IMG/VR virus record: IMGVR_UViG_3300032326_002451 | Coordinates: 46,316 to 110,315 of that record | Length of the DNA stretch: 64,000 nt | Source of the DNA: a virus | Reading direction: 5' to 3' (one strand) | Made by a program: the position numbers and the translations under genes | Notes under the pieces: generated by a model | Databases searched by the model: none | Told to the model about the DNA's origin: nothing | Seen by the model: only the letters and a program-made list of their open reading frames with translations | In this document: positions 1-64,000 of the stretch, piece by piece | How the letters are laid out: every line of letters starts with the position of its first letter | Position numbering within the stretch: the first letter of the stretch is position 1

Positions 1-2
1 GT

Positions 3-3000
3 TTTTTGAGCCATAAACATCTTGGATCTTTGTCAAGTCCTTCAAAGATAGATTTGACATCAGATGTAATTCTTTTTGGATCTTCAACATACAATGAAGT
101 GCAAAGAGTGTCAAATTCATCTTTTGTATTAGTTTATCCAGACAACACTTTGTTTTCAGGGAATTTTGATATTTATGGAATGCCGAGCGTATATGTAAAT
201 GATTTAAAGCTTTCTGAAAATGATTATAGGTTTGAATTAGATACCACACCATGTAAAATTATTCTCAAAAATAGTATTTCTCAAAATAGTGTCATAAGAG
301 TAATTCTTCCTATTTTTACTCAAAAAGAATTGGTAGCTATTGATTCAAATGGTAACTTGGCTGGATCAACAATAACTTCAGCTGGCTATGTGTATATTTC
401 AGATGGAGTGCTGGAAGATAGAAATCCTAATGATAATAATGCCGAGCTTGTATATAGGAATTTTTCTTGGAGTAAATCAAAATATCAAACTCCAGAATTA
501 TATTTAAATGATAATAAAATCAATCCAAAATACTATACTTTAAATAACGATTCTGCACTTTTGTACTTTGATGATACTCTCCCAAATATAAGTTCATATA
601 CTTATAGTAACTTAAAAATAAAATTATCATCTGTAGGAAAGGAGTTCACTGAAAATATAAGTAGCTCCAATACTCAAGATATAAATGCTTCTTCATTTTC
701 TTCTGGCACATTATCGAACAGTAGGATTTCTAATTTATCTCATAACTTCTACATGAGATATAAGAAAAATTGTACCTTTACCGCAAGTAAACATCTTATT
801 ACAGGAAGTGGTTCAACTTTCTTTTATCCAGAAAATACAATCTCTGATTTGCAGTTTAATATTGCAACATACTCAATATTTTCGAGTGCTAATTTTGGAA
901 ATACAAATGTTTTATTAGGCACACAAAGAGGATTGATGACTTCAAGCTCATCATTGACTCCAATAAAACTTTCATCTAATTTTAACAATGATTTAGGTAG
1001 ACCCAAAGATTTTCAAGACAATATACTACATCCTGATGAAACCAACTATTTCAAAGAAACATATATGTCTACTTTGCAAGGAAAACTTTTCTATACTAAA
1101 AATGATGGAAATACATGGACAGAGATAAAACTTCCATACACAACCGCAGAGAGACAAGCTATAGTTTACGATTTTGATGTTTCAACTGAGAAAGTGCAAG
1201 AGACTGATACTTCCTTTTATTACAAAACAAACTTATATGTCACAACTGACAATGGCTTGTATTATGCACAAATTAGAGAAGGCTATACTGAAGAAAACTG
1301 GGATTGGAATCTTGTCAATCGATATGTTATCAATGACACAATAAATTATTCTGTTGACAACCTTACATCTTCTGTGGAGATTGTAACCAAAAATATTGAA
1401 ATTATTCCTGGTGAAAATGATCTTGTAACATACGATAGAAATTTGTATGTTGGGTCTAATTCAGATCAATATCCTGGATTGTATGTTGGAACAGCTTCTG
1501 GTTTAGAGCAAATATTTTACGAACCAGTAAATGGAATTTTTTGGATTCAAGATGGTAAGGTTAACACAAACAAAAATAACCTTATATGGTGGAGTGACTA
1601 TGATGTATATCATACACATTCATCAAAGTACGTTTCTAATGAAAACGGTGCTTACTGGATTCCACCCTTCACAGACACAAATGCCCTTTTTTCACCAGTA
1701 TATGCAGCTACAACAGCAAATGTGACTCTCTCTGGTAATCAAACTATAGATGGTCAATTTTTAGTTGATGGTGATACAGTTTTAGTAAAAGATCAAGATA
1801 ATGAAGAAGAAAATGGTATTTATATCGTGTCTTCAGGAGCATGGACAAGACGAACAGATTTTGATTCAAGTTTGGATTATGAAACTGAAAAAAGAGTTGA
1901 AGTCCAGAATGGCAACTTATATGGTGGATCTTTATGGTTTTTAGTACCAAGAGATTCATTCACAATAAATGTAGATCCGATTATCTGGGATATTTATAAA
2001 ACTATCTTGTATAGTACTTTTCAATACCCTTATGCAACATCTCGTCCAAAAATACAAAACGTGATAATGCGAAATAATGGCGATAATGAGTACTTCATCA
2101 TTACTACTGATTCAATTATTTTAGTCAATGATAGCGGAGTTCGTCCTGTATTAACTGAATTTCCTTGGGACACTCCTTTCCAAGGCACACTTAGAAATGC
2201 TTTGAGTGTAAGAACTTCTGATGCAAATGGATTATTGTATGCAGTTTCAGATAGAGGCCTGTTTGTTTCAACATCATATTTATGGGCCGACAAAAATTCA
2301 ATTACTCAAACATTAAATCTTACTGATCACTGGAACAGAGTAGATAATTTTTTCCTTGACTCAGATACATTAAAATTATTTGATGTAAACTCAGGGGCAC
2401 AAAATAATTCTTTTTCTTTGATTCCACAATATCAAATAGTTTTATTCAATACTGCTATAGAAAAAGGAACAAACTATTACTATGAAAGATCGTTTACAGA
2501 TTTTTACACGGATCCATGGGAACAATCTTTCATTGATGATAATGGAAATACTTATGAGAATAGAGTAGTAGTTTACATAGACAATGAGCCTACCAAAATA
2601 CCTTATATAACTGACCCATCTTTAGGTTTGATAAGGTTTACATCAAGTGTGGACTCAAAGTATCTGAATAGTGTTCAAGTTTCTATATCTGCAAATAATA
2701 TGTATTTGACTAATATTGGACAAAGAACTCATGAAGAAATATTCATAGGAGTTGGAAAATCTGAACCTATAGCTGTTTTATTTTCAGAAAATTCTATTTC
2801 TTCTGATTCTATATTTCTAAATCAAACCATAGATTCTAATATTAAAATTTTACTTCTTGAAAATGGCACTAATAGAGAAGTAGTATATGTCAAAAAAATA
2901 GACAATTATGCTAATCCTGTCAGAGTAGATCTGCAATATGCAAGGTCAAGCGCTGGGCCTTCATTCATATTTCCAGAAGGTTCGACAGTTTATTCAGTAA

Positions 3001-6000
3001 GTGACAGCCTTAGTTCCAGTATAGAAAACGATCTCTATGGATTACTTTCTAATGAAACTTACAATTTGGCTTCTGATAATAATGTAAACACCGAAAAATT
3101 AATTTTAGGTTTGCAAAACGAGATTCCAAATTTATTTGATATTTCTCCAGCCGCTGTAATTTCTCAAACTGATACAAGGGGCCTCAAGAATGTCAAATAT
3201 GTGAATGACTTTGAAAATGATAATTTATTTGATATTGCTGATTCTTATATAAATGAAAATATTGGCTTGGAATATAGTGCAGATGACCCAGCTTTTGAAG
3301 TAAAAGACATTTCAAGTATTACAAATTTATCAACTGAAGGCATAGACACGATAGTTTCAACAGACAAAGGTTTATGGAAGTTTACTGGTGGAATATGGAA
3401 GAGTTTATTACCGTCTGAGGTATACAGATTCAACTTTGTCAAAAAACTTACAGATGGATCCTATATTGCTGCTTCTGAAAATGGTCTTTTTATTGGTGAC
3501 AATTCTTATAACTTTACAAAAGATTCATTATTTACTCAAGATGTCTTAGATTTAGAAGAAGGTTTGTGGGGCAATGAATATTTCAGAGTTTATGGTAAAA
3601 GAGATGGCTTACTATTTATAAAATCTCCTGATACTTCATTTTTCACTTCTGAATATGTTTCTGAATTAGACAATGTAGCTACAAACGGAATTGCAAAATT
3701 ATCTTCTAATAGGATTATAGATTCTGTCCTGACTTCTTATGACATTATTTTTGCATGTTCAGATATTGGTTTTTATGGAATTTGCAATGGTATAAATTCT
3801 GATGTTTTTTCGAATTCACTTACTTGTAAAAAGCTTATAACTAATAACCCGTCTGGAGTGACTAAATATTTCAAATGTTTTACGCCATTTATTACTCCAA
3901 CAATACCTGCCAATAATAATACTTCAAATTATTTATTCATATTGACTGATGATGGAGTATTGAGAGTTGACAATTGGAAATGGTGTGACCCTACAAGTTC
4001 AACAGGTGCTACTTTCAATATTGATCAAAGATTTTTACAGGGAGTTCAATGTTATAGTTCTACTCTTGATGTTTCTGAAAGTCCTGATAATGTTTTGCCT
4101 GGAAAATCTAAAATATTTATTGGCACTGAAAAAGGTGTATACAGATCGCTTGATGGTGGTTTATCTTTTGAGCCAACACAAAAGTTTAATGATTTATTTC
4201 TGGTTATTCATAATTTAGAAATATTCGAATCTACTTATTTATCAAACAGTTCTTATGTAACCAACAATGTTTTAGTTGCAAGTACAAATATGGGTATTTG
4301 GTATTCTGTAAACGATGGAGACAATTGGTACCTAAGTGGATCTGCTACAGATGATAATGAATATCCTTTGCTGATTACAGAAAAGCCATCAAATAATGTA
4401 AAAACAACTGAAAATATAGCTGTAGATGGATACCTTGCTCAAACATTTGTGACTAAAAATAGCGCTTCGACCATAGATAAAGTTTTTGTTATGCTTGAAG
4501 TTAATACGGAGCTTTCGAGTAACCAATACTATAATAATTCAGTCACAAGTAACACATTACAAGCATTTTTATGTAATCTTGACGGAAATGGTAAGCCCGA
4601 TATGTCAAGTGTATTAGCTTCAAGTTCTAACACTAAAAATCCGAAAGATATAGTCAAGGGTGATTTTTCTTATTTCAACTTCAACTACTCAGCTTCAGCA
4701 AATTCGAACATTGGCTTAGTTATTAAGGAAACCTTAGCTCCTAATTCTATTTCAGTTGTTTCTTGGAAAAAATCTAATTTGCAAAATGCTTATCTAAATG
4801 GAAAAGCATTTACTTACACTTCACCCAATTGGAGTGTATTAGATTCAGACAATGATAATGATTTTTTATTCAAAGTTTTTTACAGTACAGAATCTACACA
4901 AACTGAAACAATAGTACCAGTAGGAAATGAGGATGGGTCTGTAATAGGGTGGGATAGTGGTGTGTCAAGAGGTGTTATTTCTACAGACACAGGAAGACTG
5001 ACCTTAGACATAAGATTCTTAGTAAGTCTTATCATTGATGATTCGCTATCTATGCAAGTCTCAGCATCTAATTCTAATTATGAAGAAAAAATATTAGAAT
5101 TGCTTACTAATATAAAAGATAGAACCATAAAGTCAGTATCATCTGAAAACCAAGAATTCACTGCTTATGATTTGTGGCTTGCAGATACAATAACAAACCA
5201 CAAGACAAAACCAGGATTTGTAAGAAGCCTTTCTCAAATTGAAAATTATATAAATAATTTAAATCAAGAAGGAATAAATACTGATTTATATTCTGCAATT
5301 GATATAGCTTCTGTGGGCATGAATCCAGCTGCTGTAAATGATTTATATATAAAATTAAATGATGAAACAAATAATGTTTTAAGATCTGAAATAGTCCTTG
5401 ACTATTTATCTCAAAACACAAGACTTAGACTCAATGACTTGACACTGCAATATCAGAGTGAGACAATTATAAATGATTGGGATGAAACAGAAGCTGGTAT
5501 TACGACAAGCGAAACCGCAAGAAATTTGATGCTTGATAGATTTTCAAGCACCTATATACCCTTGATGATTGTTGTAACTGATGGTGAAAACATAACTTAC
5601 ACTAATATTGATGGAATTCTAAAGAATACAGAATTGTTCTGGAACAATCAAGGTTTTGATGTTCTTGTTTTTGGATTATCTGGGTCTGATTTTCAAACAA
5701 GTTTAATTCATTTGACTCAAAATGGTGGCTATTATTTTAGCCTTGAAAATGATACAGATTGGGATAACGTAATTGATTTACTATTGCATGGTGGTAATAA
5801 GTCTTTATTCAAGGGGTCCTGGAGCAAAGAATATTATTACGACGTTCCAAAATACATAAAATCAGTATATGCTGATTACACATATAGTACAGGTCAACTT
5901 TATGATAGCGAGTGTACAGTTGAGTTCAGATATTCTGAAGATTACTTAAATTTTACCAGCTGGATATCTTTATCTTCTACTACATCTTATTCTATTGATA

Positions 6001-7556
6001 AAAAAATAACAAATATAGAATACAGAATTAACATGACTGAAGGATGGACTGGTTCAGCTATAGTTACACCATATGTTTCTTCGCTTTATCATATAGAAGT
6101 TGAGCCATCAGAAAAAATATTATTCAGTAATGAAATCACAACAAATGGTTACTTAAATGAATATATATTGACTTCAAACGAAGATGAATACGAAACTGCT
6201 AAATTTGAGTGGGGAATTGTAAGAGGAAACAGCACTAATTGGAATAATTTTGAAAAAATTGTAGTTGGAAAGAACTCTGTCTTAGCACAAAGACAAAAAA
6301 CAATTCAAAATACCAATGAAGTAAATTATAATGGCCTTATTGCAATCAGTATAGATAATGGTTACATAAAATACCAAATTTATAAAGACGGAGAAATTTT
6401 CAAGTGGGATACAAATGCTACCATAGATGTTTTTGTTTCTGGAACTTTGATTTCTCAAAATTTTTATAGATATGATAATAATCTTGGACTTATTACTTTT
6501 GATAGTCCATTGTCAAGTCAAGACACTGTAATTGTTAATATTGTTTTACTTTCTTCAGATTACATATCTTTCGGAGAAAATACCACTACGAATGATTACA
6601 AAACATATCATGCAGAAAATGGTTCATGGATTAATGATGAGGACATTGTAGTTTATGTAAACAATGAAATTCAAAGAGGCAACTACGATCTTGATTCATT
6701 TTCTGGTGCAGTGGTTTTCAATAAATATCTAAATTCTACCGACAAAGTAAACATATTTGTAAAATTGTCCAATTCTTTTAGAATTGCAGTTAAAATTTAT
6801 GATTATGATACGTCAGTTTCAAAACCTATAGATTTTGCATTGACATATACAACTTTGAATAATCTGAATAAAGTTTCAGAGTATAGAAATTATGCTCTAC
6901 CAAGTATAGTTGATAATAAAATAACTTTAAAATCTACACTTATTACTGATAGTAATGGAGTTTCTATTAAGTATCCGATTTATGTCGAGTATGTATATGA
7001 TAGCTCTGATGGATCTTCTGAAAAATCTACGAACATTTACTGGTTCAGAACAAGAAGTGGTACTACCACACAAATTAATGTAACTAACCTATTGCCAAAT
7101 TATGACAATAGAGTTTTACAAAGACAATATGACCTCAATGGGCAAGATAATGTGTTTTTGTCTGGTGATGAAATATTTGTTAGGGTAGAACCCAAAAATA
7201 CATTCAAGACAGGCTTGCTATATACATCTGAAATTTACACATTGTCTTCAGTTTCAAAACCATACACTGTTGATGTGAAAATTAAATCATCAACAGCAGT
7301 GGTTTCTAATGCAAGCATTGGTTCAGGAAATACTTTGACTGCGTATTACGGTTACACAGATACTGATTTGTCTACTGATTCATCAATTGTGACTTGGTAT
7401 GATTGGTCAACAGGAACAAGAGTGGAAATTTCTACAGGAAATACATTAGATTCATCTTTTGTTATTGCTGGTAAAATTATTTCATTTGTAGTTCTTCCTT
7501 TCAATGGAGTTACATACGGAGATCAAGTAGAGAGTGATCTTGTAGTAATAGTATAA
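3..7556 (+). CDS. Giant virion structural protein (5'-truncated by window; >2,516 aa) with fibre/decoration module, Asp-box/BNR motifs, vWA domain and C-terminal Ig-like repeats
   Basis: Frame is open from position 3, so the TTG at 6 is probably not the real start. Contains 'AATTANVTLSGNQTIDG..LVDGDTVLVKDQ..ENGIY..GAWTR.TDFD' module, Asp-box-like 'TKNDGNTW','SLDGGLSF','SVNDGDNW', vWA MIDAS 'LIIDDSLSM' plus 'IVVTDGE'; S/T/N-rich. Confidence 0.7.
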   Translation, partial: FLSHKHLGSLSSPSKIDLTSDVILFGSSTYNEVQRVSNSSFVLVYPDNTLFSGNFDIYGMPSVYVNDLKLSENDYRFELDTTPCKIILKNSISQNSVIRVILPIFTQKELVAIDSNGNLAGSTITSAGYVYISDGVLEDRNPNDNNAELVYRNFSWSKSKYQTPELYLNDNKINPKYYTLNNDSALLYFDDTLPNISSYTYSNLKIKLSSVGKEFTENISSSNTQDINASSFSSGTLSNSRISNLSHNFYMRYKKNCTFTASKHLITGSGSTFFYPENTISDLQFNIATYSIFSSANFGNTNVLLGTQRGLMTSSSSLTPIKLSSNFNNDLGRPKDFQDNILHPDETNYFKETYMSTLQGKLFYTKNDGNTWTEIKLPYTTAERQAIVYDFDVSTEKVQETDTSFYYKTNLYVTTDNGLYYAQIREGYTEENWDWNLVNRYVINDTINYSVDNLTSSVEIVTKNIEIIPGENDLVTYDRNLYVGSNSDQYPGLYVGTASGLEQIFYEPVNGIFWIQDGKVNTNKNNLIWWSDYDVYHTHSSKYVSNENGAYWIPPFTDTNALFSPVYAATTANVTLSGNQTIDGQFLVDGDTVLVKDQDNEEENGIYIVSSGAWTRRTDFDSSLDYETEKRVEVQNGNLYGGSLWFLVPRDSFTINVDPIIWDIYKTILYSTFQYPYATSRPKIQNVIMRNNGDNEYFIITTDSIILVNDSGVRPVLTEFPWDTPFQGTLRNALSVRTSDANGLLYAVSDRGLFVSTSYLWADKNSITQTLNLTDHWNRVDNFFLDSDTLKLFDVNSGAQNNSFSLIPQYQIVLFNTAIEKGTNYYYERSFTDFYTDPWEQSFIDDNGNTYENRVVVYIDNEPTKIPYITDPSLGLIRFTSSVDSKYLNSVQVSISANNMYLTNIGQRTHEEIFIGVGKSEPIAVLFSENSISSDSIFLNQTIDSNIKILLLENGTNREVVYVKKIDNYANPVRVDLQYARSSAGPSFIFPEGSTVYSVSDSLSSSIENDLYGLLSNETYNLASDNNVNTEKLILGLQNEIPNLFDISPAAVISQTDTRGLKNVKYVNDFENDNLFDIADSYINENIGLEYSADDPAFEVKDISSITNLSTEGIDTIVSTDKGLWKFTGGIWKSLLPSEVYRFNFVKKLTDGSYIAASENGLFIGDNSYNFTKDSLFTQDVLDLEEGLWGNEYFRVYGKRDGLLFIKSPDTSFFTSEYVSELDNVATNGIAKLSSNRIIDSVLTSYDIIFACSDIGFYGICNGINSDVFSNSLTCKKLITNNPSGVTKYFKCFTPFITPTIPANNNTSNYLFILTDDGVLRVDNWKWCDPTSSTGATFNIDQRFLQGVQCYSSTLDVSESPDNVLPGKSKIFIGTEKGVYRSLDGGLSFEPTQKFNDLFLVIHNLEIFESTYLSNSSYVTNNVLVASTNMGIWYSVNDGDNWYLSGSATDDNEYPLLITEKPSNNVKTTENIAVDGYLAQTFVTKNSASTIDKVFVMLEVNTELSSNQYYNNSVTSNTLQAFLCNLDGNGKPDMSSVLASSSNTKNPKDIVKGDFSYFNFNYSASANSNIGLVIKETLAPNSISVVSWKKSNLQNAYLNGKAFTYTSPNWSVLDSDNDNDFLFKVFYSTESTQTETIVPVGNEDGSVIGWDSGVSRGVISTDTGRLTLDIRFLVSLIIDDSLSMQVSASNSNYEEKILELLTNIKDRTIKSVSSENQEFTAYDLWLADTITNHKTKPGFVRSLSQIENYINNLNQEGINTDLYSAIDIASVGMNPAAVNDLYIKLNDETNNVLRSEIVLDYLSQNTRLRLNDLTLQYQSETIINDWDETEAGITTSETARNLMLDRFSSTYIPLMIVVTDGENITYTNIDGILKNTELFWNNQGFDVLVFGLSGSDFQTSLIHLTQNGGYYFSLENDTDWDNVIDLLLHGGNKSLFKGSWSKEYYYDVPKYIKSVYADYTYSTGQLYDSECTVEFRYSEDYLNFTSWISLSSTTSYSIDKKITNIEYRINMTEGWTGSAIVTPYVSSLYHIEVEPSEKILFSNEITTNGYLNEYILTSNEDEYETAKFEWGIVRGNSTNWNNFEKIVVGKNSVLAQRQKTIQNTNEVNYNGLIAISIDNGYIKYQIYKDGEIFKWDTNATIDVFVSGTLISQNFYRYDNNLGLITFDSPLSSQDTVIVNIVLLSSDYISFGENTTTNDYKTYHAENGSWINDEDIVVYVNNEIQRGNYDLDSFSGAVVFNKYLNSTDKVNIFVKLSNSFRIAVKIYDYDTSVSKPIDFALTYTTLNNLNKVSEYRNYALPSIVDNKITLKSTLITDSNGVSIKYPIYVEYVYDSSDGSSEKSTNIYWFRTRSGTTTQINVTNLLPNYDNRVLQRQYDLNGQDNVFLSGDEIFVRVEPKNTFKTGLLYTSEIYTLSSVSKPYTVDVKIKSSTAVVSNASIGSGNTLTAYYGYTDTDLSTDSSIVTWYDWSTGTRVEISTGNTLDSSFVIAGKIISFVVLPFNGVTYGDQVESDLVVIV

Positions 7557-7615
7557 AGGAATATATATAGATTCGTCAGGAATTTAAAAATATCTCGTTC
7601 AAAAAAGGAAATACA

Positions 7616-8539
7616 ATGGAACAAGAAATTCAGTTTCTTCCTGATGTAAAGCCAATAGAAATCGCTGATCTTATCGCTCTATCGCAAGAACAAAATTGGG
7701 GTATAGCTGCTTGCTCTATACAAGAAGCTTGGAGAGTTACTAAAGGAGCTGGAATCAGAGTCGCAGTTTTGGACACTGGTATAGCTGCTCATGATGACTT
7801 GAAAGATGCTTGGACTGAAGCATATAATTGTAGTAACGAATCATCATATGATGATATTGGGTCAGGACACGGAACTCACGTTTGCGGAATTGTTGGTGCA
7901 AGAGATAATGCTCTGGGAGTTGTTGGTGTAGCTCCTGAATGTACATTGATACCAATTAAAGTTTTGAACAATAATGGTTCTGGTAATTTTGCAAATATTG
8001 CAGCTGGTATAAGAAAAGCTATTGAAATAAAAGCTGACATTATTACTATGAGTCTGGGTACTTCGCAAGAACCTCCAATAGATGTACATAGAGCAATTAA
8101 GGAAGCAACCAATGCTGGAATAATTGTTTTAGCAGCAGCAGGTAATGATTCTGGAAAAACTAATTATCCTGCAAGACTTGAAGAAGTGATTGCAGTTGCA
8201 GCAATTGATGAAAGTGGGAATTACGCTCATTTTTCAAGTGGTGACGAGACAGTAGACAGTGTTGCTCCTGGAGTCAACATTTACTCTACTTTCTTGAACA
8301 ATACTTATGCAAAAATGTCAGGTACAAGTCAAGCTTGCCCTTTTATAGCAGGTCTTTGTGCTTTGATATTAGCGCATAACAGAGCAAACCCAAATATTCC
8401 AAGGATAAATAATTATGTTGATATGTTAAAAGCTCTTGATTTAGTTTCAGATGAATCAAGATATATCAATACTCCTGGACAAAAGAAATGGGGATTTGGC
8501 GCTCCCAAAATTGCCAATATTGACTGGAATCAAATTTAG
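7616..8539 (+). CDS. Subtilisin-family (S8) serine protease, no signal peptide (intracellular-subtilisin-like)
   Basis: Catalytic triad motifs VAVLDTG, HGTHVCG, SGTSQACP; oxyanion AAAGN; AAGGA SD. Confidence 0.93.
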   Translation: MEQEIQFLPDVKPIEIADLIALSQEQNWGIAACSIQEAWRVTKGAGIRVAVLDTGIAAHDDLKDAWTEAYNCSNESSYDDIGSGHGTHVCGIVGARDNALGVVGVAPECTLIPIKVLNNNGSGNFANIAAGIRKAIEIKADIITMSLGTSQEPPIDVHRAIKEATNAGIIVLAAAGNDSGKTNYPARLEEVIAVAAIDESGNYAHFSSGDETVDSVAPGVNIYSTFLNNTYAKMSGTSQACPFIAGLCALILAHNRANPNIPRINNYVDMLKALDLVSDESRYINTPGQKKWGFGAPKIANIDWNQI

Positions 8540-8606
8540 TTTCAAGAGCAAAGCAAAAAAACAAATGAACTTTAGCTCTTCTTTTTCATAAATGAGAGGA
8601 AGTGCT

Positions 8607-9074
8607 ATGAATCAGAAGTTTATTAAAATATTATTAATCGCTTTTGTCTTAATAATTTTTATGGTATTGAATCCATATAAAATTATAGTCGTAAGGGGAG
8701 AATCTATGTATCCGACCTATAAAAATGGTGACATTTTATTAGGTGTGAAAAGTGAAAATTATCAAAAAGGAGATATTGTAGTTACTAAAAATGACTACAA
8801 TGAAACAATTATCAAAAGAATTACATATATGCCAGGAGAGACTTATTACACAGTTTCAAAAATTTTGGCTCATGAATGTTTTGTTGAAATGGTAGATAAA
8901 ACTACATACGATAGCATAAAACACAATAGTAATTCAAAATACGTGATTGCAATTAAAGACAAAGTCCCTTTCAATCAATATTTTATTACTGGTGATAACA
9001 AAAATAATTCTGATGACAGTAGAAGATTTGGATCTATTGAAAAGGATAAGATTCTTTATAAAATAATAAAATGA
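8607..9074 (+). CDS. lepB: Signal peptidase I (S26A)
   Basis: N-terminal TM, box B GESMYPT (Ser), box D IIKRI (Lys), box E GDNKNNSDDSRRFG; GAGG SD favours ATG 8607 over 8592. Confidence 0.88.
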   Translation: MNQKFIKILLIAFVLIIFMVLNPYKIIVVRGESMYPTYKNGDILLGVKSENYQKGDIVVTKNDYNETIIKRITYMPGETYYTVSKILAHECFVEMVDKTTYDSIKHNSNSKYVIAIKDKVPFNQYFITGDNKNNSDDSRRFGSIEKDKILYKIIK

Positions 9075-9739
9075 TAGATGTTAATTACTTAGAGATGTTT
9101 GTGAAGACATCTCAAACTCGCAAGAAGATTGAAGACCCAATTAAAGAGCTTACTCAAATTGGACTGCAATCTTCTTGCACTATTTTTGTCAAACATGGCA
9201 AAGGTGGACAAAATCAATGGTCCGGAAGCGGATTTCATATCGGAAATGGTATGATTGTAACTGCAAGCCATGTAGTTCCTCCAGATCTAAGCAATTTACA
9301 GATTGATATCACTTTTGACGATCAATCTTATTATCCTGGAACAGTATACAAATCTGAGCCAAATTTCGATGCTGCTATTATTCAGTGCCCAGATGTTGCA
9401 AATAAAATACCAGCCTTGCAGTTGGGTGATTCTGAAACTTTAGAAGTAGGCGATTTAGTTGTCGTAATAAGTGCTCCAGAAGGATTTCATGACACCGCAA
9501 CATATGGCCGAGTAAGCAATACGCATATGACTTTAGGCGAAAATGCACCATCAGCAGCTTGGCAAGATTTTATTTTTATTGATGCTGATATTATGGAAGG
9601 ATCATCTGGTGGTATGGTATTGGGCACAGATGGTTTAGTTTATGGTCTTGTGATGGGTGTAACAGGCCAACACGCTGAAAGTGGGTTGGGGGAAAATTCA
9701 ATTTCTCCATCAAATAAAATCAAACAATTACTTTCTTAG
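9071..9739 (+). CDS. Trypsin-like (S1, HtrA-like without PDZ) serine protease
   Basis: GSGF, VTASHVV (His), FDAAII (Asp), EGSSGG (Ser); ATGA overlap with lepB. Confidence 0.88.
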   Translation: MIDVNYLEMFVKTSQTRKKIEDPIKELTQIGLQSSCTIFVKHGKGGQNQWSGSGFHIGNGMIVTASHVVPPDLSNLQIDITFDDQSYYPGTVYKSEPNFDAAIIQCPDVANKIPALQLGDSETLEVGDLVVVISAPEGFHDTATYGRVSNTHMTLGENAPSAAWQDFIFIDADIMEGSSGGMVLGTDGLVYGLVMGVTGQHAESGLGENSISPSNKIKQLLS

Positions 9740-9751
9740 TATAAAACATAT

Positions 9752-10741
9752 ATGTCAGATCCTCATTCAGTGTTAGGTGTTGCAAAAAATGCAACGGCTG
9801 ATGAAATTAAATCAGCATATAGAAAATTAGCAAAAAAGTATCATCCTGATGTCAATAAAGATCCTGAAGCGGAATCTAAGTTCAAGGAAGTTACAAAAGC
9901 TTACGAGGATATATTGAATCCTCAGCCTGTACAAACGCATCAAAATGTTCATCCAGGTTTCAATCCTTTTGATTTTTTTAACCAACAATCACAACATAGA
10001 TCATTAAACACTCCAATATCTGTTGCTGTAACACTTTCAGTTCAAGAGGCTTTCAAGGATGTAACAAAAACAATAAGTTATGTCAGAAATGTTTTTTGTG
10101 AAACTTGTGATGGTAAGGGTGGTTTAGGGTCAGTTAATGCTTGTACTTCATGTATGGGTTCAGGACAGCATAAAATTACATCGCAACAAGGCTTTTTCTT
10201 TGTAGAGCAAATTTTGGGACCATGCCAAAATTGTTCTGGAAAAGGAAGGGTGTTTTCAGACCCTTGTAAAAATTGTGGAAGTTTTGGCTACAAGAACAAA
10301 GAAGAATCATTCACTATGAATATTCCAAGGGGTTCATTATTCAAATCATCTGTGGTTGCAGACTTAGGTAATCATATTGACAAAGGTCAAAAACCAGGTC
10401 CATTAATTTTAGAAATACACTTAGATCATGAACCGGGTATTAATTTTGACAGAGAATACAACATATTTATTGATAAATATATAGATCCAATAGCTGGAAT
10501 AATTGGTTTTGAAACTAAATTGAATCATCCAGATGGAACTAAGTTAAATTTGAAACTTAAAAATAAAATAACTCATGGACATATTCACAAATTGGCTAAA
10601 AGAGGATTGCCAAAATCTCAAACTGAATATGGTGATTTAAACATCAGATTTTTGTATAATATCCCTGAAGATTTATCTGATGAAGAAATAAAGAATTTGG
10701 AATCTTATTTGGAATCCAGAAGGAAGAGAGAATTATTATGA
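9752..10741 (+). CDS. dnaJ: DnaJ chaperone (class A: J-domain, Zn fingers, C-terminal domain)
   Basis: [11 protein letters not shown]; four CxxCxxxG repeats ([32 protein letters not shown]); GDLNIRF. Confidence 0.93.
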
Positions 10742-10950
10742 GCATGATTAAGAGAGCTAATGGACAGATTGAAAACTTCACTGACGAACAAGGCAAGGAA
10801 GTACAGGCTGATAATCTCGTTTGGGCCGATGAAAAGCAGAAGAAAGAGGAAGTCGAAATCAAGGATGCTCTTGATCTCCCCACTGTTGAAGATTTGACTC
10901 TTGACCTTAATGCTCCTGAGGATGATGATGTAATAGCTAAGGATTGTTAA
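10738..10950 (+). CDS. Small acidic hypothetical protein
   Basis: 70-aa ORF, ATGA-coupled to dnaJ; D/E-rich. Confidence 0.6.
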
Positions 10951-10951
10951 T

Positions 10952-11398
10952 ATGGAAAAAATCTTGAATTTTTTATTGCACTCACTTGATGGCATAACAC
11001 TCTATGTAATCCTTTTTATTGTAGGATCTTTTGCTTTGTACCATTTGGCAAGACTGAAAAACCAAAGAGCTTTTTTATTTTCAACAATTAAAATTATTTC
11101 TTCAGTGTTGGGTTCAAAGTTTGGCTCAAAAGCTGAAGGACTTCTTGAAATTTTTGTTGATGGATTGGGCAAGATTCAAGATGGTAATTTTTCTAATGAT
11201 GATGTTGTAGATTGGTTTCTTAGGTATGTTAGATTATCAGCTCAACAAAAAGGCATTGTATTGACAGACGAAGATGTAAACAATTTACATACTCTGATTT
11301 CTTCAACTGTTCTTACTTTTGTAGGCACCAATTCAAAACAAATTGAGCATGCTGTGAATCAGTTTAGTGCATTTCAAACAATGTCAAACAAAAAATAA
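10952..11398 (+). CDS. Membrane protein, possibly LL-H-type holin-like
   Basis: N-terminal hydrophobic helix; C-terminal 'KGIVLTDEDVNNLHTLISSTV' resembles the LL-H holin 'GI.LT.EQ...LIE.AV' pattern (recognition only). Confidence 0.4.
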   Translation: MEKILNFLLHSLDGITLYVILFIVGSFALYHLARLKNQRAFLFSTIKIISSVLGSKFGSKAEGLLEIFVDGLGKIQDGNFSNDDVVDWFLRYVRLSAQQKGIVLTDEDVNNLHTLISSTVLTFVGTNSKQIEHAVNQFSAFQTMSNKK

Positions 11399-11421
11399 AC
11401 TTTTCAGAGAAGTTTCATTTC

Positions 11422-11454
11422 AATGCCCATGATTATCATGGGCATTCTTGTTTT
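11422..11454 (+). terminator. Perfect 12-bp inverted repeat AATGCCCATGAT-T-ATCATGGGCATT followed by CTTGTTTT; terminator or operator
   Basis: Directly visible; lies after the dnaJ operon and just upstream of the helicase -10 box. Confidence 0.6.
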
Positions 11455-11455
11455 A

Positions 11456-11470
11456 TGATATAATAAAATT
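11456..11470 (+). promoter_or_regulatory. Extended -10 promoter (TGaTATAAT) 6 nt before ATG; leaderless start of helicase
   Basis: TGATATAAT-aaaatt-ATG, no SD. Confidence 0.65.
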
Positions 11471-13279
11471 ATGTTTATTGTTTATGTTTACAATGATAAA
11501 TCAGTGGTATTCAATGACCAACATCCTCAAGGTAAGCTTGAAAACATGTATCAAGAGGCATTGCGATCTGAACTTGCATATGATGTTCCTGATGCAGAGT
11601 GGAGTGCCAAGTTTAAACAAGGTCAATGGGATGGAAAGATTTCCATATACAATAAGCGTGACCAATCATTTCCTACAGGCTTAACTAATAAGGTTAAAAA
11701 ATTATTTGATCTATTGAACATTGACTATAAATTTGTTGATCAAAGACAAAAACCAGATGAGAATTATCCTGTAGATGTAGATTTTGGTGGCAAAGAGCTT
11801 AGAGATTACCAATTGAGTTCTGGTGTGTTGTCAAAAAAGTTTCAGCGAGGCATGTTAGCTTTATGTACTGGAGCTGGAAAAACTATGACTTCGTGCCAAA
11901 TATTTAAGGATTTGGCTGTATCTCCAGTTGTTTTTATTGTTCCAGCCATTGAATTATTGAAACAAACTCAAAAAGAATTTGAAAAATATCTTAGGCTTAA
12001 TGGAAGTCCTGTCAAGGTTGGAATAGCTGGCGGTGGGCTATGCAACATAAATATGCAAGGTATTAATGTTATTACATACCAAACTGCCTTGAATTCTCAT
12101 AACAAAAAATATGTTGAACGTGGCAATAAAATTATAGAAGATGAAAGTGGCGATGGTCAATCTAAATCTACAGCCCAGTTGCAAGCTGAATACGATCTTG
12201 CTGAAAAAAACTGGAAGAATAAACATGAACAAGCTAAAAAACAATTAGCAAAAGATTTAGTTGTTATTAAAAATCTCAAGATTGATTTGGAAAATGAATC
12301 AGATTTACGAAAGAAAAAATCACTTTCTGTATGCTTAACAAATTTAGAGAAAGTATATGAAAAGCAACTTAACACAATAACAAAAGTTGAACTTACTGCA
12401 TACAAAAAAGCTCAAGTTGCTTGGGACAAAAGACAAGATACATTATTTCAAAAATCTCTTGTAAGAGAAGTTATATCCAATTGTCAAGCTTTTATTGTAG
12501 ACGAAGCTCATGTTGCATCTGTTGTTATAGAAGAATTAGGTAGATATGCTAAAAATGCTTTCTATAAACTTGGACTTTCAGGCACTCCATGGAGAACAGA
12601 TAATCAGGAAATAAGAATTGAAGGCGCTTTAGGTAGAAAAATAATTCAAGTTTCTGCAAGTGATCTTATAGAAAGAGGTTTTCTTGTTCCTCCAAAGATA
12701 TTTATATGCAAGATAAACGAACAGCATCATGCAAATACTTATCCTGAAATATATACTTCTAATATAGTAAACAATTGGGAAAGAAATTTCAGAATTAAAC
12801 AATTTTCTGAGCAATTCAAATTAAAAGGAAGGCCGACATTAATTCTTGTTGAAAGAAGAGAGCATGGAGCCATTCTTGAAAGCATGATAGAAGATGCAGT
12901 TTTCGTGCCTGGAGGAGATAAAGGTGAAGAAGACCCAACAGACGAGGAAAAGAATTACAGAAGACGGATGCTTAATGCTGTGGAAAACAATGAGATTATC
13001 CTCATTGCTACTCAATGGGCTAATGTAGGTGTCGATGCTCCAAGGATCAGTTGCTTAGTTTTGGCTGGCTCTAATCAATCTTCTGTCACAACATATCAGC
13101 AAGTGGGAAGAGTTCTAAGATGTGTTGGTAAAGATATTGAAGAGTCTATTAAAAACGGAAAGCCTGATGCAATCATTTTAGATTTTTCATCAGACCAGAA
13201 GAATTTGAAAACTCATATTAACATGAGAAAAAAAGTATATAGAAATGAAAGAGCTTGGACTTTGACAGAGCTGAAATAA
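11471..13279 (+). CDS. Superfamily 2 DEAH helicase (UvsW/ResIII-like) with ~130-aa coiled-coil insertion
   Basis: LRDYQ (Q motif), CTGAGKT, DEAH, LSGTPWR, GVDAP, QQVGRVLR. Confidence 0.88.
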   Translation: MFIVYVYNDKSVVFNDQHPQGKLENMYQEALRSELAYDVPDAEWSAKFKQGQWDGKISIYNKRDQSFPTGLTNKVKKLFDLLNIDYKFVDQRQKPDENYPVDVDFGGKELRDYQLSSGVLSKKFQRGMLALCTGAGKTMTSCQIFKDLAVSPVVFIVPAIELLKQTQKEFEKYLRLNGSPVKVGIAGGGLCNINMQGINVITYQTALNSHNKKYVERGNKIIEDESGDGQSKSTAQLQAEYDLAEKNWKNKHEQAKKQLAKDLVVIKNLKIDLENESDLRKKKSLSVCLTNLEKVYEKQLNTITKVELTAYKKAQVAWDKRQDTLFQKSLVREVISNCQAFIVDEAHVASVVIEELGRYAKNAFYKLGLSGTPWRTDNQEIRIEGALGRKIIQVSASDLIERGFLVPPKIFICKINEQHHANTYPEIYTSNIVNNWERNFRIKQFSEQFKLKGRPTLILVERREHGAILESMIEDAVFVPGGDKGEEDPTDEEKNYRRRMLNAVENNEIILIATQWANVGVDAPRISCLVLAGSNQSSVTTYQQVGRVLRCVGKDIEESIKNGKPDAIILDFSSDQKNLKTHINMRKKVYRNERAWTLTELK

Positions 13280-13299
13280 ACTGCTCCATTGCAGTTTAT
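13276..13299. terminator. Hairpin ATAAACTGC-tccatt-GCAGTTTAT between convergent helicase and small peptide ORF
   Basis: 9-bp inverted repeat overlapping the helicase stop codon. Confidence 0.45.
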
Positions 13300-13304
13300 A
13301 AAGA

Positions 13305-13376
13305 TTAGAATTCAGCTTTGAATAATGTTACAAAAATAGTGTCGAACAACTTTTCAATATCTTTCAGAATATTCAT
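13305..13376 (-). CDS. Unannotated 23-aa amphipathic peptide MNILKDIEKLFDTIFVTLFKAEF
   Basis: Read by hand; perfect SD AAGGAGGT 5 nt before ATG; below the ORF-track length cut-off. Confidence 0.6.
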   Translation of the reverse strand: MNILKDIEKLFDTIFVTLFKAEF

Positions 13377-13392
13377 AGATTACCTCCTTGAC

Positions 13393-13431
13393 AAAATAAA
13401 AAACCGCTGACTTAGTTACCATCAGCGGTTT
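13393..13431 (-). terminator. Intrinsic terminator-like hairpin AAACCGCTGA-N11-TCAGCGGTTT + TTTATTTT immediately upstream of the peptide SD
   Basis: 10-bp GC-containing stem followed by U-tract on the minus strand. Confidence 0.65.
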
Positions 13432-13537
13432 CAATTATATTTTACCACTTTTCTCATAAATTTCCCTTTTATAGAATGATTTATGTATATTTTGTCGAAT
13501 AATATATTACAGCACTATAAAGCTGCGGAGGTGAGTT

Positions 13538-13897
13538 ATGTTCCACCAAACTATCGTTGGCAAGCCAAAACATTGTTTGAATAGAAATTGTAAAACTCCT
13601 TTCTTTAAGGAATCTCATTTAGGATGGTTGCCAAAGTCAGAAGTAGAAGTTTATGCAATCATGAGATGCCCAAAATGCAAAGATACATTTGCAGTTGTTC
13701 AATTGATATCTATGGCGCATGATTACAAAACTGCTCTACCAAAAGACCCAAGTCAAGTTTCTCCTTCTGGACCTATAACAAAAAAAGAACTCACGAATTT
13801 CAAAAAGAAACTTGATAACAAAGATTCATTAAAAAGTTTATTAGAAGGATACAAACCTGGAGGGTCTGTTATTTCTGAAGACGACACTGACATCTAA
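13538..13897 (+). CDS. Zn-ribbon-like hypothetical protein
   Basis: CLNRNC and RCPKC pairs; GGAGGTG SD. Confidence 0.65.
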   Translation: MFHQTIVGKPKHCLNRNCKTPFFKESHLGWLPKSEVEVYAIMRCPKCKDTFAVVQLISMAHDYKTALPKDPSQVSPSGPITKKELTNFKKKLDNKDSLKSLLEGYKPGGSVISEDDTDI

Positions 13898-13914
13898 TCC
13901 TGTACAATACTTTT

Positions 13915-15627
13915 ATGAGTATTGCAGTAGGAATAGATTTAGGTAGTACATTTAGCGTAGTTTCTTATGTAAAAGCAGATGGAAGTATTGAGGTAATTCC
14001 TAATTCAGAAGGAAACCGCATTACACCATCTGTTTTTGCAATTGATGACCAGTCGCAAATTATGATTGGCGATTTGGCTTCAGAATACGAATTAGTTTAT
14101 CCGGAAAGAGTTGTTAGATTAGTCAAGAGAAACATGTCTGATGGCATGAATAAAATTTATAATTTTGACAATTTTGTTAATTCAATAAAATTATCTCCTT
14201 GCGAAATATCTTCTGAAATATTAAAGAAACTTAAAAAAGATACAGAAGATTATTTAGGAGAAGAAATTAAAGAAGCTGTGATTACAGTGCCAGCTTATTT
14301 TAATAACAGTGAAAGAGAAGCAACAAAAGCCGCTGGAGAATTGGCAGGGCTGAAAGTTCTAAGAATTATCAATGAGCCTACTGCAGCATCTTTAGCTTAT
14401 GGTCTTGATAAGAACAATGATTCGACAATCTTGGTATACGACCTTGGCGGGGGTACTTTTGATGTTACTGTACTTAAGCTATCTGATGGTTGTGATTTTC
14501 ATGTCCTATCAACTTCAGGAGACACAAAACTTGGAGGAGCAGATTTCGATTCTGCTTTAGGAATTATTATTCAAAATAAATTTGGCTTTCATATTGAATC
14601 TTCCGAATTGAGATCTTTAGCTGAAAAAACCAAAAAAATGCTATCACAATTACAAATAGCAAATGTTCGATACGCAGGACAGCAAGTTTCAATAAATAGA
14701 GAAGAATTTGAACAATCAATTGATAGTTTGATTATGGAAACTAAACATTGTATAGATCAAGCCTTGTCTGATGCAAATTTGAGCATAAATGATATAGATG
14801 AGGTGGTTTTTGTAGGTGGATCAACAAGAATCCCATACGTTGCTCAAAAAGTGCAAGAATGGCTAAATAAAAGGCCAAATAAGTCAATCAATCCAGATGA
14901 AGCTGTTTCCGTGGGTGCAGCAATTCAAGCTTCTGTTCTTTCGGGTAATTCAAAAAAAGAAGTTTATTTGTTAGATGTCACTCCATTATCATTAGGAATT
15001 GAAACTCAAGGTGGTTTCATGACAACTATGATCAAGAGAAACACACAAGTGCCTACAGAATTTAAAGAGACTTTTACTACAGCTACTGATAACCAAACAG
15101 AAGTAGATGTCAAGGTCTTTCAGGGCGAAAGACCAAGAGTAATTAATAATCATTTTTTGGGAGAGTTTAATTTAGAAAATATTAATGCAGCACCTCGTGG
15201 AATTCCAAAGATTGATGTTGTTTTTGAGGTTGATGCTAACGGTATTGTGTTTGTCAAAGCAATTGATGAAAACACAAAAGAAGAAAAATCTATGGTTTTG
15301 TCTGGAGCAAGTAGTCTATCAAGCTTAGATGTTAATAAAATGCTTCAAGATGCAGAAGATAATAAAGCCAAGGATGAAAGAGACAGAACCATAAAGAAGT
15401 TGACAGATTATCTCATAGATTGTAAAATTCAAATAACTCATCTTCTGAAGTCTGATATTTTGAATAAATCAGAAATCAATGAACTGATTGACTTAAAAAA
15501 ATCTATTGACAATGATATAAATTCTGAAAATGTAGAATTTTTATCTTCTTTGTCAGAGTCAGCTAAAGATTTGTTAGAAGTTTTATCTGATAAAGTTCAT
15601 GAAGAAGCAAGTAAATTATTATTATGA
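13915..15627 (+). CDS. dnaK: Hsp70/DnaK-family chaperone (divergent)
   Basis: GIDLGST, EGNRITPS, VITVPAYF, NEPTAA, DLGGGTFD, VGGSTRIP, linker YLLDVTPLSLG, QGER, APRGIPKI. Confidence 0.95.
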   Translation: MSIAVGIDLGSTFSVVSYVKADGSIEVIPNSEGNRITPSVFAIDDQSQIMIGDLASEYELVYPERVVRLVKRNMSDGMNKIYNFDNFVNSIKLSPCEISSEILKKLKKDTEDYLGEEIKEAVITVPAYFNNSEREATKAAGELAGLKVLRIINEPTAASLAYGLDKNNDSTILVYDLGGGTFDVTVLKLSDGCDFHVLSTSGDTKLGGADFDSALGIIIQNKFGFHIESSELRSLAEKTKKMLSQLQIANVRYAGQQVSINREEFEQSIDSLIMETKHCIDQALSDANLSINDIDEVVFVGGSTRIPYVAQKVQEWLNKRPNKSINPDEAVSVGAAIQASVLSGNSKKEVYLLDVTPLSLGIETQGGFMTTMIKRNTQVPTEFKETFTTATDNQTEVDVKVFQGERPRVINNHFLGEFNLENINAAPRGIPKIDVVFEVDANGIVFVKAIDENTKEEKSMVLSGASSLSSLDVNKMLQDAEDNKAKDERDRTIKKLTDYLIDCKIQITHLLKSDILNKSEINELIDLKKSIDNDINSENVEFLSSLSESAKDLLEVLSDKVHEEASKLLL

Positions 15628-16025
15628 ATAAACTTGATAGATTAGGATATATAGCTTCAATTATTTGTGCATTACATTGTACAGTGATGCCTTTTGTATT
15701 GGTTGTTTTTCCTATTTTGAGTTTGTCTTTGTTTGTTTCTGAAACTTTTGAGTGGTTTTTTCTTTCAGCCTCTTTACTGCTTGGTTTGACAAGTTTATGT
15801 TTTGGTTACAAAAAACATAAATCTTTGAGAGCATTTCCTTTACTTGCTTCTGGTCTTGCCTTGATTGTAGTAGGTAGAATTATGCACCAACACACAATAC
15901 ATCAAAAAGAAATGCATATTGATTTATATAATGTAATTCTTTTTTGTGGTGGAATGTTAGTGGCGTTATCTCATAAAATAAATAGTTTACTTTGTAATAC
16001 TTGCTCGAAATGTAACTTAAAATGA
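15624..16025 (+). CDS. merC: MerC-family membrane protein
   Basis: LDRLG..ASIICALHC motif, four hydrophobic helices, GYKKH loop, C-terminal H..N and Cys; family-level call only. Confidence 0.75.
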   Translation: MNKLDRLGYIASIICALHCTVMPFVLVVFPILSLSLFVSETFEWFFLSASLLLGLTSLCFGYKKHKSLRAFPLLASGLALIVVGRIMHQHTIHQKEMHIDLYNVILFCGGMLVALSHKINSLLCNTCSKCNLK

Positions 16026-16534
16026 AAGAAAAAAATTTAGACCTATCCAATGTTGATAACTCTCTTGATCTTGAGCTTCTTCCAGTAGAAATAGATCATA
16101 TAGTGGTTAATCCTGATAAAAGAGTATATGTTGTTTTAGCAAATGAAGACAGACAAAATGGAGTTGAATTAAATCCATTTGAAGCAAGTCATTTATCTTT
16201 TGTCCATAAAGGTTTACACAAAAATTCTCATATCCAAACAATGCATCAGCTATATATTAAAACCTTAGACATTATAAAATCTAAAGTTGAAGATGTTGTG
16301 ATTGAATCTAAAGTTGGCGATGTAATTTATTGTTCTGTTAAAATTGTAGATAATAACCATAATCGTTATTTCACAATTGTTTCATTAGCTGATGGACTAA
16401 TATTGTCTAAAATTACAGATAGTCCCATCCATGTGATATCCAATGTTTGGTCTGAAATGGATCCTATCGATGAATGGGACTATGAAGATTATATATTAGA
16501 TTTTGAAGATGATGAAGATGACGACGATCAATAA
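16022..16534 (+). CDS. Bifunctional nuclease (BFN/DUF151)-like protein with acidic C-tail
   Basis: VVL....PFEA, TMHQL (cf. THDL), VEDVVI, SLADGLIL (cf. RPSDAIAL), PIHV; tail DFEDDEDDDDQ. Confidence 0.65.
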   Translation: MKEKNLDLSNVDNSLDLELLPVEIDHIVVNPDKRVYVVLANEDRQNGVELNPFEASHLSFVHKGLHKNSHIQTMHQLYIKTLDIIKSKVEDVVIESKVGDVIYCSVKIVDNNHNRYFTIVSLADGLILSKITDSPIHVISNVWSEMDPIDEWDYEDYILDFEDDEDDDDQ

Positions 16535-16535
16535 A

Positions 16536-17630
16536 TTACTTGATCCAAGTAATGAAGTTAAAGTCTACAGTCATCAAACCAGGACTCAAAGAAAAGTTCG
16601 AAGTATGAACTATTGCTCTTGTTGTGTCAATATCTGAAGAAAGTAATGATGTCCAACCAAATCCAGAAGATGGAGTCAAACCACCAGAAATTTGAGCAGC
16701 ATGCCAAAGTGGGTCATATATTTCCACCCTGAAGTCAGCATTCTCGTATCTTACAACACCAGGATCTTGCAATGTCATATCTGTAGTTCCTGATTGCAAA
16801 GATAAGTTTATGGCTTCATTTGCATCTAAAAATGTACTTGATCCTGTTCCGCCACTGTCAGTAAGGTTTTCAAGAAGTACAGCAGCTTTGCCACTTCCAG
16901 AAACTTTCAAGCCAGAAATACCAATAAATGGAAATTGTGTTCCTGGTTGAAAAGTGATTCCTGAGCCAGATCTTGGAGATCCATCAGCATTTGTGATTGT
17001 TAAGTTTGTACTACCTACACCAGTTGCAACATCGTAACCAGTAGCTCCTCCAAGAGTTCCCCAACCTCTGTAGTCATTCCAATCTCCTGGGATAAAGAAG
17101 TATTTCTTATCAGTACTTGCAGCAACATTGATATTTGCTGACATGACAAAATATTTTCTTGATCCAATTTGCACTCTAATATCATAGAATTTTGCTAATC
17201 TTGTGGGAGTACCTAAAGGGTTCAAAGCTTCAATCGAGCTGCTACTAATTTCGAATGCTGAAGTATTATTTGGATCACCATCAGATTCTAAAGTCAGGCT
17301 TACACTTGAAGCATCTTGTCCAATAGAAAAATTAGCTCCAGTAAGAATTGGAAGTACAGCAGTTTGAGGATTGAGAATTTCTCTTATTTTTTGGTTTGCT
17401 ATGTTTCTTCCATCCACAGTGGAACCAGCACCAACAAAAATAGGAGCTTCTATTGAAATTGTCTCATCAACAGTGCCAATATCCATAACTCTGGCTTTGG
17501 GTGTACCTTGAACATAATTGATGGAGCTTGCTTGCATATTCCTATTTCTGGAAAAGCTTGATGCAACAACTTCTTTGCCACCTAATTTTACTGACTTATA
17601 TACACCAAAAAGGTTATTGTTTATAGGCAT
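16536..17630 (-). CDS. Putative virion structural protein (tail-tube-like), paralogous to the adjacent gene
   Basis: Beta-rich G/S/T composition; N-terminus aligns with 17699..18655 (KSVKLGG..NYVQG..ISIEAPIFV vs RSIKING..NFIQG..GSISCPIRV). Confidence 0.45.
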   Translation of the reverse strand: MPINNNLFGVYKSVKLGGKEVVASSFSRNRNMQASSINYVQGTPKARVMDIGTVDETISIEAPIFVGAGSTVDGRNIANQKIREILNPQTAVLPILTGANFSIGQDASSVSLTLESDGDPNNTSAFEISSSSIEALNPLGTPTRLAKFYDIRVQIGSRKYFVMSANINVAASTDKKYFFIPGDWNDYRGWGTLGGATGYDVATGVGSTNLTITNADGSPRSGSGITFQPGTQFPFIGISGLKVSGSGKAAVLLENLTDSGGTGSSTFLDANEAINLSLQSGTTDMTLQDPGVVRYENADFRVEIYDPLWHAAQISGGLTPSSGFGWTSLLSSDIDTTRAIVHTSNFSLSPGLMTVDFNFITWIK

Positions 17631-17662
17631 TCAATTTTCCTCAAACTTAATTTAATCTTAGT

Positions 17663-17696
17663 TATATATTTTTTGAAACCTACAGCTTAATCCTTT
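17663..17696 (-). promoter_or_regulatory. Candidate phage late promoter AAAGGA-N19-AAATATATA
   Basis: Recurring fixed-spacing motif (see findings). Confidence 0.55.
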
Positions 17697-17698
17697 TT

Positions 17699-18655
17699 TT
17701 AAGCTATTGTAAAAACTCCATTTCCATAGGATGGTCTGTTGGGGCTCATAAGAGTTGACCATTCTGTAGTCCTTGTCAAAACGCTTGGTGTGAGAGGAAG
17801 TTGAGATATTTTAAATAAAGGTGTTATGTATCTTGCGGTTATAGGTCCAATTTTGAAAGTTAGATTTTCACCTTGCATCCAACCACCGTGAATAAATGTG
17901 TTAAGCTCCACGCCACTTCTTAGTAACTCAGTGAAAGAACCTGTCCATTTGACACCTGATATTCCCATAAATTGAATTTGGTCATTTCTTGTTGATGCTA
18001 TTCCAGACTCTTCTGTTTGATATGGAATTAAAAATACAGGAGTTTCCACTTGATTTGTTATCGTTAATGAAAATGAAGTTATGGTTCTCATGGATGATTC
18101 TTCTCTTGAAGCATCACAATCTCCCCAAGTCAAGGCTCGCCCAAGAACATCAAAACTGCCTGGAACTGCAAATTCTGAATTTGTTTCAGAATCAATCATG
18201 CCTTCAAAATTAATTTGTAAACTTACAGCTTCATTTTGCGAACAATTTAATGTAAGGGAATTTACAACCATAGAATTTATTTTTAGCAGTTGATTGTCAT
18301 CAGTTCCGCCATTTTCAGCTGTTATGTTATTATAAACAAGCAAATGATTAGTGTCCATAGATAATGCAGAAATTGGATTTTGTGCATGATTTAAAATTGC
18401 AGTTATTGCTGGTTCTAAAATAAATTCATCATTGACTCTGATAGGACAAGAGATACTTCCTGATATTTTTTTAAATTGAATATTCGATATTGAAGAACCA
18501 GGACCACCTTGGATGAAATTATTTACAGTGTCTATCTCTTGAGTCTGATTTATGTTACATGAGTCAACAAGCAAATAATGTCCATTGATCTTTATACTTC
18601 TTGTAATAAGACCAGTTGCAAATTCAGCTCTTGTAAGAATTCCAGGATAAGCCAT
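17699..18655 (-). CDS. Putative virion structural protein (tail-tube-like)
   Basis: Paralogy with downstream gene; in structural operon, TAATG-coupled. Confidence 0.45.
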   Translation of the reverse strand: MAYPGILTRAEFATGLITRSIKINGHYLLVDSCNINQTQEIDTVNNFIQGGPGSSISNIQFKKISGSISCPIRVNDEFILEPAITAILNHAQNPISALSMDTNHLLVYNNITAENGGTDDNQLLKINSMVVNSLTLNCSQNEAVSLQINFEGMIDSETNSEFAVPGSFDVLGRALTWGDCDASREESSMRTITSFSLTITNQVETPVFLIPYQTEESGIASTRNDQIQFMGISGVKWTGSFTELLRSGVELNTFIHGGWMQGENLTFKIGPITARYITPLFKISQLPLTPSVLTRTTEWSTLMSPNRPSYGNGVFTIA

Positions 18656-18957
18656 TAGACATACCTTGCATCTTCAACTTGAAAAAAACTTTTCCATGAA
18701 GATGTTACATTTCCATAAGTAAACCATGAATATTTCCACTTACCAATAACATCTATATCAAGGTCAATATAATAAATACCAGTACTTTCATTTACAATAG
18801 CTGGAGTACTTGCAGTTGTATATGTTGTATAGTTTGTTTCACCAGGTTTCTCAAGCTCAAATTGAATTGATTGAGGATTTGTCAAAATGCCATCAATATC
18901 TCTGATTCTTGCTTTAATTCTAATAGTTTGATTTGTTAAAATAACATCTGACTTCAT
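18655..18957 (-). CDS. Small Ig-like/beta virion protein
   Basis: 'ESTGIYYIDLD...GKWKYSW' pattern typical of small phage beta-sandwich proteins; TAATG-coupled. Confidence 0.5.
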   Translation of the reverse strand: MKSDVILTNQTIRIKARIRDIDGILTNPQSIQFELEKPGETNYTTYTTASTPAIVNESTGIYYIDLDIDVIGKWKYSWFTYGNVTSSWKSFFQVEDARYV

Positions 18958-21900
18958 TAACTTGTGCTCCTATAATTTAAATCAACTTCAATAGTTTGTA
19001 CTTTAGAAAGTGTGCTGTTTATGTCCTCTAAAATTTCAATATCAACTTCAATAGTTTGTAGTTTTTCATACCATCCTACGACTGGAATGTGAATTACAGT
19101 GATTTCACTTTCAATAGTTTGCTTTCTTTCATACCAAGAATGGATATTTCCTGGGAATTGAGGAATCTTAAGTTTATGTCTGCCTTGTCTCTCAGCTGTT
19201 CTAATACCATAAGGTCTTATGAAACTTTCACTATATAGTTTGTGTAAAGTGAATTTTTTGGTTTTATAAAGATTAATATTGACTGTATCGGATGCAGTCA
19301 ATGGTGTATCGAATATCACCTTACCTTCTAACGGATAAAGTGTATATCCTGAACTTAGAATATTAGAGTTGACTATGACTTCTGCAAATGTGTAGACTGA
19401 TGAATCCCAGAAGTTGACATTTACTCCATCAATAGTAACAAATATTTCCGTACTCGAGCCGAAACCATTCAATCTGTAAAGTGATAAATCAAATTCGCCA
19501 TTGTGAACCCTTTGTTCACTACTTATGGCCCAAGGATAAATTCTGTCTCTTCTTACAAGTTCGTGATAACCAATTGCTTGAAGAGACTCAATTGTATATG
19601 GATAAATTCTTGATATTGCTTTTAACTCATGAAGACCTAATATCTCATCACTTATTATTGAATAAGGATTTATTCTTGATACAGTCGTTAGCTTATGCAA
19701 TCCAAGATTTTCAAGACTTGTTATTGTATATGGTGAAATTAAGTATCCAACTTTTTCTAAGATATGTAAACCTAAGTTTGAAATATCCTTTATTGCAGAT
19801 GGATAGATGTTATAGTTTGAATTAAGTGTATGTAATCCAATTTGTTCCAAACTTGCAATAGAGTAAGGTCTTATGTCTGAGAAGTAAACAAATCTGTGTA
19901 AACCTAATTTTTCATCATTTGAAACAGCATATGGATAAATATTTTTTACATTCGTTAGTAAATGCAAGCCCGTAGTTTGATCTGTAAATATAGATGTTGG
20001 CCTAATATTTATTGGTGGAATGAATATTGTGTGAAGACCAGTTTGTTCATTACTTACAATACTATAAGGAATAATTGGATATTCATATACAAGTCTATGA
20101 TTTGATGCTTTTTCAATAGTCTTGACAGGATATGGTTGTATATTTACAGATCCAGGTAATAATGTTGGTGGCTTCGGATATAAGTCTGATGGAGAAGGAA
20201 CAATTGGACCATAACCAGGCAGTGTTGGGAATGAATTGTTTAGGTAAATGTATTGACCATATCTCAAGGTCATGACACCACCTGTACCACTATCTACTAT
20301 CAATGAATATGGATATATAAATGCTCTTGTAGTAAGTCTGTGTCGCCCCAATCTTTCAACGCTTGATATTGAATATGGCTCTATGCCAATGTTGTATCTA
20401 ATCTGATGCAAACCAACATTTTGATTTGTAAGAATTGAATATGGGTAAATAGCCTTAATATTTGATAAAGTGTGAAGACCTAAGAATTCATTACTTCTAA
20501 TAGAGTAAGGATTGATCTGTATTCTGCCAGCCAGTGAATGATAGCCAGTTTTGCTGATATCTAATATTGTATACGGATAAATATTTTTATTAGAAGTAAG
20601 CCTATGTAACCCTAATATTTCATTAGACTTGATAGAGTATGGATATATTGCCTTTATGTTTGCAAGTGTATGCAATCCAAGAGTTTCACTTGAAACAATT
20701 GAATAAGGCAAGATATTGTTTGTACTTCTTAATCTGTGTAATCCAAGCTTTTCAACAGAAATTATTGTGTAAGGCAATATATTTTTGACTGTAGAAAGTG
20801 TGTGTCTTCCAAGATTTTCTGTTGATCTAACTGTATATGGATAAATATTATTGATAGATCTAAGAGTGTGAAGGCCTAATTTTTCATCAGAGACTATAGA
20901 ATAAGGAAGTATTGTAATATTTCCTAATAAACGATGTAAACCAAGTTTTTCTATTGACTTAATTGAGTATGGTCTTATGTCTACACCAGCAATAGAAAGT
21001 AAATGAACATTAGCTTTTTCAGTAGATAGTATTCTGTATGGATAAATATAATTTAAAGCACGTAATGTATGTAGGCCAGTCTTTTCAATAGATAAAATTG
21101 TGAAAGGATAAATATTTTTTGAAGTTGTGAGTCTATGCAAACCAAGTTTTTCAATTGACCTAATCGAATATGGCACTATTCCTCTTATTGAAGTAAGTAC
21201 ATGAAGGCCTAACTTTTCATTTTCCTTAATTGTGTATGGATATATATAAGCTAAACCACGTAATGTGTGTAGTCCTAATTTTTCTATAGATTGTATTGCT
21301 GATGGGAAAATGAAATTGCCACCAGTTGTAAGTATATGCCTTCCCAATCTTTCCGTAGTTCGAATAGCATAAGGCCTAATATTTGCCAGCGTATTCAAGG
21401 TATGAAGGCCTAAAAGTTCAGTGCTTACAATTCTATAAGGTAAGATATTTGTTACTGATGAAATCCTGTGTAATCCAAGCTTTTCATTTGTGATAACACT
21501 GTAAGGATAAATATTTTTTGCAGATGTAAGTCTGTGTAATCCTAAAATTTCATTTGATCTTATAGAATAAGGATTGATATTATTTCTTGCATTTAATCTA
21601 TGAATTCCAAGATTATCAATGCTTATGATTGAATATGGAATGATTGAACTAAATTTACCTAATCTATGTAAACCTAATTTTTCACTTGAAATTATTCTGT
21701 AAGGTAAAATATTTACATTTCCAGGTGAAAGTCTATGAACGCCCAATAATTCTGTTGATCTGATAGAATATGGTCTTATTCTCGCTAATGATGTAAGTCT
21801 GTGTCGTCCTAAATTTTCTAAACTTATGATTGTATATGGGATTATATTAATTCTTGAAGATAATCTGTGATATCCCAAACGATCAATTGTGAGCACAGAA

Positions 21901-24900
21901 TAAGGTCTTATATTTACAGATCCTGGCACTAAGTTATGAAGGCCTAACTTTTCCACTCCCAGGATTGATGCGGGTCTTATGTCTGACCCTAATGCGATTA
22001 AGACATTTTTACCAGAAACACGCTCTGTGCTAATTAATGAATAAGGTAATATATTTTTAAGTGATGTAAGAGTATTTCTGCCTAATTTTTCTAAACCTAA
22101 AATTGATTTTGGATAAATATTGTAAAGACTTCTTAAAGTGTGTAATCCAGTTTTTTCAGCAGTTGAAATACCTCTATTTGCTAAGTTAATAACAATTCCA
22201 CCAAAAGTAAGTCTTGGTAACCCCAATCTCTCCGCTGAAGGAATACCATAAACATAATCAACGAATTGAGCTTCAATATTGGTTAGGTGATCAAATGCAG
22301 AATCACTAAATGCTGTGATACCCATGTAACCTTTAGTGTAAGTGGTATCAGTTACAATTAAAGTAGCAGCAGTTACTAAGGATCCACCACCAGAGGCATA
22401 TAATTTAGCTGTTATTACACCGGAATCTGTCCATGTTACAATAATTCTATACCAAGTGTTTGGTATGACGAGTCCAGGTAAGTTGTACGAAGCTAAAGTT
22501 GTTGTTGTACCACCAATAGTTCTTCTTAAAGAGAATGATGGATTCCCAGTGGTATTTGCAGCGTTGACCACAGCAAAGTAACCATTTCTCACATCAGATG
22601 CTTGTACGCCAAAAGCTAAACCAGCTATACCATTACCGCTTAGAACTTGCAACCAACCTGCCCAGTAGAAGTCTGCGCCTCTGAGATATTCCAAAGGATA
22701 TGCAATTGTTGCAGTACCAGCTGTATTTGGGAATGCAGTAGATCTTCTTAAAGATTTTCCTTCAGGGTATAAACTGTAGGCTTGTTCCCATATAAACTGA
22801 TCACTATTTCCAAATGTAAATACATTTACATCATCTAATTTATCGTAAAATCTATTTCTAAATCTTAATCCTGATCCTGTTGACTCTACAGATAAAATAG
22901 AATATGGTTTTATAAATCTTAATAATTTATGCAAACCAAGTTTTTCTGTGTCTCTGATTGAGTAAGGATTGATATTTCTTTGACTTTTAAGAGTATGTCT
23001 GCCCAAATTCTCAAGAGTTTTTTGAGTGTAAGGTCTAATATTGCTTGTAAGTTTTGTCTGCAAAGAAACATTTTCAAATGTTCGAATAGAGTATGGCAGT
23101 ATGTTTGTTAACGCACGTAATCTCTGTCTGCCAATATATTCAATAGACCTAACACTATAAGGAACAATTGATTTTATGGTAGATAATCTGTGCTGACCAA
23201 GACTTTCTACAGAAATAATTCTGTATGGTCTTATATTTGAAATACCCGTGGACAATCTTACAAATGAAGATGTTTTTTCTGTTGAAATCAAAGAAATATG
23301 AATTATATTTGATATACCACGTAAAGTATTTCTGCCTAATCTTTCAATAGATCTGATACTATATGGATAAATATTCTTTAGTGTTCTAAGGTTATGTATT
23401 CCTAAAAACTCATTAGATATAATTCTATAAGGTCTAATGTTGTATGCATTTTTAGATACAGTATGGTATCCATTTCTCTCTGTCGATAAAATAGTTCTTG
23501 GATAAATATTGTAATTTGAAGAAATATTTTGCCTGCCAATAATTTCAATGCTTCTTATTGAATATGGTAGAATATTTTTTCTGGTAGTAAGTCTATTAAC
23601 ATTTGTAGTTTTTTCTGTAGATCTAATTGTGAATGGAAGAATATATGCCGCAAGTCCGGAAATTATTTGTCTTCCTAAAAATTCTGTTGACCTTAAGGAA
23701 TATGGTCTTATATTTACTCCACTTACTGTAAATCTAACAAAACTTGAGACAAATTCCATAGATTTTATTGAATATGGTCTTATGGAAGCAATATTTGATA
23801 ATGTGTTTAGCCCAAGTTTTTCTGAATCCTTGACGGGATAAGGTCTTATGAATAATGATCCGGCTGAAAGTCTATTGTATCCAACTCTTTCAGTGCTTCT
23901 TATGCTGTACGGAATTATATTAGCAATTGTGGAAAGTCTATGTACTCCAAGTCTTTCATTAGAATAAATTCCATAAGGAATTATAGATCTAAAAGCTGAT
24001 AATGCATGGTGCCCAGTTCTTTCAATGGACAAAATCCTATATGGGTAAATGTTTCTTATCGAAGATAATCTTGTGATATTTCCAATTTGTTCAATAGATC
24101 TTATGCCGTAAGGTCTAATGAATGAAAGACTTGAAAGTCTTTGCTGGCCAAGATTTTCAATTGACCTAACACTGTACGGAATAATATTTTTTATATTTGA
24201 TAAATTGTGAATTCCAAGCTTTTCAATAGAATTTATTGTGTAAGGATATATATTTCTTAAAGATGAAAGTCTATTGAAACCACTTACAAGTTCTATCTGC
24301 TTTATCGAATAAGGAATTATAGATCTTATGGTAGATAATCTATTTTGGCCCAGTAATTCTGTAGATGTTATTGAGTATGGTAAAATATTTTTTATTGATG
24401 ATAATCTGTGATATCCAGTACTTTGAGTTGTAAGAATTCTATATGGATATATATTGTAAGCTGCTTTAAGTAAAGTTGCTTGCCCAAATCTTTCTAAATC
24501 AAATATAGAGTACGGGATAATATTTTTTCTTGTTGTTAGGACATGATATCCATTGTTCTGAACACTAAATATAGAATATGGTCTTATGTTATTATTGCTG
24601 CTTAGTCTCTGAATTCCAATAAGTTCTGTTGTTCGTAAACTATATGGATTTATTGTTACTTGACCTGAAGATAATCTATTTCTTCCTAATCTTTCTGTTG
24701 ATAAGATTGGGTAAGGTATAAGTTGACTTCCTTGAGCAAAAAATCTATTATAAGGCGCCAAAAATTCTATTGACTTAATACTATAAGGAATAATATTAAT
24801 TGCGCCTGGTGTTAATCTTGACAGGTTGCCTAATTTTTCTATTCCTAAAATACTCGGAGGAAGGATATTATTTTGAGCTGATAATCTTACTGCATTATTG

Positions 24901-26669
24901 GTTTTTTCTGAAGAAAAAATAGAATAAGGTCTTATTGAAGAAGCTCCAGGAGATAATGTAGCCAAACCTAATTTTTCTAAATTTAAAATTCCTGAAAAAC
25001 CTTCAATAAATTGAGCTTCTATATTTGTTAAGTGGTCAAAAGCAGTATCACTGAATGCTGAAATACCCATATACCCTGTTGTATATGCAGTGTCTGTAGC
25101 AGTCAAAATACCAGCAGTGACTAAAGACCCACCTCCAGATGCATACAGTTTAGCTGTAATTAATCCAGAAGATGACCAGGTGACAATTATTCTGTACCAT
25201 GTATTAGGAATTACAAGTCCTGATAAATTGTATGAAGCTAATGTGGTAGTTGTACCGCCTACTGTTTTTCTCAGTGAAAATGATGGATTTGCTACTGTAT
25301 TAGCAGCATTTATAACCGCAAAGTATCCATTTCTGACATCTGAAGCTTGAACTCCAAAAGCCATGCCAGCAATTCCATTACCACTAAGAATTTGCAACCA
25401 TCCAGCCCAATAAAAATCTGGACCCCTATCGTACTCCATTGGCAAAACTATAGTTGCTGTGCCAGCAGTGTTTGGAAATGCAGTAGATCTTTTTAAGGTT
25501 TTTCCTTCAGGATATAAACTATACGCTTGTTCCCAAACAAATTGGCTTGTGTCTCCATAGTTAAAAATATTTACTTCATCAAGCGTGTCATAAAATCTAT
25601 TTCTAAATTTATTAATTCCCAATTTTTCAATTGATTGTATAGATCTTGGGTAAATTGAATTTGAAGCTGATAGTCTTTGGTTACCAATTGTTTGATTACT
25701 TGAGATACTTGCTGGATTTATTCGTTTTTGTGTACGTAAATTTGTTCTTCCAAGAATCTCATTAGATCTTATTGCATATGGATTTATATTTTTAGTGCTT
25801 GCTAATCTTGATCGACCTAAATTTTGTGCAGAAACTACAGAATGAGGCCTGATTCGAGCAGCGCCTTTTAATATTGTTGTACGCCCAAGAAATTCTAAAG
25901 TCTTGGCTGAGTATTGATTGATATTTCTGACAACACGATGTCGTGTAGAAACAAATTCAGTAGAGCGAATTCCATATGGATTTATGTTATCTGCAGTCGT
26001 TCCACCAGTGTAGGTTACAACAGCATGTATTCTATCAATTTTTGCAAAATCTATGCCACCTGTAAAACCATCTTTGAAAAGATTGGTTGACAAAACTACA
26101 CCAAAGTTTGAACTTTTTATTTCACTTGGTGTCCATGTAGTTCCCCAAAGATAACTTGTATTACCTAATGTTTCAGTTTCTTCTGTAATGTTCCAATAAG
26201 GAGGTGTTATAGAATTAGCTGTAAACCAGTCAGTGCCTGTCTCATTTGTACCATCTTTAGATAAGTAAACTCTGTCTAAAGAACAGCCATAAACAGCTTC
26301 ACCTACTTCATTCAGTTTGTGTTCAACGTATACTTGTATTCCTGTAATAGTAGCGTCATTAGGTATAGATGATGCTCCAGAACCATTTTTTACAATTAAA
26401 TAAGATGAAATACCATTGTCAATTACAATAACATTTACATTAATTGTTCCAATAGTGTCTGCTAATATTTGAAATCCATATTGATTGTCAGAAGCAAATA
26501 AATTTTGAGGATTGCCACTTGGAAAAGTAAATCCAACATCATTATTTATAAGATTCGTTCCATCAGAAGCCCAAGTTAAATAACCATTGTTGGCATTTCC
26601 TTGAACATAGTACATTCTGTCATGTAATTTTTGAGCATAAGCTGAGAATGTAATTGTTACTGTAGGCAT
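18957..26669 (-). CDS. 2,570-aa repeat fibre-like protein: ~75-80 copies of a 22-23-aa repeat plus two copies of a ~200-aa lectin/LamG-like domain
   Basis: Repeat consensus I-x-P-Y-S-I-x-S-x-E-K-L-G-L-H-R-L (manual count); duplicated domain FRNRFYD...DHLTNIEAQF. Confidence 0.75.
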   Translation of the reverse strand: MPTVTITFSAYAQKLHDRMYYVQGNANNGYLTWASDGTNLINNDVGFTFPSGNPQNLFASDNQYGFQILADTIGTINVNVIVIDNGISSYLIVKNGSGASSIPNDATITGIQVYVEHKLNEVGEAVYGCSLDRVYLSKDGTNETGTDWFTANSITPPYWNITEETETLGNTSYLWGTTWTPSEIKSSNFGVVLSTNLFKDGFTGGIDFAKIDRIHAVVTYTGGTTADNINPYGIRSTEFVSTRHRVVRNINQYSAKTLEFLGRTTILKGAARIRPHSVVSAQNLGRSRLASTKNINPYAIRSNEILGRTNLRTQKRINPASISSNQTIGNQRLSASNSIYPRSIQSIEKLGINKFRNRFYDTLDEVNIFNYGDTSQFVWEQAYSLYPEGKTLKRSTAFPNTAGTATIVLPMEYDRGPDFYWAGWLQILSGNGIAGMAFGVQASDVRNGYFAVINAANTVANPSFSLRKTVGGTTTTLASYNLSGLVIPNTWYRIIVTWSSSGLITAKLYASGGGSLVTAGILTATDTAYTTGYMGISAFSDTAFDHLTNIEAQFIEGFSGILNLEKLGLATLSPGASSIRPYSIFSSEKTNNAVRLSAQNNILPPSILGIEKLGNLSRLTPGAINIIPYSIKSIEFLAPYNRFFAQGSQLIPYPILSTERLGRNRLSSGQVTINPYSLRTTELIGIQRLSSNNNIRPYSIFSVQNNGYHVLTTRKNIIPYSIFDLERFGQATLLKAAYNIYPYRILTTQSTGYHRLSSIKNILPYSITSTELLGQNRLSTIRSIIPYSIKQIELVSGFNRLSSLRNIYPYTINSIEKLGIHNLSNIKNIIPYSVRSIENLGQQRLSSLSFIRPYGIRSIEQIGNITRLSSIRNIYPYRILSIERTGHHALSAFRSIIPYGIYSNERLGVHRLSTIANIIPYSIRSTERVGYNRLSAGSLFIRPYPVKDSEKLGLNTLSNIASIRPYSIKSMEFVSSFVRFTVSGVNIRPYSLRSTEFLGRQIISGLAAYILPFTIRSTEKTTNVNRLTTRKNILPYSIRSIEIIGRQNISSNYNIYPRTILSTERNGYHTVSKNAYNIRPYRIISNEFLGIHNLRTLKNIYPYSIRSIERLGRNTLRGISNIIHISLISTEKTSSFVRLSTGISNIRPYRIISVESLGQHRLSTIKSIVPYSVRSIEYIGRQRLRALTNILPYSIRTFENVSLQTKLTSNIRPYTQKTLENLGRHTLKSQRNINPYSIRDTEKLGLHKLLRFIKPYSILSVESTGSGLRFRNRFYDKLDDVNVFTFGNSDQFIWEQAYSLYPEGKSLRRSTAFPNTAGTATIAYPLEYLRGADFYWAGWLQVLSGNGIAGLAFGVQASDVRNGYFAVVNAANTTGNPSFSLRRTIGGTTTTLASYNLPGLVIPNTWYRIIVTWTDSGVITAKLYASGGGSLVTAATLIVTDTTYTKGYMGITAFSDSAFDHLTNIEAQFVDYVYGIPSAERLGLPRLTFGGIVINLANRGISTAEKTGLHTLRSLYNIYPKSILGLEKLGRNTLTSLKNILPYSLISTERVSGKNVLIALGSDIRPASILGVEKLGLHNLVPGSVNIRPYSVLTIDRLGYHRLSSRINIIPYTIISLENLGRHRLTSLARIRPYSIRSTELLGVHRLSPGNVNILPYRIISSEKLGLHRLGKFSSIIPYSIISIDNLGIHRLNARNNINPYSIRSNEILGLHRLTSAKNIYPYSVITNEKLGLHRISSVTNILPYRIVSTELLGLHTLNTLANIRPYAIRTTERLGRHILTTGGNFIFPSAIQSIEKLGLHTLRGLAYIYPYTIKENEKLGLHVLTSIRGIVPYSIRSIEKLGLHRLTTSKNIYPFTILSIEKTGLHTLRALNYIYPYRILSTEKANVHLLSIAGVDIRPYSIKSIEKLGLHRLLGNITILPYSIVSDEKLGLHTLRSINNIYPYTVRSTENLGRHTLSTVKNILPYTIISVEKLGLHRLRSTNNILPYSIVSSETLGLHTLANIKAIYPYSIKSNEILGLHRLTSNKNIYPYTILDISKTGYHSLAGRIQINPYSIRSNEFLGLHTLSNIKAIYPYSILTNQNVGLHQIRYNIGIEPYSISSVERLGRHRLTTRAFIYPYSLIVDSGTGGVMTLRYGQYIYLNNSFPTLPGYGPIVPSPSDLYPKPPTLLPGSVNIQPYPVKTIEKASNHRLVYEYPIIPYSIVSNEQTGLHTIFIPPINIRPTSIFTDQTTGLHLLTNVKNIYPYAVSNDEKLGLHRFVYFSDIRPYSIASLEQIGLHTLNSNYNIYPSAIKDISNLGLHILEKVGYLISPYTITSLENLGLHKLTTVSRINPYSIISDEILGLHELKAISRIYPYTIESLQAIGYHELVRRDRIYPWAISSEQRVHNGEFDLSLYRLNGFGSSTEIFVTIDGVNVNFWDSSVYTFAEVIVNSNILSSGYTLYPLEGKVIFDTPLTASDTVNINLYKTKKFTLHKLYSESFIRPYGIRTAERQGRHKLKIPQFPGNIHSWYERKQTIESEITVIHIPVVGWYEKLQTIEVDIEILEDINSTLSKVQTIEVDLNYRSTS
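22263..22862 (-). repeat. Copy 2 of ~600-bp intragenic domain duplication
   Basis: Near-identical protein to 25008-25608 with many synonymous differences. Confidence 0.9.
25008..25608 (-). repeat. Copy 1 of ~600-bp intragenic domain duplication
   Basis: WEQAYSLYPEGK..RSTAFPNTAGTATI...DFYWAGWLQ..SGNGIAG..FGVQASDVRNGYFAV shared. Confidence 0.9.
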
Positions 26670-26785
26670 TAGATCACCATGCCATTACACATAAAAACAG
26701 TTAAACAAAAGCCCAATCTATGTGACAGACTGCATTGTCTTGAACGAATTTTAGATTGGGTATTTTTGTTTAAATAAAATCTCAT
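26669..26785 (-). other. Possible 38-aa upstream ORF/structured leader of the giant repeat gene
   Basis: MRFYLNKNTQSKIRSRQCSLSHRLGFCLTVFMCNGMVI ends in TAATG overlap; contains inverted repeat CCCAATCTA...TAGATTGGG followed by CTTTTGTTT. Confidence 0.35.
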
Positions 26786-26841
26786 ACTTGATGCCTTGAC
26801 CATCACGAAAATATATAATATTATTTTTCTGGATAAGCAAT

Positions 26842-26877
26842 AAAAAAGCCTAATAATAATTGCTTATTATTAGGCTT
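26842..26877 (-). terminator. Intrinsic terminator after 80-aa gene
   Basis: 14-bp stem AAGCCTAATAATAA/TTATTATTAGGCTT with T-tract on the minus strand. Confidence 0.75.
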
Positions 26878-26895
26878 ATTGAGTTTTAAAAGGTC

Positions 26896-27138
26896 TTAGT
26901 TGAGTTTTACGACTTCTTCAGATTGTATTGCTTGAGCTTGCAATACTTGTGCTTCTCTAATTTGTTTAATATCTTCTTCGGTGATATTACCAAATTGAGA
27001 TTGAAGTGCAATAAGTCTTTGTCTTTCAGTAATGCGATCAGCTGCTTCTAAGACTTCTTGATGTGCAAGATCACGTATCTTAATTTTAGCATGCATATCG
27101 TCTACTAATTCTTGTTCAGTAATATTTAATAAGTTCAT
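26896..27138 (-). CDS. Small coiled-coil protein (possible fibre chaperone)
   Basis: Q/E/A-rich helical; AAGGA SD; within structural cluster. Confidence 0.55.
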   Translation of the reverse strand: MNLLNITEQELVDDMHAKIKIRDLAHQEVLEAADRITERQRLIALQSQFGNITEEDIKQIREAQVLQAQAIQSEEVVKLN

Positions 27139-27147
27139 GATGATTCC

Positions 27148-27741
27148 TTATATCTTGAAGATCTTGTTTACGGAAGTATCCCAAACAATGGTGATATCAC
27201 CACCGTTACCACTGACTGGCATACCAATAGCTGAATCAAAGAAAGCAATAAGATCCATTGAAGTTTCATAAGAATAGTTGGTAGCAGCAGCAGCAGTAGG
27301 GTTGAGTCCACTTGTGTCTCTGTAAATAACAAAAGCATTGATAGCTGCACCAGATGCAACAGCCAATTGAGTTGTTGAAGCAGCACTTGCATTAGCTACA
27401 CCATTTCCATAGTTTGTAGCAACAATTCCTAATGTATTTGCAGCACCAGCTAACCCACCATAAGAAGCTTGTATAGATCTGTGGCCTGTAGGAATTTGGC
27501 TCAACCAAGTAATCGCATAACCTGCTCCTGCAGGTGCAACTCCAGGGTTTGTTCCATCATCTGTACCAGATACAGGGTTCCAAGCATAACCTGAAGCTCC
27601 AGTAGCTGACCAAACGCCTTGTGTGCCTACGCCAGCGTTTATAAACATGACCTTATAGGATGAACTATTGTTCCATGATAACGTTGTCGGTTGCTGTGTC
27701 AAGAACTTATTTCTTGCCCATGGATATAAAAAATTGCCCAT
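27148..27741 (-). CDS. Conserved phage virion protein of the 'MANALY...AIVIYKDT...LIAYID..TGLPVTPNGGDITI.WD..NKIFKL' type
   Basis: MGNFLYPWARNKFL...AFVIYRDT...LIAFFDSAIGMPVSGNGGDITIVWDTSVNKIFKI; recognised pattern. Confidence 0.7.
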   Translation of the reverse strand: MGNFLYPWARNKFLTQQPTTLSWNNSSSYKVMFINAGVGTQGVWSATGASGYAWNPVSGTDDGTNPGVAPAGAGYAITWLSQIPTGHRSIQASYGGLAGAANTLGIVATNYGNGVANASAASTTQLAVASGAAINAFVIYRDTSGLNPTAAAATNYSYETSMDLIAFFDSAIGMPVSGNGGDITIVWDTSVNKIFKI

Positions 27742-27781
27742 TATTTAAATTCCTTTTATAAAACTCTTATGTTTTAGTAGA

Positions 27782-27815
27782 TATAATTTTCTATTGATGC
27801 AATGTTTCTTCCTTT
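27782..27815 (-). promoter_or_regulatory. Candidate phage late promoter AAAGGA-N19-AAAATTATA
   Basis: Same motif and spacing; overlaps gyrA 3' end. Confidence 0.55.
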
Positions 27816-30307
27816 GCAATTGTGTTTTCTACAACTACAAGTGTTTGCACTCTGTCTCCGTTATCCAAACCTACTATTTTACTTCCGATAGTAGTCTTTC
27901 CTTTGGATCGAAAATCTTCTACTGACATTCTAACCATTTTTCCTTTCTGAGTTAGAACCAGAAATTCCTTGCCTTCGCTTACTACAGCTGCGCAAACAAT
28001 ATTTCCATTACGAGTTTTCTTTTCTGAATTGATAGTTCTGCTCCCTTTTGCATATCTGCCGGACAAAGATTTATATTCATTAGCATCAGTTTTTTTACCA
28101 AAACCGTTTTCGGTGATGACTAAAATCTCAGAACTTTCATTTCTATCAAGCACAAGCATAGAAACAATTGTGTCATTTTCTTGAAGATTCATGGCACGAA
28201 CGCCTTGTCCAGCCCTACCAATAGACCTTACAATGTCTTCAGAGTACCTTAGAGCATATCCATTTGCAGTAATAAGAGCAATGTCTTTTTCACCGTTTGT
28301 AGTTGAAACATGAACCAAAGAATCGTCTTCATTTAGTGTTAATGCTTTAAGTCCACGCTTACGCAAACTTGTGTTGTACTCTCTTACTTCACTTCTTTTA
28401 ATCAAACCATTTTTAGTTACCATAATGAAGTAAGCATCTACATCTAATGATTTCATTGTGATAGTTGATGCAACGACTTCTTCAGGGGCCAAAGCAAGCA
28501 AATTGGCAGTGTGGATTCCCTTGTTTGTTCTTGAAGACAGAGGTATTTCATATCCCTTTTTCTTTAAAAGATTGCCTTGATTGGTAAAGAAGAGGAACAA
28601 GTCATGTGTCGATCCAACATAAATATCTGCAGCTTCATCTTCTTCACGACCCTTGACTGCAATAACACCTTTTCCGCCCCGACCTTGTGATTTGAAAGTA
28701 TCTAATGGGACACGCTTTATATAGCCATCTTTTGTAAGAGAAACAACAATTTGCTCTTCTGTGATAAGGTCCTCGTAATTGAAATCATCCATTGAAGGGA
28801 CAATCTCGCTACGGCGATCATCACCAAGTTTTTCAGCAATATCAATCTGTTCTTTAGAAATAAGATTTAGCATTTTCTTTTCAGAAGATAATTGAGTTGT
28901 TAGCCATTCGTTTCTTTTAGTAAGCTTAGAAAACTCATCAGCCATTGAGTTGACATCAAGTTTTGTAAGATTGCCTAATGTAATCTTGAGGACAGCATCA
29001 GCTTGTTCTGGTGATTTTACAAATCCTTGTGAGATGAGTTCTTGTTGTGCCACATTCCTATCATCAGCTTCACGGATGAGCTTAATAACCGCATCAATTT
29101 TAGTGGTAATCCCAATGAGGCCATCAAGGATATGGAGTCTTCGATTATTCTTGTCCAGTTCTGCATTGAATTTTCTCGTCAAAACATCTTTTCTGTGATT
29201 TACAAATGTTTCAACCAACTTAATGAGAGGAACATTTTCAACAACCTTCTTACCATCCATTAGTACAGTAGAGTTAACAGAAAAGTTTGTTCTAAGACAT
29301 GTATGCTTCAAAACTAAATTTAAAACTACATTAGTATTAGCTGATTTATGAATCCAAATTCTTACATCCATACCTTTTTTGTTTGTAAGATTTTTAAGGT
29401 TAGTGATACCTTCAATTTTTTTAGATTCAACAAGTTCTTTAATTTCTCGGCAAAATCCCTCAGCAGAACCTCCATATGGAAGAGCTGTTACCTTGATATA
29501 TTGCTGACCATTTTTTTCTGATTCAATAGTATGGTAGCCCTCGAGTTGAACTGAGCCTCTTCCAGTTGTAAAGTAATTCTTTATACCAGTGTTGCCGAGG
29601 ATTTTACAAGGAAGAGGAAAATCTGGGCCTGGAACAATTTCCATAATTTCTTCAACAGTAATTTCTGGATTTTTGATATATGCGTCAATTAGCTTGGCAA
29701 TTTCACGAAGATTGTGAGGTGCCATAGAGGTAGCCCATCCAACAGCAATACCAGAGCATCCATTGACAATCAAGTTTGGAATCAATGATGGAAGAACAGT
29801 GGGCTCCATCAGTTCATCGTTGTAGTTAGAAATGTAATCTACAACTTGATTTGATAACTCAGAAATCATTTGGTCGCCAAACACAGAAAACTTTGCTTCT
29901 GTGTAGCGCATTGCAGCTGGTTTATCTTCTGGCGCAGGAGATCCAAAGTTTCCTTGAGGCGAAATGAGAGGGTAGCGTAAAGACCAATCTTGTGCCATTC
30001 GAACAAGAGTTGGATAAACTACTGCTTCACCATGTGGATGGTAGTTTCCTGATACATCACCGCAAATCTTCGCACATTTCTTTGTCTTACCAGAAGATCT
30101 TAGGTTAAGATCATTCATAGCGACTAAGGTTCTTCTTTGGGATGGCTTTAGGCCATCCCTTGCGTCAGGTAGCGCACGATCTTCCATAACTGCAAAAGCA
30201 TAATTGGTAAATCTGTCATCAATTAGTTCGATAAACTCTTTTTCGATAACATGATCCTGCATAACTTCGAGCGGATTTACTTCTTCAACCTTAGATTTCT
30301 TAGCCAT
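27791..30307 (-). CDS. gyrA: DNA gyrase subunit A
   Basis: RALPDARDGLKP, YHPHGE, QGNFGS, AAMRYTE (catalytic Tyr), GyrA-box QGRGGKG, beta-pinwheel CTD blades. Confidence 0.96.
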   Translation of the reverse strand: MAKKSKVEEVNPLEVMQDHVIEKEFIELIDDRFTNYAFAVMEDRALPDARDGLKPSQRRTLVAMNDLNLRSSGKTKKCAKICGDVSGNYHPHGEAVVYPTLVRMAQDWSLRYPLISPQGNFGSPAPEDKPAAMRYTEAKFSVFGDQMISELSNQVVDYISNYNDELMEPTVLPSLIPNLIVNGCSGIAVGWATSMAPHNLREIAKLIDAYIKNPEITVEEIMEIVPGPDFPLPCKILGNTGIKNYFTTGRGSVQLEGYHTIESEKNGQQYIKVTALPYGGSAEGFCREIKELVESKKIEGITNLKNLTNKKGMDVRIWIHKSANTNVVLNLVLKHTCLRTNFSVNSTVLMDGKKVVENVPLIKLVETFVNHRKDVLTRKFNAELDKNNRRLHILDGLIGITTKIDAVIKLIREADDRNVAQQELISQGFVKSPEQADAVLKITLGNLTKLDVNSMADEFSKLTKRNEWLTTQLSSEKKMLNLISKEQIDIAEKLGDDRRSEIVPSMDDFNYEDLITEEQIVVSLTKDGYIKRVPLDTFKSQGRGGKGVIAVKGREEDEAADIYVGSTHDLFLFFTNQGNLLKKKGYEIPLSSRTNKGIHTANLLALAPEEVVASTITMKSLDVDAYFIMVTKNGLIKRSEVREYNTSLRKRGLKALTLNEDDSLVHVSTTNGEKDIALITANGYALRYSEDIVRSIGRAGQGVRAMNLQENDTIVSMLVLDRNESSEILVITENGFGKKTDANEYKSLSGRYAKGSRTINSEKKTRNGNIVCAAVVSEGKEFLVLTQKGKMVRMSVEDFRSKGKTTIGSKIVGLDNGDRVQTLVVVENTIAKEETLHQ

Positions 30308-32426
30308 TGTTTTCTACCAATCTCTTTGCAGACTTTTGAATAATATGCTCTTTGCGAGGAGCAACTTCACTACCCATCAAAACATTCAAGATTCTTGATG
30401 CTTCTTCAACATCATCAACGGTAACTTTGATAATTTGACGCTTACCAATTTCCATTGTTGTTGTGCCAAGTTCATCAGCATCCATTTCGCCAAGACCTTT
30501 GAATCTTGTAACTTCTATTTTATCACCATACTTCTTTCTGTAGCCTTCAAGTTCAGCATCAGTATGGATATAAAACTTATCATTTTTTACATTAACTCTG
30601 TACAGTGGTGGTTTAGCTATATATAAATGCCCTTCAGTAATTAATGGCCTCATGAACCTATAGAAGAAAGTCATAAGTAGAGTAGCGATATGAGCACCAT
30701 CATCATCAGCGTCAGTCATGATAACAATCTTGCCATATCTTAGATCCTTAAGGCTGAAATCATCTCTAATACCAGTGCCTACAGCTGAAATAATTGCAGC
30801 TACTTCCTCATTTTGCATCAGCTTAGCATAATCATTTTTTTCTGGATTGATAATTTTTCCACGAATTGGCATGACAGCTTGATACTCAGGATCTCTTCCA
30901 CCCTTGCATGAACCAGCAGCAGAATCACCTTCAACAATGTAAAGTTCAGTTGATACAGAATCTTCAGAGTTACAATCTGAAAGTTTACCTGGAAGTGAAC
31001 CTGACCTTCCTAAAAATCCTTGTCTTTTGATTGACTCAGAAGCTCTTTTTGCTGCTGCTCTTGCCTTTGCTGCTCTCAAAGCTCTTTCGGCAATATTTTT
31101 TACAATGGTTGGATTTTTTTCGAAGAATTCTGTGAGTGCTTCAGAAAACAATCTGTTAACCACGCCCTCAACTTCCTGAGAACCAAGCTTACCTTTTGTT
31201 TGGCCTTCGAATTGAGGCTGAGGTAAACGAACAGAAACAATGGCAACAATACCTTCACGAATGTCTTCTCCAGTCAGATTAACATCTTTTTCTTTCAAAA
31301 CTCCAGAGCTTCGAGCAAACTGATTTACAACTCTTGTGATACATGTTTTGAACCCACTAAGATGAGTTCCACCATCAGAGGTATAAATATTATTTGCATA
31401 GGTATAGATTGTTTCATCGTCTTCGTCACTATACTGGAATGCAACCTGAACATTAACTTTGCCTGATTTGTTATCAAAGAAAAATGGTTTGACTGGATAA
31501 ACATTTGAACGTGATTTTGCTAAAAATGAAACATAATCAGCAATTCCACCTTCAAAATAGAATTCTTCTTTTGTTCCAGTATGCTCATTTTTGTAACAGA
31601 TCTTAAGTCCGCCATTAAGATAAGCAGTTTCACGAAGCCTACGAACAAGAACAGCTTCATCAAATTGAATATTTTTGTATGAGTGATTGAACCATGAATT
31701 GTACGAATCTGAGTAAACAGAATCTGGATAGTTCATCGATTTAAAACATTCAGTGAAAGCATTTAGATCTACAGGACCAGAAATGAGAGCTTTACGCCAT
31801 TTTCCAGAGCATTCTGCAAAAGATTCATCAATCTCAAAATCATCGATAAGAACTTCACGGAATGCATCTTCTACTGCAAATTGGCCAAAAATATTGTGGT
31901 CAGGAGTAAAAACAATTTTTGTGCTGGTAGATGAGGATGTTCCTACTTCCTTTACAGAAGAAACTGGAATACCACGTTCAAAAGATAATTGATATTTCTT
32001 TTTATCACGGCAAACTTCAACATCAAGATTTAGTGAGAGAAAGTTTACACAAGAAGCGCCAACACCGTGAAGGCCTCCAGATGCTTCGTATCCGGAACCA
32101 TCATCACCAAATTTACCGCCAGCATGAAGTTCAGTAAGGACAATTTCCAGTGTGCTACGTTTTTTTGGGTCTTCTTGCTTGACGGCAACAGGAATACCAC
32201 GTCCATCATCAATGATAGTGATGCTTCTGTTATCTTTAGAAACTACAACATCAATCTTTGAACAATGTCCAGCCATATGCTCATCGACAGAATTGTCCAA
32301 AATTTCCCACACCAGATGATGAAGACCTTTTTTACCTGTATCTCCGATGTACATGGCAGGTCTGGTCCTGACTGCTTCTTGACTCTCCAAAATTTGAATG
32401 GAGTTTTCATTGTATTGACTGGCCAT
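30300..32426 (-). CDS. gyrB: DNA gyrase subunit B (with ~70-aa insertion in ATPase domain)
   Basis: AVRTRPAMYIG, EILDNSVDE, DDGRGIP, LHAGGKF, GGLHGVG, VEGDSA, PIRGK, MTDADDDG, RFKGLGEM; AGAAGGAAG SD favours MASQY start at 32426. Confidence 0.96.
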   Translation of the reverse strand: MASQYNENSIQILESQEAVRTRPAMYIGDTGKKGLHHLVWEILDNSVDEHMAGHCSKIDVVVSKDNRSITIIDDGRGIPVAVKQEDPKKRSTLEIVLTELHAGGKFGDDGSGYEASGGLHGVGASCVNFLSLNLDVEVCRDKKKYQLSFERGIPVSSVKEVGTSSSTSTKIVFTPDHNIFGQFAVEDAFREVLIDDFEIDESFAECSGKWRKALISGPVDLNAFTECFKSMNYPDSVYSDSYNSWFNHSYKNIQFDEAVLVRRLRETAYLNGGLKICYKNEHTGTKEEFYFEGGIADYVSFLAKSRSNVYPVKPFFFDNKSGKVNVQVAFQYSDEDDETIYTYANNIYTSDGGTHLSGFKTCITRVVNQFARSSGVLKEKDVNLTGEDIREGIVAIVSVRLPQPQFEGQTKGKLGSQEVEGVVNRLFSEALTEFFEKNPTIVKNIAERALRAAKARAAAKRASESIKRQGFLGRSGSLPGKLSDCNSEDSVSTELYIVEGDSAAGSCKGGRDPEYQAVMPIRGKIINPEKNDYAKLMQNEEVAAIISAVGTGIRDDFSLKDLRYGKIVIMTDADDDGAHIATLLMTFFYRFMRPLITEGHLYIAKPPLYRVNVKNDKFYIHTDAELEGYRKKYGDKIEVTRFKGLGEMDADELGTTTMEIGKRQIIKVTVDDVEEASRILNVLMGSEVAPRKEHIIQKSAKRLVENNG

Positions 32427-32474
32427 CTTACTTCCTTCTGGCATAAAAAAATGCTGTGATTTATATACCACAGC

Positions 32475-32503
32475 ATTATACCCAAATTTGCCAAAATAAG
32501 CAA
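32475..32503 (-). promoter_or_regulatory. Sigma70-type promoter for gyrBA: TTGCTT-N17-TATAAT
   Basis: Near-consensus boxes with 17-bp spacer; followed by hairpin GCTGTG...CACAGC. Confidence 0.7.
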
Positions 32504-32507
32504 CTTT

Positions 32508-33170
32508 TTACATTATGTGATCAGCTAATCGATGAAAGCCTAATTCGTCCAAATAAGCAGAAATTCTAACCATATTTTTGTAATGGCTGCTTGCCATTGC
32601 TCCTCCGCCAGCAGGAGCTTCTTTTGACTTTGCTTTAGAAATCCCAAAAGAAATTGCTTTGACTGCTTGCATTATATTGTCAAGTGTGACTGGAATTTCT
32701 AATGTATCGAGTGTTTTACCAGCTGGCAATCTTTTCCATCTATCGTTTCTTGTAGCTTCAATTTCTTTAGCGTCAACTTCTTTTTCAGGCAATCTTTCGC
32801 CTTTTTTCCATCCATCTATTCCGCCAAGCTTATTACCACCATACATTCTAAAAATAACATTTGCTATTTCTTCTTCAGAGGTCGATCCGACATTGGATGA
32901 AGATGAAAGTATTTCAGAAAGTTTTTTTTGTAACTCTGCATCTTTGAGTATCATTCCAAGATTTTCAAGTGGATATGGGACACCTTGAGCAGTAGTATTG
33001 TCAGTAGGACCTCCAGCTGCCCCAGCGGGAGCTGGCATTCCAGGCATTGGAGGCATAGCACCCATGCCCATATCCATAGGAGGTGGCGCAGCAGCACCTG
33101 GATCTGGTGGCGGCGCAGCAGCAGCTGCTGCTGGATCGGCTTGAGCGATTCTTAGAATTGAAGTTTTCAT
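32508..33170 (-). CDS. Hypothetical protein with RIAQ leader, P/A/M/G low-complexity segment and C-terminal LD..G...AD motif
   Basis: MKTSILRIAQ; ...MVRISAYLDELGFHRLADHIM*. Confidence 0.7.
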   Translation of the reverse strand: MKTSILRIAQADPAAAAAAPPPDPGAAAPPPMDMGMGAMPPMPGMPAPAGAAGGPTDNTTAQGVPYPLENLGMILKDAELQKKLSEILSSSSNVGSTSEEEIANVIFRMYGGNKLGGIDGWKKGERLPEKEVDAKEIEATRNDRWKRLPAGKTLDTLEIPVTLDNIMQAVKAISFGISKAKSKEAPAGGGAMASSHYKNMVRISAYLDELGFHRLADHIM

Positions 33171-33652
33171 TATCTAATTGGTGCTGAAATGAAATCTGAT
33201 CTGTGTTTGCCAGCACCAGGAGTTTTTAATGCTTCCTCAGTTTGCTGAGCATTTTCTAATTTTTGTTCAGAGTCAGGTTCATCTTTCTCTGGATCAAATT
33301 CTAAGTAACTTAGAACATCGGGATTCAATATTTCTTGTAATCCCCATTTTGATTTTGTAGATTGTGCAACTTTTCTTAAAGCTTGACCAGAGCTTAAGCC
33401 TTTGATATCAATCACATTCTCAGTATAATCATCCCACTCGTCAAGGCTTGCCATTGCTTTAAGGATAGCATCATTCATATGCGCTTGTACTGTCTTTTCG
33501 TCAAGTTTCTTTGCAAGTCTTAAATTTCTATGTGACAACCTAAACATGGAAGCAGCGTGAGCAATAATCTTATTTTGTTCTTCTCTACTAAATGCATTTT
33601 TTGGGTCAATTTCTCTTAGCAATGTATGTAGTTGCTGTTCAATATTTTGCAT
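33170..33652 (-). CDS. Hypothetical protein (contains LRLAK and RKVAQ sites)
   Basis: TAATG-coupled to downstream gene; candidate late promoter upstream. Confidence 0.65.
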   Translation of the reverse strand: MQNIEQQLHTLLREIDPKNAFSREEQNKIIAHAASMFRLSHRNLRLAKKLDEKTVQAHMNDAILKAMASLDEWDDYTENVIDIKGLSSGQALRKVAQSTKSKWGLQEILNPDVLSYLEFDPEKDEPDSEQKLENAQQTEEALKTPGAGKHRSDFISAPIR

Positions 33653-33681
33653 ATGAATACTCTCTTAAAAACCATCGTTAA

Positions 33682-33714
33682 TATTTATTTATCAACAGAA
33701 GAAGGCTTACCTTT
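33682..33714 (-). promoter_or_regulatory. Candidate phage late promoter AAAGGT-N18-AAATAAATA
   Basis: Motif match. Confidence 0.5.
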
Positions 33715-33718
33715 TATT

Positions 33719-36700
33719 TTAGTCTTCTACAGTTTTATATTCTACTTTAAACTTTATATTCCTGACTTTTCCATTTGATGTTATGTTGCTATTTGATAAG
33801 GAATCAGATGTTGGTATTTTTACAGCTATCGCAAATCTATTACTGTTAGCCGTTGAATACTTATCTATTTTTGCTGATCCAAGATAGAAAGCATTACTAT
33901 TGTCAGCTCCTAAAAGTTGCCATGTACTTGGATTAGAATTAAATAATCCATCTTTATCAACAGAAACCCATTCAATTGAATCAGTGCCTATAATGTATTC
34001 TGTAAGTTGAGCATAAGTGATAGTTCTTGGTAGTCCTAACTTGATTCTGTAAACTGTATCTTGGTTTACTGTTCCATTTACAACTTTTACAGTCAATTGA
34101 GGGTTTAATTCAGAGTCTGCATTCAAGTCTTCTGCTCTTGCCCACGCATATTCTGCACCAGTTCCAGTAACAACATAAACTCCGTTCTGAGATTTATTAC
34201 TGTCTTGATTTTTGACTAAAATTCTGTGACCTTTTTCAAGAATTACCCCATCAATAGTTGATGGAGGGCTTGAAAGATTTATATTAACATTGCTCGAAGT
34301 TGTTGCACAGTTACAGTCAGCGAGTTTATTGCTTAGATTCACCTTGGCCCAATAAATAGAGCTACTTCCTATTGTTGGAGTTGCTGTTTCATCATATACA
34401 AGAGCGTAATATCCTGTCGAGGCTAAACCAGAAGTAACATTACATTTTTTTCCGATTGATATTTCGCTCGACTCATCTAAGTTTTCATGTCTCGTAAGAT
34501 AAAAAGAAATGTTGGAGTCTGCTTTGTAGATACCATTTTGAGTGTTGTTTGTCTGACCAAGTAATAAAATCGTTTGTCCTAACGTTATTGAAGGATCAGA
34601 AAACGAAGATACTAATGAAGTATTTGAACCTATAATTTTTGTACATGAGGTGTAATTATTTATTTTATCTTGCTCAAACCAATCAATATCACTTGATCCC
34701 AAAGTTGTGCTACTTGGATCAAAATACAGCTCATAGTCTTTATTCGAGTTTAAGTCAGTCACATAACATGAAGTAATTGAAAATCCTGCAGTATTTGTAC
34801 TTCCTGACGCTAAAACTCTTGAATAAATAGGGGCAATATTTTGAGTAAATCTTCCAACATATCTTTCATTAGATGCAGCTTGAGATAGTAAAAGAACTTT
34901 ATCATTAGCAGCAAGAGTGACGCCATCAGTCGCATCTGGGTAGGCTGTTGTTAAGGCTAATCCGCTATAAACTGAAGACGAAACTGCCTTTACGTCAATA
35001 GTTTGACCGTAACCTGACTTAATCCAATTGATGGCTGTGTTTCCACTTGTTGATCCAATTGAATAGAAAGCTGATGGTAAAATTAGTTCATAAGTGGTGT
35101 TACCGTAAACTACTCTGCCTAATGATTTTAGGTCAGATGAGCTTGAAAAATCGCCACTTCTTGAAAGCTTATAAACAGGATTGCTATAAACTGAATAAAT
35201 ACCATTTTGTTTTTTATTAGTTTGGTCTTTGACGAGTATTATATCATTTATAGCTGGAGCATATGAATTAATAATCCCACCAAAGTCGCTAAAATCAGTT
35301 ATTGCTACTCCAGTTGATGTGTTGCATGAAAAGACACTTACACTTTCATATGAGTACCAAGATTTATCACCATTCACACGAGATGTATTGTTTGGATTGT
35401 AGTGTAAGAAGAACTTAGCAGCTCCATATAATACATTCAAAGGAGTTAAAGGGTTAGTGAAGTTCGTATTATATGATAAAGTGACAGGCGTGTATCCAAG
35501 ATTTGCAAATTTATAAATCTTTTGATCTCGTTTACCTGATTTATTATGCTGTATTAGATTATTTTTATCATCATAATAAGATGTCTGTATTGTAGTAGCC
35601 AAGCCTGAATCATTATTGTTAAGCAATAAGATGTTTTGATTAGCTTGTAAATTCAGACTTTGGAACCATTTGTCTATTGTAAATCCTGATCCAGAAGATA
35701 TTGCTTTCTCTAAATATACAGTACCAGTGAATAATCCTAAAGTTTCACCAGTCCCAGGCATGTAAATATTTGACTCAAAATACGATGCTGTAAATGCTGA
35801 TCCAACTTTTTTGTAATATCCATCAGAGGATTGTCTTGAAGTGTAAAAATATTCATTTACATTAGAAACTTCAATAATTCTATCAATATCTATTTTGTAT
35901 GATTTTGAATTATCGTATGCTTTGTACCAATGATTTCTGTCAGTGTTATATTTAGCTTCTGTAGTTGTGCCTAATCCAGTTGCGTTTGATATTTGGAAAT
36001 AAATATTATCAGGAGTGTATTTGTTTAGTGTTATAGCAGAACCAGAATTGATGAAGTATTTGTTATCAAGTACTTGCTCTACAGTGTAAAATCTATTGAG
36101 AAGAGATTTTGATTGCTCATTATATCTTGGTGTATCAAAATCAGAATACAAATAAACATACAAAGTGTCAGTAGATGATGTAGCAAATCCAGAGTATGGT
36201 GATATATACCCAAATTGCGGATATACATCATAATCAACTTTATTATAAAAATTAGTTTGGTTGCCTTGAGCATCTATGACAAAAACATCTAAACTTGGAT
36301 AATTATATTCATTCCAACAATATGTGTCAGATGTTCCAGCTTTAACAACGTGTATAGCAGGATCAAATATAGTATCTCCTGGAGCAATTACAAGTCTCTT
36401 ATAATGATCTATATGGCCATTGGCAACTCTTTGCTTTACACGTCTTAGATAATATGTCCATGTATTTGGGTTTATGTGAACAATTTGATAGATACCGTTG
36501 ACTTGATTTGGAAGTCCATTGTTCCAAACATCTTCATTGCTATCTTGATATATAGCTCTGTCGCCAATTTCATAGTAATAAATGACTGAAGGATCATCTA
36601 ATATTGTGTAAAGCTGCCTTCCTCTATTGACAGTTAGCATATCACCGTCAACAGTATCTTTGTTAGTCAAATCACCTGCTATGAAATGTTGGATAGGTGC

Positions 36701-39577
36701 TAAAGATGGGAAGTTAAACAAATTGTTATAGTCAATACTCAATACAACATCTGACCCAGAGGTAAAATATTCTTGTCCTAAATCGTATTGATTATCATCA
36801 TTTGGAGTTATTGCTGTAGAACCTAATGCTGATATGTTGTTAGCGTAACCTACAACACCTTTCATGTATATGACAGAGCTTCCGAATGAAGAGCCACCAA
36901 TCATATACCCGCTATCAACTAAAACTTTTGTTGGTCTTTCATACGGAGAACTTGTGATTTTTTGGTTTGTTCCAGCTAAATATTCTGTTGAAACATCAAA
37001 GTCAGTATGCTTAACAAAGTAAACACTTCCTCCAACTCCGGTCAATGTTGCTCTGTAAATACCATTGTATGAAGATGCACAAGAGTTGCCTGTTCCGATG
37101 TAAAATAGAACGTCTTCATTGTTAGAAATTAAGGTGTTATTTGAAATTTTAGTGGAAATTGCTGTTCCTGAACTGATTGGCAGTCCAGCAATTGTAGAGC
37201 TTTTGTATACAGCCTTAACTTTGTAGTTTTGATAGTCTTGAGTGTGCCAGCTAAAGTCAATTTCTTGTAAGAACGCACTACTAAGATTATCAGTTGCAAA
37301 AAAACTATTAATGTTTTCTTTGCTTGGGTAATTTATTTCAGGAACATATATGTTTGCAAATTTTGAATTGGCATAAGTTGTAGATCCATAAGCAGAAGTG
37401 TTTCTTGCGTATAGTACTCCTCCAATTTCATTTCTCATGTTTGGGGTAACTGTGAAAATATCTGTATTTGTGGATGTAATGTTTCTTAAGATATCTGCAG
37501 ACCAAGTTACAAGAGAATCAGAGTAATTGAAAACAGCCTTTTGTGGTGATGATAAAGTTGCATCATATAGGCCATTTATTTTTTTGTTAGAAGTATTAAC
37601 AAGAACTTTATCAGATGTATTTACACCTACTGAAAAATCATCCGGCGATATATAGACACTATTAAATTTATCTACCACAGTTGAAGAATCAACAGTTATT
37701 GTCGGTGCACTTGTTATATTGACAAATTCTACATCTGCAGTACCAGCTGATACATTATCTTCGTTTGAGTATAAGAAATAAGTAGCTCCAGTACCAGATG
37801 AGTTTGCAATTGAGCCATTTACAATCGAATAAAGAGAATAAAAACTCAATGCTTTAGTAGAACCTAATGCGCTACTACCAACAACATAAATACCATTTTG
37901 TGATTGTGTAGTGGTTTGATTGCTTACTAAAACTCTTTGAGAAATTGCTATACCACTATTTGCAAATTTAGAAGAATTTACGCTATTAAAATTGTTTATC
38001 TCTGAAATAGTGATGTTTGAAACTGGTTCGTAAAAATAATGTGTGAATCTATTATCAACAGAGATACCATCTAAATTTAGCACAAAATTAGCATTGTAAG
38101 TTGTTTCTCTGTTCATATAAAAATAAGAACTACCGATAGAGCTTAGGCTATTTTTAGCACTTACAATATAGGGTGTTATTTCAGCAGCTGTATCAAAATT
38201 TGCGTGTCTTTTCCAAACAGATGTATTTCCAAGCCCAACACTGAAAATATTATATACACCACTGTACGCACTATTATAATGCTTGACTAATATTTTTTCA
38301 TTTGCTACAGTTAGTGTAGTAACACCAGTTCCAGAAACAATGTGTGAAGGTGCGCTTGTAAAAGTACCAGCATTACTTCCAAAATCAAAAGTAAATGCAA
38401 TGGCACTTGTGTTTGGTATTTCGTAGTACCAATCTGCAGCATATGAGCTGTAATAATGAGTAGCATCAACCCAGTCAGAAGCTAAAGTAGTAGCAATTCC
38501 AGGCGTTGAATCTGGAATAATTACTCCACTTTCTCCTCCACCACCCTCTTCATAAGCTGTCATTGCTGTAAAGTCTGAAGTAAGATAATGGCGGTAATAT
38601 TTACCACCAAAAGTGGTCCCAGTCATGACTTGAACACTTACTGGAATTTGTTTTGTAATATTATAAACTGCAAAATCCCAGAAATTATCAATAGGGTCTG
38701 TACTTGTTCTTGTATCAACTATTGTATTTTTATTAGAAGCATATAAACTTGAAAGATAATATATGCCATTTTGAGATTTAGTAGTTTGATTTTTGACTAA
38801 AATTCTGTCATTTACTTCAAGTTCTACATTGTCAATAAAATTAGTTTGTGATGATAGTCCAGCTCCAGAAGATTGAAGATTTTCAGTCGTAGCAGCAACA
38901 ACACTATTAAGTTGATAAATATTTGCCCTACTTACCCACTTTATAGAAGTAGTTCCAGCTCCCACAAATTGAAATGGACTATAACCTGATAAATAAGAAA
39001 AATACGATGAAGCTCCAACACCAACAATTTTTCCAGCTGTGTAAATGTCTTCTCCAAGATGATATGAAAAACCTGAGCTTCCTGTTCCAGTTTTCTGAGC
39101 TAATATTTTATATAAACCATTCTCATTTTTTGTTGTTTGAGACTTAACTAAAATATTATTTCCTGAAGATATTTTGTATCCATCTATATACAAAGGAGCA
39201 ACTAATCTTTGTATGCCTCCCAAAGTTTCAAAAGACAAATTTAGATTAGTTGCTACATATGCGTTTGGCAATTGTTCGATATTGAACGTATCGAGAGGTG
39301 TGATTCTAAATTCAAATCCTAAATCTTCTGTTATAGAGACTGCATCAGAAGATTTTATGACTGGAAATTCACTTCCACCTGTGTAAATATCTGCAAATGA
39401 ATTATCTAACCAAATCTTTATATCTTCTACACTTGAGTTGATCCACTTAAGTTTAAAGATCCTTTTGCTCCATGAATTAGCCGTAGCTGTACCCATACCA
39501 GCAAAAGGAATCTCTTTATTTACTTCACTTTGTAAATCTGTAGTGCTTATTTCTGACCAAATCAGTGCGTGAGACAT
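33719..39577 (-). CDS. 1,952-aa virion structural/fibre protein with ~10-12 copies of the 'ILVKNQ...QNGIY' module
   Basis: e.g. NDRILVKNQTTKSQNGIY, NDIILVKDQTNKKQNGIY, GHRILVKNQDSNKSQNGVY...WARAEDLN. Confidence 0.75.
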   Translation of the reverse strand: MSHALIWSEISTTDLQSEVNKEIPFAGMGTATANSWSKRIFKLKWINSSVEDIKIWLDNSFADIYTGGSEFPVIKSSDAVSITEDLGFEFRITPLDTFNIEQLPNAYVATNLNLSFETLGGIQRLVAPLYIDGYKISSGNNILVKSQTTKNENGLYKILAQKTGTGSSGFSYHLGEDIYTAGKIVGVGASSYFSYLSGYSPFQFVGAGTTSIKWVSRANIYQLNSVVAATTENLQSSGAGLSSQTNFIDNVELEVNDRILVKNQTTKSQNGIYYLSSLYASNKNTIVDTRTSTDPIDNFWDFAVYNITKQIPVSVQVMTGTTFGGKYYRHYLTSDFTAMTAYEEGGGGESGVIIPDSTPGIATTLASDWVDATHYYSSYAADWYYEIPNTSAIAFTFDFGSNAGTFTSAPSHIVSGTGVTTLTVANEKILVKHYNSAYSGVYNIFSVGLGNTSVWKRHANFDTAAEITPYIVSAKNSLSSIGSSYFYMNRETTYNANFVLNLDGISVDNRFTHYFYEPVSNITISEINNFNSVNSSKFANSGIAISQRVLVSNQTTTQSQNGIYVVGSSALGSTKALSFYSLYSIVNGSIANSSGTGATYFLYSNEDNVSAGTADVEFVNITSAPTITVDSSTVVDKFNSVYISPDDFSVGVNTSDKVLVNTSNKKINGLYDATLSSPQKAVFNYSDSLVTWSADILRNITSTNTDIFTVTPNMRNEIGGVLYARNTSAYGSTTYANSKFANIYVPEINYPSKENINSFFATDNLSSAFLQEIDFSWHTQDYQNYKVKAVYKSSTIAGLPISSGTAISTKISNNTLISNNEDVLFYIGTGNSCASSYNGIYRATLTGVGGSVYFVKHTDFDVSTEYLAGTNQKITSSPYERPTKVLVDSGYMIGGSSFGSSVIYMKGVVGYANNISALGSTAITPNDDNQYDLGQEYFTSGSDVVLSIDYNNLFNFPSLAPIQHFIAGDLTNKDTVDGDMLTVNRGRQLYTILDDPSVIYYYEIGDRAIYQDSNEDVWNNGLPNQVNGIYQIVHINPNTWTYYLRRVKQRVANGHIDHYKRLVIAPGDTIFDPAIHVVKAGTSDTYCWNEYNYPSLDVFVIDAQGNQTNFYNKVDYDVYPQFGYISPYSGFATSSTDTLYVYLYSDFDTPRYNEQSKSLLNRFYTVEQVLDNKYFINSGSAITLNKYTPDNIYFQISNATGLGTTTEAKYNTDRNHWYKAYDNSKSYKIDIDRIIEVSNVNEYFYTSRQSSDGYYKKVGSAFTASYFESNIYMPGTGETLGLFTGTVYLEKAISSGSGFTIDKWFQSLNLQANQNILLLNNNDSGLATTIQTSYYDDKNNLIQHNKSGKRDQKIYKFANLGYTPVTLSYNTNFTNPLTPLNVLYGAAKFFLHYNPNNTSRVNGDKSWYSYESVSVFSCNTSTGVAITDFSDFGGIINSYAPAINDIILVKDQTNKKQNGIYSVYSNPVYKLSRSGDFSSSSDLKSLGRVVYGNTTYELILPSAFYSIGSTSGNTAINWIKSGYGQTIDVKAVSSSVYSGLALTTAYPDATDGVTLAANDKVLLLSQAASNERYVGRFTQNIAPIYSRVLASGSTNTAGFSITSCYVTDLNSNKDYELYFDPSSTTLGSSDIDWFEQDKINNYTSCTKIIGSNTSLVSSFSDPSITLGQTILLLGQTNNTQNGIYKADSNISFYLTRHENLDESSEISIGKKCNVTSGLASTGYYALVYDETATPTIGSSSIYWAKVNLSNKLADCNCATTSSNVNINLSSPPSTIDGVILEKGHRILVKNQDSNKSQNGVYVVTGTGAEYAWARAEDLNADSELNPQLTVKVVNGTVNQDTVYRIKLGLPRTITYAQLTEYIIGTDSIEWVSVDKDGLFNSNPSTWQLLGADNSNAFYLGSAKIDKYSTANSNRFAIAVKIPTSDSLSNSNITSNGKVRNIKFKVEYKTVED

Positions 39578-39595
39578 TTGTAATCCATCTGAAAT

Positions 39596-40963
39596 TTATT
39601 TTCTTTGAGCTTCAGGACGATTGAAAATATCACTTGCTACTGCTGCAAGCTCTGATCTTTCTACCTTAGTTAAGGTGACAGAAGCAACAAGCGCATTTTT
39701 CTTTCCGCCAGAGATTGCATGAGCTAATCCATTAGACTTTGCATCTAAATAAGGATTTTCTACCTGAGAAAGATCGCCAAGTAAAATTACTTTGGAATCT
39801 TTGCCACAACGCTCAATTACCATTCTTGCTTCTCTTGCTGTGATATTTTCAGCTTCATCAAGTATTATTATGGATCGAGGAATAGATCTACCTTGAATAA
39901 AAGCCATTGCTTCAACTTCAATTATTCCATCACGGCACATTTCTTCAAATCTATTGTTAGCAGATAAAGATTTAGAGCCAAGAATTTGATCAATATTATC
40001 TTTGATTGGACCTAACCATGCAGCAATCTTCTCAAATTTATCGCCAGGAAGTGCGCCAATATCTTTTCCGCCCACAGGAATCAATGGTTTCATGACAACA
40101 ATCTTGTCGTATAAGTCTTCATTGATCATTTGTAGTGCAGCAGCAAGTGCTAAAAATGATTTTCCAGTTCCAGCTTTTCCTGCTAACGTAACCAAAGGAA
40201 TAGACAAGTCAGTAAGAACCTCAAGCGCACATTTTTGCTCTAAGTTCTTTCCTTGGATGCCTGAATAACCTTTAGCTTCTTTAGCATTTGATTTTTCTTT
40301 GAGTACTTTCAATACACCATTTTTATGATAAGTTGGGCATTTAGCATCACCAAACTCAAAAATAACAAACTCATTTGGATTTAAGTCTTTAGTTTTAGCT
40401 TGTAAATCTTGAGATAAAGATTCAATTAATACTTCATTAGTTGCCCATAGAGTAGTCCAGTCTGATTGAATTTCACATGGAACAAATCTTACTCCAGTAT
40501 ACTCTCTGTCTTCTAATTGATCTGCTTTATAGTTTTCAGCAACACATCCCCAGGTAATTGCACGAATTCTTAAGCCTGTATCTTTTGTGATAATAGCTAC
40601 TTTTTTTCTTGGATTAGCAGCTTTCAATGCCAAACAACATTCAATAATTGCATTATCTGAATGTACTTTTATAATATTAGGTCTTTCATTTTTCTGCAAA
40701 GGAGATTCGGTGTTATATACAAACAATCTGCCATTTTGTTCGTTTATTTTTACGCCTTTTAAAAGATCTGTAAGTGTGTAGTTTTCTAAATTTCTGAAAA
40801 CTTCTCGAGCGCTCCATCCTACGCTTTCTTTTCTGGTTTTAATGTCATCTAAATCGTCAATCACAGCAAGTGGAACGTAGATGTCATTTTCACCAAATTT
40901 ATAGAGAGCAAGGGGATCATGTAGTAGAACGCAAGTGTCAATGATGTAAATATGCTTTGCCAA
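39596..40963 (-). CDS. phoH: PIN-domain + PhoH ATPase fusion (PhoH2/YlaK type)
   Basis: PIN: IIDTCVLLHD, DDLD, SDNAII, TKD; PhoH: GKAGTGKS, FIQGRSI, LDEAEN, GDLSQ, ERSELA; GAGGAG SD before TTG. Confidence 0.9.
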   Translation of the reverse strand: MAKHIYIIDTCVLLHDPLALYKFGENDIYVPLAVIDDLDDIKTRKESVGWSAREVFRNLENYTLTDLLKGVKINEQNGRLFVYNTESPLQKNERPNIIKVHSDNAIIECCLALKAANPRKKVAIITKDTGLRIRAITWGCVAENYKADQLEDREYTGVRFVPCEIQSDWTTLWATNEVLIESLSQDLQAKTKDLNPNEFVIFEFGDAKCPTYHKNGVLKVLKEKSNAKEAKGYSGIQGKNLEQKCALEVLTDLSIPLVTLAGKAGTGKSFLALAAALQMINEDLYDKIVVMKPLIPVGGKDIGALPGDKFEKIAAWLGPIKDNIDQILGSKSLSANNRFEEMCRDGIIEVEAMAFIQGRSIPRSIIILDEAENITAREARMVIERCGKDSKVILLGDLSQVENPYLDAKSNGLAHAISGGKKNALVASVTLTKVERSELAAVASDIFNRPEAQRK

Positions 40964-41005
40964 ATTTTTGGTCTCCTCGCATGGTAATAGATCTTATGAT
41001 CATAG

Positions 41006-41039
41006 TGTAAATTTCTTTTCAACAAACCAGCAGTCCTGT
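41006..41039 (-). promoter_or_regulatory. Candidate phage late promoter ACAGGA-N19-AAATTTACA
   Basis: Motif match upstream of phoH and the 1,952-aa structural gene. Confidence 0.5.
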
Positions 41040-42026
41040 TTACAAAGGTAATACAGGCTTATCTTCTTCATCCAAATTGTCTTTTTCTTCATCCTGTATT
41101 TTGCTTATAAAGTCTGCCGCATTTTCATTTTCTACTATTTCAAAAGATCTCATGTTTAAAATGTTAGAAAGTTGCTGTTTGTCAAAATTTCTAAGCTGTT
41201 TTGTGTCAAGCCATTTAGTTTCTACAGTTTTTGTTTGTGCTTTCAATGATCCATCTCTAAACTTTCCTAAATCATTGAATAGATTATTTTCGATATACTT
41301 GATTGCTGTGTCTAAATCAGTTGTTTCAAGTAAATCAAAATCATTATAGGAAACTGCTCCGATTGAACCCTGACTCAAAGCATTTCCATTTGGGTCTAAT
41401 ATTTTTTCTTCAGTTCGAATAAATGATAAGCTTGTTTTTGGAATACACAAATATATCTTGAATGGCAAAGAATATTCTATTTGATCAGATGAAGTTAATC
41501 TCAAAACTTCATCTTCATCATTTACAATTGATAAAACCAATTTGTTTTTATCATCAATGACCCAATCCCATTCATAATTGTGTTCTTCGGTTTTTGGTAT
41601 AAAAGCTGGCACTAACTTTAATTTTTCTTTATTTTCGCATATACTTAGAAACAATTGAAAGCCAATTGTATCTTCGGGTGTGCCTTTTCTAAATGTCCCA
41701 ATTTTATTCCAATCAATTGCAAAGTCACTCGTTACATTTGTGATTTCAAATTCATCAAAATGACCCTGATCAAAAATTCTTCTCAATAAAGGATCTTCTA
41801 AAATTCTTCTGGCTCTGACTAAATCTAAAAATAGTTCTTTAGAGCCTCCAAAGTCAGGGTGAGCTTTCCTTGCTTGTTTTCGGAATGATTTTTCAATAAT
41901 TTGTGAAATTTCTATTTTATTTTGTCGAGTTTTACTATCAGGTAGGTTTTCTTTTGAGATTCCTAAAATAGAATAATAATCCTTACTGAAATCTATGATG
42001 TTTTTTGGATCAAATTCTTTGGACAT
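41040..42026 (-). CDS. J-domain (class C) protein with unknown C-terminal domain
   Basis: DYYSILGI...FRKQARKAHPDFGG...ARRILEDP; start MSKEF at 42026 preceded by TATAAA-N6. Confidence 0.8.
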   Translation of the reverse strand: MSKEFDPKNIIDFSKDYYSILGISKENLPDSKTRQNKIEISQIIEKSFRKQARKAHPDFGGSKELFLDLVRARRILEDPLLRRIFDQGHFDEFEITNVTSDFAIDWNKIGTFRKGTPEDTIGFQLFLSICENKEKLKLVPAFIPKTEEHNYEWDWVIDDKNKLVLSIVNDEDEVLRLTSSDQIEYSLPFKIYLCIPKTSLSFIRTEEKILDPNGNALSQGSIGAVSYNDFDLLETTDLDTAIKYIENNLFNDLGKFRDGSLKAQTKTVETKWLDTKQLRNFDKQQLSNILNMRSFEIVENENAADFISKIQDEEKDNLDEEDKPVLPL

Positions 42027-42062
42027 ATTTTTTTTATAAAAGATTAATGAGAGAATCAAGAT

Positions 42063-42953
42063 ATGAATTTCCGCAAATTGGCTGAATTAGCAAAACTACA
42101 TGACGAAAAGCAAGATTATAAAATTGCTGATATGTTCACAAAAGTACTTAATAAATTTGCCCAAGAACAAACTCCTTTTGACATTACAGAAGGAGAAGAG
42201 TCAAATGACCCTAAAACTGTTTTAGATTATTTCACTGGTTTTGCTTTTGACATGATTTCAAGAAAACCAAGTATTAGCAAAGATCAAGTAAAAGCAGAAT
42301 TAGATAAAAAGATTGGCGAAAAATTAGAAAATCTGAGCAATGATGACAAAGCTAAATTATCAAACATCAAAGAAGATGTCGTTAATGAACTTGAAAAAAA
42401 TTCTTGGTACACGAAGTTATCTGATGTAAACGAAGATTATGGTCAAGCTATCGAGATTACAGGTGGACCTAAAGAGTTTTTAGAAAAACTTGGCCCAGCA
42501 GCACAGCAAGCATCTCAGAATGTTGATAATAATGTACCTGCTTCTATTATTCTTGCAATGGCTGCTTGGGAATCTGGTTGGGGTAAAAGCAAGTTGGCAT
42601 CTGAGCATGGCAATTTCTTTGGTATTAAACAAAGTCCTACATCTGGAGCATCTTCTGGAGTATCAATGGGTACTTTTGAATTTAATGGAGGCAAACATAG
42701 AGAAATTGCAGAGTTCGCAAAGTTTGAAAATGATGCTGTAGCTTCTATGTCAGCTCTTCCAAATTTCTTTACCAACAATAGAAGATACACAGATGTCTTA
42801 AGAAGAGGTGAGATGTACAAAAATGACAAATCCACTTCTAATCTATTTTCTGTTGTTGATGCAATATTTAATGCTGGATATTCTACTGATCCTGGCGAAC
42901 CTGAAAATATAAAGAAATTAATTGTTAGATATAATCTTGGTAAATACGACTAA
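42063..42953 (+). CDS. GH73 (FlgJ-like) glucosaminidase/muramidase with N-terminal leader motif
   Basis: PASIILAMAAWESGWGKS.LA...NFFGIK ... AGYSTDP; N-terminus LAELAKLHDEKQDYKIADMFTKVLNKFAQ. Confidence 0.85.
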   Translation: MNFRKLAELAKLHDEKQDYKIADMFTKVLNKFAQEQTPFDITEGEESNDPKTVLDYFTGFAFDMISRKPSISKDQVKAELDKKIGEKLENLSNDDKAKLSNIKEDVVNELEKNSWYTKLSDVNEDYGQAIEITGGPKEFLEKLGPAAQQASQNVDNNVPASIILAMAAWESGWGKSKLASEHGNFFGIKQSPTSGASSGVSMGTFEFNGGKHREIAEFAKFENDAVASMSALPNFFTNNRRYTDVLRRGEMYKNDKSTSNLFSVVDAIFNAGYSTDPGEPENIKKLIVRYNLGKYD

Positions 42954-43474
42954 TGTGGTACAAAACTGCAAAACAAAAAGTTAACACTTTTGGTTTACCA
43001 ATATCAGGAAAAAACAGATTTAAGTTGTTTGCTGATGAAGAAGAAGCGCCTCAAGAAGATTTGCCATTGGAAGACGATAATGTTGAAGAGGAAGTGGATG
43101 AGCAAGGTATTGTAATTCCACCTATTGATCCAAAACCAGAAGAAGAAGTTACAATAGATGATCCAAATAATGATGGAGAATTCACACCAGAAGATTTACA
43201 AACCAATATAAGAGCCATGGAAGAAGATCCAACTATTGGTATCAAATTGCCTAAATCTGAAAATGGCGAAGGCGAAGATTTGCATCCAAATTGTCACTGT
43301 AGAATCATCACATTGCCAATATTATCAAAAGTTGGTGTCCAAGAAGGTAGAAGAGTTTGGAAGCATTCTGAAAATTGTTGCGATAAATGTAGATTGACAG
43401 CTCAACAATTCAATCAAGCAGAAATTCAAAGATTATTGAACAAAGGTATTGATGTAAATGGTGTAGCCGCTTAG
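42953..43474 (+). CDS. Acidic protein with HPNCHC and CCxxC metal-binding motifs (gpF/gp7-like fragment)
   Basis: MWYKTA leader; LHPNCHCRI; WKHSENCCDKC. Confidence 0.65.
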   Translation: MWYKTAKQKVNTFGLPISGKNRFKLFADEEEAPQEDLPLEDDNVEEEVDEQGIVIPPIDPKPEEEVTIDDPNNDGEFTPEDLQTNIRAMEEDPTIGIKLPKSENGEGEDLHPNCHCRIITLPILSKVGVQEGRRVWKHSENCCDKCRLTAQQFNQAEIQRLLNKGIDVNGVAA

Positions 43475-44008
43475 GTCTATATCAATCTTTTTTCTTAAGA
43501 TTTTCTTTGATGGCATCTTTACATTTCTGAGCTGAGACACTAATCTTTTTTTCATATAGTAAGACAAATCAGATCTATTTATTTCTCTGATCAATATCGT
43601 TTTCAATTGCGATATTTCAAAATCAGTGTGAAGATAACTATAAAATATTTCGTTTTCCAACTTGTCTAATTGTTTTTCATAAATAGAAAATTCTTTCATT
43701 GACAAATTGTAAAAAGTATTAATCAAGTAATATCTTATAGCATTATATTTTTTGACATTTAATGTTGATATGTCAGACATTTCTTTCAAATCAAAAAGAA
43801 AATCTATATTTCCCTTAATTTGAAATAATTCTCCATTTACTTTTATCAAGTACAACGCAACAATAGCTTCATTTTCAATAATTGAAATGATTGGTTGACC
43901 AGATATCAGATTTGTTTCTTCAAGAGTCTGAATATTATTAGGATTTTTGATGCCTAACATGTGAATATCTTGTTTGTTTTGTCTAACAAAAGTCAAAAAT
44001 GCTTTCAT
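43433..44008 (-). CDS. Hypothetical protein
   Basis: 191-aa ORF, ATGA-coupled to upstream gene. Confidence 0.55.
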   Translation of the reverse strand: MKAFLTFVRQNKQDIHMLGIKNPNNIQTLEETNLISGQPIISIIENEAIVALYLIKVNGELFQIKGNIDFLFDLKEMSDISTLNVKKYNAIRYYLINTFYNLSMKEFSIYEKQLDKLENEIFYSYLHTDFEISQLKTILIREINRSDLSYYMKKRLVSQLRNVKMPSKKILRKKIDIDLSGYTIYINTFVQ

Positions 44009-44610
44009 AATACAATATTTTCAATTATGGATTTATCTTCTGAGTAATTTGTAGAATCGCCCCATAAATTGATCCAGTAGTCTTTGAGTTTATTTTTCTT
44101 TGACATTGAAGAGCAAGTATCATATATTGTTGTTTTTATTTCAGTAAGAGCAAGTAATTTTTTATGACTTGCATTACGTTCTTCATAAATCTTAAGTAAT
44201 TCTTTATTTATATGATTTTTGTTCTTAATCATGAACTCAAAAATGATATCTTGTTCAAAAGGGTTGGCTCTGATTTTATCAATAAGAAAAACATAATCAT
44301 TATGAAATGAATATAATTCTTCGTCAATCATATCAATCAATATTAGTCTTTTATTTTTGGGCATTATATAAATTTGAATAGGTGATACTTTTACTTTTCT
44401 TATATTGGTAGTGTTTAAATGTTTGAAAAAAGATATATTTTTTGAATGAAGATATGAAAAAACACTTGGGATTTCTTCTAAATTTTTGAAATAAACCCAA
44501 GGATATTCTTCTTGATCAGCCAAAAAAGCTCTCAAACTTATAAGTATTTCAACTTTGTCGTTTTGAGAGCTTTCAGTGATAATTTTTTTTAGGTCTGCTA
44601 CATTATTCAC
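44005..44610 (-). CDS. Hypothetical protein
   Basis: 201-aa ORF, GTG start. Confidence 0.55.
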   Translation of the reverse strand: MNNVADLKKIITESSQNDKVEILISLRAFLADQEEYPWVYFKNLEEIPSVFSYLHSKNISFFKHLNTTNIRKVKVSPIQIYIMPKNKRLILIDMIDEELYSFHNDYVFLIDKIRANPFEQDIIFEFMIKNKNHINKELLKIYEERNASHKKLLALTEIKTTIYDTCSSMSKKNKLKDYWINLWGDSTNYSEDKSIIENIVL

Positions 44611-44643
44611 AACGATAACTCTTAATTAAGTAAAATAGACGAA

Positions 44644-44931
44644 TTATCGTTTTTGATAGTTTTTTCCAAAAAGTTCATACACATTCTCTGAAACAATTTC
44701 TTGAAGTGTATCTTTTTTGGTATAGAGTCTTATGTTTGCAATTCCACCATATTTTTCTTCCATATGGTCTAAAACTCTTTTCACTTTTCTGTTTATTTCT
44801 AACTGAGAAGGATTGTAATTTCTTTGTTTTCTTAAAAGTCCTCTGACAGCAAATTCCGCATCCATTGCAAGTACTTTAAGTTCGTACAATGGTCTTTGTT
44901 TGTTTTCTTCTACAGCTATTCTATACCACAT
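44644..44931 (-). CDS. Small basic protein with MWYRIA leader
   Basis: N-terminus MWYRIAVE parallels MWYKTAKQ of 42953. Confidence 0.65.
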   Translation of the reverse strand: MWYRIAVEENKQRPLYELKVLAMDAEFAVRGLLRKQRNYNPSQLEINRKVKRVLDHMEEKYGGIANIRLYTKKDTLQEIVSENVYELFGKNYQKR

Positions 44932-44935
44932 ATTA

Positions 44936-45166
44936 TTAGTCTATTTTAAAATTTGTAACCAACGCTTCATTAATAACAAAAGCAACATTTTGACTTGGCA
45001 CGTTGAATAAACAACTTGTCATTTTTTCATCTTTGTAGATGATGTGAAAATCTTTATTTACTATTAACACTCCCTCTATAGTGCTAATCGAAACAGCAGG
45101 ATTGTAAGTTTGAATTTTCCACTTTCCAATTCCTCTGTTTTGAGAATTATTATCAATAACAGCCAT
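44936..45166 (-). CDS. Hypothetical protein
   Basis: AAGGGG SD; 76 aa. Confidence 0.6.
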   Translation of the reverse strand: MAVIDNNSQNRGIGKWKIQTYNPAVSISTIEGVLIVNKDFHIIYKDEKMTSCLFNVPSQNVAFVINEALVTNFKID

Positions 45167-45186
45167 TTTTAAGTCCCCTTTAGTAA

Positions 45187-45220
45187 TTGTAATTTATTGC
45201 AAAATATCCTAATTACCTTT
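45187..45220 (-). promoter_or_regulatory. Candidate phage late promoter AAAGGT-N19-AAATTACAA
   Basis: Motif match. Confidence 0.45.
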
Positions 45221-45257
45221 ATCTATATCCTTATTCTTATCCTGTATAAGTAATTTC

Positions 45258-46601
45258 ATGACAAAAAGAAAGAATCAAATTGTTTGTGTTTTTTGTGGAG
45301 ACAACGCTTCAAGACAAATAGCAGAAAAATTGGAATATTTCTCACCTAAAAACCGTGATGTTTATTTATGCGAAAAGTGTTTTAATAGTTTTTCAGCCGG
45401 GACTGTTATGGGGCAGTTCCAATTAAATAATAAAATTTTATCTTTGATTGCCTCTGTAGATGACGATGAAACAGTTACAAATTTAAAAAATAAAATTGCT
45501 GAATATGCTCCTGCTTCAAAATACTCTGTAGCAAAACAAACTATGTCCAGGGCTAAAATCGCTCCTACAGACATTTATGATTTTTTGTGCACTAATGTTA
45601 TCGGTCAAGAAAATGCAAAGAAGAAAATTTCTCTAACTGTTTATGAGCATGTCAGAAATGCTTATAAATCAGATTTAAATGACAAACATAATATTTTATT
45701 TTTAGGTCCATCTGGCAGTGGAAAAACTTTAATAGTGAATAGCATTGCTAAAAAGTTAGATGTACCATATGTTTCCACCGATGCCACTTCTTTTTCGCCT
45801 ACTGGATTTCAAGGAGCTGATGCAGATACCTGTATACACGACTTGTACTTCAAATCAGATTATGATTCAGATTTAGCTCAAAAGGGTGTAGTGTTCATAG
45901 ATGAGATAGATAAGTTAGCATCTCAGAATACAGGAACAAGATTAGAAAGTTTTAATTATTCAACTCAGAGCACCTTGTTGAAAATGATTGAAGGTAAAAA
46001 AATAAAGATACCTGCCCAGTTGACGGGTGATGCTCCTGGCCCTGTGTATGTTGATACTTCTAAAATATTGTTCTGGTTTGGTGGTGCTTTCAATGGGCTT
46101 GAGAATGTAATAGGTAAAAAACAAGGATTTTCTGGCAAATCAATTGGTTTTAGAAATAATGGTGATGAAGAATACGATATCAAAATGAGAATTTATGATA
46201 TGTATCAAAATCTTTCTCAAGATGTTTTGGCAGAAAGTTTAATCGAATATGGCCTGTCAACTGAACTTGTTGGAAGAATTCAAACTATTGTACCATTGAG
46301 GCCATTAAACAAAGAAGAATTGCTTTCATGCCTTTTGAGTCTTGCAGATAGTCCTATTAGAAAAAATAAAATCATGTTTGCAGAATCTAATTTGGAACTT
46401 GATTTTACTGAAGACTACTATGATGAAGTAATTGAGAAAGCGGTAAAAACTGGTACAGGGGTAAGAGCTTTGAATTCTATTGTTAAGTCTTCTTTGTCCA
46501 GTGCTGCTTTTCAATATTTAGGATTGCAGACAGTCAAGTCAAAGCGAATTATTATCAACAAAGATTGTGTTGATGATCCCAATAAGTTTGATGTCTTTTA
46601 A
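45258..46601 (+). CDS. clpX: ClpX-family AAA+ unfoldase
   Basis: N-terminal C4 Zn domain (CVFCG...LCEKC), VIGQENAK, GPSGSGKT, FIDEIDK, IGF loop, ELVGRI, GTGVRAL. Confidence 0.92.
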   Translation: MTKRKNQIVCVFCGDNASRQIAEKLEYFSPKNRDVYLCEKCFNSFSAGTVMGQFQLNNKILSLIASVDDDETVTNLKNKIAEYAPASKYSVAKQTMSRAKIAPTDIYDFLCTNVIGQENAKKKISLTVYEHVRNAYKSDLNDKHNILFLGPSGSGKTLIVNSIAKKLDVPYVSTDATSFSPTGFQGADADTCIHDLYFKSDYDSDLAQKGVVFIDEIDKLASQNTGTRLESFNYSTQSTLLKMIEGKKIKIPAQLTGDAPGPVYVDTSKILFWFGGAFNGLENVIGKKQGFSGKSIGFRNNGDEEYDIKMRIYDMYQNLSQDVLAESLIEYGLSTELVGRIQTIVPLRPLNKEELLSCLLSLADSPIRKNKIMFAESNLELDFTEDYYDEVIEKAVKTGTGVRALNSIVKSSLSSAAFQYLGLQTVKSKRIIINKDCVDDPNKFDVF

Positions 46602-46633
46602 AGGATTTGCCTACCTTAAATATAAAATATATA
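46600..46633 (+). promoter_or_regulatory. Candidate phage late promoter AAAGGA-N19-AAATATATA
   Basis: Identical boxes and spacing to the 17663-17696 site. Confidence 0.55.
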
Positions 46634-46636
46634 AGT

Positions 46637-47719
46637 ATGCATTATCAAAATCCCGAAAACCTAATACAACAAGCCTTGGAAATTCATAAAGAAAATACAA
46701 GGCTTGTTCGTTTAGCTGCACCACCAGCAGATTATAATTTTTGCGATCAGTGGTTTCAGCTACAAACCAATCCTGAAATGATAAGACTTAAAGCCACATT
46801 AGCTTTTATGCCAGCAAGAGGATTTGTTAGATGGTGGTCAGAGTTATATAATGCTACAGACAGAATTAGAGAAATTAGAAGTATTTTTGATACTGATATA
46901 GTGCCAAATGAAACCTTGAGAGAGTTTGGATTAGATCGAAGCTATGCTAACTTTCCCTTTGATTCCACTCATCCTAATGGCATAGACCCAGCGGTTTGGC
47001 AAAGAATAGATGACAAATTAAATTTATTGTGTCGATATTTATTTGTATGGACATTCCGTGTAGCAATGGCTGGAGATACAGCAAACTACACAAGATTTTT
47101 GAGAGACTATCCCGATCCAAATGTTTCTCAAGCACAACCACTAACACCAGAAATCAAACTTGATCAACTTATAGAAAAGAAAATACCTAATGATTTGTTA
47201 AAAGAATATAAAATTAACAAGCCAAATGCTGCGTATATAGATTCATTGCCATATATAAAAAATGAAGTAACTAAATTCTTTTTAAACTCATTTCCTTTCG
47301 ACCAAGATGGAAATATAGCCAGAAGTCATTTTTTGAAAAAAATGCCAGCCAAGCGTTTTAATTTTGATGAATATTGGAATTCATTGATGGGTATGTATTC
47401 AAATGTTGATGAAATAAGAAATGTACTTGATTCTGATGTTACTTTAGATACTTCATCAGGTGGTCCTGCTGCTTCAAAATTGAAAGAATTAGGAACAATT
47501 TCAGGATCTTCAAATGCAAATGTTGATGATATTCATGCAAAATTAGAGCAATTGATCAATTCTATCAGAGTACATGAAGTTAATAGTTTGAAAGAAAGAT
47601 GGGTGAAAATATTTGGCGGATTGTCAAAAGTTACTAAGCCATTCCTTGATGTATATCAAACATCATTAAATTTGCAAGGAGCATTAGGGTCATCTTTGAG
47701 GAGAGATAGATATGTCTAA
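46637..47719 (+). CDS. Hypothetical helical protein with RLVRLA-A leader (candidate head-internal/ejected protein)
   Basis: ATG 46637 directly after the promoter motif is preferred over TTG 46607. Confidence 0.6.
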   Translation: MHYQNPENLIQQALEIHKENTRLVRLAAPPADYNFCDQWFQLQTNPEMIRLKATLAFMPARGFVRWWSELYNATDRIREIRSIFDTDIVPNETLREFGLDRSYANFPFDSTHPNGIDPAVWQRIDDKLNLLCRYLFVWTFRVAMAGDTANYTRFLRDYPDPNVSQAQPLTPEIKLDQLIEKKIPNDLLKEYKINKPNAAYIDSLPYIKNEVTKFFLNSFPFDQDGNIARSHFLKKMPAKRFNFDEYWNSLMGMYSNVDEIRNVLDSDVTLDTSSGGPAASKLKELGTISGSSNANVDDIHAKLEQLINSIRVHEVNSLKERWVKIFGGLSKVTKPFLDVYQTSLNLQGALGSSLRRDRYV

Positions 47720-48290
47720 ATTTGTAAAAGTTGCAGCACTACCAGCAATTGATTTTTCTAAAATTGCTTTTTCAATGTTCAAGAGCTTTCCAATGATTCA
47801 AAGTGCCTTGAAAACAATGTTCCCTGGTGCAATAAACTGGTTAGATCCTATAGAAGTTACTAATAAATTTCTCCAAGCTTTACAAGATCCAGAGTTCCAA
47901 GATTTGGCTGTTACATTAGCTCAACAATTTATTTCTCATAGGGGTCAAAAATTAAACATAAATGAAAGAGATATGTTTAAGAATTACGACTACTATTATA
48001 AAACCAAAGGCACAGCACTTCCTGGTATGAGCCAAAATCTTATGCCAACTATTGGAGCTGGTGCATATCAAGCAACTACTGGCCAATTGCCAAAAAAAGA
48101 AATTGTTCCAACAAAAAGTTTCAATTCAATCATGAATGAGATCAAGGCTATCACCTCTGAAATTGGTTTTCAAACATTAGATCCAGCTGCAAAAAGAAAA
48201 ATCTTATCAAACAAAATCAGTGAATATACAAGAGAGTTAGCACCTTTCAGAGAATATCTTAAAAAGAACTTCCCAGTCTTTTCAAATTAA
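47712..48290 (+). CDS. Hypothetical protein with MSKFVKVA-A leader
   Basis: Overlaps upstream stop; GAGGAG SD. Confidence 0.65.
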   Translation: MSKFVKVAALPAIDFSKIAFSMFKSFPMIQSALKTMFPGAINWLDPIEVTNKFLQALQDPEFQDLAVTLAQQFISHRGQKLNINERDMFKNYDYYYKTKGTALPGMSQNLMPTIGAGAYQATTGQLPKKEIVPTKSFNSIMNEIKAITSEIGFQTLDPAAKRKILSNKISEYTRELAPFREYLKKNFPVFSN

Positions 48291-48294
48291 TACA

Positions 48295-48987
48295 ATGAAA
48301 ACAGATTATATAAAACTTGCACAATTTTTAGACAAAATTGGAAAATACAAACAAGCTGACAATATTGAGAAATATCTAAAAACAGCTCAATTTTCTGCTC
48401 CAACCTATCAATCTGGTGGGCCTAAAAATCCATACACAGGTTACTTAGATGCTACAGCTATGGGAAGACAACAAGCTGGATTTGGAGCTGGACTTCAACA
48501 AGGCATAGGTAGAGAATCTGGTATTGTTGGATTTTTGCCTTTGACTCCTGATCAGATGCAACAAATGACACCTCAAGATATATTCAATTATAATACTTCT
48601 TTAGGTGAACAACTTGTACAAGATGCTCAGCAATATACAGGGCCAAGTAAATTTCAACAAATTATTACTATGATTGCTCAAAGACTTCAAGCTGCAACCC
48701 CTGAAAACAAATCACAGATATATCAACAATCTTTAGAAGAGTTAATATCATCAGAGTTGAGCAATTTAGTCATGAATGGAACTCCTCAAAACTTAAATCT
48801 TAGTCTGCAAAACTTAAGAATGTTAAATTTGCCAGAAGTTTTTAGTAGAACTGTGCCTCAAGCAATTCAATTTGCTCTACAGTCAATGTCTATGGATGCA
48901 AATCCTGATGTCAAGAAAAGATATAATGATTTTGTTAATGATCCAGTTGTGAGACAATACGCACCAGGCTTTTCTCCAATCCAATAA
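48295..48987 (+). CDS. Q-rich hypothetical protein with IKLAQFLDKIGKYKQADNIEKYLKTAQ leader
   Basis: Clearest example of both leader motifs. Confidence 0.7.
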   Translation: MKTDYIKLAQFLDKIGKYKQADNIEKYLKTAQFSAPTYQSGGPKNPYTGYLDATAMGRQQAGFGAGLQQGIGRESGIVGFLPLTPDQMQQMTPQDIFNYNTSLGEQLVQDAQQYTGPSKFQQIITMIAQRLQAATPENKSQIYQQSLEELISSELSNLVMNGTPQNLNLSLQNLRMLNLPEVFSRTVPQAIQFALQSMSMDANPDVKKRYNDFVNDPVVRQYAPGFSPIQ

Positions 48988-49003
48988 TCAGTATAAATAG
49001 TGT

Positions 49004-49789
49004 ATGACTGAAAAATGCCCTGTTTATCTTGGAAATAATTGCGTATTAAAATCTTTATTTACAAAACAATTTAATTCTAAAATATTTAGTGTTGAATTAA
49101 ATCAATTAGAAGAAAGATATCCATCTAATTGTGAAGGTTTAATATCTAAATGCTGCTTTGCAAAACAAGAAGAAATTCAAGAACATAAAACAGAATCTGA
49201 TTCAAAAGAAACTGTTGAAGAAGTAGCTGAAGAAGTAGCTGAAGAAGTTGTTGAAGAATCACCAAAAGTAAAAGTTAGCATTCACCAGATAGAAAATCCA
49301 TATTTGGTAAAGGCTGATGTCTTAGTTTATCCATCAAATAATGTCCTTACTATTGATGACGCATTATTAAATAGATTGTCATATGGAAAAATACAACAAG
49401 AATGTGACAAAATTAAAAAACCAATTAATATGGGCTCTGTCTATACAACTTCAAATGGTGGGGAAAATTCAAAAGTACAAGCAAAAAAAGTTTACCATGC
49501 TGTTGTAGCTGGCGAATCAAGACTTGTAAATGAAGCTGATATCAAGCTTGCAATTAGAAAAGCTTTACATTTAGCTAACGAATCTAAAGTTCGTAATATT
49601 GTAATGCTGCCGCCTGATTGTGGAACTCATGATATTCAAGATGCTGCAAGGGTTCATCTATCCTCTATTTTAACTTTTATGCAGTCTGAGAAACATATTT
49701 CTTTTAAGAATATTTTCATTGTGATGGAAGACAAGGAATCTTATGATGTCTACAATGAATATTATAAAAGAGTCTTTAAAAGTAGGTGA
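49004..49789 (+). CDS. Macrodomain protein (degenerate) with Cys-rich N-terminus and acidic linker
   Basis: ADVLVYPSN, IQQEC, GSVYTT, AKKVYHAV, RKALHLA, NIVMLP..CGT; lacks GGGV loop. Confidence 0.75.
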   Translation: MTEKCPVYLGNNCVLKSLFTKQFNSKIFSVELNQLEERYPSNCEGLISKCCFAKQEEIQEHKTESDSKETVEEVAEEVAEEVVEESPKVKVSIHQIENPYLVKADVLVYPSNNVLTIDDALLNRLSYGKIQQECDKIKKPINMGSVYTTSNGGENSKVQAKKVYHAVVAGESRLVNEADIKLAIRKALHLANESKVRNIVMLPPDCGTHDIQDAARVHLSSILTFMQSEKHISFKNIFIVMEDKESYDVYNEYYKRVFKSR

Positions 49790-49793
49790 GAGC

Positions 49794-50138
49794 ATGGATA
49801 TAGTGAATGATTTTAAGAATCCATCAAACTTATTGGTAGCATTTTTAGACAGCATAAACAAGCCCTTATGTATTATAGATGATAACGGTAATGCATTGTT
49901 GAATAATCAAGCTAAAGAGTTAAAAAACAGGGGATTTGACATAGATCTTCATTCAAGTAAGATAAAGAAAAATACCACTGCTACTGTCCTACATAAAGGC
50001 ACAAAATATTGTATTGAAAAAAAAGATATCAATCATGGAACAAATAGTTGTGTTTGTACTGTGAGCGAAGAAGATGAAACTATTGCAAGACTGACTGAAT
50101 CTTCTAAAAAATTAAAAAAAGTTCTAAGCGTTTTGTAA
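49794..50138 (+). CDS. PAS-like small protein
   Basis: 'FLDSINKPLCIIDDNG..LLNNQA' typical PAS N-terminal pattern; AGGTGAG SD before 49794. Confidence 0.5.
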   Translation: MDIVNDFKNPSNLLVAFLDSINKPLCIIDDNGNALLNNQAKELKNRGFDIDLHSSKIKKNTTATVLHKGTKYCIEKKDINHGTNSCVCTVSEEDETIARLTESSKKLKKVLSVL

Positions 50139-50160
50139 ATTCTTCTGAAGGGGGTTTATC

Positions 50161-50616
50161 ATGGAAGAAAACGAAATTGGTATAGAACAACTTAAAACTG
50201 TGTACAAAGCACAGACAGAGGCATATTTGGAATTCAATATGGCCTTGATAAATATTCTTTCAAACCAGAAAGAAATTCTCACGAAAGTCGAATCATTAAA
50301 GATTATTTCTGAAGATGAATTCAGAAACTTATCACAAGAATATCATGCTCTTGAAAAATTATTTGTGAATTTTCAAAATAGTCAAGTGCTTAGAGATGAA
50401 TCGTTAGAAGGAACTACTGACGATTTTAAAGCTACCATTACTAATTTCAATGAAGATATTAACTCATTGAAAACAGAAGTTAAGAAGCTTACTTCAATGC
50501 ACTGGGACATCAAAAACTCATGGAATAAATTGGCTTGGACAGTTGGTGGAATTTTAGCTTTTCTAACAGCATTACAAGTTGTAACCGGCAAGGGCTTGAT
50601 TGATATATTTAGATAA
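50161..50616 (+). CDS. Coiled-coil protein with C-terminal membrane anchor (XhlA/holin-like architecture)
   Basis: Heptad-rich body then WNKLAWTVGGILAFLTALQVV; AAGGGGG SD. Confidence 0.55.
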   Translation: MEENEIGIEQLKTVYKAQTEAYLEFNMALINILSNQKEILTKVESLKIISEDEFRNLSQEYHALEKLFVNFQNSQVLRDESLEGTTDDFKATITNFNEDINSLKTEVKKLTSMHWDIKNSWNKLAWTVGGILAFLTALQVVTGKGLIDIFR

Positions 50617-50846
50617 TGCCAACAATAGCTTGTTTGTGTGATAAATGCGGAAAGAGTTTTTATATGAAAGATGAAATGTATCATCCAGCAGCTAAAAACC
50701 CTTTCCGTATGACTAAAAAACAAAAAGAAATTCCAAATACATGGGAAGATTGGATTTTGCATGTCTCATCTAATTGTGAAGAATGTAGATTGCCATACAC
50801 CCCTTCAAGTTGTTTGAAAGATTTGGATAAATTAAGAGGAGGCTAA
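50616..50846 (+). CDS. Small Cys-rich (Zn-binding) protein
   Basis: CLCDKC, CEEC; TAATG-coupled. Confidence 0.55.
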   Translation: MPTIACLCDKCGKSFYMKDEMYHPAAKNPFRMTKKQKEIPNTWEDWILHVSSNCEECRLPYTPSSCLKDLDKLRGG

Positions 50847-51130
50847 GACATATCTGGATGAGACAAATTCTCTTCAAAGCTATTAATGATGCTTCTCAAA
50901 GTTTCGGCGCTTAAACTGCCATTATTATCAAACTTTATATTGTTGTGTTGAGCAAGATCTAAAAATATTCCACCAATAAACTCATTCATTATTTGTTCTG
51001 TATTTATATTAGATTTTGGCTCTTCTTTTGATTCCATGGGTATCTCTGATAAAATATCATCAGCTTCATTTTCCAAGCCCATATCTATCAATTCTTTGGC
51101 TATTTTGATCAAAGCTATTGTATTCATCAT
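50843..51130 (-). CDS. Small protein with LIKIAKELIDMGLENEADDI leader motif
   Basis: Matches the helical-hairpin motif of 48295/42063/32508. Confidence 0.65.
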   Translation of the reverse strand: MMNTIALIKIAKELIDMGLENEADDILSEIPMESKEEPKSNINTEQIMNEFIGGIFLDLAQHNNIKFDNNGSLSAETLRSIINSFEENLSHPDMS

Positions 51131-51430
51131 TTACCCTGTTTTAAAAATATCAGAAAACAATTTGTCTATGTAATCTTTGGAAGCTGTTCTATTATTACTA
51201 TTATGCTTATTACAAAGATTTTTTCCAATAAATGAATTCATCCATGGTTGGTCTTGTGCGTGTTGTAAAATAAATATAGAACCACATTTATTACGGCAGA
51301 ACATACCACCACAGAGAGCACAAGTTGCGGGATATAGCATTGGCTCCCCGCAAACTTCACACAAAGGAGGGGTTTTCTTTCTATTTCTTGGCATGTAGTT
51401 GTTAAGATTTGGATTCACGTCATTTACCAA
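51131..51430 (-). CDS. Zn-finger-like protein
   Basis: CEVC, CALC, CRNKC, LCNKH; start uncertain. Confidence 0.55.
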   Translation of the reverse strand: MVNDVNPNLNNYMPRNRKKTPPLCEVCGEPMLYPATCALCGGMFCRNKCGSIFILQHAQDQPWMNSFIGKNLCNKHNSNNRTASKDYIDKLFSDIFKTG

Positions 51431-51503
51431 CTTTTGATGATATTATCATTAGTTATTAATACATTAAAAATTTCAAGTAATTCCTGCTTGAAACGGAAAG
51501 GAT

Positions 51504-52136
51504 ATGCAAATGATTAATATTTTGAGAATATTAATTGCTTTTATATGCATGCTGATAACAGTAAGCGCAGTAAAAGCTAAAGAAATTAATCAAGACGCTA
51601 AGGCATCCGTGTCAAATAGTGCAAAGGACAAACTTGATAAAAAAGTAAAAATCTTTAAATTTATCAAACTTGTTCAACCAAAATATACTGATTCTTATAT
51701 TCAAAAAATTGTTGATGCAATTTTTAAATATGGCAAGAAATACAATGTCGAACCATATATTATTGCTTCAACTGCTTATGTTGAAAGTGAGTTCAGTATG
51801 AGAAGCAGACCATGTGTCGGCATCATGCAACTTCTTAGATCTTCTATGAAATGGCTTAATCCCAAGAAAGAATATGATCCATATACAATTGATGGAAATA
51901 TTGCTCTTGGAACCAAAGAATTAAGCATGCACATAAATAGAAATGTCAATAGAGGCAATCTTGTTGATAGATCATCTTCTAACGATAGAACTTTGAGATA
52001 CATGTGGGGAAGATACAATGGCGCTGGTTCAAGAAGTTATTATTCTACAAAAACTTTGAAAGTGATGCATACATTAGTTTCAAAAGATTTAGAAGAAATA
52101 AGAGTCAGGTTGAAAAAAGGACCAATCTGGAGATAA
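51504..52136 (+). CDS. Lytic transglycosylase (SLT family) with Sec signal peptide
   Basis: AYVESEF (catalytic Glu), GIMQL, NIALGT, RYNGAG; hydrophobic N-terminus ending SAVKA|KE. Confidence 0.85.
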   Translation: MQMINILRILIAFICMLITVSAVKAKEINQDAKASVSNSAKDKLDKKVKIFKFIKLVQPKYTDSYIQKIVDAIFKYGKKYNVEPYIIASTAYVESEFSMRSRPCVGIMQLLRSSMKWLNPKKEYDPYTIDGNIALGTKELSMHINRNVNRGNLVDRSSSNDRTLRYMWGRYNGAGSRSYYSTKTLKVMHTLVSKDLEEIRVRLKKGPIWR

Positions 52137-52171
52137 AAAAAAGAGGAGAGCAAATGCTCTCCTCTTTTTTT
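52136..52171. terminator. Bidirectional intrinsic terminator
   Basis: AAAAAAAGAGGAGAGCA-aa-TGCTCTCCTCTTTTTTT between convergent genes. Confidence 0.88.
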
Positions 52172-52189
52172 GGTTATAACCAGAAAAGA

Positions 52190-52792
52190 CTAACCACCAC
52201 CAACAGTCATGGTATATCTGTTTTGTGAAGATGGGTATCTTGATATTGCAGTTGTAGCACCACCAGCGTATCCGTAGGAACCTGGTGTATTGATGATATT
52301 CAAGTCACCAATCATTCTGTTCATTTCAAAAGTAACTTTTTGGCACTTGCTTGTCAAGTTAGCATATGAAAGTTTCAAGAATGAAGCTGCTACAGCTTTT
52401 TCAGTTGCAGTCATACCAGAAACTGCAGTTGTATATGCTGAAATAACTGTAGACAAGTTTGATAAGATTGTTGTGAAATCACCAAAAGTATCTGTGTAAT
52501 AAGAGGAAGCTATTGTACCAAGAGGTGAAACACCAACTCTTGCGTCTGTAGGATACTTAGCTGCTGAATTGTAAATTACACTCGAAACGTCGTTTGCGTC
52601 AAGAGCTTGGAATGATGGTTGTCCTGTTGAGATACCAAGACCAACAACAAGATTCTTAAATTCTTGATAATTTACTGTATTATTAAAATAATCTGATCCT
52701 GGGTCGTTTGTAAAGGCAATACCGCCTCTTGCAGCAGCTGTTACTCCTGCCCCGCCTAATACTGGATACAAACTTGATGGATAGGTTGGCAT
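52190..52792 (-). CDS. Putative virion structural protein
   Basis: G/A/T/S/Y-rich; TAAGGAG SD; late-type motif upstream. Confidence 0.55.
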   Translation of the reverse strand: MPTYPSSLYPVLGGAGVTAAARGGIAFTNDPGSDYFNNTVNYQEFKNLVVGLGISTGQPSFQALDANDVSSVIYNSAAKYPTDARVGVSPLGTIASSYYTDTFGDFTTILSNLSTVISAYTTAVSGMTATEKAVAASFLKLSYANLTSKCQKVTFEMNRMIGDLNIINTPGSYGYAGGATTAISRYPSSQNRYTMTVGGG

Positions 52793-52957
52793 TTTAAAAA
52801 CTCCTTAAACCTTTTTATAATATTTCTTCGAAGAAAACATTGTAAAACTTTTTTTGTTTTCATATATCCTATTATTACAATTCCTTTTTTCCACCTGCAA
52901 AAAGCCTGTTTTGTGTGATGTTGCAATGTACAAAGATAATGTAATAAAAGTTTATAT

Positions 52958-52991
52958 TTATGATTTTCTGTAAAAGAAATCGATGTCCTTT
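52958..52991 (-). promoter_or_regulatory. Candidate phage late promoter AAAGGA-N19-AAATCATAA
   Basis: Motif match in the divergent intergenic region. Confidence 0.45.
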
Positions 52992-53150
52992 ATATTCTTA
53001 TTTATGTGCAAAACATTTTGTGATTAGCTTTATAGAAAGAAAAAAGGATTGAAATATAGAACAATATTAAAGATTCTTTTTAATTCCACTCGTGAATTTG
53101 AGCCTGATCGAATATTGTTTTTTATGTGTTATTGGAAGTAAAAAAATAAG

Positions 53151-56147
53151 ATGGCCGATTTTTACATAGTACCCCCCAGATTAACAGTTGGTACATTTGA
53201 TAGAGCAAATGTTGTCAATAGTATCAACTCATTAAAGGGGGATTTGACATTCATTGCCGATGCTAATTCGGGCATTAGAGTTGTCATATCTGGAAATACA
53301 TTTAGATTCGCTATCACAGAAAATTACTATGTAAAAAAACAAGGCGATACGTACCCTAAAAACTTAGTATTTACTCCAGAAGCTGGCTACTATGGTTTGT
53401 CTGTTGGATCCGGTGCTGCAGATCCCGGAACTGGCTCAACTGGTGCATTATTTTACAACACCTCATCAAGTTCATTAAGGGTCTATAACGGAACTACATG
53501 GGGTGAAATTACAGGCTCTGGAATTACAATCGGAGCTGCTGACCTAAGATATCTTAAATTAGATGGCACAAACACCCCAACTGCAAATATTTCGATGGGG
53601 TCTGCATTCCTTAGACTTGCAAATCTCACAACACAAGCTCTTCCTGGAACTACTGGACAGATGTTCTTTAATACATCTACAGGAAGAATTAATGTTTACA
53701 ATGGTACATACTGGGATGATGTTGGATTAGGTGTCACAAGCATCCAAATTGGTTTTGGTTTAACTTCTACTCAAAACCCAATCGTTCAATCTGGTACTGT
53801 TTCTGTTGACCTTACTGCAAACTATACATGGACAGGAACTCATAATTTTACAAGTCCAGTTACATTTTCTGCAGCTGGTCAATCATTCAATATATCTAAG
53901 TTATTTATATCTGGACAATCTGCTGGCGACTTAATTTATTTCAATGGTACAAACTGGGCAAGGTTTGGTATTGGTTCAACAAGTCAAGCTTTAGTAGTTG
54001 ACTCTTCAGGATCTGGAATTACATGGGGAGCTGCCTTAAGTACTTCCGCTGGTTTAGGACTATCTACATTAAATGGTATTGGAACAACAGAACAATTCTT
54101 TGCTGTTGGCACAAGTGGTTCTTTATTCAATATATCTTCTTTTGGATCCACACATACTTTCAACATTCCAATTGCCGGTACAGGAGCTACAGGTTTAGTT
54201 TCAACTGATGTACAGACATTCACTGGCGCTAAAACTTTTGACACTATTCTAACTGTTAGTGCATTTACTGGTTCTGCATCAACTACTACTGGTGCATTAA
54301 TTGTCAATGGTGGAGTTGGTATAGGCGGAAGTATATTTTCATCCAGTTCCTACGCAAGTTCTATTTCTGGTGTTGTTCTTAGTAACGGAGTTATAACAGC
54401 TGGTTCATGGGCTGGCTCAACAATAACAGGTAGGTATGGGGGCACTGGCTACACTGCTTATACTAAAGGAGATCTTCTTGTTGGAGCTGGTGGAACATTT
54501 GTAAAACTCCCAGTTGGCTCTGATTCATATGTTTTAGTTTCAAGTTCTTCAACAGATGCTGGTGTAGCGTGGACAGCACCTACAAGTATAGGAAGCACAA
54601 CTATTGGCACTCCAACAGATGGGCTTTATACTGATGGATTTTTTACTTCGTGGACAAACTCTACTACCATAGCAAATGCTTTAGATGATATCAATGAATT
54701 GCTTTCACAAATAGCTCCTGCAAGACCAGGGTATTTGACAAGCACAAGTTTGACTGCAACTTCTGTACCAACTTATTACACTGTTGGAATTTCTGCTGGA
54801 TTGGGCACTGAATGGTATCAGGCTGGATATGGCACAGGCTCCAGCATCACAAGATATTATTTGTCAGGTGCGCATACACTATCTACAGCAAATACATCAA
54901 CTGCATTCTCTGCTGGAACTTTGACCACTTCAACATACGGAACGATATTCTTTAATAGATATAATTATTTAGCTCCGGGTGGTAGTGGAGTAGGAACAAT
55001 TGATTTAACGACTAATTACACTATCAATTTTACTAATAACAATTTGAGATTGACAGCTTTAGGCGCATATAATACAATTTGGACTAAAGCTAACGCACAA
55101 ATAAACGCTTACACTCAACCAAACTCAGGATATGAGGGTGTTTATATTGCTCACACTGAAAATAGCCAATTCACAAATACATATGAAATGTGGAAAGATT
55201 CATGGTCTTCTTCAAACCCAAGTCCATCTTTCTCACAATCTGCCACAGCCTCGACATTCTCTCAAACCTTAAGGTTCCTTTCTGGTATTGGTTACTATAC
55301 TACTGGAACTGGTTTTAGCGTTTATTTCAAGGGAGCAGCTGGAATATTTAGCAGTTGCTATAATACCACTCAAGTTTTCGCAATCTCTGCCACAGGTTTA
55401 GTTACTTCAACTGGAACAACATCAAGCCCTCATTATGCAGGAGAACTTGATAAATCTGGAAATAATCACGTTAGAGTAACACTGAACTCAGCAAGTGCAT
55501 CTTCATTCAATAAATATATTACAGCAACAATTTACAAAGCGCATGGCACAACTGCTGCATCAAATGCAACTATAGGTAGAGCAATTAATACATATACTAC
55601 AACTTCCACTGACACATTTGAAGGATTCCAAGACGAAGCAAGAAGGCTTGTAATTGGCACAGGTATCGCATTTACATCAAATATTGATATGGCAAACGGG
55701 AATTTGCAGGTCAGATCTGGAACATTAAGTTATCCTCTTGCTGCAGATTATGATACTGAATATGGTGGAACACACACATTTACAGGTGATCAAGAATACC
55801 AAAGATATTTTTACAAAACATCTGCAAGCACTGGACAGCTTTCTTTAGGTGGTTTTACTGCTTCTAATATTTCAGCGTATGGAGCAGGTAGTGTCAATCT
55901 ACTTTTGTATTTAGAAGGCGATAATAAATATTTTGATTTGGGTGTTTTGCAAGGATCTAATGCAAATGATGGTTCTTCAAGAGCTCAAGCTATTTCTGCA
56001 AAGGTAGCAACATCAGGAAGTGGTGTTTCATGGTCTTTTGGAGTTTATAGCACTGGTGTAAGCGGAGCTGGAAATTCTGGCAGATATCGTGCAATTGTTA
56101 TTTATAAAAATAACACCTATTCAATGACAAGTATAACGAGTTCATAA
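53151..56147 (+). CDS. Tail-fibre-like structural protein (998 aa)
   Basis: G/T/S-rich; GALFYNT..LRVYNGT.W, GDLIYFNGTNW, TGALIVNGGVGIGG, YGGTG..YTKGDLLVG modules. Confidence 0.75.
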   Translation: MADFYIVPPRLTVGTFDRANVVNSINSLKGDLTFIADANSGIRVVISGNTFRFAITENYYVKKQGDTYPKNLVFTPEAGYYGLSVGSGAADPGTGSTGALFYNTSSSSLRVYNGTTWGEITGSGITIGAADLRYLKLDGTNTPTANISMGSAFLRLANLTTQALPGTTGQMFFNTSTGRINVYNGTYWDDVGLGVTSIQIGFGLTSTQNPIVQSGTVSVDLTANYTWTGTHNFTSPVTFSAAGQSFNISKLFISGQSAGDLIYFNGTNWARFGIGSTSQALVVDSSGSGITWGAALSTSAGLGLSTLNGIGTTEQFFAVGTSGSLFNISSFGSTHTFNIPIAGTGATGLVSTDVQTFTGAKTFDTILTVSAFTGSASTTTGALIVNGGVGIGGSIFSSSSYASSISGVVLSNGVITAGSWAGSTITGRYGGTGYTAYTKGDLLVGAGGTFVKLPVGSDSYVLVSSSSTDAGVAWTAPTSIGSTTIGTPTDGLYTDGFFTSWTNSTTIANALDDINELLSQIAPARPGYLTSTSLTATSVPTYYTVGISAGLGTEWYQAGYGTGSSITRYYLSGAHTLSTANTSTAFSAGTLTTSTYGTIFFNRYNYLAPGGSGVGTIDLTTNYTINFTNNNLRLTALGAYNTIWTKANAQINAYTQPNSGYEGVYIAHTENSQFTNTYEMWKDSWSSSNPSPSFSQSATASTFSQTLRFLSGIGYYTTGTGFSVYFKGAAGIFSSCYNTTQVFAISATGLVTSTGTTSSPHYAGELDKSGNNHVRVTLNSASASSFNKYITATIYKAHGTTAASNATIGRAINTYTTTSTDTFEGFQDEARRLVIGTGIAFTSNIDMANGNLQVRSGTLSYPLAADYDTEYGGTHTFTGDQEYQRYFYKTSASTGQLSLGGFTASNISAYGAGSVNLLLYLEGDNKYFDLGVLQGSNANDGSSRAQAISAKVATSGSGVSWSFGVYSTGVSGAGNSGRYRAIVIYKNNTYSMTSITSS

Positions 56148-56148
56148 T

Positions 56149-59100
56149 ATGTCCTGGTCACAACAAGATTTAAGTTTCAAAAAGCTATCTAATAAAAGAG
56201 TAACCACAAGCACTGGCAAAGGTTTACCTGAAGAAAAAGGTGCGTCTACTCTTGAACTATATTTACCAGATATAAAAACAGAATTAATACCAGGGACAGG
56301 CAGTACAGCATACGGCCCTAATGGTGTTTTATTTTATCATGGCCCAAGTGCTTCATTTGGTCAAACATTAGTAGTTGATACATCTGTTCCTGGAAATATG
56401 ACATGGTTTGCTTCGTCTGGTTATGGAAATACTACTACTGCAAATGATGGTTCTGCTGGATCTGAATCACTAAGATTATTTAACTGGGTATCTGACAAGT
56501 ATGATGCTTTTGGTACTGTTTCAGGCGCTGGATATGAAATTAAGCTTTATGATGCATCAAATAACTTAATTACAAAATCAGATGCTTCTAACTGGTTGTT
56601 TGACTATCAAACTGGCATTCTTATGTTCAATAATGCCACTTTATCTAATGGCAACCCAGTTTCTACATCAGGGCCATATAAGATTGTTGGATGGAGATAT
56701 GTAGGTCAAAAAGGCATAATTCCAGCTTACTATGGTGGCTCTGGATATACAACTTATACTAAGGGTGATCTTTTAGTTGGTGCTGGTGGAACATTTATTA
56801 AGTTAAATGTTGGTTCTGATAATTATGTTCTTTCAGCTGACTCAACCACTGATTCTGGTTTGAAATGGGTTGTAAATTCTGGATCTGGTTCTGGTATTTC
56901 TGTTCTCAATGGACTTTCTGCAACTACTCAATTTTTTGCAGTAGGTACAAGTGGAAGTTTATTTAACATATCATCTACTGGTTCTACTCATACATTCAAT
57001 ATTCCAATTGCTGGATCAGGTGCAACAGGTTTAGTTTCGACAGGTTCTCAAACTTTTGCTGGTCAAAAAACATTTACTTCTCCAATTTTAGGAGATCTTT
57101 CTGGTACTGCAACGACTGCTGGTTATGCCACAACAGCTGCCACAGCTCAAGGAGTTTTATCATCAATCACTGGACAGGCTGTAGATTTAAGTATTGGTCT
57201 TATAAGTGGCACAGCGTTATCATACAGCAGTAATCTTTATTATAATCCAGCATCAGGTAGATTGGCAGCTGTAAGTTATACTGGTTCATGGGCTGGTAGT
57301 ACAATCACTGGTTTGTATGGTGGCACTGGATACACAACATATACAAAGGGTGATATTTTAGTTGGCGCAGGTGGAACATTTATCAAATTAGGTGTTGGAA
57401 CTGATAACTTTGTCCTTACAGCTTCATCTACATCTGCAACGGGTTTAACTTGGTCTCCTACTGCTGCAACTGGAATTACAACTTTAAATTCCCTTACTGC
57501 AACCACCCAGTTTTTTGCTACAGGTACATCAGGGTCTGGATTTAATATATCTTCCTCTGGTTCAACACATACATTCAATATTCCGATAGCTGGTACTGGT
57601 GCTACTGGATTAGTTTCCACTCTTGCTCAAACATTCGCAGGAGCCAAAACATTTACAGGCGATGTAGTAATAACATCATCTACAGCTTCAACCTACATGG
57701 CAATTGGAGCTTTGACTGTAAATGGTGGAGTCGGAATATCTGGCCAGCTTTCATTTAATCAAGCTGCCATGGGATATACAGGGATTGTAACAAACCCTGT
57801 AATGGCATTTATAGGAAGCACCAATACAGCTCCTATAACAATGACTGTACTTTCTGACGGATCTCTTCTTTGGGAAGGCAGCTCAGGAAAACTATTTGGA
57901 ATCAATAACAATCTTTCATCAGGTTGGATTTTTAATGTTGGAGATATTTCAGGTCTTCCAATACTTAGAGCAAATGCAGATGGCACTATTGCTATGACTG
58001 AGTTTGCTGCAAATGTTGGCATTGGTCTTTCAAATCCATCATACAAACTTCATGTTGTAGGTGATACTAATCTTTCTTCTGGTTATGTTTACAGAATAAA
58101 TGGTATTTCAGTTTTATCATCTACACAAGTTTTAGGACTCACTGTAAATTCTGGGAATATTACATCAGGAGCTTGGTCAGGAACAGCAATATCAGTTCCT
58201 TATGGTGGCACTGGTCTAACATCTTACACAGTTGGTGATATTCTTTATGCTTCTGGTTCAGCAACTATTGGTAGATTAGCTGCTGGAACTGCTGGATCTA
58301 TTCTTATTTCTGCTGGAGCTGGAGCAACTCCATATTATAGCAATCCAGCATTATTAGTATCAGGAAATGCCACAACAGCTGCAAACATAAATATAGTTGC
58401 AACAACCACTGGAACTCTTTATCCTTTATTTTCAAACGTCTCTACAACTGCTTCTGGAGTTGGAGTATCTGTTGACTCAGCAATATCTTATAATGCTACT
58501 ACAGATACCTTATCTGCTGGTAAATTTAGTGGTTTAGCATCTGGTACAGCAGCAACATTTACTAATATTTATGGAACGCTGACTGGTGTTGCTACAACTG
58601 CAACTAATGTAAACACTGTTTCTGCAACAGGTACAAATGCTTCACATTTCTTATTATTCTCACCAGTAAATGGCGGTTCAGGTGTAGCTTTATCGAGTGG
58701 AGTTGGAATCACATTCAATCCATCTACTGGCCAATTAGGTTTAGGTACTGGATCAGCTCTCATAAATGGTTTGTTATTGGGCACAAGTTCTAATACCATA
58801 ACAACAACTTCAGGAAATCTTACACTGAATGCTGGTGGTGGTACTGTTCTTGTTGCTGGAAACTTAAATGTCCAAGGTACAGCTACTTATATTGATTCTA
58901 CCACTCAAACAATTACAGATCCAGTTATTGTTCTTGGTTCAGGAGCTGGTGGAACTCATACAAATGTAACTGATACACAAGATAGAGGAATTGAATTCAG
59001 AAGATTTTCTGGTTCTGCTATTACTGGTTTCTTTGGTCTATCAAATGCTTCAGGTAGATTTACTTTCATACCAAATGCAAATGTAACAGCTAACAATACA

Positions 59101-62100
59101 TACACTGGGTCTATTGGTGTCATTGAAGCTAATATTACTGGTTCTGCAATCACAGCCACTAATTTCTATGGAACATTTGTTGGAAATTCTGCAAGTGCTA
59201 CAACTGCTGGACTTGCTACCACTGCTCAAAACCTTAATATTACAACTACAACAACAGGAACACTTTATCCATTATTTACAAGTGTTTCTACTACTGCTTC
59301 TGGTGTTGCTGTTTCTGTTGACGGTACAGATATTTCTTACGATGCTGCTACAAATACTCTTACTGCTGGAAAGTTTAGTGGATTAGCATCAGGCACAGCA
59401 GCGACATTTACGAATTTCTATGGAACACTTACTGGAAATGTCACTGGTACATCAACAACTTCACAAAATGTAAATATAGTTTCTGCAACTACTGGAACAT
59501 TCTATCCATTATTTAGCAATATTTCATCCACTGCTTCAGGTGTTGCAATTTCTGTGGATAGCGGTTTGTCATGGAATTCTGCAACAGATACATTAACTTC
59601 TGGTACATTCTCAGGAAATCTTTCAGCCACAGCAGCTACAGCAACAAACTTCTATGGTACTTTTGTTGGTTCTGCTACAACTTCAACAAGCTTGAATGTT
59701 GTTTTAGCTGCTACAAATGCAAGTCATCAAGTTTTATTCACTCCTACATCTGGTACTGCTTCTGGTGTAGCTGTTTCAACTGAAAATTCTTTTGTATATA
59801 ATCCATCCACTGATATTCTTTCAGTATCTGGTTTAGCAGTAACATCTACAACTGCTTCTACTAACTCTTCTACTGGCGCTTTGATTGTAACTGGTGGAGT
59901 CGGAATTGGCGGAACTATTAATATTGGTGGCAGAGTAGATGCGTCAAATTACAAAGCATGGGTAGAAAATAGAACACTTTCTTCCGTAGACACTTGTGTA
60001 GGTATTGGTACATTTGGTATAAATGCCGGAGCTCATAATCTTTTATTATCACTCAATGTAAGTGATGGTGGATACAGTACAGCCAAAAATTATTCACTAA
60101 CTTCTGATTATCTAAGTAGTGGATGGTATATTGTTGCGCCTGTAAGTTCAACTGGTGCTTATAATAACAATGCAAGCATAAATTTTCAATTAGAAGCAAT
60201 CAGCAGTGGAAATAACCTAACTTTAAGAGCCAGGTCTTTAGGCACAGGCGGTAATCTAAAAGTATATATTCAAAACACTGGACAAAATACTGCTACATTT
60301 ACCCCTTATAATTCAGTAACATCTGAAAGTGCTCTAACATCGTATTTTCCTTCTGCATTTGTAAGTCAAGAAAAATATTTATTTAGAGTAAATTCCTCAA
60401 TAGCTTCAACAAATACAATTACTGGCGCTATGGTTGTCACTGGTGGAGTAGGTATTGGTGGATCAATATTTGGTGGTTCAACTATTTCTGCTGCTGATAA
60501 TATCGAAATTAAATCAGCTAAAGAATTAAGATTCAACAACTCTGGAAATACATTCTATACAGGTTTCAAAGCTGGAGCAAATGCATCTAACACCACTTAC
60601 ACCTTGCCTATTGCATTCCCAGGATCAGGCACATCAGTATTGCAATCTGATACTTCTGGTACTTTATCTTGGGTTGGGGTAGTTGGTTCTGCCACAACCG
60701 CTACAAACATAAATGTTGTTTTAGCAGCTACAAATGCAAGTCACAGAGTTTTATTTACTCCAACATCTGGATCTGCATCAGGTGTAGCTGTTTCAACAGA
60801 AAACTCTTTTGTTTATAATCCTTCCACTGATATTCTTTCAGTATCTGGTTTAGCAGTAACAGCAACTACAGCTTCAACTAATTCTTCTACTGGCGCTCTT
60901 ATAGTGTCTGGTGGAGTTGGTATTGGTGGAACAATCTACACTGCTACTGATCTTAATGTAGGCAATTCAACCACTGGAAGATTGTATTTTAGCCAAGCAA
61001 CATTAGGATCTGCTGGAACTACTGTTATTCCTTCGATGGCGTTTATTGGAACAACGAACTCTCCAATAACATTATCTGTTCTTGCTGATAATTCACTTTC
61101 ATTTGATGGTAGTTCAGGTCAGTTATTCTCTATAAACAACAACCTTTCAACAGGTTGGATATTTGCTGTAAACGATATATCTGGTTTGCCTTTAATAAGA
61201 GCAAATGCCGATGGTACTGTTGCCATGGGAGAGTTTGCTGGAAATATCGGTATTGGAATTTCGAATCCATCATACAAGTTACATGTAGTTGGAGATACAA
61301 ATCTTTCATCCACTTATGTTTACAGAATAAATGGTACTTCTGTTCTTTCAGCTACATCATTAGGCACTGGGGTTACAAACTCTTCACTTACTGCTGTTGG
61401 GACAATTACTACTGGTACATGGGCAGGAAGTACAATTACTGGCCTTTATGGCGGTACTGGATACACTAACTATACTGCTGGCGATATTCTTGTTGGAGCT
61501 GGTGGAACATTTATTAGATTAAATGCTGGCTCTTCTAATTATGTTTTAACATCAAATGGCTCTGGTACAATTCCATCTTGGCAAGCAGTACCTTCGTCAG
61601 CAGCTTCTTCTGTTGCAGTATCGCCTACCATTACAAACTCTTCATTCTCTATTACAGCAGTAAATAGTGCAAGTGGTTCTGGTTTAGGTCTTTCAACAAT
61701 AGCATCATTTGTTGTCAATCCATCCACTGGCATCGTTTCTATGTCTGGTTTGGCAGTTACAGCATCAACAACTTCTACAAGTTCATCTACGGGCGCATTA
61801 ATTGTAACTGGTGGAGTGGGTATCGGTGGAAGTTTATTTACTTCAACTTCATTTGCTGATTCTATTTCAGGTGTCGTTTTAAGTAATGGTGTAATTACTT
61901 CTGGATCTTGGGCTGGTTCTACAATCACTGGTTTATATGGTGGCACTGGATTTAATTCTTACACTAAAGGCGATATTTTAGTTGGTGCTGGAACTACTAT
62001 AATCAAACATGCTGTAGGAAGTCAAAATCAAATTCTTATTGCTGATGGTTTTTCTGGTTCTGGTTTATCTTGGGCTACATTTTCAGATCCAACTTATGGA

Positions 62101-64000
62101 TCTTTCTATAGTACATCTTCTCAGCCAGTTGTTGGAGCTGGTGCAACAACACTTGCAACCTTCAACAGTACCTATGAAACAAATAGAGTTGCAATCATTG
62201 GTGGTTCTGGAACATCTTCAAGAATTCAAATACAAGATTCTGGACCTTATAGTTTAACTTTTTCGGCACAAATTAATCTTACATCAGGCACTCAACCTAA
62301 AGTAGGTGATTTCTGGTTTAGAATCAATGGACAAGATGTTCCTCAATCTAATACTCAGACAACAATTTCTGGTAAAGATTTCCAGTCAGTTATAACTATA
62401 AATTTTGTTTATACTTTTGCTACAAATGATTATTTTGAAATAGCATTCTCTTCTGATGACTCAAATTTTAGAATTGAAGCATTAAATGGTCTCACAAATC
62501 CGCCAAGACCAGATATTCCAAGCATTATTTTATCCGTTCTTCCAGTAACACACATAGTTGGTGAGTCTGGCGCTGGAATAAGTGGAATTTTATCATTAAA
62601 TGGATCAACATCTTCACAACAGTATTTCTTAACTGGAACAAGTGGATCTGGATTTAATATTCAAACTGCATCTGGAAATCACACATTCAACATTCCAATA
62701 GCAAGTACTGGATCAACAGGTTTAGTAAATACTTTAGCTCAATCTTTTGCTGGTATTAAAACTTTCACCAATGATGTTGCAGTTTCTTCTTCAACAGCTT
62801 CAACATCATCTTCCACAGGTGCTATAACTGTTTCTGGTGGAGTTGGAATTGGACAGACATTATTCACATCCTCTTCTTATGCTTCATCAATATCTGGTGT
62901 AGTTCTAAATAATGGTGTAATTACTTCTGGATCTTGGTCAGGATCCACAATAACTGCATTCTATGGTGGAACTGGCTATAACTCATATACAAAGGGTGAT
63001 ATTTTAGTTGGTGCAGGATCCACATTTATCAAGTTAAATGTAGGTACTGACAATTACATTTTATCAGCATCATCAGCATCAGCTACTGGTTTAAGTTGGA
63101 TTGCAAATACAGGAGGCGGAGGAGCTGGAACTGTTTACAATGGTTCCCTTAATGCTATTCCTTATTATCCTGCTGCTGGCTCTGCTATAACAGGTTCTGT
63201 TAATTTTACAAATACAGGAACATCCATCAACATTGGTTACTCCACTGCAACAACCAATACAGCTACAGGTGCTCTTACAGTTGTTGGTGGAGTAGGAATT
63301 GGACAAACATTATTTACATCCTCTTCTTACGCTTCATCAATATCTGGTGTAGTTCTTGACAATGGAATTATCACTTCTGGCACTTGGTCTGGTTCTACAA
63401 TCACTGCCAAATATGGTGGAACTGGCTATACTACATACACTAAGGGTGATTTGCTTGTTGGAGCTGGATCAACATTTATAAAAGTTGGGTCAGGTTCTAC
63501 AAATTATGTCTTGTCATCGAACCCTATGTATCCTGCTGGTGTTGGCTGGACTTGGGTTTCTGCTGTCGTAGCAGGAACTAATCCTCCATACGATACACAC
63601 GATTCAGATCTATGGTGGAACTCTGATGATGGTAGTTTAAATTTCTACTACAATGACGGTGATACAAGTCAATGGGTAGAAATAGCTGGTGGGTCTGGTA
63701 TTGATTTATCTCAGCCAGTTCATATAACATCAAGCACAGCGTCAACTAACACTGTAACTGGGGCTTTAATTGTCGATGGTGGAGTTGGTGTTGGTGGAAC
63801 AGTCTATGCATCATCTTTTAGTATCAACGGAATATATGATCAAATTTCATCAACTCTAACTACATCAAATACAAATACAAATCAAGTTGCATTGTCAATA
63901 GACGCATCATCATTCAGAACAGCAAAAATGTTTGTGCAAGTAACATCTGGTTCAAATTATCATTCACAAGAAATTTTGATGGTGCACGATGATAGTCAAG
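56149..64000 (+). CDS. Giant modular tail-fibre protein (>2,617 aa, 3'-truncated; missing from ORF track)
   Basis: ATG 56149 (MSWSQQDLSFKKL...), frame 1 open to the window end; same modules as upstream gene plus DLWWNSDDGSLNFYYNDGDTSQWV and FRTAKMFVQVTSGSNYHSQEI modules of T4-like myophage fibres. Confidence 0.85.
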   Translation, partial: MSWSQQDLSFKKLSNKRVTTSTGKGLPEEKGASTLELYLPDIKTELIPGTGSTAYGPNGVLFYHGPSASFGQTLVVDTSVPGNMTWFASSGYGNTTTANDGSAGSESLRLFNWVSDKYDAFGTVSGAGYEIKLYDASNNLITKSDASNWLFDYQTGILMFNNATLSNGNPVSTSGPYKIVGWRYVGQKGIIPAYYGGSGYTTYTKGDLLVGAGGTFIKLNVGSDNYVLSADSTTDSGLKWVVNSGSGSGISVLNGLSATTQFFAVGTSGSLFNISSTGSTHTFNIPIAGSGATGLVSTGSQTFAGQKTFTSPILGDLSGTATTAGYATTAATAQGVLSSITGQAVDLSIGLISGTALSYSSNLYYNPASGRLAAVSYTGSWAGSTITGLYGGTGYTTYTKGDILVGAGGTFIKLGVGTDNFVLTASSTSATGLTWSPTAATGITTLNSLTATTQFFATGTSGSGFNISSSGSTHTFNIPIAGTGATGLVSTLAQTFAGAKTFTGDVVITSSTASTYMAIGALTVNGGVGISGQLSFNQAAMGYTGIVTNPVMAFIGSTNTAPITMTVLSDGSLLWEGSSGKLFGINNNLSSGWIFNVGDISGLPILRANADGTIAMTEFAANVGIGLSNPSYKLHVVGDTNLSSGYVYRINGISVLSSTQVLGLTVNSGNITSGAWSGTAISVPYGGTGLTSYTVGDILYASGSATIGRLAAGTAGSILISAGAGATPYYSNPALLVSGNATTAANINIVATTTGTLYPLFSNVSTTASGVGVSVDSAISYNATTDTLSAGKFSGLASGTAATFTNIYGTLTGVATTATNVNTVSATGTNASHFLLFSPVNGGSGVALSSGVGITFNPSTGQLGLGTGSALINGLLLGTSSNTITTTSGNLTLNAGGGTVLVAGNLNVQGTATYIDSTTQTITDPVIVLGSGAGGTHTNVTDTQDRGIEFRRFSGSAITGFFGLSNASGRFTFIPNANVTANNTYTGSIGVIEANITGSAITATNFYGTFVGNSASATTAGLATTAQNLNITTTTTGTLYPLFTSVSTTASGVAVSVDGTDISYDAATNTLTAGKFSGLASGTAATFTNFYGTLTGNVTGTSTTSQNVNIVSATTGTFYPLFSNISSTASGVAISVDSGLSWNSATDTLTSGTFSGNLSATAATATNFYGTFVGSATTSTSLNVVLAATNASHQVLFTPTSGTASGVAVSTENSFVYNPSTDILSVSGLAVTSTTASTNSSTGALIVTGGVGIGGTINIGGRVDASNYKAWVENRTLSSVDTCVGIGTFGINAGAHNLLLSLNVSDGGYSTAKNYSLTSDYLSSGWYIVAPVSSTGAYNNNASINFQLEAISSGNNLTLRARSLGTGGNLKVYIQNTGQNTATFTPYNSVTSESALTSYFPSAFVSQEKYLFRVNSSIASTNTITGAMVVTGGVGIGGSIFGGSTISAADNIEIKSAKELRFNNSGNTFYTGFKAGANASNTTYTLPIAFPGSGTSVLQSDTSGTLSWVGVVGSATTATNINVVLAATNASHRVLFTPTSGSASGVAVSTENSFVYNPSTDILSVSGLAVTATTASTNSSTGALIVSGGVGIGGTIYTATDLNVGNSTTGRLYFSQATLGSAGTTVIPSMAFIGTTNSPITLSVLADNSLSFDGSSGQLFSINNNLSTGWIFAVNDISGLPLIRANADGTVAMGEFAGNIGIGISNPSYKLHVVGDTNLSSTYVYRINGTSVLSATSLGTGVTNSSLTAVGTITTGTWAGSTITGLYGGTGYTNYTAGDILVGAGGTFIRLNAGSSNYVLTSNGSGTIPSWQAVPSSAASSVAVSPTITNSSFSITAVNSASGSGLGLSTIASFVVNPSTGIVSMSGLAVTASTTSTSSSTGALIVTGGVGIGGSLFTSTSFADSISGVVLSNGVITSGSWAGSTITGLYGGTGFNSYTKGDILVGAGTTIIKHAVGSQNQILIADGFSGSGLSWATFSDPTYGSFYSTSSQPVVGAGATTLATFNSTYETNRVAIIGGSGTSSRIQIQDSGPYSLTFSAQINLTSGTQPKVGDFWFRINGQDVPQSNTQTTISGKDFQSVITINFVYTFATNDYFEIAFSSDDSNFRIEALNGLTNPPRPDIPSIILSVLPVTHIVGESGAGISGILSLNGSTSSQQYFLTGTSGSGFNIQTASGNHTFNIPIASTGSTGLVNTLAQSFAGIKTFTNDVAVSSSTASTSSSTGAITVSGGVGIGQTLFTSSSYASSISGVVLNNGVITSGSWSGSTITAFYGGTGYNSYTKGDILVGAGSTFIKLNVGTDNYILSASSASATGLSWIANTGGGGAGTVYNGSLNAIPYYPAAGSAITGSVNFTNTGTSINIGYSTATTNTATGALTVVGGVGIGQTLFTSSSYASSISGVVLDNGIITSGTWSGSTITAKYGGTGYTTYTKGDLLVGAGSTFIKVGSGSTNYVLSSNPMYPAGVGWTWVSAVVAGTNPPYDTHDSDLWWNSDDGSLNFYYNDGDTSQWVEIAGGSGIDLSQPVHITSSTASTNTVTGALIVDGGVGVGGTVYASSFSINGIYDQISSTLTTSNTNTNQVALSIDASSFRTAKMFVQVTSGSNYHSQEILMVHDDSQ

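Follow-up and report, generated by a model that had tools for sequence, protein, structure and literature searches.

A conserved micro-gene cassette was identified on the minus strand of a 110-kb phage-like genome; as judged by the alignment of its versions, its −10 box, leader hairpin, U-run, Shine-Dalgarno sequence (SD), open reading frame (ORF), and downstream hairpin are inherited jointly as one unit. The best explanation for this cassette is a self-contained transcription unit of ~170 nt, placed antisense between a UvsW-like helicase gene and the zinc-ribbon/Hsp70 genes. Its 23-codon ORF is almost certainly a real gene, and we give roughly even chances to the composite reading in which a leader hairpin ahead of this gene serves as a leaky promoter-proximal terminator. 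All elements named in the original prediction were found on the minus strand, at the positions listed in Table 1; these positions refer to the window, i.e., the whole 64,000-nt stretch of viral DNA that was analyzed.

Table 1. Features of the micro-gene cassette, in the order of transcription (window positions).
Feature	Position	Strand	Basis or remark
A-rich AAGG(G) box	13464-13468	minus	~20 nt upstream of −10
Extended −10 with TG, TGGTAAAAT	13447-13439	minus	sequence
Second TATAAT, overlapping the first −10	13439-13434	minus	sequence
Leader stem-loop with intrinsic-terminator anatomy	13432-13400	minus	sequence and fold
U-run, immediately past the 3′ arm and partly inside it	13393-13403	minus	sequence
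SD AAGGAGG	13389-13383	minus	sequence, duplex energy
23-codon ORF plus stop	13376-13305	minus	translation, relatives
Downstream hairpin	13299-13276	minus	sequence and fold; 7–10 nt past the ORF stop

Genomic Setting and Conservation of the Cassette

The cassette is flanked by the UvsW-like helicase gene on one side and, on the other side, by a gene encoding a 119-aa zinc-ribbon protein followed by an Hsp70 gene, and thus lies in a neighborhood of replication and chaperone genes. Cassettes of relatives, taken from IMG/VR and metagenome contigs, comprised 47 distinct versions. The cassette always adjoins the 3′ end of the helicase gene and was present in each of the 16 helicase-anchored loci with sequence beyond the helicase stop codon (16/16). 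Promoter and hairpin are kept where the upstream neighbor is a different gene (loci L048, L051, L052, and L065), and the predicted fold of the 181-nt stretch is more stable than those of shuffled sequences (z = −3.07). Recurrence of the whole arrangement in 47 versions, with the sense frame alone open in 43 of 43 ORF versions, is more than would be expected by chance. The micro-gene is among the most tightly conserved features of the stretch and occurs in widespread uncultured aquatic phages of ~100 kb; its family is missing from annotation and from protein databases because, at 72 nt, it falls below the length cut-offs of standard gene callers. No DNA match was found in a cultured phage collection, in which helicase matches stayed below 30% identity, and two scans of genome contigs yielded neither a cassette-bearing relative nor a clue to the host. 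The only match in these scans was a 47% Hsp70 match in a Bacteroidetes MAG.

Coding Evidence for the ORF

The SD core is present in all 47 cassette versions, 4–9 nt ahead of the start codon, and is unpaired in the predicted fold. Its duplex with the anti-SD has an energy of −12.7 kcal/mol, whereas only 10–19% of the ORFs in the genome possess an SD that reaches −8 or −6 kcal/mol; the earlier description of this SD as one of the strongest is thus borne out. Among relatives, the ORF was represented by 43 distinct nucleotide versions encoding 36 distinct peptides of 22–24 aa, with ATG or GTG starts. While the sense frame is open in every one of these versions, none of the other frames is open in more than 15 of the 43. 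Entropy by codon position (21.2, 8.9, and 28.1 for positions 1, 2, and 3) follows a coding pattern, with position 3 being the most variable, followed by positions 1 and 2. Within clades, pN/pS was ~0.06–0.2 (pN of 0.04–0.15 and pS of 0.4–0.8); seven independent within-clade pairs contained 46 synonymous and 31 nonsynonymous changes, as compared to an expectation of 18% synonymous changes (pooled binomial p = 3e-16). Across all pairs, pN/pS was 0.55 in frame versus 0.73 and 2.0 in the shifted frames. By these substitution patterns, the 22- to 24-codon ORF is a translated gene under purifying selection, and the predicted hidden ORF, conserved together with its SD, represents a real protein-coding gene. 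The micro-gene is single copy, with no paralogue in the genome.

Promoter and Leader Hairpin

In an alignment of 25 clade representatives, GTATAAT, GTATACT, or GTAAAAT is nearly invariant at the −10 position; the same site read on the plus strand is not conserved. The distance between the −10 and the base of the hairpin is always 7–12 nt across versions. The same alignment contains A(A/G)G at the position of the AAGG box in most clades, this box is also kept in a clade without the hairpin (see below), and similar boxes precede some other genes of the same genome; conservation and placement thus mark it as a possible −35-like or phage-specific upstream promoter element. The transcription start, placed from the position of the −10 alone, is predicted at the foot of the hairpin, within 1–3 nt of the stem. 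Since the majority of genes in this genome have no SD, the promoter rules of its host can be applied only with uncertainty. In several relatives, another −10-like hexamer lies closer to the hairpin and would place the start of the RNA inside the 5′ arm, thereby weakening or abolishing the stem; the gyrase gene of the same genome has a promoter that overlaps a terminator, with a start that would likewise fall inside the stem.

The leader hairpin contains a 10-bp Watson-Crick core (13431–13422 paired with 13410–13401) plus wobble pairs, and its stem varies across versions from 10 to 14 bp, with predicted energies of −12 to −27 kcal/mol. In the alignment of versions, 96.9% of positions are paired over 11 pairs, with double compensatory changes at six of these, while control stems with slid partners never exceeded 54% paired. 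Moreover, the G-U pairs of the stem (found in three and five sequences) exist on the minus strand only and correspond to A-C mismatches on the plus strand. Conservation of the hairpin with covariation in relatives, which had been proposed as a check, was therefore found (6 of 11 pairs doubly changed, with strand-specific G-U pairs), and the alignment marks this hairpin as constrained as a minus-strand RNA structure. The motif occurs once per genome or locus.

The U-run is conserved along with the stem. On average, 8.1 of the 12 nt past the GC core are T (with a U-run in 39 of 39 hairpin-bearing versions), as compared to a genome mean of 4.0, and only 2% of the 12-mers in the genome hold at least 8 T; the U-run remains at the hairpin even where the SD is 17–23 nt away (L043, L004, L058, and L049). 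A GC-rich stem-loop with a U-run directly after it, on the transcribed strand, represents the anatomy of an intrinsic terminator, and this hairpin is among ~7 strong hairpin-plus-U sites in the 110-kb genome, the others being located at gene ends. It was missed by a simple terminator scan because its loop exceeds the 8-nt limit of that scan. Rfam gave no match at gathering score, and relaxed E values gave only sub-threshold, terminator-driven noise. No alternative antiterminator fold or sensor was found at the leader hairpin, which thus differs from leader-peptide and riboswitch attenuators; with the −10 only 7–12 nt from the stem, there is no leader able to form a competing fold. Two other assignments were rejected. 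A real −10 in the hairpin loop, with the palindrome as an operator, is contradicted by loops that are not −10-like in several clades and by the G-U pairs, which point to RNA; a Bacteroidetes-type −7 box (TAnnTTTG) at the U-run fits fewer than half of the versions and does not fit the window.

Downstream Hairpin and Hairpin-Less Clades

The helicase stop codon (13277–13279, plus strand) falls inside the stem of the downstream hairpin, which is present in 40 of the 47 versions as two main compensating stem variants with variable loops. On the minus strand, a U-rich tail always follows the stem; on the plus strand, a T-run follows it in some relatives only (L004 and L016). Based on its position and tails, the downstream hairpin is predicted to be a convergent terminator common to the micro-gene and the helicase gene.

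Eight of the 47 cassette versions, representing two clades, lack the leader hairpin, which is thus not obligatory. One of these clades has lost the leader hairpin, the U-run, and the downstream hairpin together; in this same clade, a gene encoding a 247-aa protein begins 2 nt past the peptide ORF, and loss of the hairpins alongside such a coupled gene is as would be expected if the hairpins limit transcription. A small 5-bp stem is found right after the −10 in this clade. The 247-aa protein provides no functional clue, as it had no Pfam, PHROG, NCBIfam, or PDB sequence match and its AlphaFold model, of poor quality (pLDDT 55), matched Rossmann or GT-A-like folds only weakly.

Properties of the Peptide

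The peptide alignment contains two invariant residues, Glu8 and Phe19. The mean hydrophobic moment is 0.45 (range 0.39–0.60 at 100 degrees), with a z of ~2–3.6 against shuffled peptides, at most 5% of which reach the observed value, so that the claim of an amphipathic helix is statistically supported. Net charge ranges from 0 to −3 and is never positive, making the peptide mildly acidic; because stretches free of charged or strongly polar residues extend over 6–7 residues at most, there is no membrane-spanning segment. None of the nine peptides scanned matched a Pfam family at E values up to 10, and the best PHROGs match had an E of only ~0.07–0.09. A search with the back-translated peptide alignment recovered the closest relative only, its confirmation step being too weak for 23 aa. 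The peptide is predicted to fold into a single amphipathic helix whose hydrophobic face is wide, and most likely docks this face on a protein partner or self-associates at a surface rather than acting as a membrane-spanning toxin; we consider protein binding about an even prospect as its mode of action, and membrane damage unlikely.

Expression Model and Alternative Readings

In the leaky-terminator model, transcription would begin at the hairpin base, ~7 nt past the −10, and every transcript would open with the GC-rich stem and, at once after it, the U-run, i.e., with a promoter-proximal intrinsic terminator. Most RNA polymerases would probably stop at the U-run and release a hairpin RNA of ~35–45 nt; the fraction that reads through would yield a short mRNA, capped at its 5′ end by the leader hairpin and closed at its 3′ end by the shared terminator, with efficient translation directed by its very strong SD. 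Overall, a stable message would be supplied at a throttled and possibly factor-gated rate. Judging from the anatomy, substantial termination at the leader hairpin appears slightly more probable than its absence, and active regulation of this termination is doubtful. The layout of promoter, +1 terminator, and SD is compact enough to probe whether the hairpins throttle, time, or stabilize expression, and the cassette represents a well-supported, synthesis-ready case of a phage micro-protein with complete, compact expression signals. The combination of a 5′ hairpin, an A/U-rich stretch, and a strong SD would equally suit an mRNA that is very stable and highly translated, the opposite of attenuation.

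Attenuated expression is a reasonable reading of this anatomy, and a 5′-end stabilizer would fit it almost as well. The leader hairpin may protect the message against 5′-end-dependent RNases, with the U-run serving as an A/U-rich translation enhancer and expression being maximal, a possibility that we hold only tentatively. Stem-loops at the 5′ end that stabilize short mRNAs are established for ompA, aprE, and ermC; consistent with such a role, the hairpin begins at the predicted +1, the SD is unpaired and ranks with the strongest of a genome in which SDs are seldom used, and the hairpin-less clade still has its 5-bp stem after the −10. However, a stabilizer needs no U-run, yet all 39 hairpin-bearing versions have one, which follows the hairpin and not the SD as the spacing grows; in addition, a GC-rich stem of 10–14 bp followed by 6–8 U is expected to terminate bacterial RNA polymerase regardless. 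The same terminator anatomy could also insulate the region from other transcripts, either minus-strand transcripts reading through from upstream or plus-strand helicase read-through heading toward the promoter of the 119-aa gene, in which case its place after the promoter would be incidental. The genes at this site do form a divergent or convergent junction, the hairpin that comes first past the helicase stop is weak on the plus strand in many relatives, and the gyrase gene of the same genome provides a precedent for overlapping terminator and promoter; insulation nevertheless seems very improbable, given that most versions have no minus-strand gene upstream, that the hairpin sits 7–12 nt from the cassette's own −10 whatever the upstream neighbor, and that, read on the plus strand, the stem has no U-rich tail and shows A-C mismatches in place of its G-U pairs. 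Two extensions of the leaky-terminator model, together rather improbable, assign more to the terminator: a phage factor might render polymerase from promoters with an AAGG box and a −10 terminator-resistant at a set time, the micro-gene being silent before, or the terminated 35- to 45-nt hairpin RNA with its U-tail might have a function of its own beside the peptide, e.g., titrating an RNA chaperone. If either were true, a sensor-free terminator at +1 would represent a minimal regulatory design; to our knowledge, a +1 terminator without a sensor RNA has not been described for phages.

With regard to the product, the original prediction likened the peptide to PSM/delta-toxin or type I toxin peptides and proposed that it is membrane-active, limited by the terminator, and involved in lysis timing or superinfection exclusion. 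The peptide has a suitable length (22–24 aa), is amphipathic and predicted to be helical over its whole length, and is under tight expression signals, and some amphipathic peptides of this size lyse membranes. However, its charge of 0 to −3, the lack of any apolar run of more than seven residues, and the Pfam and PHROGs results described above all speak against a toxin, and no antitoxin RNA gene, holin, or endolysin is found nearby; the surrounding genes are those of replication and chaperones, lysis timing and superinfection exclusion are unsupported, and we judge the toxin interpretation to have little probability. The unit could also be a non-coding RNA gene with an incidental ORF, encoding either a short hairpin sRNA or an RNA antisense to the 3′ end of the helicase gene, since the promoter and the immediate terminator alone would yield a ~40-nt hairpin RNA and transcripts that pass the second hairpin would run antisense to that gene. 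Purifying selection at the amino acid level, the conserved start codon, SD, and ORF length, the exclusively open frame, and the lack of an Rfam match make this extremely improbable, and a non-coding RNA as the sole function of the cassette is already largely refuted; a dual RNA and peptide role may exist.

Comparison with Known Systems

In lambdoid late control, unmodified polymerase from PR′ makes a short, terminated 6S RNA at tR′, and Q is the antiterminator. By analogy, the cassette resembles the PR′-tR′-Q unit in that a promoter closely precedes an intrinsic terminator and the downstream gene would need read-through; it differs in that the terminator is located at ~+1 rather than ~+190 and guards a single 23-codon gene with a further terminator after it, and for the cassette neither a Q-like protein nor a Q-binding element nor a conserved promoter-proximal pause element was identified. 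Stabilizing 5′ stem-loops (the ompA, aprE, and ermC leaders, and SP82 early RNA) share with the cassette a stable stem at the 5′ end, a single-stranded stretch, and a strong SD, but lack a conserved U-run and are not terminator-like.

Type I toxin genes (TisB, Hok, Ibs, Fst, and AapA1) are similar in having a very small ORF with its own promoter, a structured leader, and tight control; the cassette, however, lacks a hydrophobic transmembrane segment and SD occlusion, and has no evident antisense sRNA gene. The proposed likeness to these toxins hence fails, with a net charge of 0 to −3, no membrane-spanning segment, an SD that is not sequestered, and no evident antisense antitoxin gene. Within the cassette, no conserved plus-strand promoter was observed; antisense RNA could come from transcripts reading through from the helicase gene. 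The likeness to the PSM/delta-toxin peptides of staphylococci, which comprise 20–26 residues without a signal sequence and form an amphipathic helix over their whole length, holds for amphipathicity and length only and gains nothing from Pfam, where no match was found; the micro-gene belongs to a phage, its peptide is acidic whereas the staphylococcal ones are neutral or cationic and unrelated in sequence, and no dedicated exporter is encoded nearby.

Some small effector peptides of phages, such as T4 Stp (26 aa), bind proteins of the host or of the phage itself. Phage small proteins are now known as an abundant class (reviewed in PMC11323111), and a small helical protein, UvsW.1, is encoded beside T4 uvsW (Kerr et al. 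2007, as cited in PMC5180179). Like UvsW.1, the micro-gene product is a very small, presumably helical phage protein encoded next to a UvsW-type helicase gene; the micro-gene differs in lying on the opposite strand and in being three times shorter, and its peptide has no sequence similarity to Stp or UvsW.1. The constant pairing with a UvsW-type helicase gene suggests where a partner of the peptide might be sought.

Genomic context of the cassette

The source genome is phage-like, and no cultured relative was found in the phage collection searched. The window represents the final 64 kb of one 110,315-bp contig (G+C content of 33%); the genome encodes giant proteins, serine proteases, DnaJ, a UvsW-like helicase, Hsp70, gyrase-like topoisomerase subunits, and PhoH. 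All elements predicted for the cassette were found on the minus strand, within the 258 nt that separate the helicase gene from a gene encoding a 119-aa protein, both of which are on the opposite strand. The cassette stretch is more stably folded than shuffled sequence (z = −3.07), and its leader hairpin is among only ~7 strong hairpin-plus-U sites genome-wide.

Features of the cassette, its neighbors, and promoter-like sites in the window
Feature	Position	Strand	Remark
Extended −10	13447-13439	−	
Leader stem-loop	13432-13400	−	U-run reaching 13393
SD AAGGAGG	13389-13383	−	
23-codon ORF	13376-13305	−	
Downstream stem-loop	13299-13276	−	Helicase stop codon inside
UvsW-like helicase gene	11471-13279	+	
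119-aa four-cysteine protein gene	13538-13897	+	
Hsp70 gene	13915-15627	+	
Gyrase B-like gene promoter and start region	32426-32503	−	TTGCTT at 32503, 17-nt spacer, TATAAT 32480-32475
AAAGG(A/G) box 17-19 nt 5′ of A-rich −10-like hexamer	17668-17696	−	
Same	46600-46628	+	
Same	27775-27820	−	
Same	13439-13469	−	

Anchoring the search for related loci first on the helicase and next on the 119-aa protein gave 18 viral and 69 metagenome contigs (helicases 59-83% identical). A peptide profile detected the micro-ORF at 84 of 100 loci; the non-redundant set comprises 47 cassette versions, 43 ORF sequences, and 36 distinct peptides, which are 22-24 residues long and in two cases have a GTG start. In each of the 16 helicase-anchored loci reaching beyond the stop codon, the cassette directly abuts the helicase 3′ end. 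Its far-side neighbor is variable, being mostly the 119-aa gene, with an inserted plus-strand gene encoding 435 aa in one locus (L051). The 119-aa gene is constantly upstream of the phage Hsp70 gene and encodes a highly conserved zinc-ribbon protein (mean column identity of 84%; cysteines 13, 18, 44, and 47 invariant) without a match in Pfam, PHROG, or NCBIfam. A small stem-loop (13509-13537, plus strand) is located immediately 5′ of the SD of this gene; the related locus L016 has the same stem with an altered loop, while another clade has a longer, different stem at the equivalent position.

Evidence for a micro-gene

The original prediction of a hidden gene was strongly supported by an exclusive open frame, an excess of synonymous changes, and a conserved SD. 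The proposed frame alone is open in 43/43 ORF versions (runner-up frame, 15/43), and column entropy over codon positions 1, 2, and 3 (21.2, 8.9, and 28.1) represents a coding signature. Synonymous sites are almost saturated within clades (pS of 0.4-0.8), with little nonsynonymous change (pN of 0.04-0.15); the window and L016 ORFs differ by eight synonymous and two nonsynonymous changes, and 46 of 77 changes pooled over seven independent pairs were synonymous, as compared to 18% expected (binomial p = 3e-16). The SD core is located 4-9 nt upstream of the start in 47/47 versions. Positions 3, 4, 7, 10, 11, 14, 15, 18, and 19 are hydrophobic in every clade, and Glu8 and Phe19 are invariant in one peptide alignment (A1). 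These comparisons indicate that the micro-ORF is a real gene; its family is new, but of a known kind, i.e., phage micro-proteins with compact expression signals.

Leader hairpin and expression of the micro-gene

Conservation of the leader hairpin with covariation was confirmed by aligning 30 distinct leaders: pairing holds at 96.9% over the 11 proposed pairs, six of which have changed on both sides; no shuffle reached the observed covariation, and slid-partner controls all pair at ≤54%. G-U occurs at pair 42-59 in three sequences and at pair 44-57 in five; as these would read as A-C mismatches on the plus strand, the constraint acts on the minus-strand RNA. The 12 nt 3′ of the GC core contain a mean of 8.1 T (genome mean, 4.0), and the U-run remains beside the stem even where the SD is 17-23 nt away, so that stem and U-run make up a single unit built like an intrinsic terminator. 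A GTATAAT-type hexamer, whose plus-strand reading is not conserved, is nearly invariant 7-12 nt 5′ of the hairpin, with A(A/G)G ~20 nt further upstream. Each genome and each locus has a single copy of the hairpin motif; because it keeps company with the cassette promoter irrespective of the upstream neighbor, it is unlikely to be the end of another transcript.

The proposed gating by a terminator is sound in its anatomy (conserved stem, U-run, and −10) but putative in its function. Transcription would start ~7 nt after the −10, although the host's promoter rules may differ; +1 would then be at the foot of the stem, too close for any competing antiterminator fold to form; an Rfam search found no sensor RNA. 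Since a 10-14-bp GC-rich stem with 6-8 U is expected to stop bacterial polymerase substantially, we favor, by a little over even chances, a leaky promoter-proximal terminator, which would throttle the gene or, in an unlikely variant requiring some factor, gate it. The same stem would shield the 5′ end of read-through mRNA, and the main rival explanation, possible but rather doubtful, is that the hairpin really serves mRNA stabilization and translation enhancement. One clade (L001-L003, L066-L075, and L098) retains the AAGG box, extended −10, SD, and ORF, but has a mere 5-bp stem after the −10, with neither U-run nor downstream hairpin, and a gene encoding 247 aa begins 2 nt past the micro-ORF stop. 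That both hairpins are lost just where a second gene has to be co-transcribed fits a role of the hairpins in limiting transcription. This clade also shows that expression of the peptide is possible without the leader hairpin, which is absent in L093 as well.

As a caveat to the terminator reading, a second −10-like hexamer in some relatives would begin the RNA inside the 5′ arm of the leader hairpin. The gyrase B-like gene of the same genome likewise has a promoter that would start the RNA inside a terminator arm: a strong minus-strand terminator hairpin (32477-32450, with U-run) shares part of its 5′ arm with the −10, so that upstream transcripts would terminate while those of the promoter would escape. 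This promoter is near-consensus σ70-type; the true gyrase B start is likely ATG 32426, preceded by AAGGAAG, rather than the listed GTG 32471.

The downstream hairpin is located 7-10 nt past the micro-ORF stop codon; its two main stem variants are two compensating pairs apart, and its loops are variable. It is always followed by a U-rich tail, in which the helicase reading frame also ends; in some relatives (L004 and L016), a T-run follows on the plus strand too. It is probably a convergent terminator, at least partly bidirectional.

The accessory gene inserted between micro-ORF and helicase gene in the clade with the 5-bp stem (L002:5802-6542, minus strand; homologues in L001, L003, and L066-L075) encodes a protein of 241-247 aa; sequence-family searches gave no match, and a low-confidence model suggests a Rossmann or GT-A-like N-terminal half.

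Properties and possible role of the peptide

The claimed amphipathicity was borne out: the peptide is predicted to be a single helix with a wide apolar face, and its mean hydrophobic moment of 0.45 (range 0.39-0.60) exceeds that of shuffles (z ~2-3.6). The suggested analogy to toxins is weak, as no lysis genes are adjacent, net charge ranges from 0 to −3, and no membrane-spanning run is present. Unlike cationic lytic peptides, it is positively charged in no version; unlike type I toxins, it cannot span a membrane, its longest stretch free of charged or strongly polar residues being 6-7. Pfam gave no family match and PHROG no significant match. Given this profile and neighbors involved in replication and chaperone functions rather than lysis, we lean toward docking on a protein partner or self-association, for which we see about an even chance; damage to membranes seems improbable. 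Small proteins are now known to be numerous in phages, and many of them work through binding to a host or phage protein (PMC11323111). T4 has a small helical protein, UvsW.1, encoded beside uvsW (Kerr et al. 2007, as cited in PMC5180179); this parallel may serve as a lead only.

SD use and promoter layouts elsewhere in the genome

SD use in the genome is sparse; among ORFs of at least 80 codons (first start codon), ~10% reach −8 kcal/mol or better and 19% reach −6 or better, and many starts have A-rich sequence in front of them. As only these 10-19% have a good SD, that of the micro-gene (−12.7 kcal/mol) is as exceptional as had been claimed. The few other strong-SD genes include the 119-aa gene (13538), ORFs 47700 and 50149, and the PhoH-like gene (39596). 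Sparse SD use may be informative on the host or on a special translation class. AAAGG(A/G)-box sites precede several genes, including the micro-gene, and possibly represent, with the −10, a phage-specific promoter class.

In the region 11422-11473 (plus strand), TGATATAAT lies downstream of a terminator hairpin (11422-11446) that comes after a gene encoding 148 aa; just 6 nt separate its −10 from the helicase ATG (11471), which has no SD, suggesting that the helicase mRNA may be leaderless. Outside the window, at C1:15150-15223 of the whole genome (minus strand), an AAGG box close to where an upstream gene ends precedes a strong terminator hairpin with U8; directly behind this hairpin, the next gene has its SD and ATG, making this a second site in the genome with a terminator immediately 5′ of an SD.

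Follow-up and report, generated by a model that had tools for sequence, protein, structure and literature searches.

Why should proteins of one phage that are otherwise unrelated begin with nearly the same few residues? This question is raised by a stretch of 64,000 nucleotides (here called the window; positions 46,316 to 110,315 of IMG/VR record IMGVR_UViG_3300032326_002451), which belongs to a 110-kb fragment of the genome, about 350 kb in size, of an uncultivated huge phage. The original prediction for this locus held that about ten unrelated proteins carry a modular leader, built from a helical hairpin (motif A) and a short motif [KR]-x-[AS]-(Q/A/K/V) (motif B), which addresses them to the phage head and is cleaved there after Ala. 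The leader was found to be real and more widespread than first stated: all of the listed peptides are present, and about one tenth of the phage proteins start with a common short tag or a small hairpin leader. Each genome has about 30-40 tagged proteins, mostly without a known family.

The phage is a distant relative of Bacillus phage G and belongs to a clade of related uncultivated huge phages from freshwater and marine samples, whose contigs reach 488 kb and whose head genes, among them those for the major capsid protein (MCP) and portal, resemble those of phage G. In the following, G000 refers to this genome and G001 to its 316-kb, 88%-complete relative. A blastn search of GenBank phages with positions 42063-50000 gave zero matches. 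Membership of the bS21 phage group was rejected, bS21 being absent on search. The last 8 kb of the window look free of ORFs, which is an artefact of leaving open-ended ORFs off the ORF list; this part is really a giant repetitive gene truncated by the contig end. The leaders of the window and the neighboring ClpX gene are as follows.

9095-9115, plus strand: tag MFVKTSQ, residues 9-15, preceding a trypsin-like S1 protease domain (gene 9071-9739); KLVKTSQ in the G001 orthologue.
32511-32588, minus strand: C-terminal hairpin, residues 195-220 (MVRISAYLDELGFHRLADHIM), of a 220-residue protein (gene 32508-33170); kept in the G001 orthologue.
33141-33170, minus strand: 10-residue N-terminal tag MKTSILRIAQ of the same 220-residue protein, followed by a Pro/Ala-rich linker; MKTVIKRIAQ in the G001 orthologue.
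42063-42164, plus strand: N-terminal hairpin leader, residues 1-34, ending VLNKFAQ, of a GH73 glucosaminidase/muramidase (gene 42063-42953).
42953-42973, plus strand: short tag MWYKTAK at the start of a 173-residue Cys-rich protein (gene 42953-43474); identical in G001.
44911-44931, minus strand: short tag MWYRIAV at the start of a 95-residue protein (gene 44644-44931).
45258-46601, plus strand: phage ClpX homologue (E 3.9e-54 against solved ClpX structures); three tagged genes in the same orientation follow directly downstream.
46637-46717, plus strand: conserved 27-residue leader, ending RLVRLA, of a 360-residue protein.
47712-47738, plus strand: tag MSKFVKVAA at the start of a 192-residue protein (gene 47712-48290).
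48295-48390, plus strand: N-terminal hairpin leader, residues 1-32 (MKTDYIKLAQ...YLKTAQ), of a 230-residue protein (gene 48295-48987).
51041-51127, minus strand: weak hairpin, N-terminal residues 2-30, of a 95-residue protein (gene 50843-51130), with the same spacing as the other hairpins (KIAxxLxxxGxxxxADxI).

In these proteins the leaders are fixed and the cargo evolves fast, with an indel or a disordered linker after the motif, in agreement with the predicted modular leader on unrelated cargo. The leader of the 48295 protein hardly changes among 15 homologues (identity as low as 44%), and an indel lies directly after AQ; in the AF2 model its hairpin helices span residues 3-14 and 18-32, residues 33-84 are disordered, and residues 85-230 form a confident helical domain, for which Foldseek returned only generic helical repeats. 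The 46637 protein truly starts at the ATG at 46637 and not at the TTG at 46607; of the first 30 columns of a four-way alignment, 70% are invariant, compared with 20-40% elsewhere, and an indel lies directly after RLA. In four relatives of the 47712 protein MSKFVK[VI]AA is invariant, whereas the stretch behind it varies and contains an indel. Tagged cargo includes GH73 and GH108 cell-wall hydrolases (Pfam Glucosaminidase over residues 145-292 of the 42063 protein), an S1 protease (Pfam Trypsin_2 over residues 52-193 of the 9071 protein), and NUDIX-HAD and PcfJ-like proteins; PHROGs and Pfam gave nothing for most of the tagged proteins. The main structural block holds only a minority of the tagged genes; some of the others are neighbors of topoisomerase, PhoH and ClpX genes. 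Two details of the original prediction were not borne out. RKVA-Q in the 33170 protein, proposed as a leader, is internal (residues 92-97) and unremarkable, and the late-type promoter AGG-N19-AAAT, thought to precede several of the genes, was counted 3-5 times ahead of 308 G001 genes and 3-4.6 times in shuffles.

The loose form of motif B proposed at first, [KR]x[AS][QAKV], shows no overall enrichment (103 observed, 99 shuffled), but a weaker excess is seen in the first 40 residues (19 against 10.8, reached by 1 of 300 shuffles). A sharper pattern, [KR][IVLFTM][AS]Q, occurs 6 times in the first 40 residues in this genome against 0.52 expected (0 of 300 shuffles). In G001, where shuffling was restricted to the first 45 residues so that N-terminal composition was kept, the same pattern gave 14 against 2.3 (z 7.6) and [FWYLIVM]{2}[KR][ITVLFM][AS] gave 35 against 8.3 (z 9.6), about fourfold in the first 40 residues, with z still 4.7-5.8 after removal of the hairpin-bearing proteins; these z values are inflated because the patterns were set post hoc, after the data had been seen. 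Phage G, an AT-rich control, has z below 1 and no proteome-wide tagging, and the enrichment was replicated in 79 related loci. The consensus can be written as hydrophobic-hydrophobic-[KR]-hydrophobic-[AS], then Q/A/K/S, in which Glu is not conserved. About one third of the copies in the first 40 residues (12 of 35) begin at residues 1-4. Starts of the form M(S)WY[KR]x[AS] were found in nine proteins by regular expression, with MWYRKV added by eye, against about 0.02 expected from a rough composition estimate; the G001 counterpart of the 42953 protein is among the G001 M(S)WY[KR] starters. The flavor of the tag is MWY[KR]hA in near relatives and MKI[IY][KR]T[AS] in far ones. Copies differ in their codons and upstream DNA, which points to selection on the protein.

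Motif A is a TPR-like helical hairpin of about 34 residues, of which an iterated profile detected 28 copies in G000 and G001 together. A profile built from the 48295 orthologues only found other N-termini in G001, with E values down to 9.5e-9. When each family was removed from the profile in turn and then re-scored, the hairpin was recovered in the 48295 protein (E 1.3e-7), the 42063 protein (3.3e-6) and the C-terminus of the 32508 protein (0.0025), which confirms its occurrence in unrelated ORFs; the 50843 protein is weak (0.2), and its hairpin lacks the closing [KR]x[AS] motif. Among 1.84 billion proteins the profile had 960 matches, part of them ordinary cellular TPR proteins, and in 86 metagenomic hairpin proteins the cargo is nearly all ORFans by Pfam. 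The hairpin itself has no match in Pfam or the PDB, a PDB profile search returning only designed helical repeat proteins; the profile found nothing in phage G, tblastn of one leader found nothing in GenBank phage records, and the ESM Atlas gave just one unnamed viral cluster. The 34-residue helix-turn-helix and its pattern of small and large residues are those of a TPR, with cross-matches to repeats of the NNLAxVLDxQGKYxEAE type and to genuine TPR_12-type repeats, but the phage hairpins are single copies per protein and not tandem arrays of at least three units, and none of the Pfam TPR models scored above threshold. In metagenomic relatives there are 2-3 hairpin copies per protein. Within hairpins, motif B is partly the end of the second helix and its [KR]-x-Ala is the ordinary structural Ala position of TPR helix B, so not every copy of motif B needs to be a protease site. 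The hairpin was predicted as an N-terminal leader, and it does stand at many N-termini; it is also found internally and at C-termini, the latter including three paralogues of about 900-1000 residues, which suggests a docking or interaction module and not solely an N-terminal propeptide.

Evidence on the function of the tag comes from the head genes. Pfam Peptidase_S77, Gp23, Phage_capsid and CLP_protease had no HMM match in G000 or G001, and the protease and MCP were then detected via homology to phage G. The protease gene lies in G001, not in the 110-kb fragment of the window, and encodes a 1405-residue protein composed of an N-terminal protease domain and a tail of about 1100 residues. It matches the PHROG head maturation protease (E 3e-16) and phage G gp19 (E 2.7e-29); phmmer returned nothing from the PDB. 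At least 95% of 63 sequences share His126 and Ser177, and the AF2 model (pLDDT 83) aligns with T4 gp21 (Z 10.0, rmsd 2.5 A over 129 residues) and with herpes proteases (Z 7-8.8). The protein is a prohead serine protease with the T4 gp21/herpes assemblin fold. In about 60 diverged relatives it carries the tag at residues 1-8 and a second site, h-[KR]-T-A-[SAG], just before the catalytic domain, in otherwise unconserved, low-pLDDT sequence. Nearer relatives have AIKLAQ and a Gly-rich linker directly after the catalytic domain, and about seven further sites lie along the fusion, making about ten in all. Among 28 aligned relatives, the occupancy of each of the ten motif columns is 60-93%; six copies of the strict motif are present against 0.63 expected (0 of 1000 shuffles), and the motif density is among the highest of all proteins of at least 400 residues. 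The phage G protease has LVKTAA at the equivalent place. The consensus is also present in the portal, which keeps AI[RK]T[AS]A at about residue 12 ahead of a variable stretch, and in two neighboring proteins, among them a small portal-adjacent protein whose MWY[KR] start is invariant, the remainder being hypervariable. No canonical site was found in the 284-aa MCP. For the predicted link to head processing, the protease and the portal speak in favor and the MCP against.

Given that the phage's own prohead protease conserves the tag at about ten positions, the tag most likely labels proteins that are incorporated into the young capsid and trimmed in it. Judged from sequence conservation and by analogy, the motif copies kept in protease and portal across the clade have the appearance of a cleavage consensus of the T4/phiKZ type. 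We give a probability of roughly one half to the reading that the tag is the recognition site, most likely the cleavage site, of the clade's prohead serine protease and that the hairpin is a docking leader. The protease would recognize the element aromatic/hydrophobic-hydrophobic-[KR]-hydrophobic/Thr-[Ala/Ser], and the N-terminally tagged proteins would be components of the prohead interior, namely the protease-scaffold fusion, the portal, small head-module proteins and about 30 others. In the longer leaders, in which the tag closes the hairpin and a disordered linker joins it to the cargo, the hairpin may dock the cargo to the scaffold or a core component, and the leader would then be clipped off like a T4 capsid targeting sequence (CTS). 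Cleavage, the position of the cut (behind Ala/Ser and not one residue further on), and packaging or ejection of the cargo are predictions of this model. Against a protease site we count the MCP, the hairpins that are not N-terminal, the overlap with the TPR Ala, the location of most tagged genes, the post hoc patterns, and phage G, which has the protease and LVKTAA but no proteome-wide tagging.

Three other explanations were weighed. A chance origin, by which the motifs reflect the Lys/Ile-rich N-termini of an AT-rich genome or miscalled gene starts, could draw on the flat overall count of the loose pattern and on the post hoc refinement. It is refuted by the statistics of G001 and the phage G control, the former obtained under a null that keeps N-terminal composition, and by the replication in 79 loci; codons vary between copies, orthologue alignments confirm the gene starts, and the independent genomes and the M(x)WY[KR] starts speak against coincidence, which leaves this explanation with next to no weight. 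A possible explanation, though clearly behind a protease site, is that hairpin and tag are uncleaved interaction modules: TPR-like hairpins would pair mutually or with a hub, for which the three large paralogues are candidates, and assemble a multi-protein body inside or outside the capsid without proteolysis. The matches to genuine TPR_12-type repeats, the restriction of PDB matches to designed helical repeat proteins, and the varied positions and multiple copies of the hairpin favor such modules. They leave unexplained the stand-alone tags of 6-7 residues, the clustering of tags at residues 1-2 and the ten conserved copies in flexible segments of the protease-scaffold fusion.

It is rather unlikely that the phage ClpX reads the extreme N-terminal tag as a degron or recognition signal and works with host ClpP in timed turnover or unfolding of certain phage proteins, the hairpin being a separate interaction module. 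The ClpX that adjoins the three co-oriented tagged genes has Walker A/B motifs, an intact IGF (ClpP-docking) loop, a GFQG pore loop and an N-terminal CxxC...CxxC Zn-finger, and the E. coli N-motif-1 degrons TNTAKI, STAKL, TIKV and NTLKV resemble h-h-[KR]-h (table 2, PMC9775585). The N-motif-1 pattern (polar-T/h-h-basic-h in the first ~10 residues) fits many tags as judged by eye, and the share of copies starting at residues 1-4 agrees with it. However, conserved copies of the motif lie inside the protease fusion and 25-45 residues from N-termini, N-motif 1 lacks the strongly conserved Ala/Ser that follows the basic residue, and ClpP was not found in G000 or the 88%-complete G001. Moreover, phage G has ClpX and ClpP (PMC12484599) yet lacks tag enrichment, and the tag on head proteins is left unexplained.

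The protease-site reading may be extended, tentatively and with odds well below even, to a two-part address code used across the clade: hairpins would dock cargo to the protease-scaffold core, a protease site of new specificity (basic P3, Ala/Ser P1) would follow, and the list of tagged proteins would be the list of proteins packed in the head and co-injected with the DNA, a set of fast-diversifying cargo with cell-wall hydrolases among its members and with NUDIX-HAD and PcfJ-like enzymes as candidates for counter-defence. If true, sequence would suffice to list the head-internal or injected proteins in a large group of uncultivated huge phages, and the gp21/assemblin protease fold would have a new substrate specificity.

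Several known systems resemble this arrangement in part. Small helical elements with a flexible linker, such as the helix-turn-helix coat-binding domain of P22 scaffolding protein and the cargo-loading peptides of encapsulins and microcompartments, bring cargo inside a shell. The hairpin is likewise helical and flexibly linked to its cargo, for which delivery into a shell is proposed; it has no sequence similarity to these elements and is TPR-like. The N-motif-1 degrons of ClpX (lambda O, Dps, sigma S) share hydrophobic-hydrophobic-basic-hydrophobic at the extreme N-terminus (PMC9775585) and here a ClpX gene is adjacent, but the tag differs in its conserved Ala/Ser, aromatic pair, internal copies and link to head proteins.

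The herpesvirus assemblin-scaffold fusion (UL26) is likewise composed of an N-terminal protease of the same fold and a long assembly region at the C-terminal end (PMC4498786). Its release and maturation sites are cleaved behind Ala. Both have a conserved site directly after the protease domain (here AIKLAQ), and the putative P1 here is Ala, often followed by Ser (K-T-A-S). The two differ in register and P3 residue, and herpesviruses do not tag dozens of cargo proteins. Assemblin specificity is Ala|Ser. In the giant phages phiKZ, 201phi2-1 and SPN3US, propeptides are removed from head and ejection proteins at a protease consensus shared by the portal and the protease itself, with additional sites inside long propeptides (PMC5694885); many head-internal proteins with propeptides are candidates here as well. 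These phages differ in having A/S/G-x-E sites and in their unrelated lineage, and the protease here is fused to its long extension.

T4 offers another close parallel. Its internal proteins (IPI-III, Alt) carry a 10-residue leader, MKTYQEFIAE, cut by gp21 (PMC8442874), with which MKTDYIKLAQ and MKTSILRIAQ share the length, the M-K-T start and Ala at position 9. Cleavage after Glu (L/I-x-E or A/S/G-x-E), common to T4 and phiKZ, has no counterpart here, where P3 is basic and the putative P1 is Ala/Ser; if the system works in the same way, its specificity would be new. T4 tags a handful of proteins and this phage about 10% of its proteome, many leaders here carry the extra hairpin, and the system, whose protease escapes the Pfam Peptidase_S77 model, is known from sequence alone. 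In both, one short leader of about 10 residues stands near the N-terminus of several unrelated proteins with differing cargo domains, a protease consensus, putative here, lies at its end, and the protease has the gp21 fold. If the likeness extends to function, the leader would be a portable device to load large capsids with foreign proteins, a use that the T4 CTS already has.

The source contig (110,315 bp, ~32% GC), of which the window forms bases 46316-110315, was estimated by CheckV to be 31% complete, and a syntenic 316-kb relative, IMGVR_UViG_3300032245_001860 (G001, 88% complete), was taken whole for comparison. The phage is very divergent, the majority of its proteins being without a PHROG or Pfam family match. 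Its portal shares 30% identity with gp14 of Bacillus phage G, its 284-aa major capsid protein (MCP) matches gp27 (E 1.2e-92; about half identical in the alignment, by eye) and its prohead protease matches gp19 (E 2.7e-29); this places it among the huge phages, in a lineage related to phage G, as had been guessed from the sequence. The clade was sampled with the MCP as bait, which gave 80 loci on contigs of up to 488 kb, with MCP identity from 100 down to 57%. Two large genes of the window were recorded as well:

33719-39577 (-): 1952-aa protein with repeated Ig-like 'head decoration / tail fiber' PHROG matches near the C-terminus
56149-64000 (+): giant, internally repetitive, open-ended ORF, truncated at the contig end

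The former has the same orientation as the small genes 33170 and 32508 (ORFs are named by window coordinate) and the topoisomerase II subunit genes downstream. The latter is homologous to a 2440-aa G001 protein (96% identity over the first 1245 aa); a non-coding reading of the last ~8 kb of the window was rejected, since open-ended ORFs had gone unlisted and this gene lies there.

The original prediction held that unrelated proteins carry two short motifs, a helical hairpin (motif A) and [KR]-x-[AS]-(Q/A/K/V) (motif B), as a modular leader that tags head-internal or ejected proteins and is cleaved after Ala; all the peptides that it quoted were found in the sequence. A profile built from orthologues of the 48295 protein alone found unrelated N-termini in G001 (E 9.5e-9, 1.4e-5 and 1.3e-3), and one iteration yielded 28 hairpin copies in the source contig and G001, mostly N-terminal, with two internal and five C-terminal, the last including the 32508 protein and three paralogues of ~900-1000 aa. 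The consensus of the ~34-aa unit is xLxKhAxxLDxxGxxxxADxhxxhh[KR]hA. Sharing of the hairpin by unrelated proteins was borne out by profile searches, the 50843 copy being weak.

Table. Window hairpins scored by profiles built without their own family
48295 protein: E 1.3e-7
42063 protein: E 3.3e-6
32508 protein, C-terminus: E 0.0025
50843 protein: E 0.2 (weak)

In the AlphaFold model of the 48295 protein, helices span residues 3-14 and 18-32, residues 33-84 are disordered, and the cargo domain beyond them is helical and modelled with confidence. Among 1.84 billion representative proteins the profile gave 960 matches (E<=1e-3), part of them genuine cellular TPR_12-like repeats, which identifies the unit as a single TPR-like hairpin. 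Many of the remaining matches are small proteins of phage type with the near-fixed start MNKRQIIASLNKIANELDNSGLY.EAN.IT.VM.[KR][LI]A; an acidic linker comes next, ahead of unrelated cargo that is mostly ORFan. Pfam and structure searches returned no family and no solved structure covering the unit, and no hairpin was found in phage G or in GenBank phages. Each of three paralogues arranged in tandem (G001 34141-42563, L006/L007; 997, 909 and 905 aa) has a C-terminal hairpin VKVAQKLDxKKKYxLADKxT..., and these proteins could be hubs or partners of the N-terminal hairpins.

The tagged cargo matched the following families, and the remainder matched none:

42063: GH73
9071: trypsin-like S1 protease
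G001: GH108 with PG_binding_3
G001: NUDIX with HAD_SAK_2
G001: two PcfJ-like proteins

The consecutive tagged genes 46637, 47712 and 48295 share 48-68% identity with their orthologues at L054 and L055, loci of relatives at about 50% identity, whereas their neighbours share 77-93%, making window 46637-48987 (+) a local hot spot of rapid protein change. The leaders of the three are unchanged across relatives and indels come next; a targeting signal would be expected to show this combination of a constant address and rapidly changing cargo. The predicted modularity thus holds, with constant leaders, diverging cargo and differing domains. The GH108 lysozyme (G001 42976-43938; L007:2976-3938, -) has, after its N-terminal hairpin, a hydrophobic stretch FLKALPLAVGIGTLGNVV, perhaps a membrane or signal-anchor segment.

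As loosely written in the original prediction, the short tag was not enriched overall, a weaker excess being seen in the first 40 aa (19 vs 10.8). Its refined consensus is hydrophobic-hydrophobic-[KR]-hydrophobic-[AS], and stricter patterns gave strong N-terminal enrichment.

Table. Enrichment of tag patterns; for G001, shuffling was confined to the first 45 residues so that N-terminal composition was kept
This genome, [KR][IVLFTM][AS]Q, first 40 aa: 6 observed, 0.52 expected (0/300 shuffles)
G001, [KR][IVLFTM][AS]Q, first 40 aa: 14 observed, 2.3 expected (z 7.6)
G001, [FWYLIVM]{2}[KR][ITVLFM][AS], first 40 aa: 35 observed, 8.3 expected (z 9.6)
G001 minus hairpin proteins, both patterns: z 4.7-5.8
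Phage G (AT-rich control), both patterns: z <1

By subclade, z was 11.7 (near), 8.0 (middle) and 14.7 (far), counts that common ancestry inflates. Nine G001 proteins start as M(S)WY[KR]x[AS] and a tenth as MWYRKV; far members start as MKI[IYLFW][KR][TIL][AS]. Since codons and upstream DNA differ among copies, the constraint acts at the protein level. Part of motif B is the end of hairpin helix B, at the TPR Ala position, which leaves the stand-alone tags of 6-10 aa unexplained. No support was obtained for counting the RKVAQ inside the 33170 protein as a member of the system, and the proposed 'late-type promoter' was not enriched upstream of genes. A ~1120-aa protein encoded outside the window (G001 167172-170531; source contig 16574-19948) starts with MFQKISA and a Pro/Thr-rich linker and holds seven relaxed motif copies.

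The head module of G001 comprises:

119776-121893: terminase
130575-132917: portal
133072-137289: 1405-aa protein with the prohead protease as its N-terminal ~250 aa
139757-140611: MCP

In the protease domain, His126 and Ser177 are kept in at least 95% of 63 sequences, phage G gp19 included; its model (pLDDT 83) is closest to T4 gp21 (Z 10.0, rmsd 2.5 A, 129 aa), followed by herpesvirus proteases (Z 7-8.8). Across ~60 distinct protease N-termini only two elements are kept amid unalignable, low-confidence sequence: a tag at residues 1-8 (e.g., MYKVAKGG, MIYKTANL, MAFYKTATT, MLIKTATH) and a site h-[KR]-T-A-[SAG] directly before the catalytic domain (MLKTASS, IIKTASV, MMRTASG, QIKTAST), at the equivalent position of which gp19 has LVKTAA. 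Nearer relatives add CLRTAQ...AIKLAQ and a Gly-rich linker immediately after the domain. The 1405-aa protein has ten motif columns, each filled in 60-93% of 28 aligned relatives, and six strict motifs against 0.63 expected (0/1000 shuffles), a density among the highest of large proteins; the relaxed motif is densest in the 533-aa product of the next gene. The portal conserves SLASAI[RK]T[AS]A near residue 12, with variable sequence beyond, and the MCP has no canonical tag site. A small portal-adjacent protein (G001 130051-130566; homologues in L057-L097) starts invariantly with MWY[KR], followed by xGGG, the remainder being hypervariable (93-188 aa). In T4, phiKZ and SPN3US, a short motif repeated in protease and portal is the maturation cleavage consensus (PMC5694885); by this analogy, the ~10 conserved positions in the protease's fused assembly region and the tagged portal would be the signature of such a consensus.

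The statistics of the motifs, their modularity and conservation, the identity of the protease and the conserved head-protein sites are established. Beyond these, the mechanism that we propose as most likely is that the tag would be recognised and cut by the prohead protease, after Ala/Ser or after the next residue, Gln. N-terminally tagged proteins would be built into the prohead core and then trimmed, the hairpin of long leaders would supply a docking contact, and the cargo might be packaged and ejected. Against this mechanism stand the MCP without a canonical site, the C-terminal and internal hairpins, the many tagged genes outside the structural block, and phage G, which has the same protease and no proteome-wide tagging.

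Other readings were weighed. Chance or composition is refuted by the composition-preserving shuffles, with phage G at z <1, and by enrichment across subclades. The tag could instead be a ClpX degron: a ClpX homologue (window 45258-46601, +), with Walker A/B, IGF loop, GFQG pore-1 loop and an N-terminal CxxC...CxxC Zn-finger domain, is encoded directly upstream of three tagged genes, and E. coli ClpX N-motif-1 degrons resemble the tag (PMC9775585). However, ClpP was not found in the source contig or in the 88%-complete G001, so that the phage ClpX presumably uses host ClpP or works alone, and a degron leaves the internal conserved sites and the head-protein link unexplained. Uncleaved TPR-like interaction modules would suit the hairpins, but would explain neither the 6-aa tags nor the sites in the protease.

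The shared-leader observation itself was confirmed and proved far broader than first described, and the capsid-targeting and processing reading is partly supported, by motifs, modularity, protease and head-protein sites, with the late promoter falling away. A literature search found no description of the present motif system, which, judged from sequence, may be a variant of the capsid targeting sequence (CTS)/propeptide kind. The 1405-aa protease fusion resembles the protease-scaffold fusion of herpesviruses (PMC4498786), and the two 10-aa leaders, MKTDYIKLAQ and MKTSILRIAQ, are comparable with MKTYQEFIAE, the CTS of T4, in length and general outline (PMC8442874). From the known CTS/propeptide systems the present one departs in the chemistry of its site, in having a hairpin leader as well, and in the unusually high number of tagged proteins.
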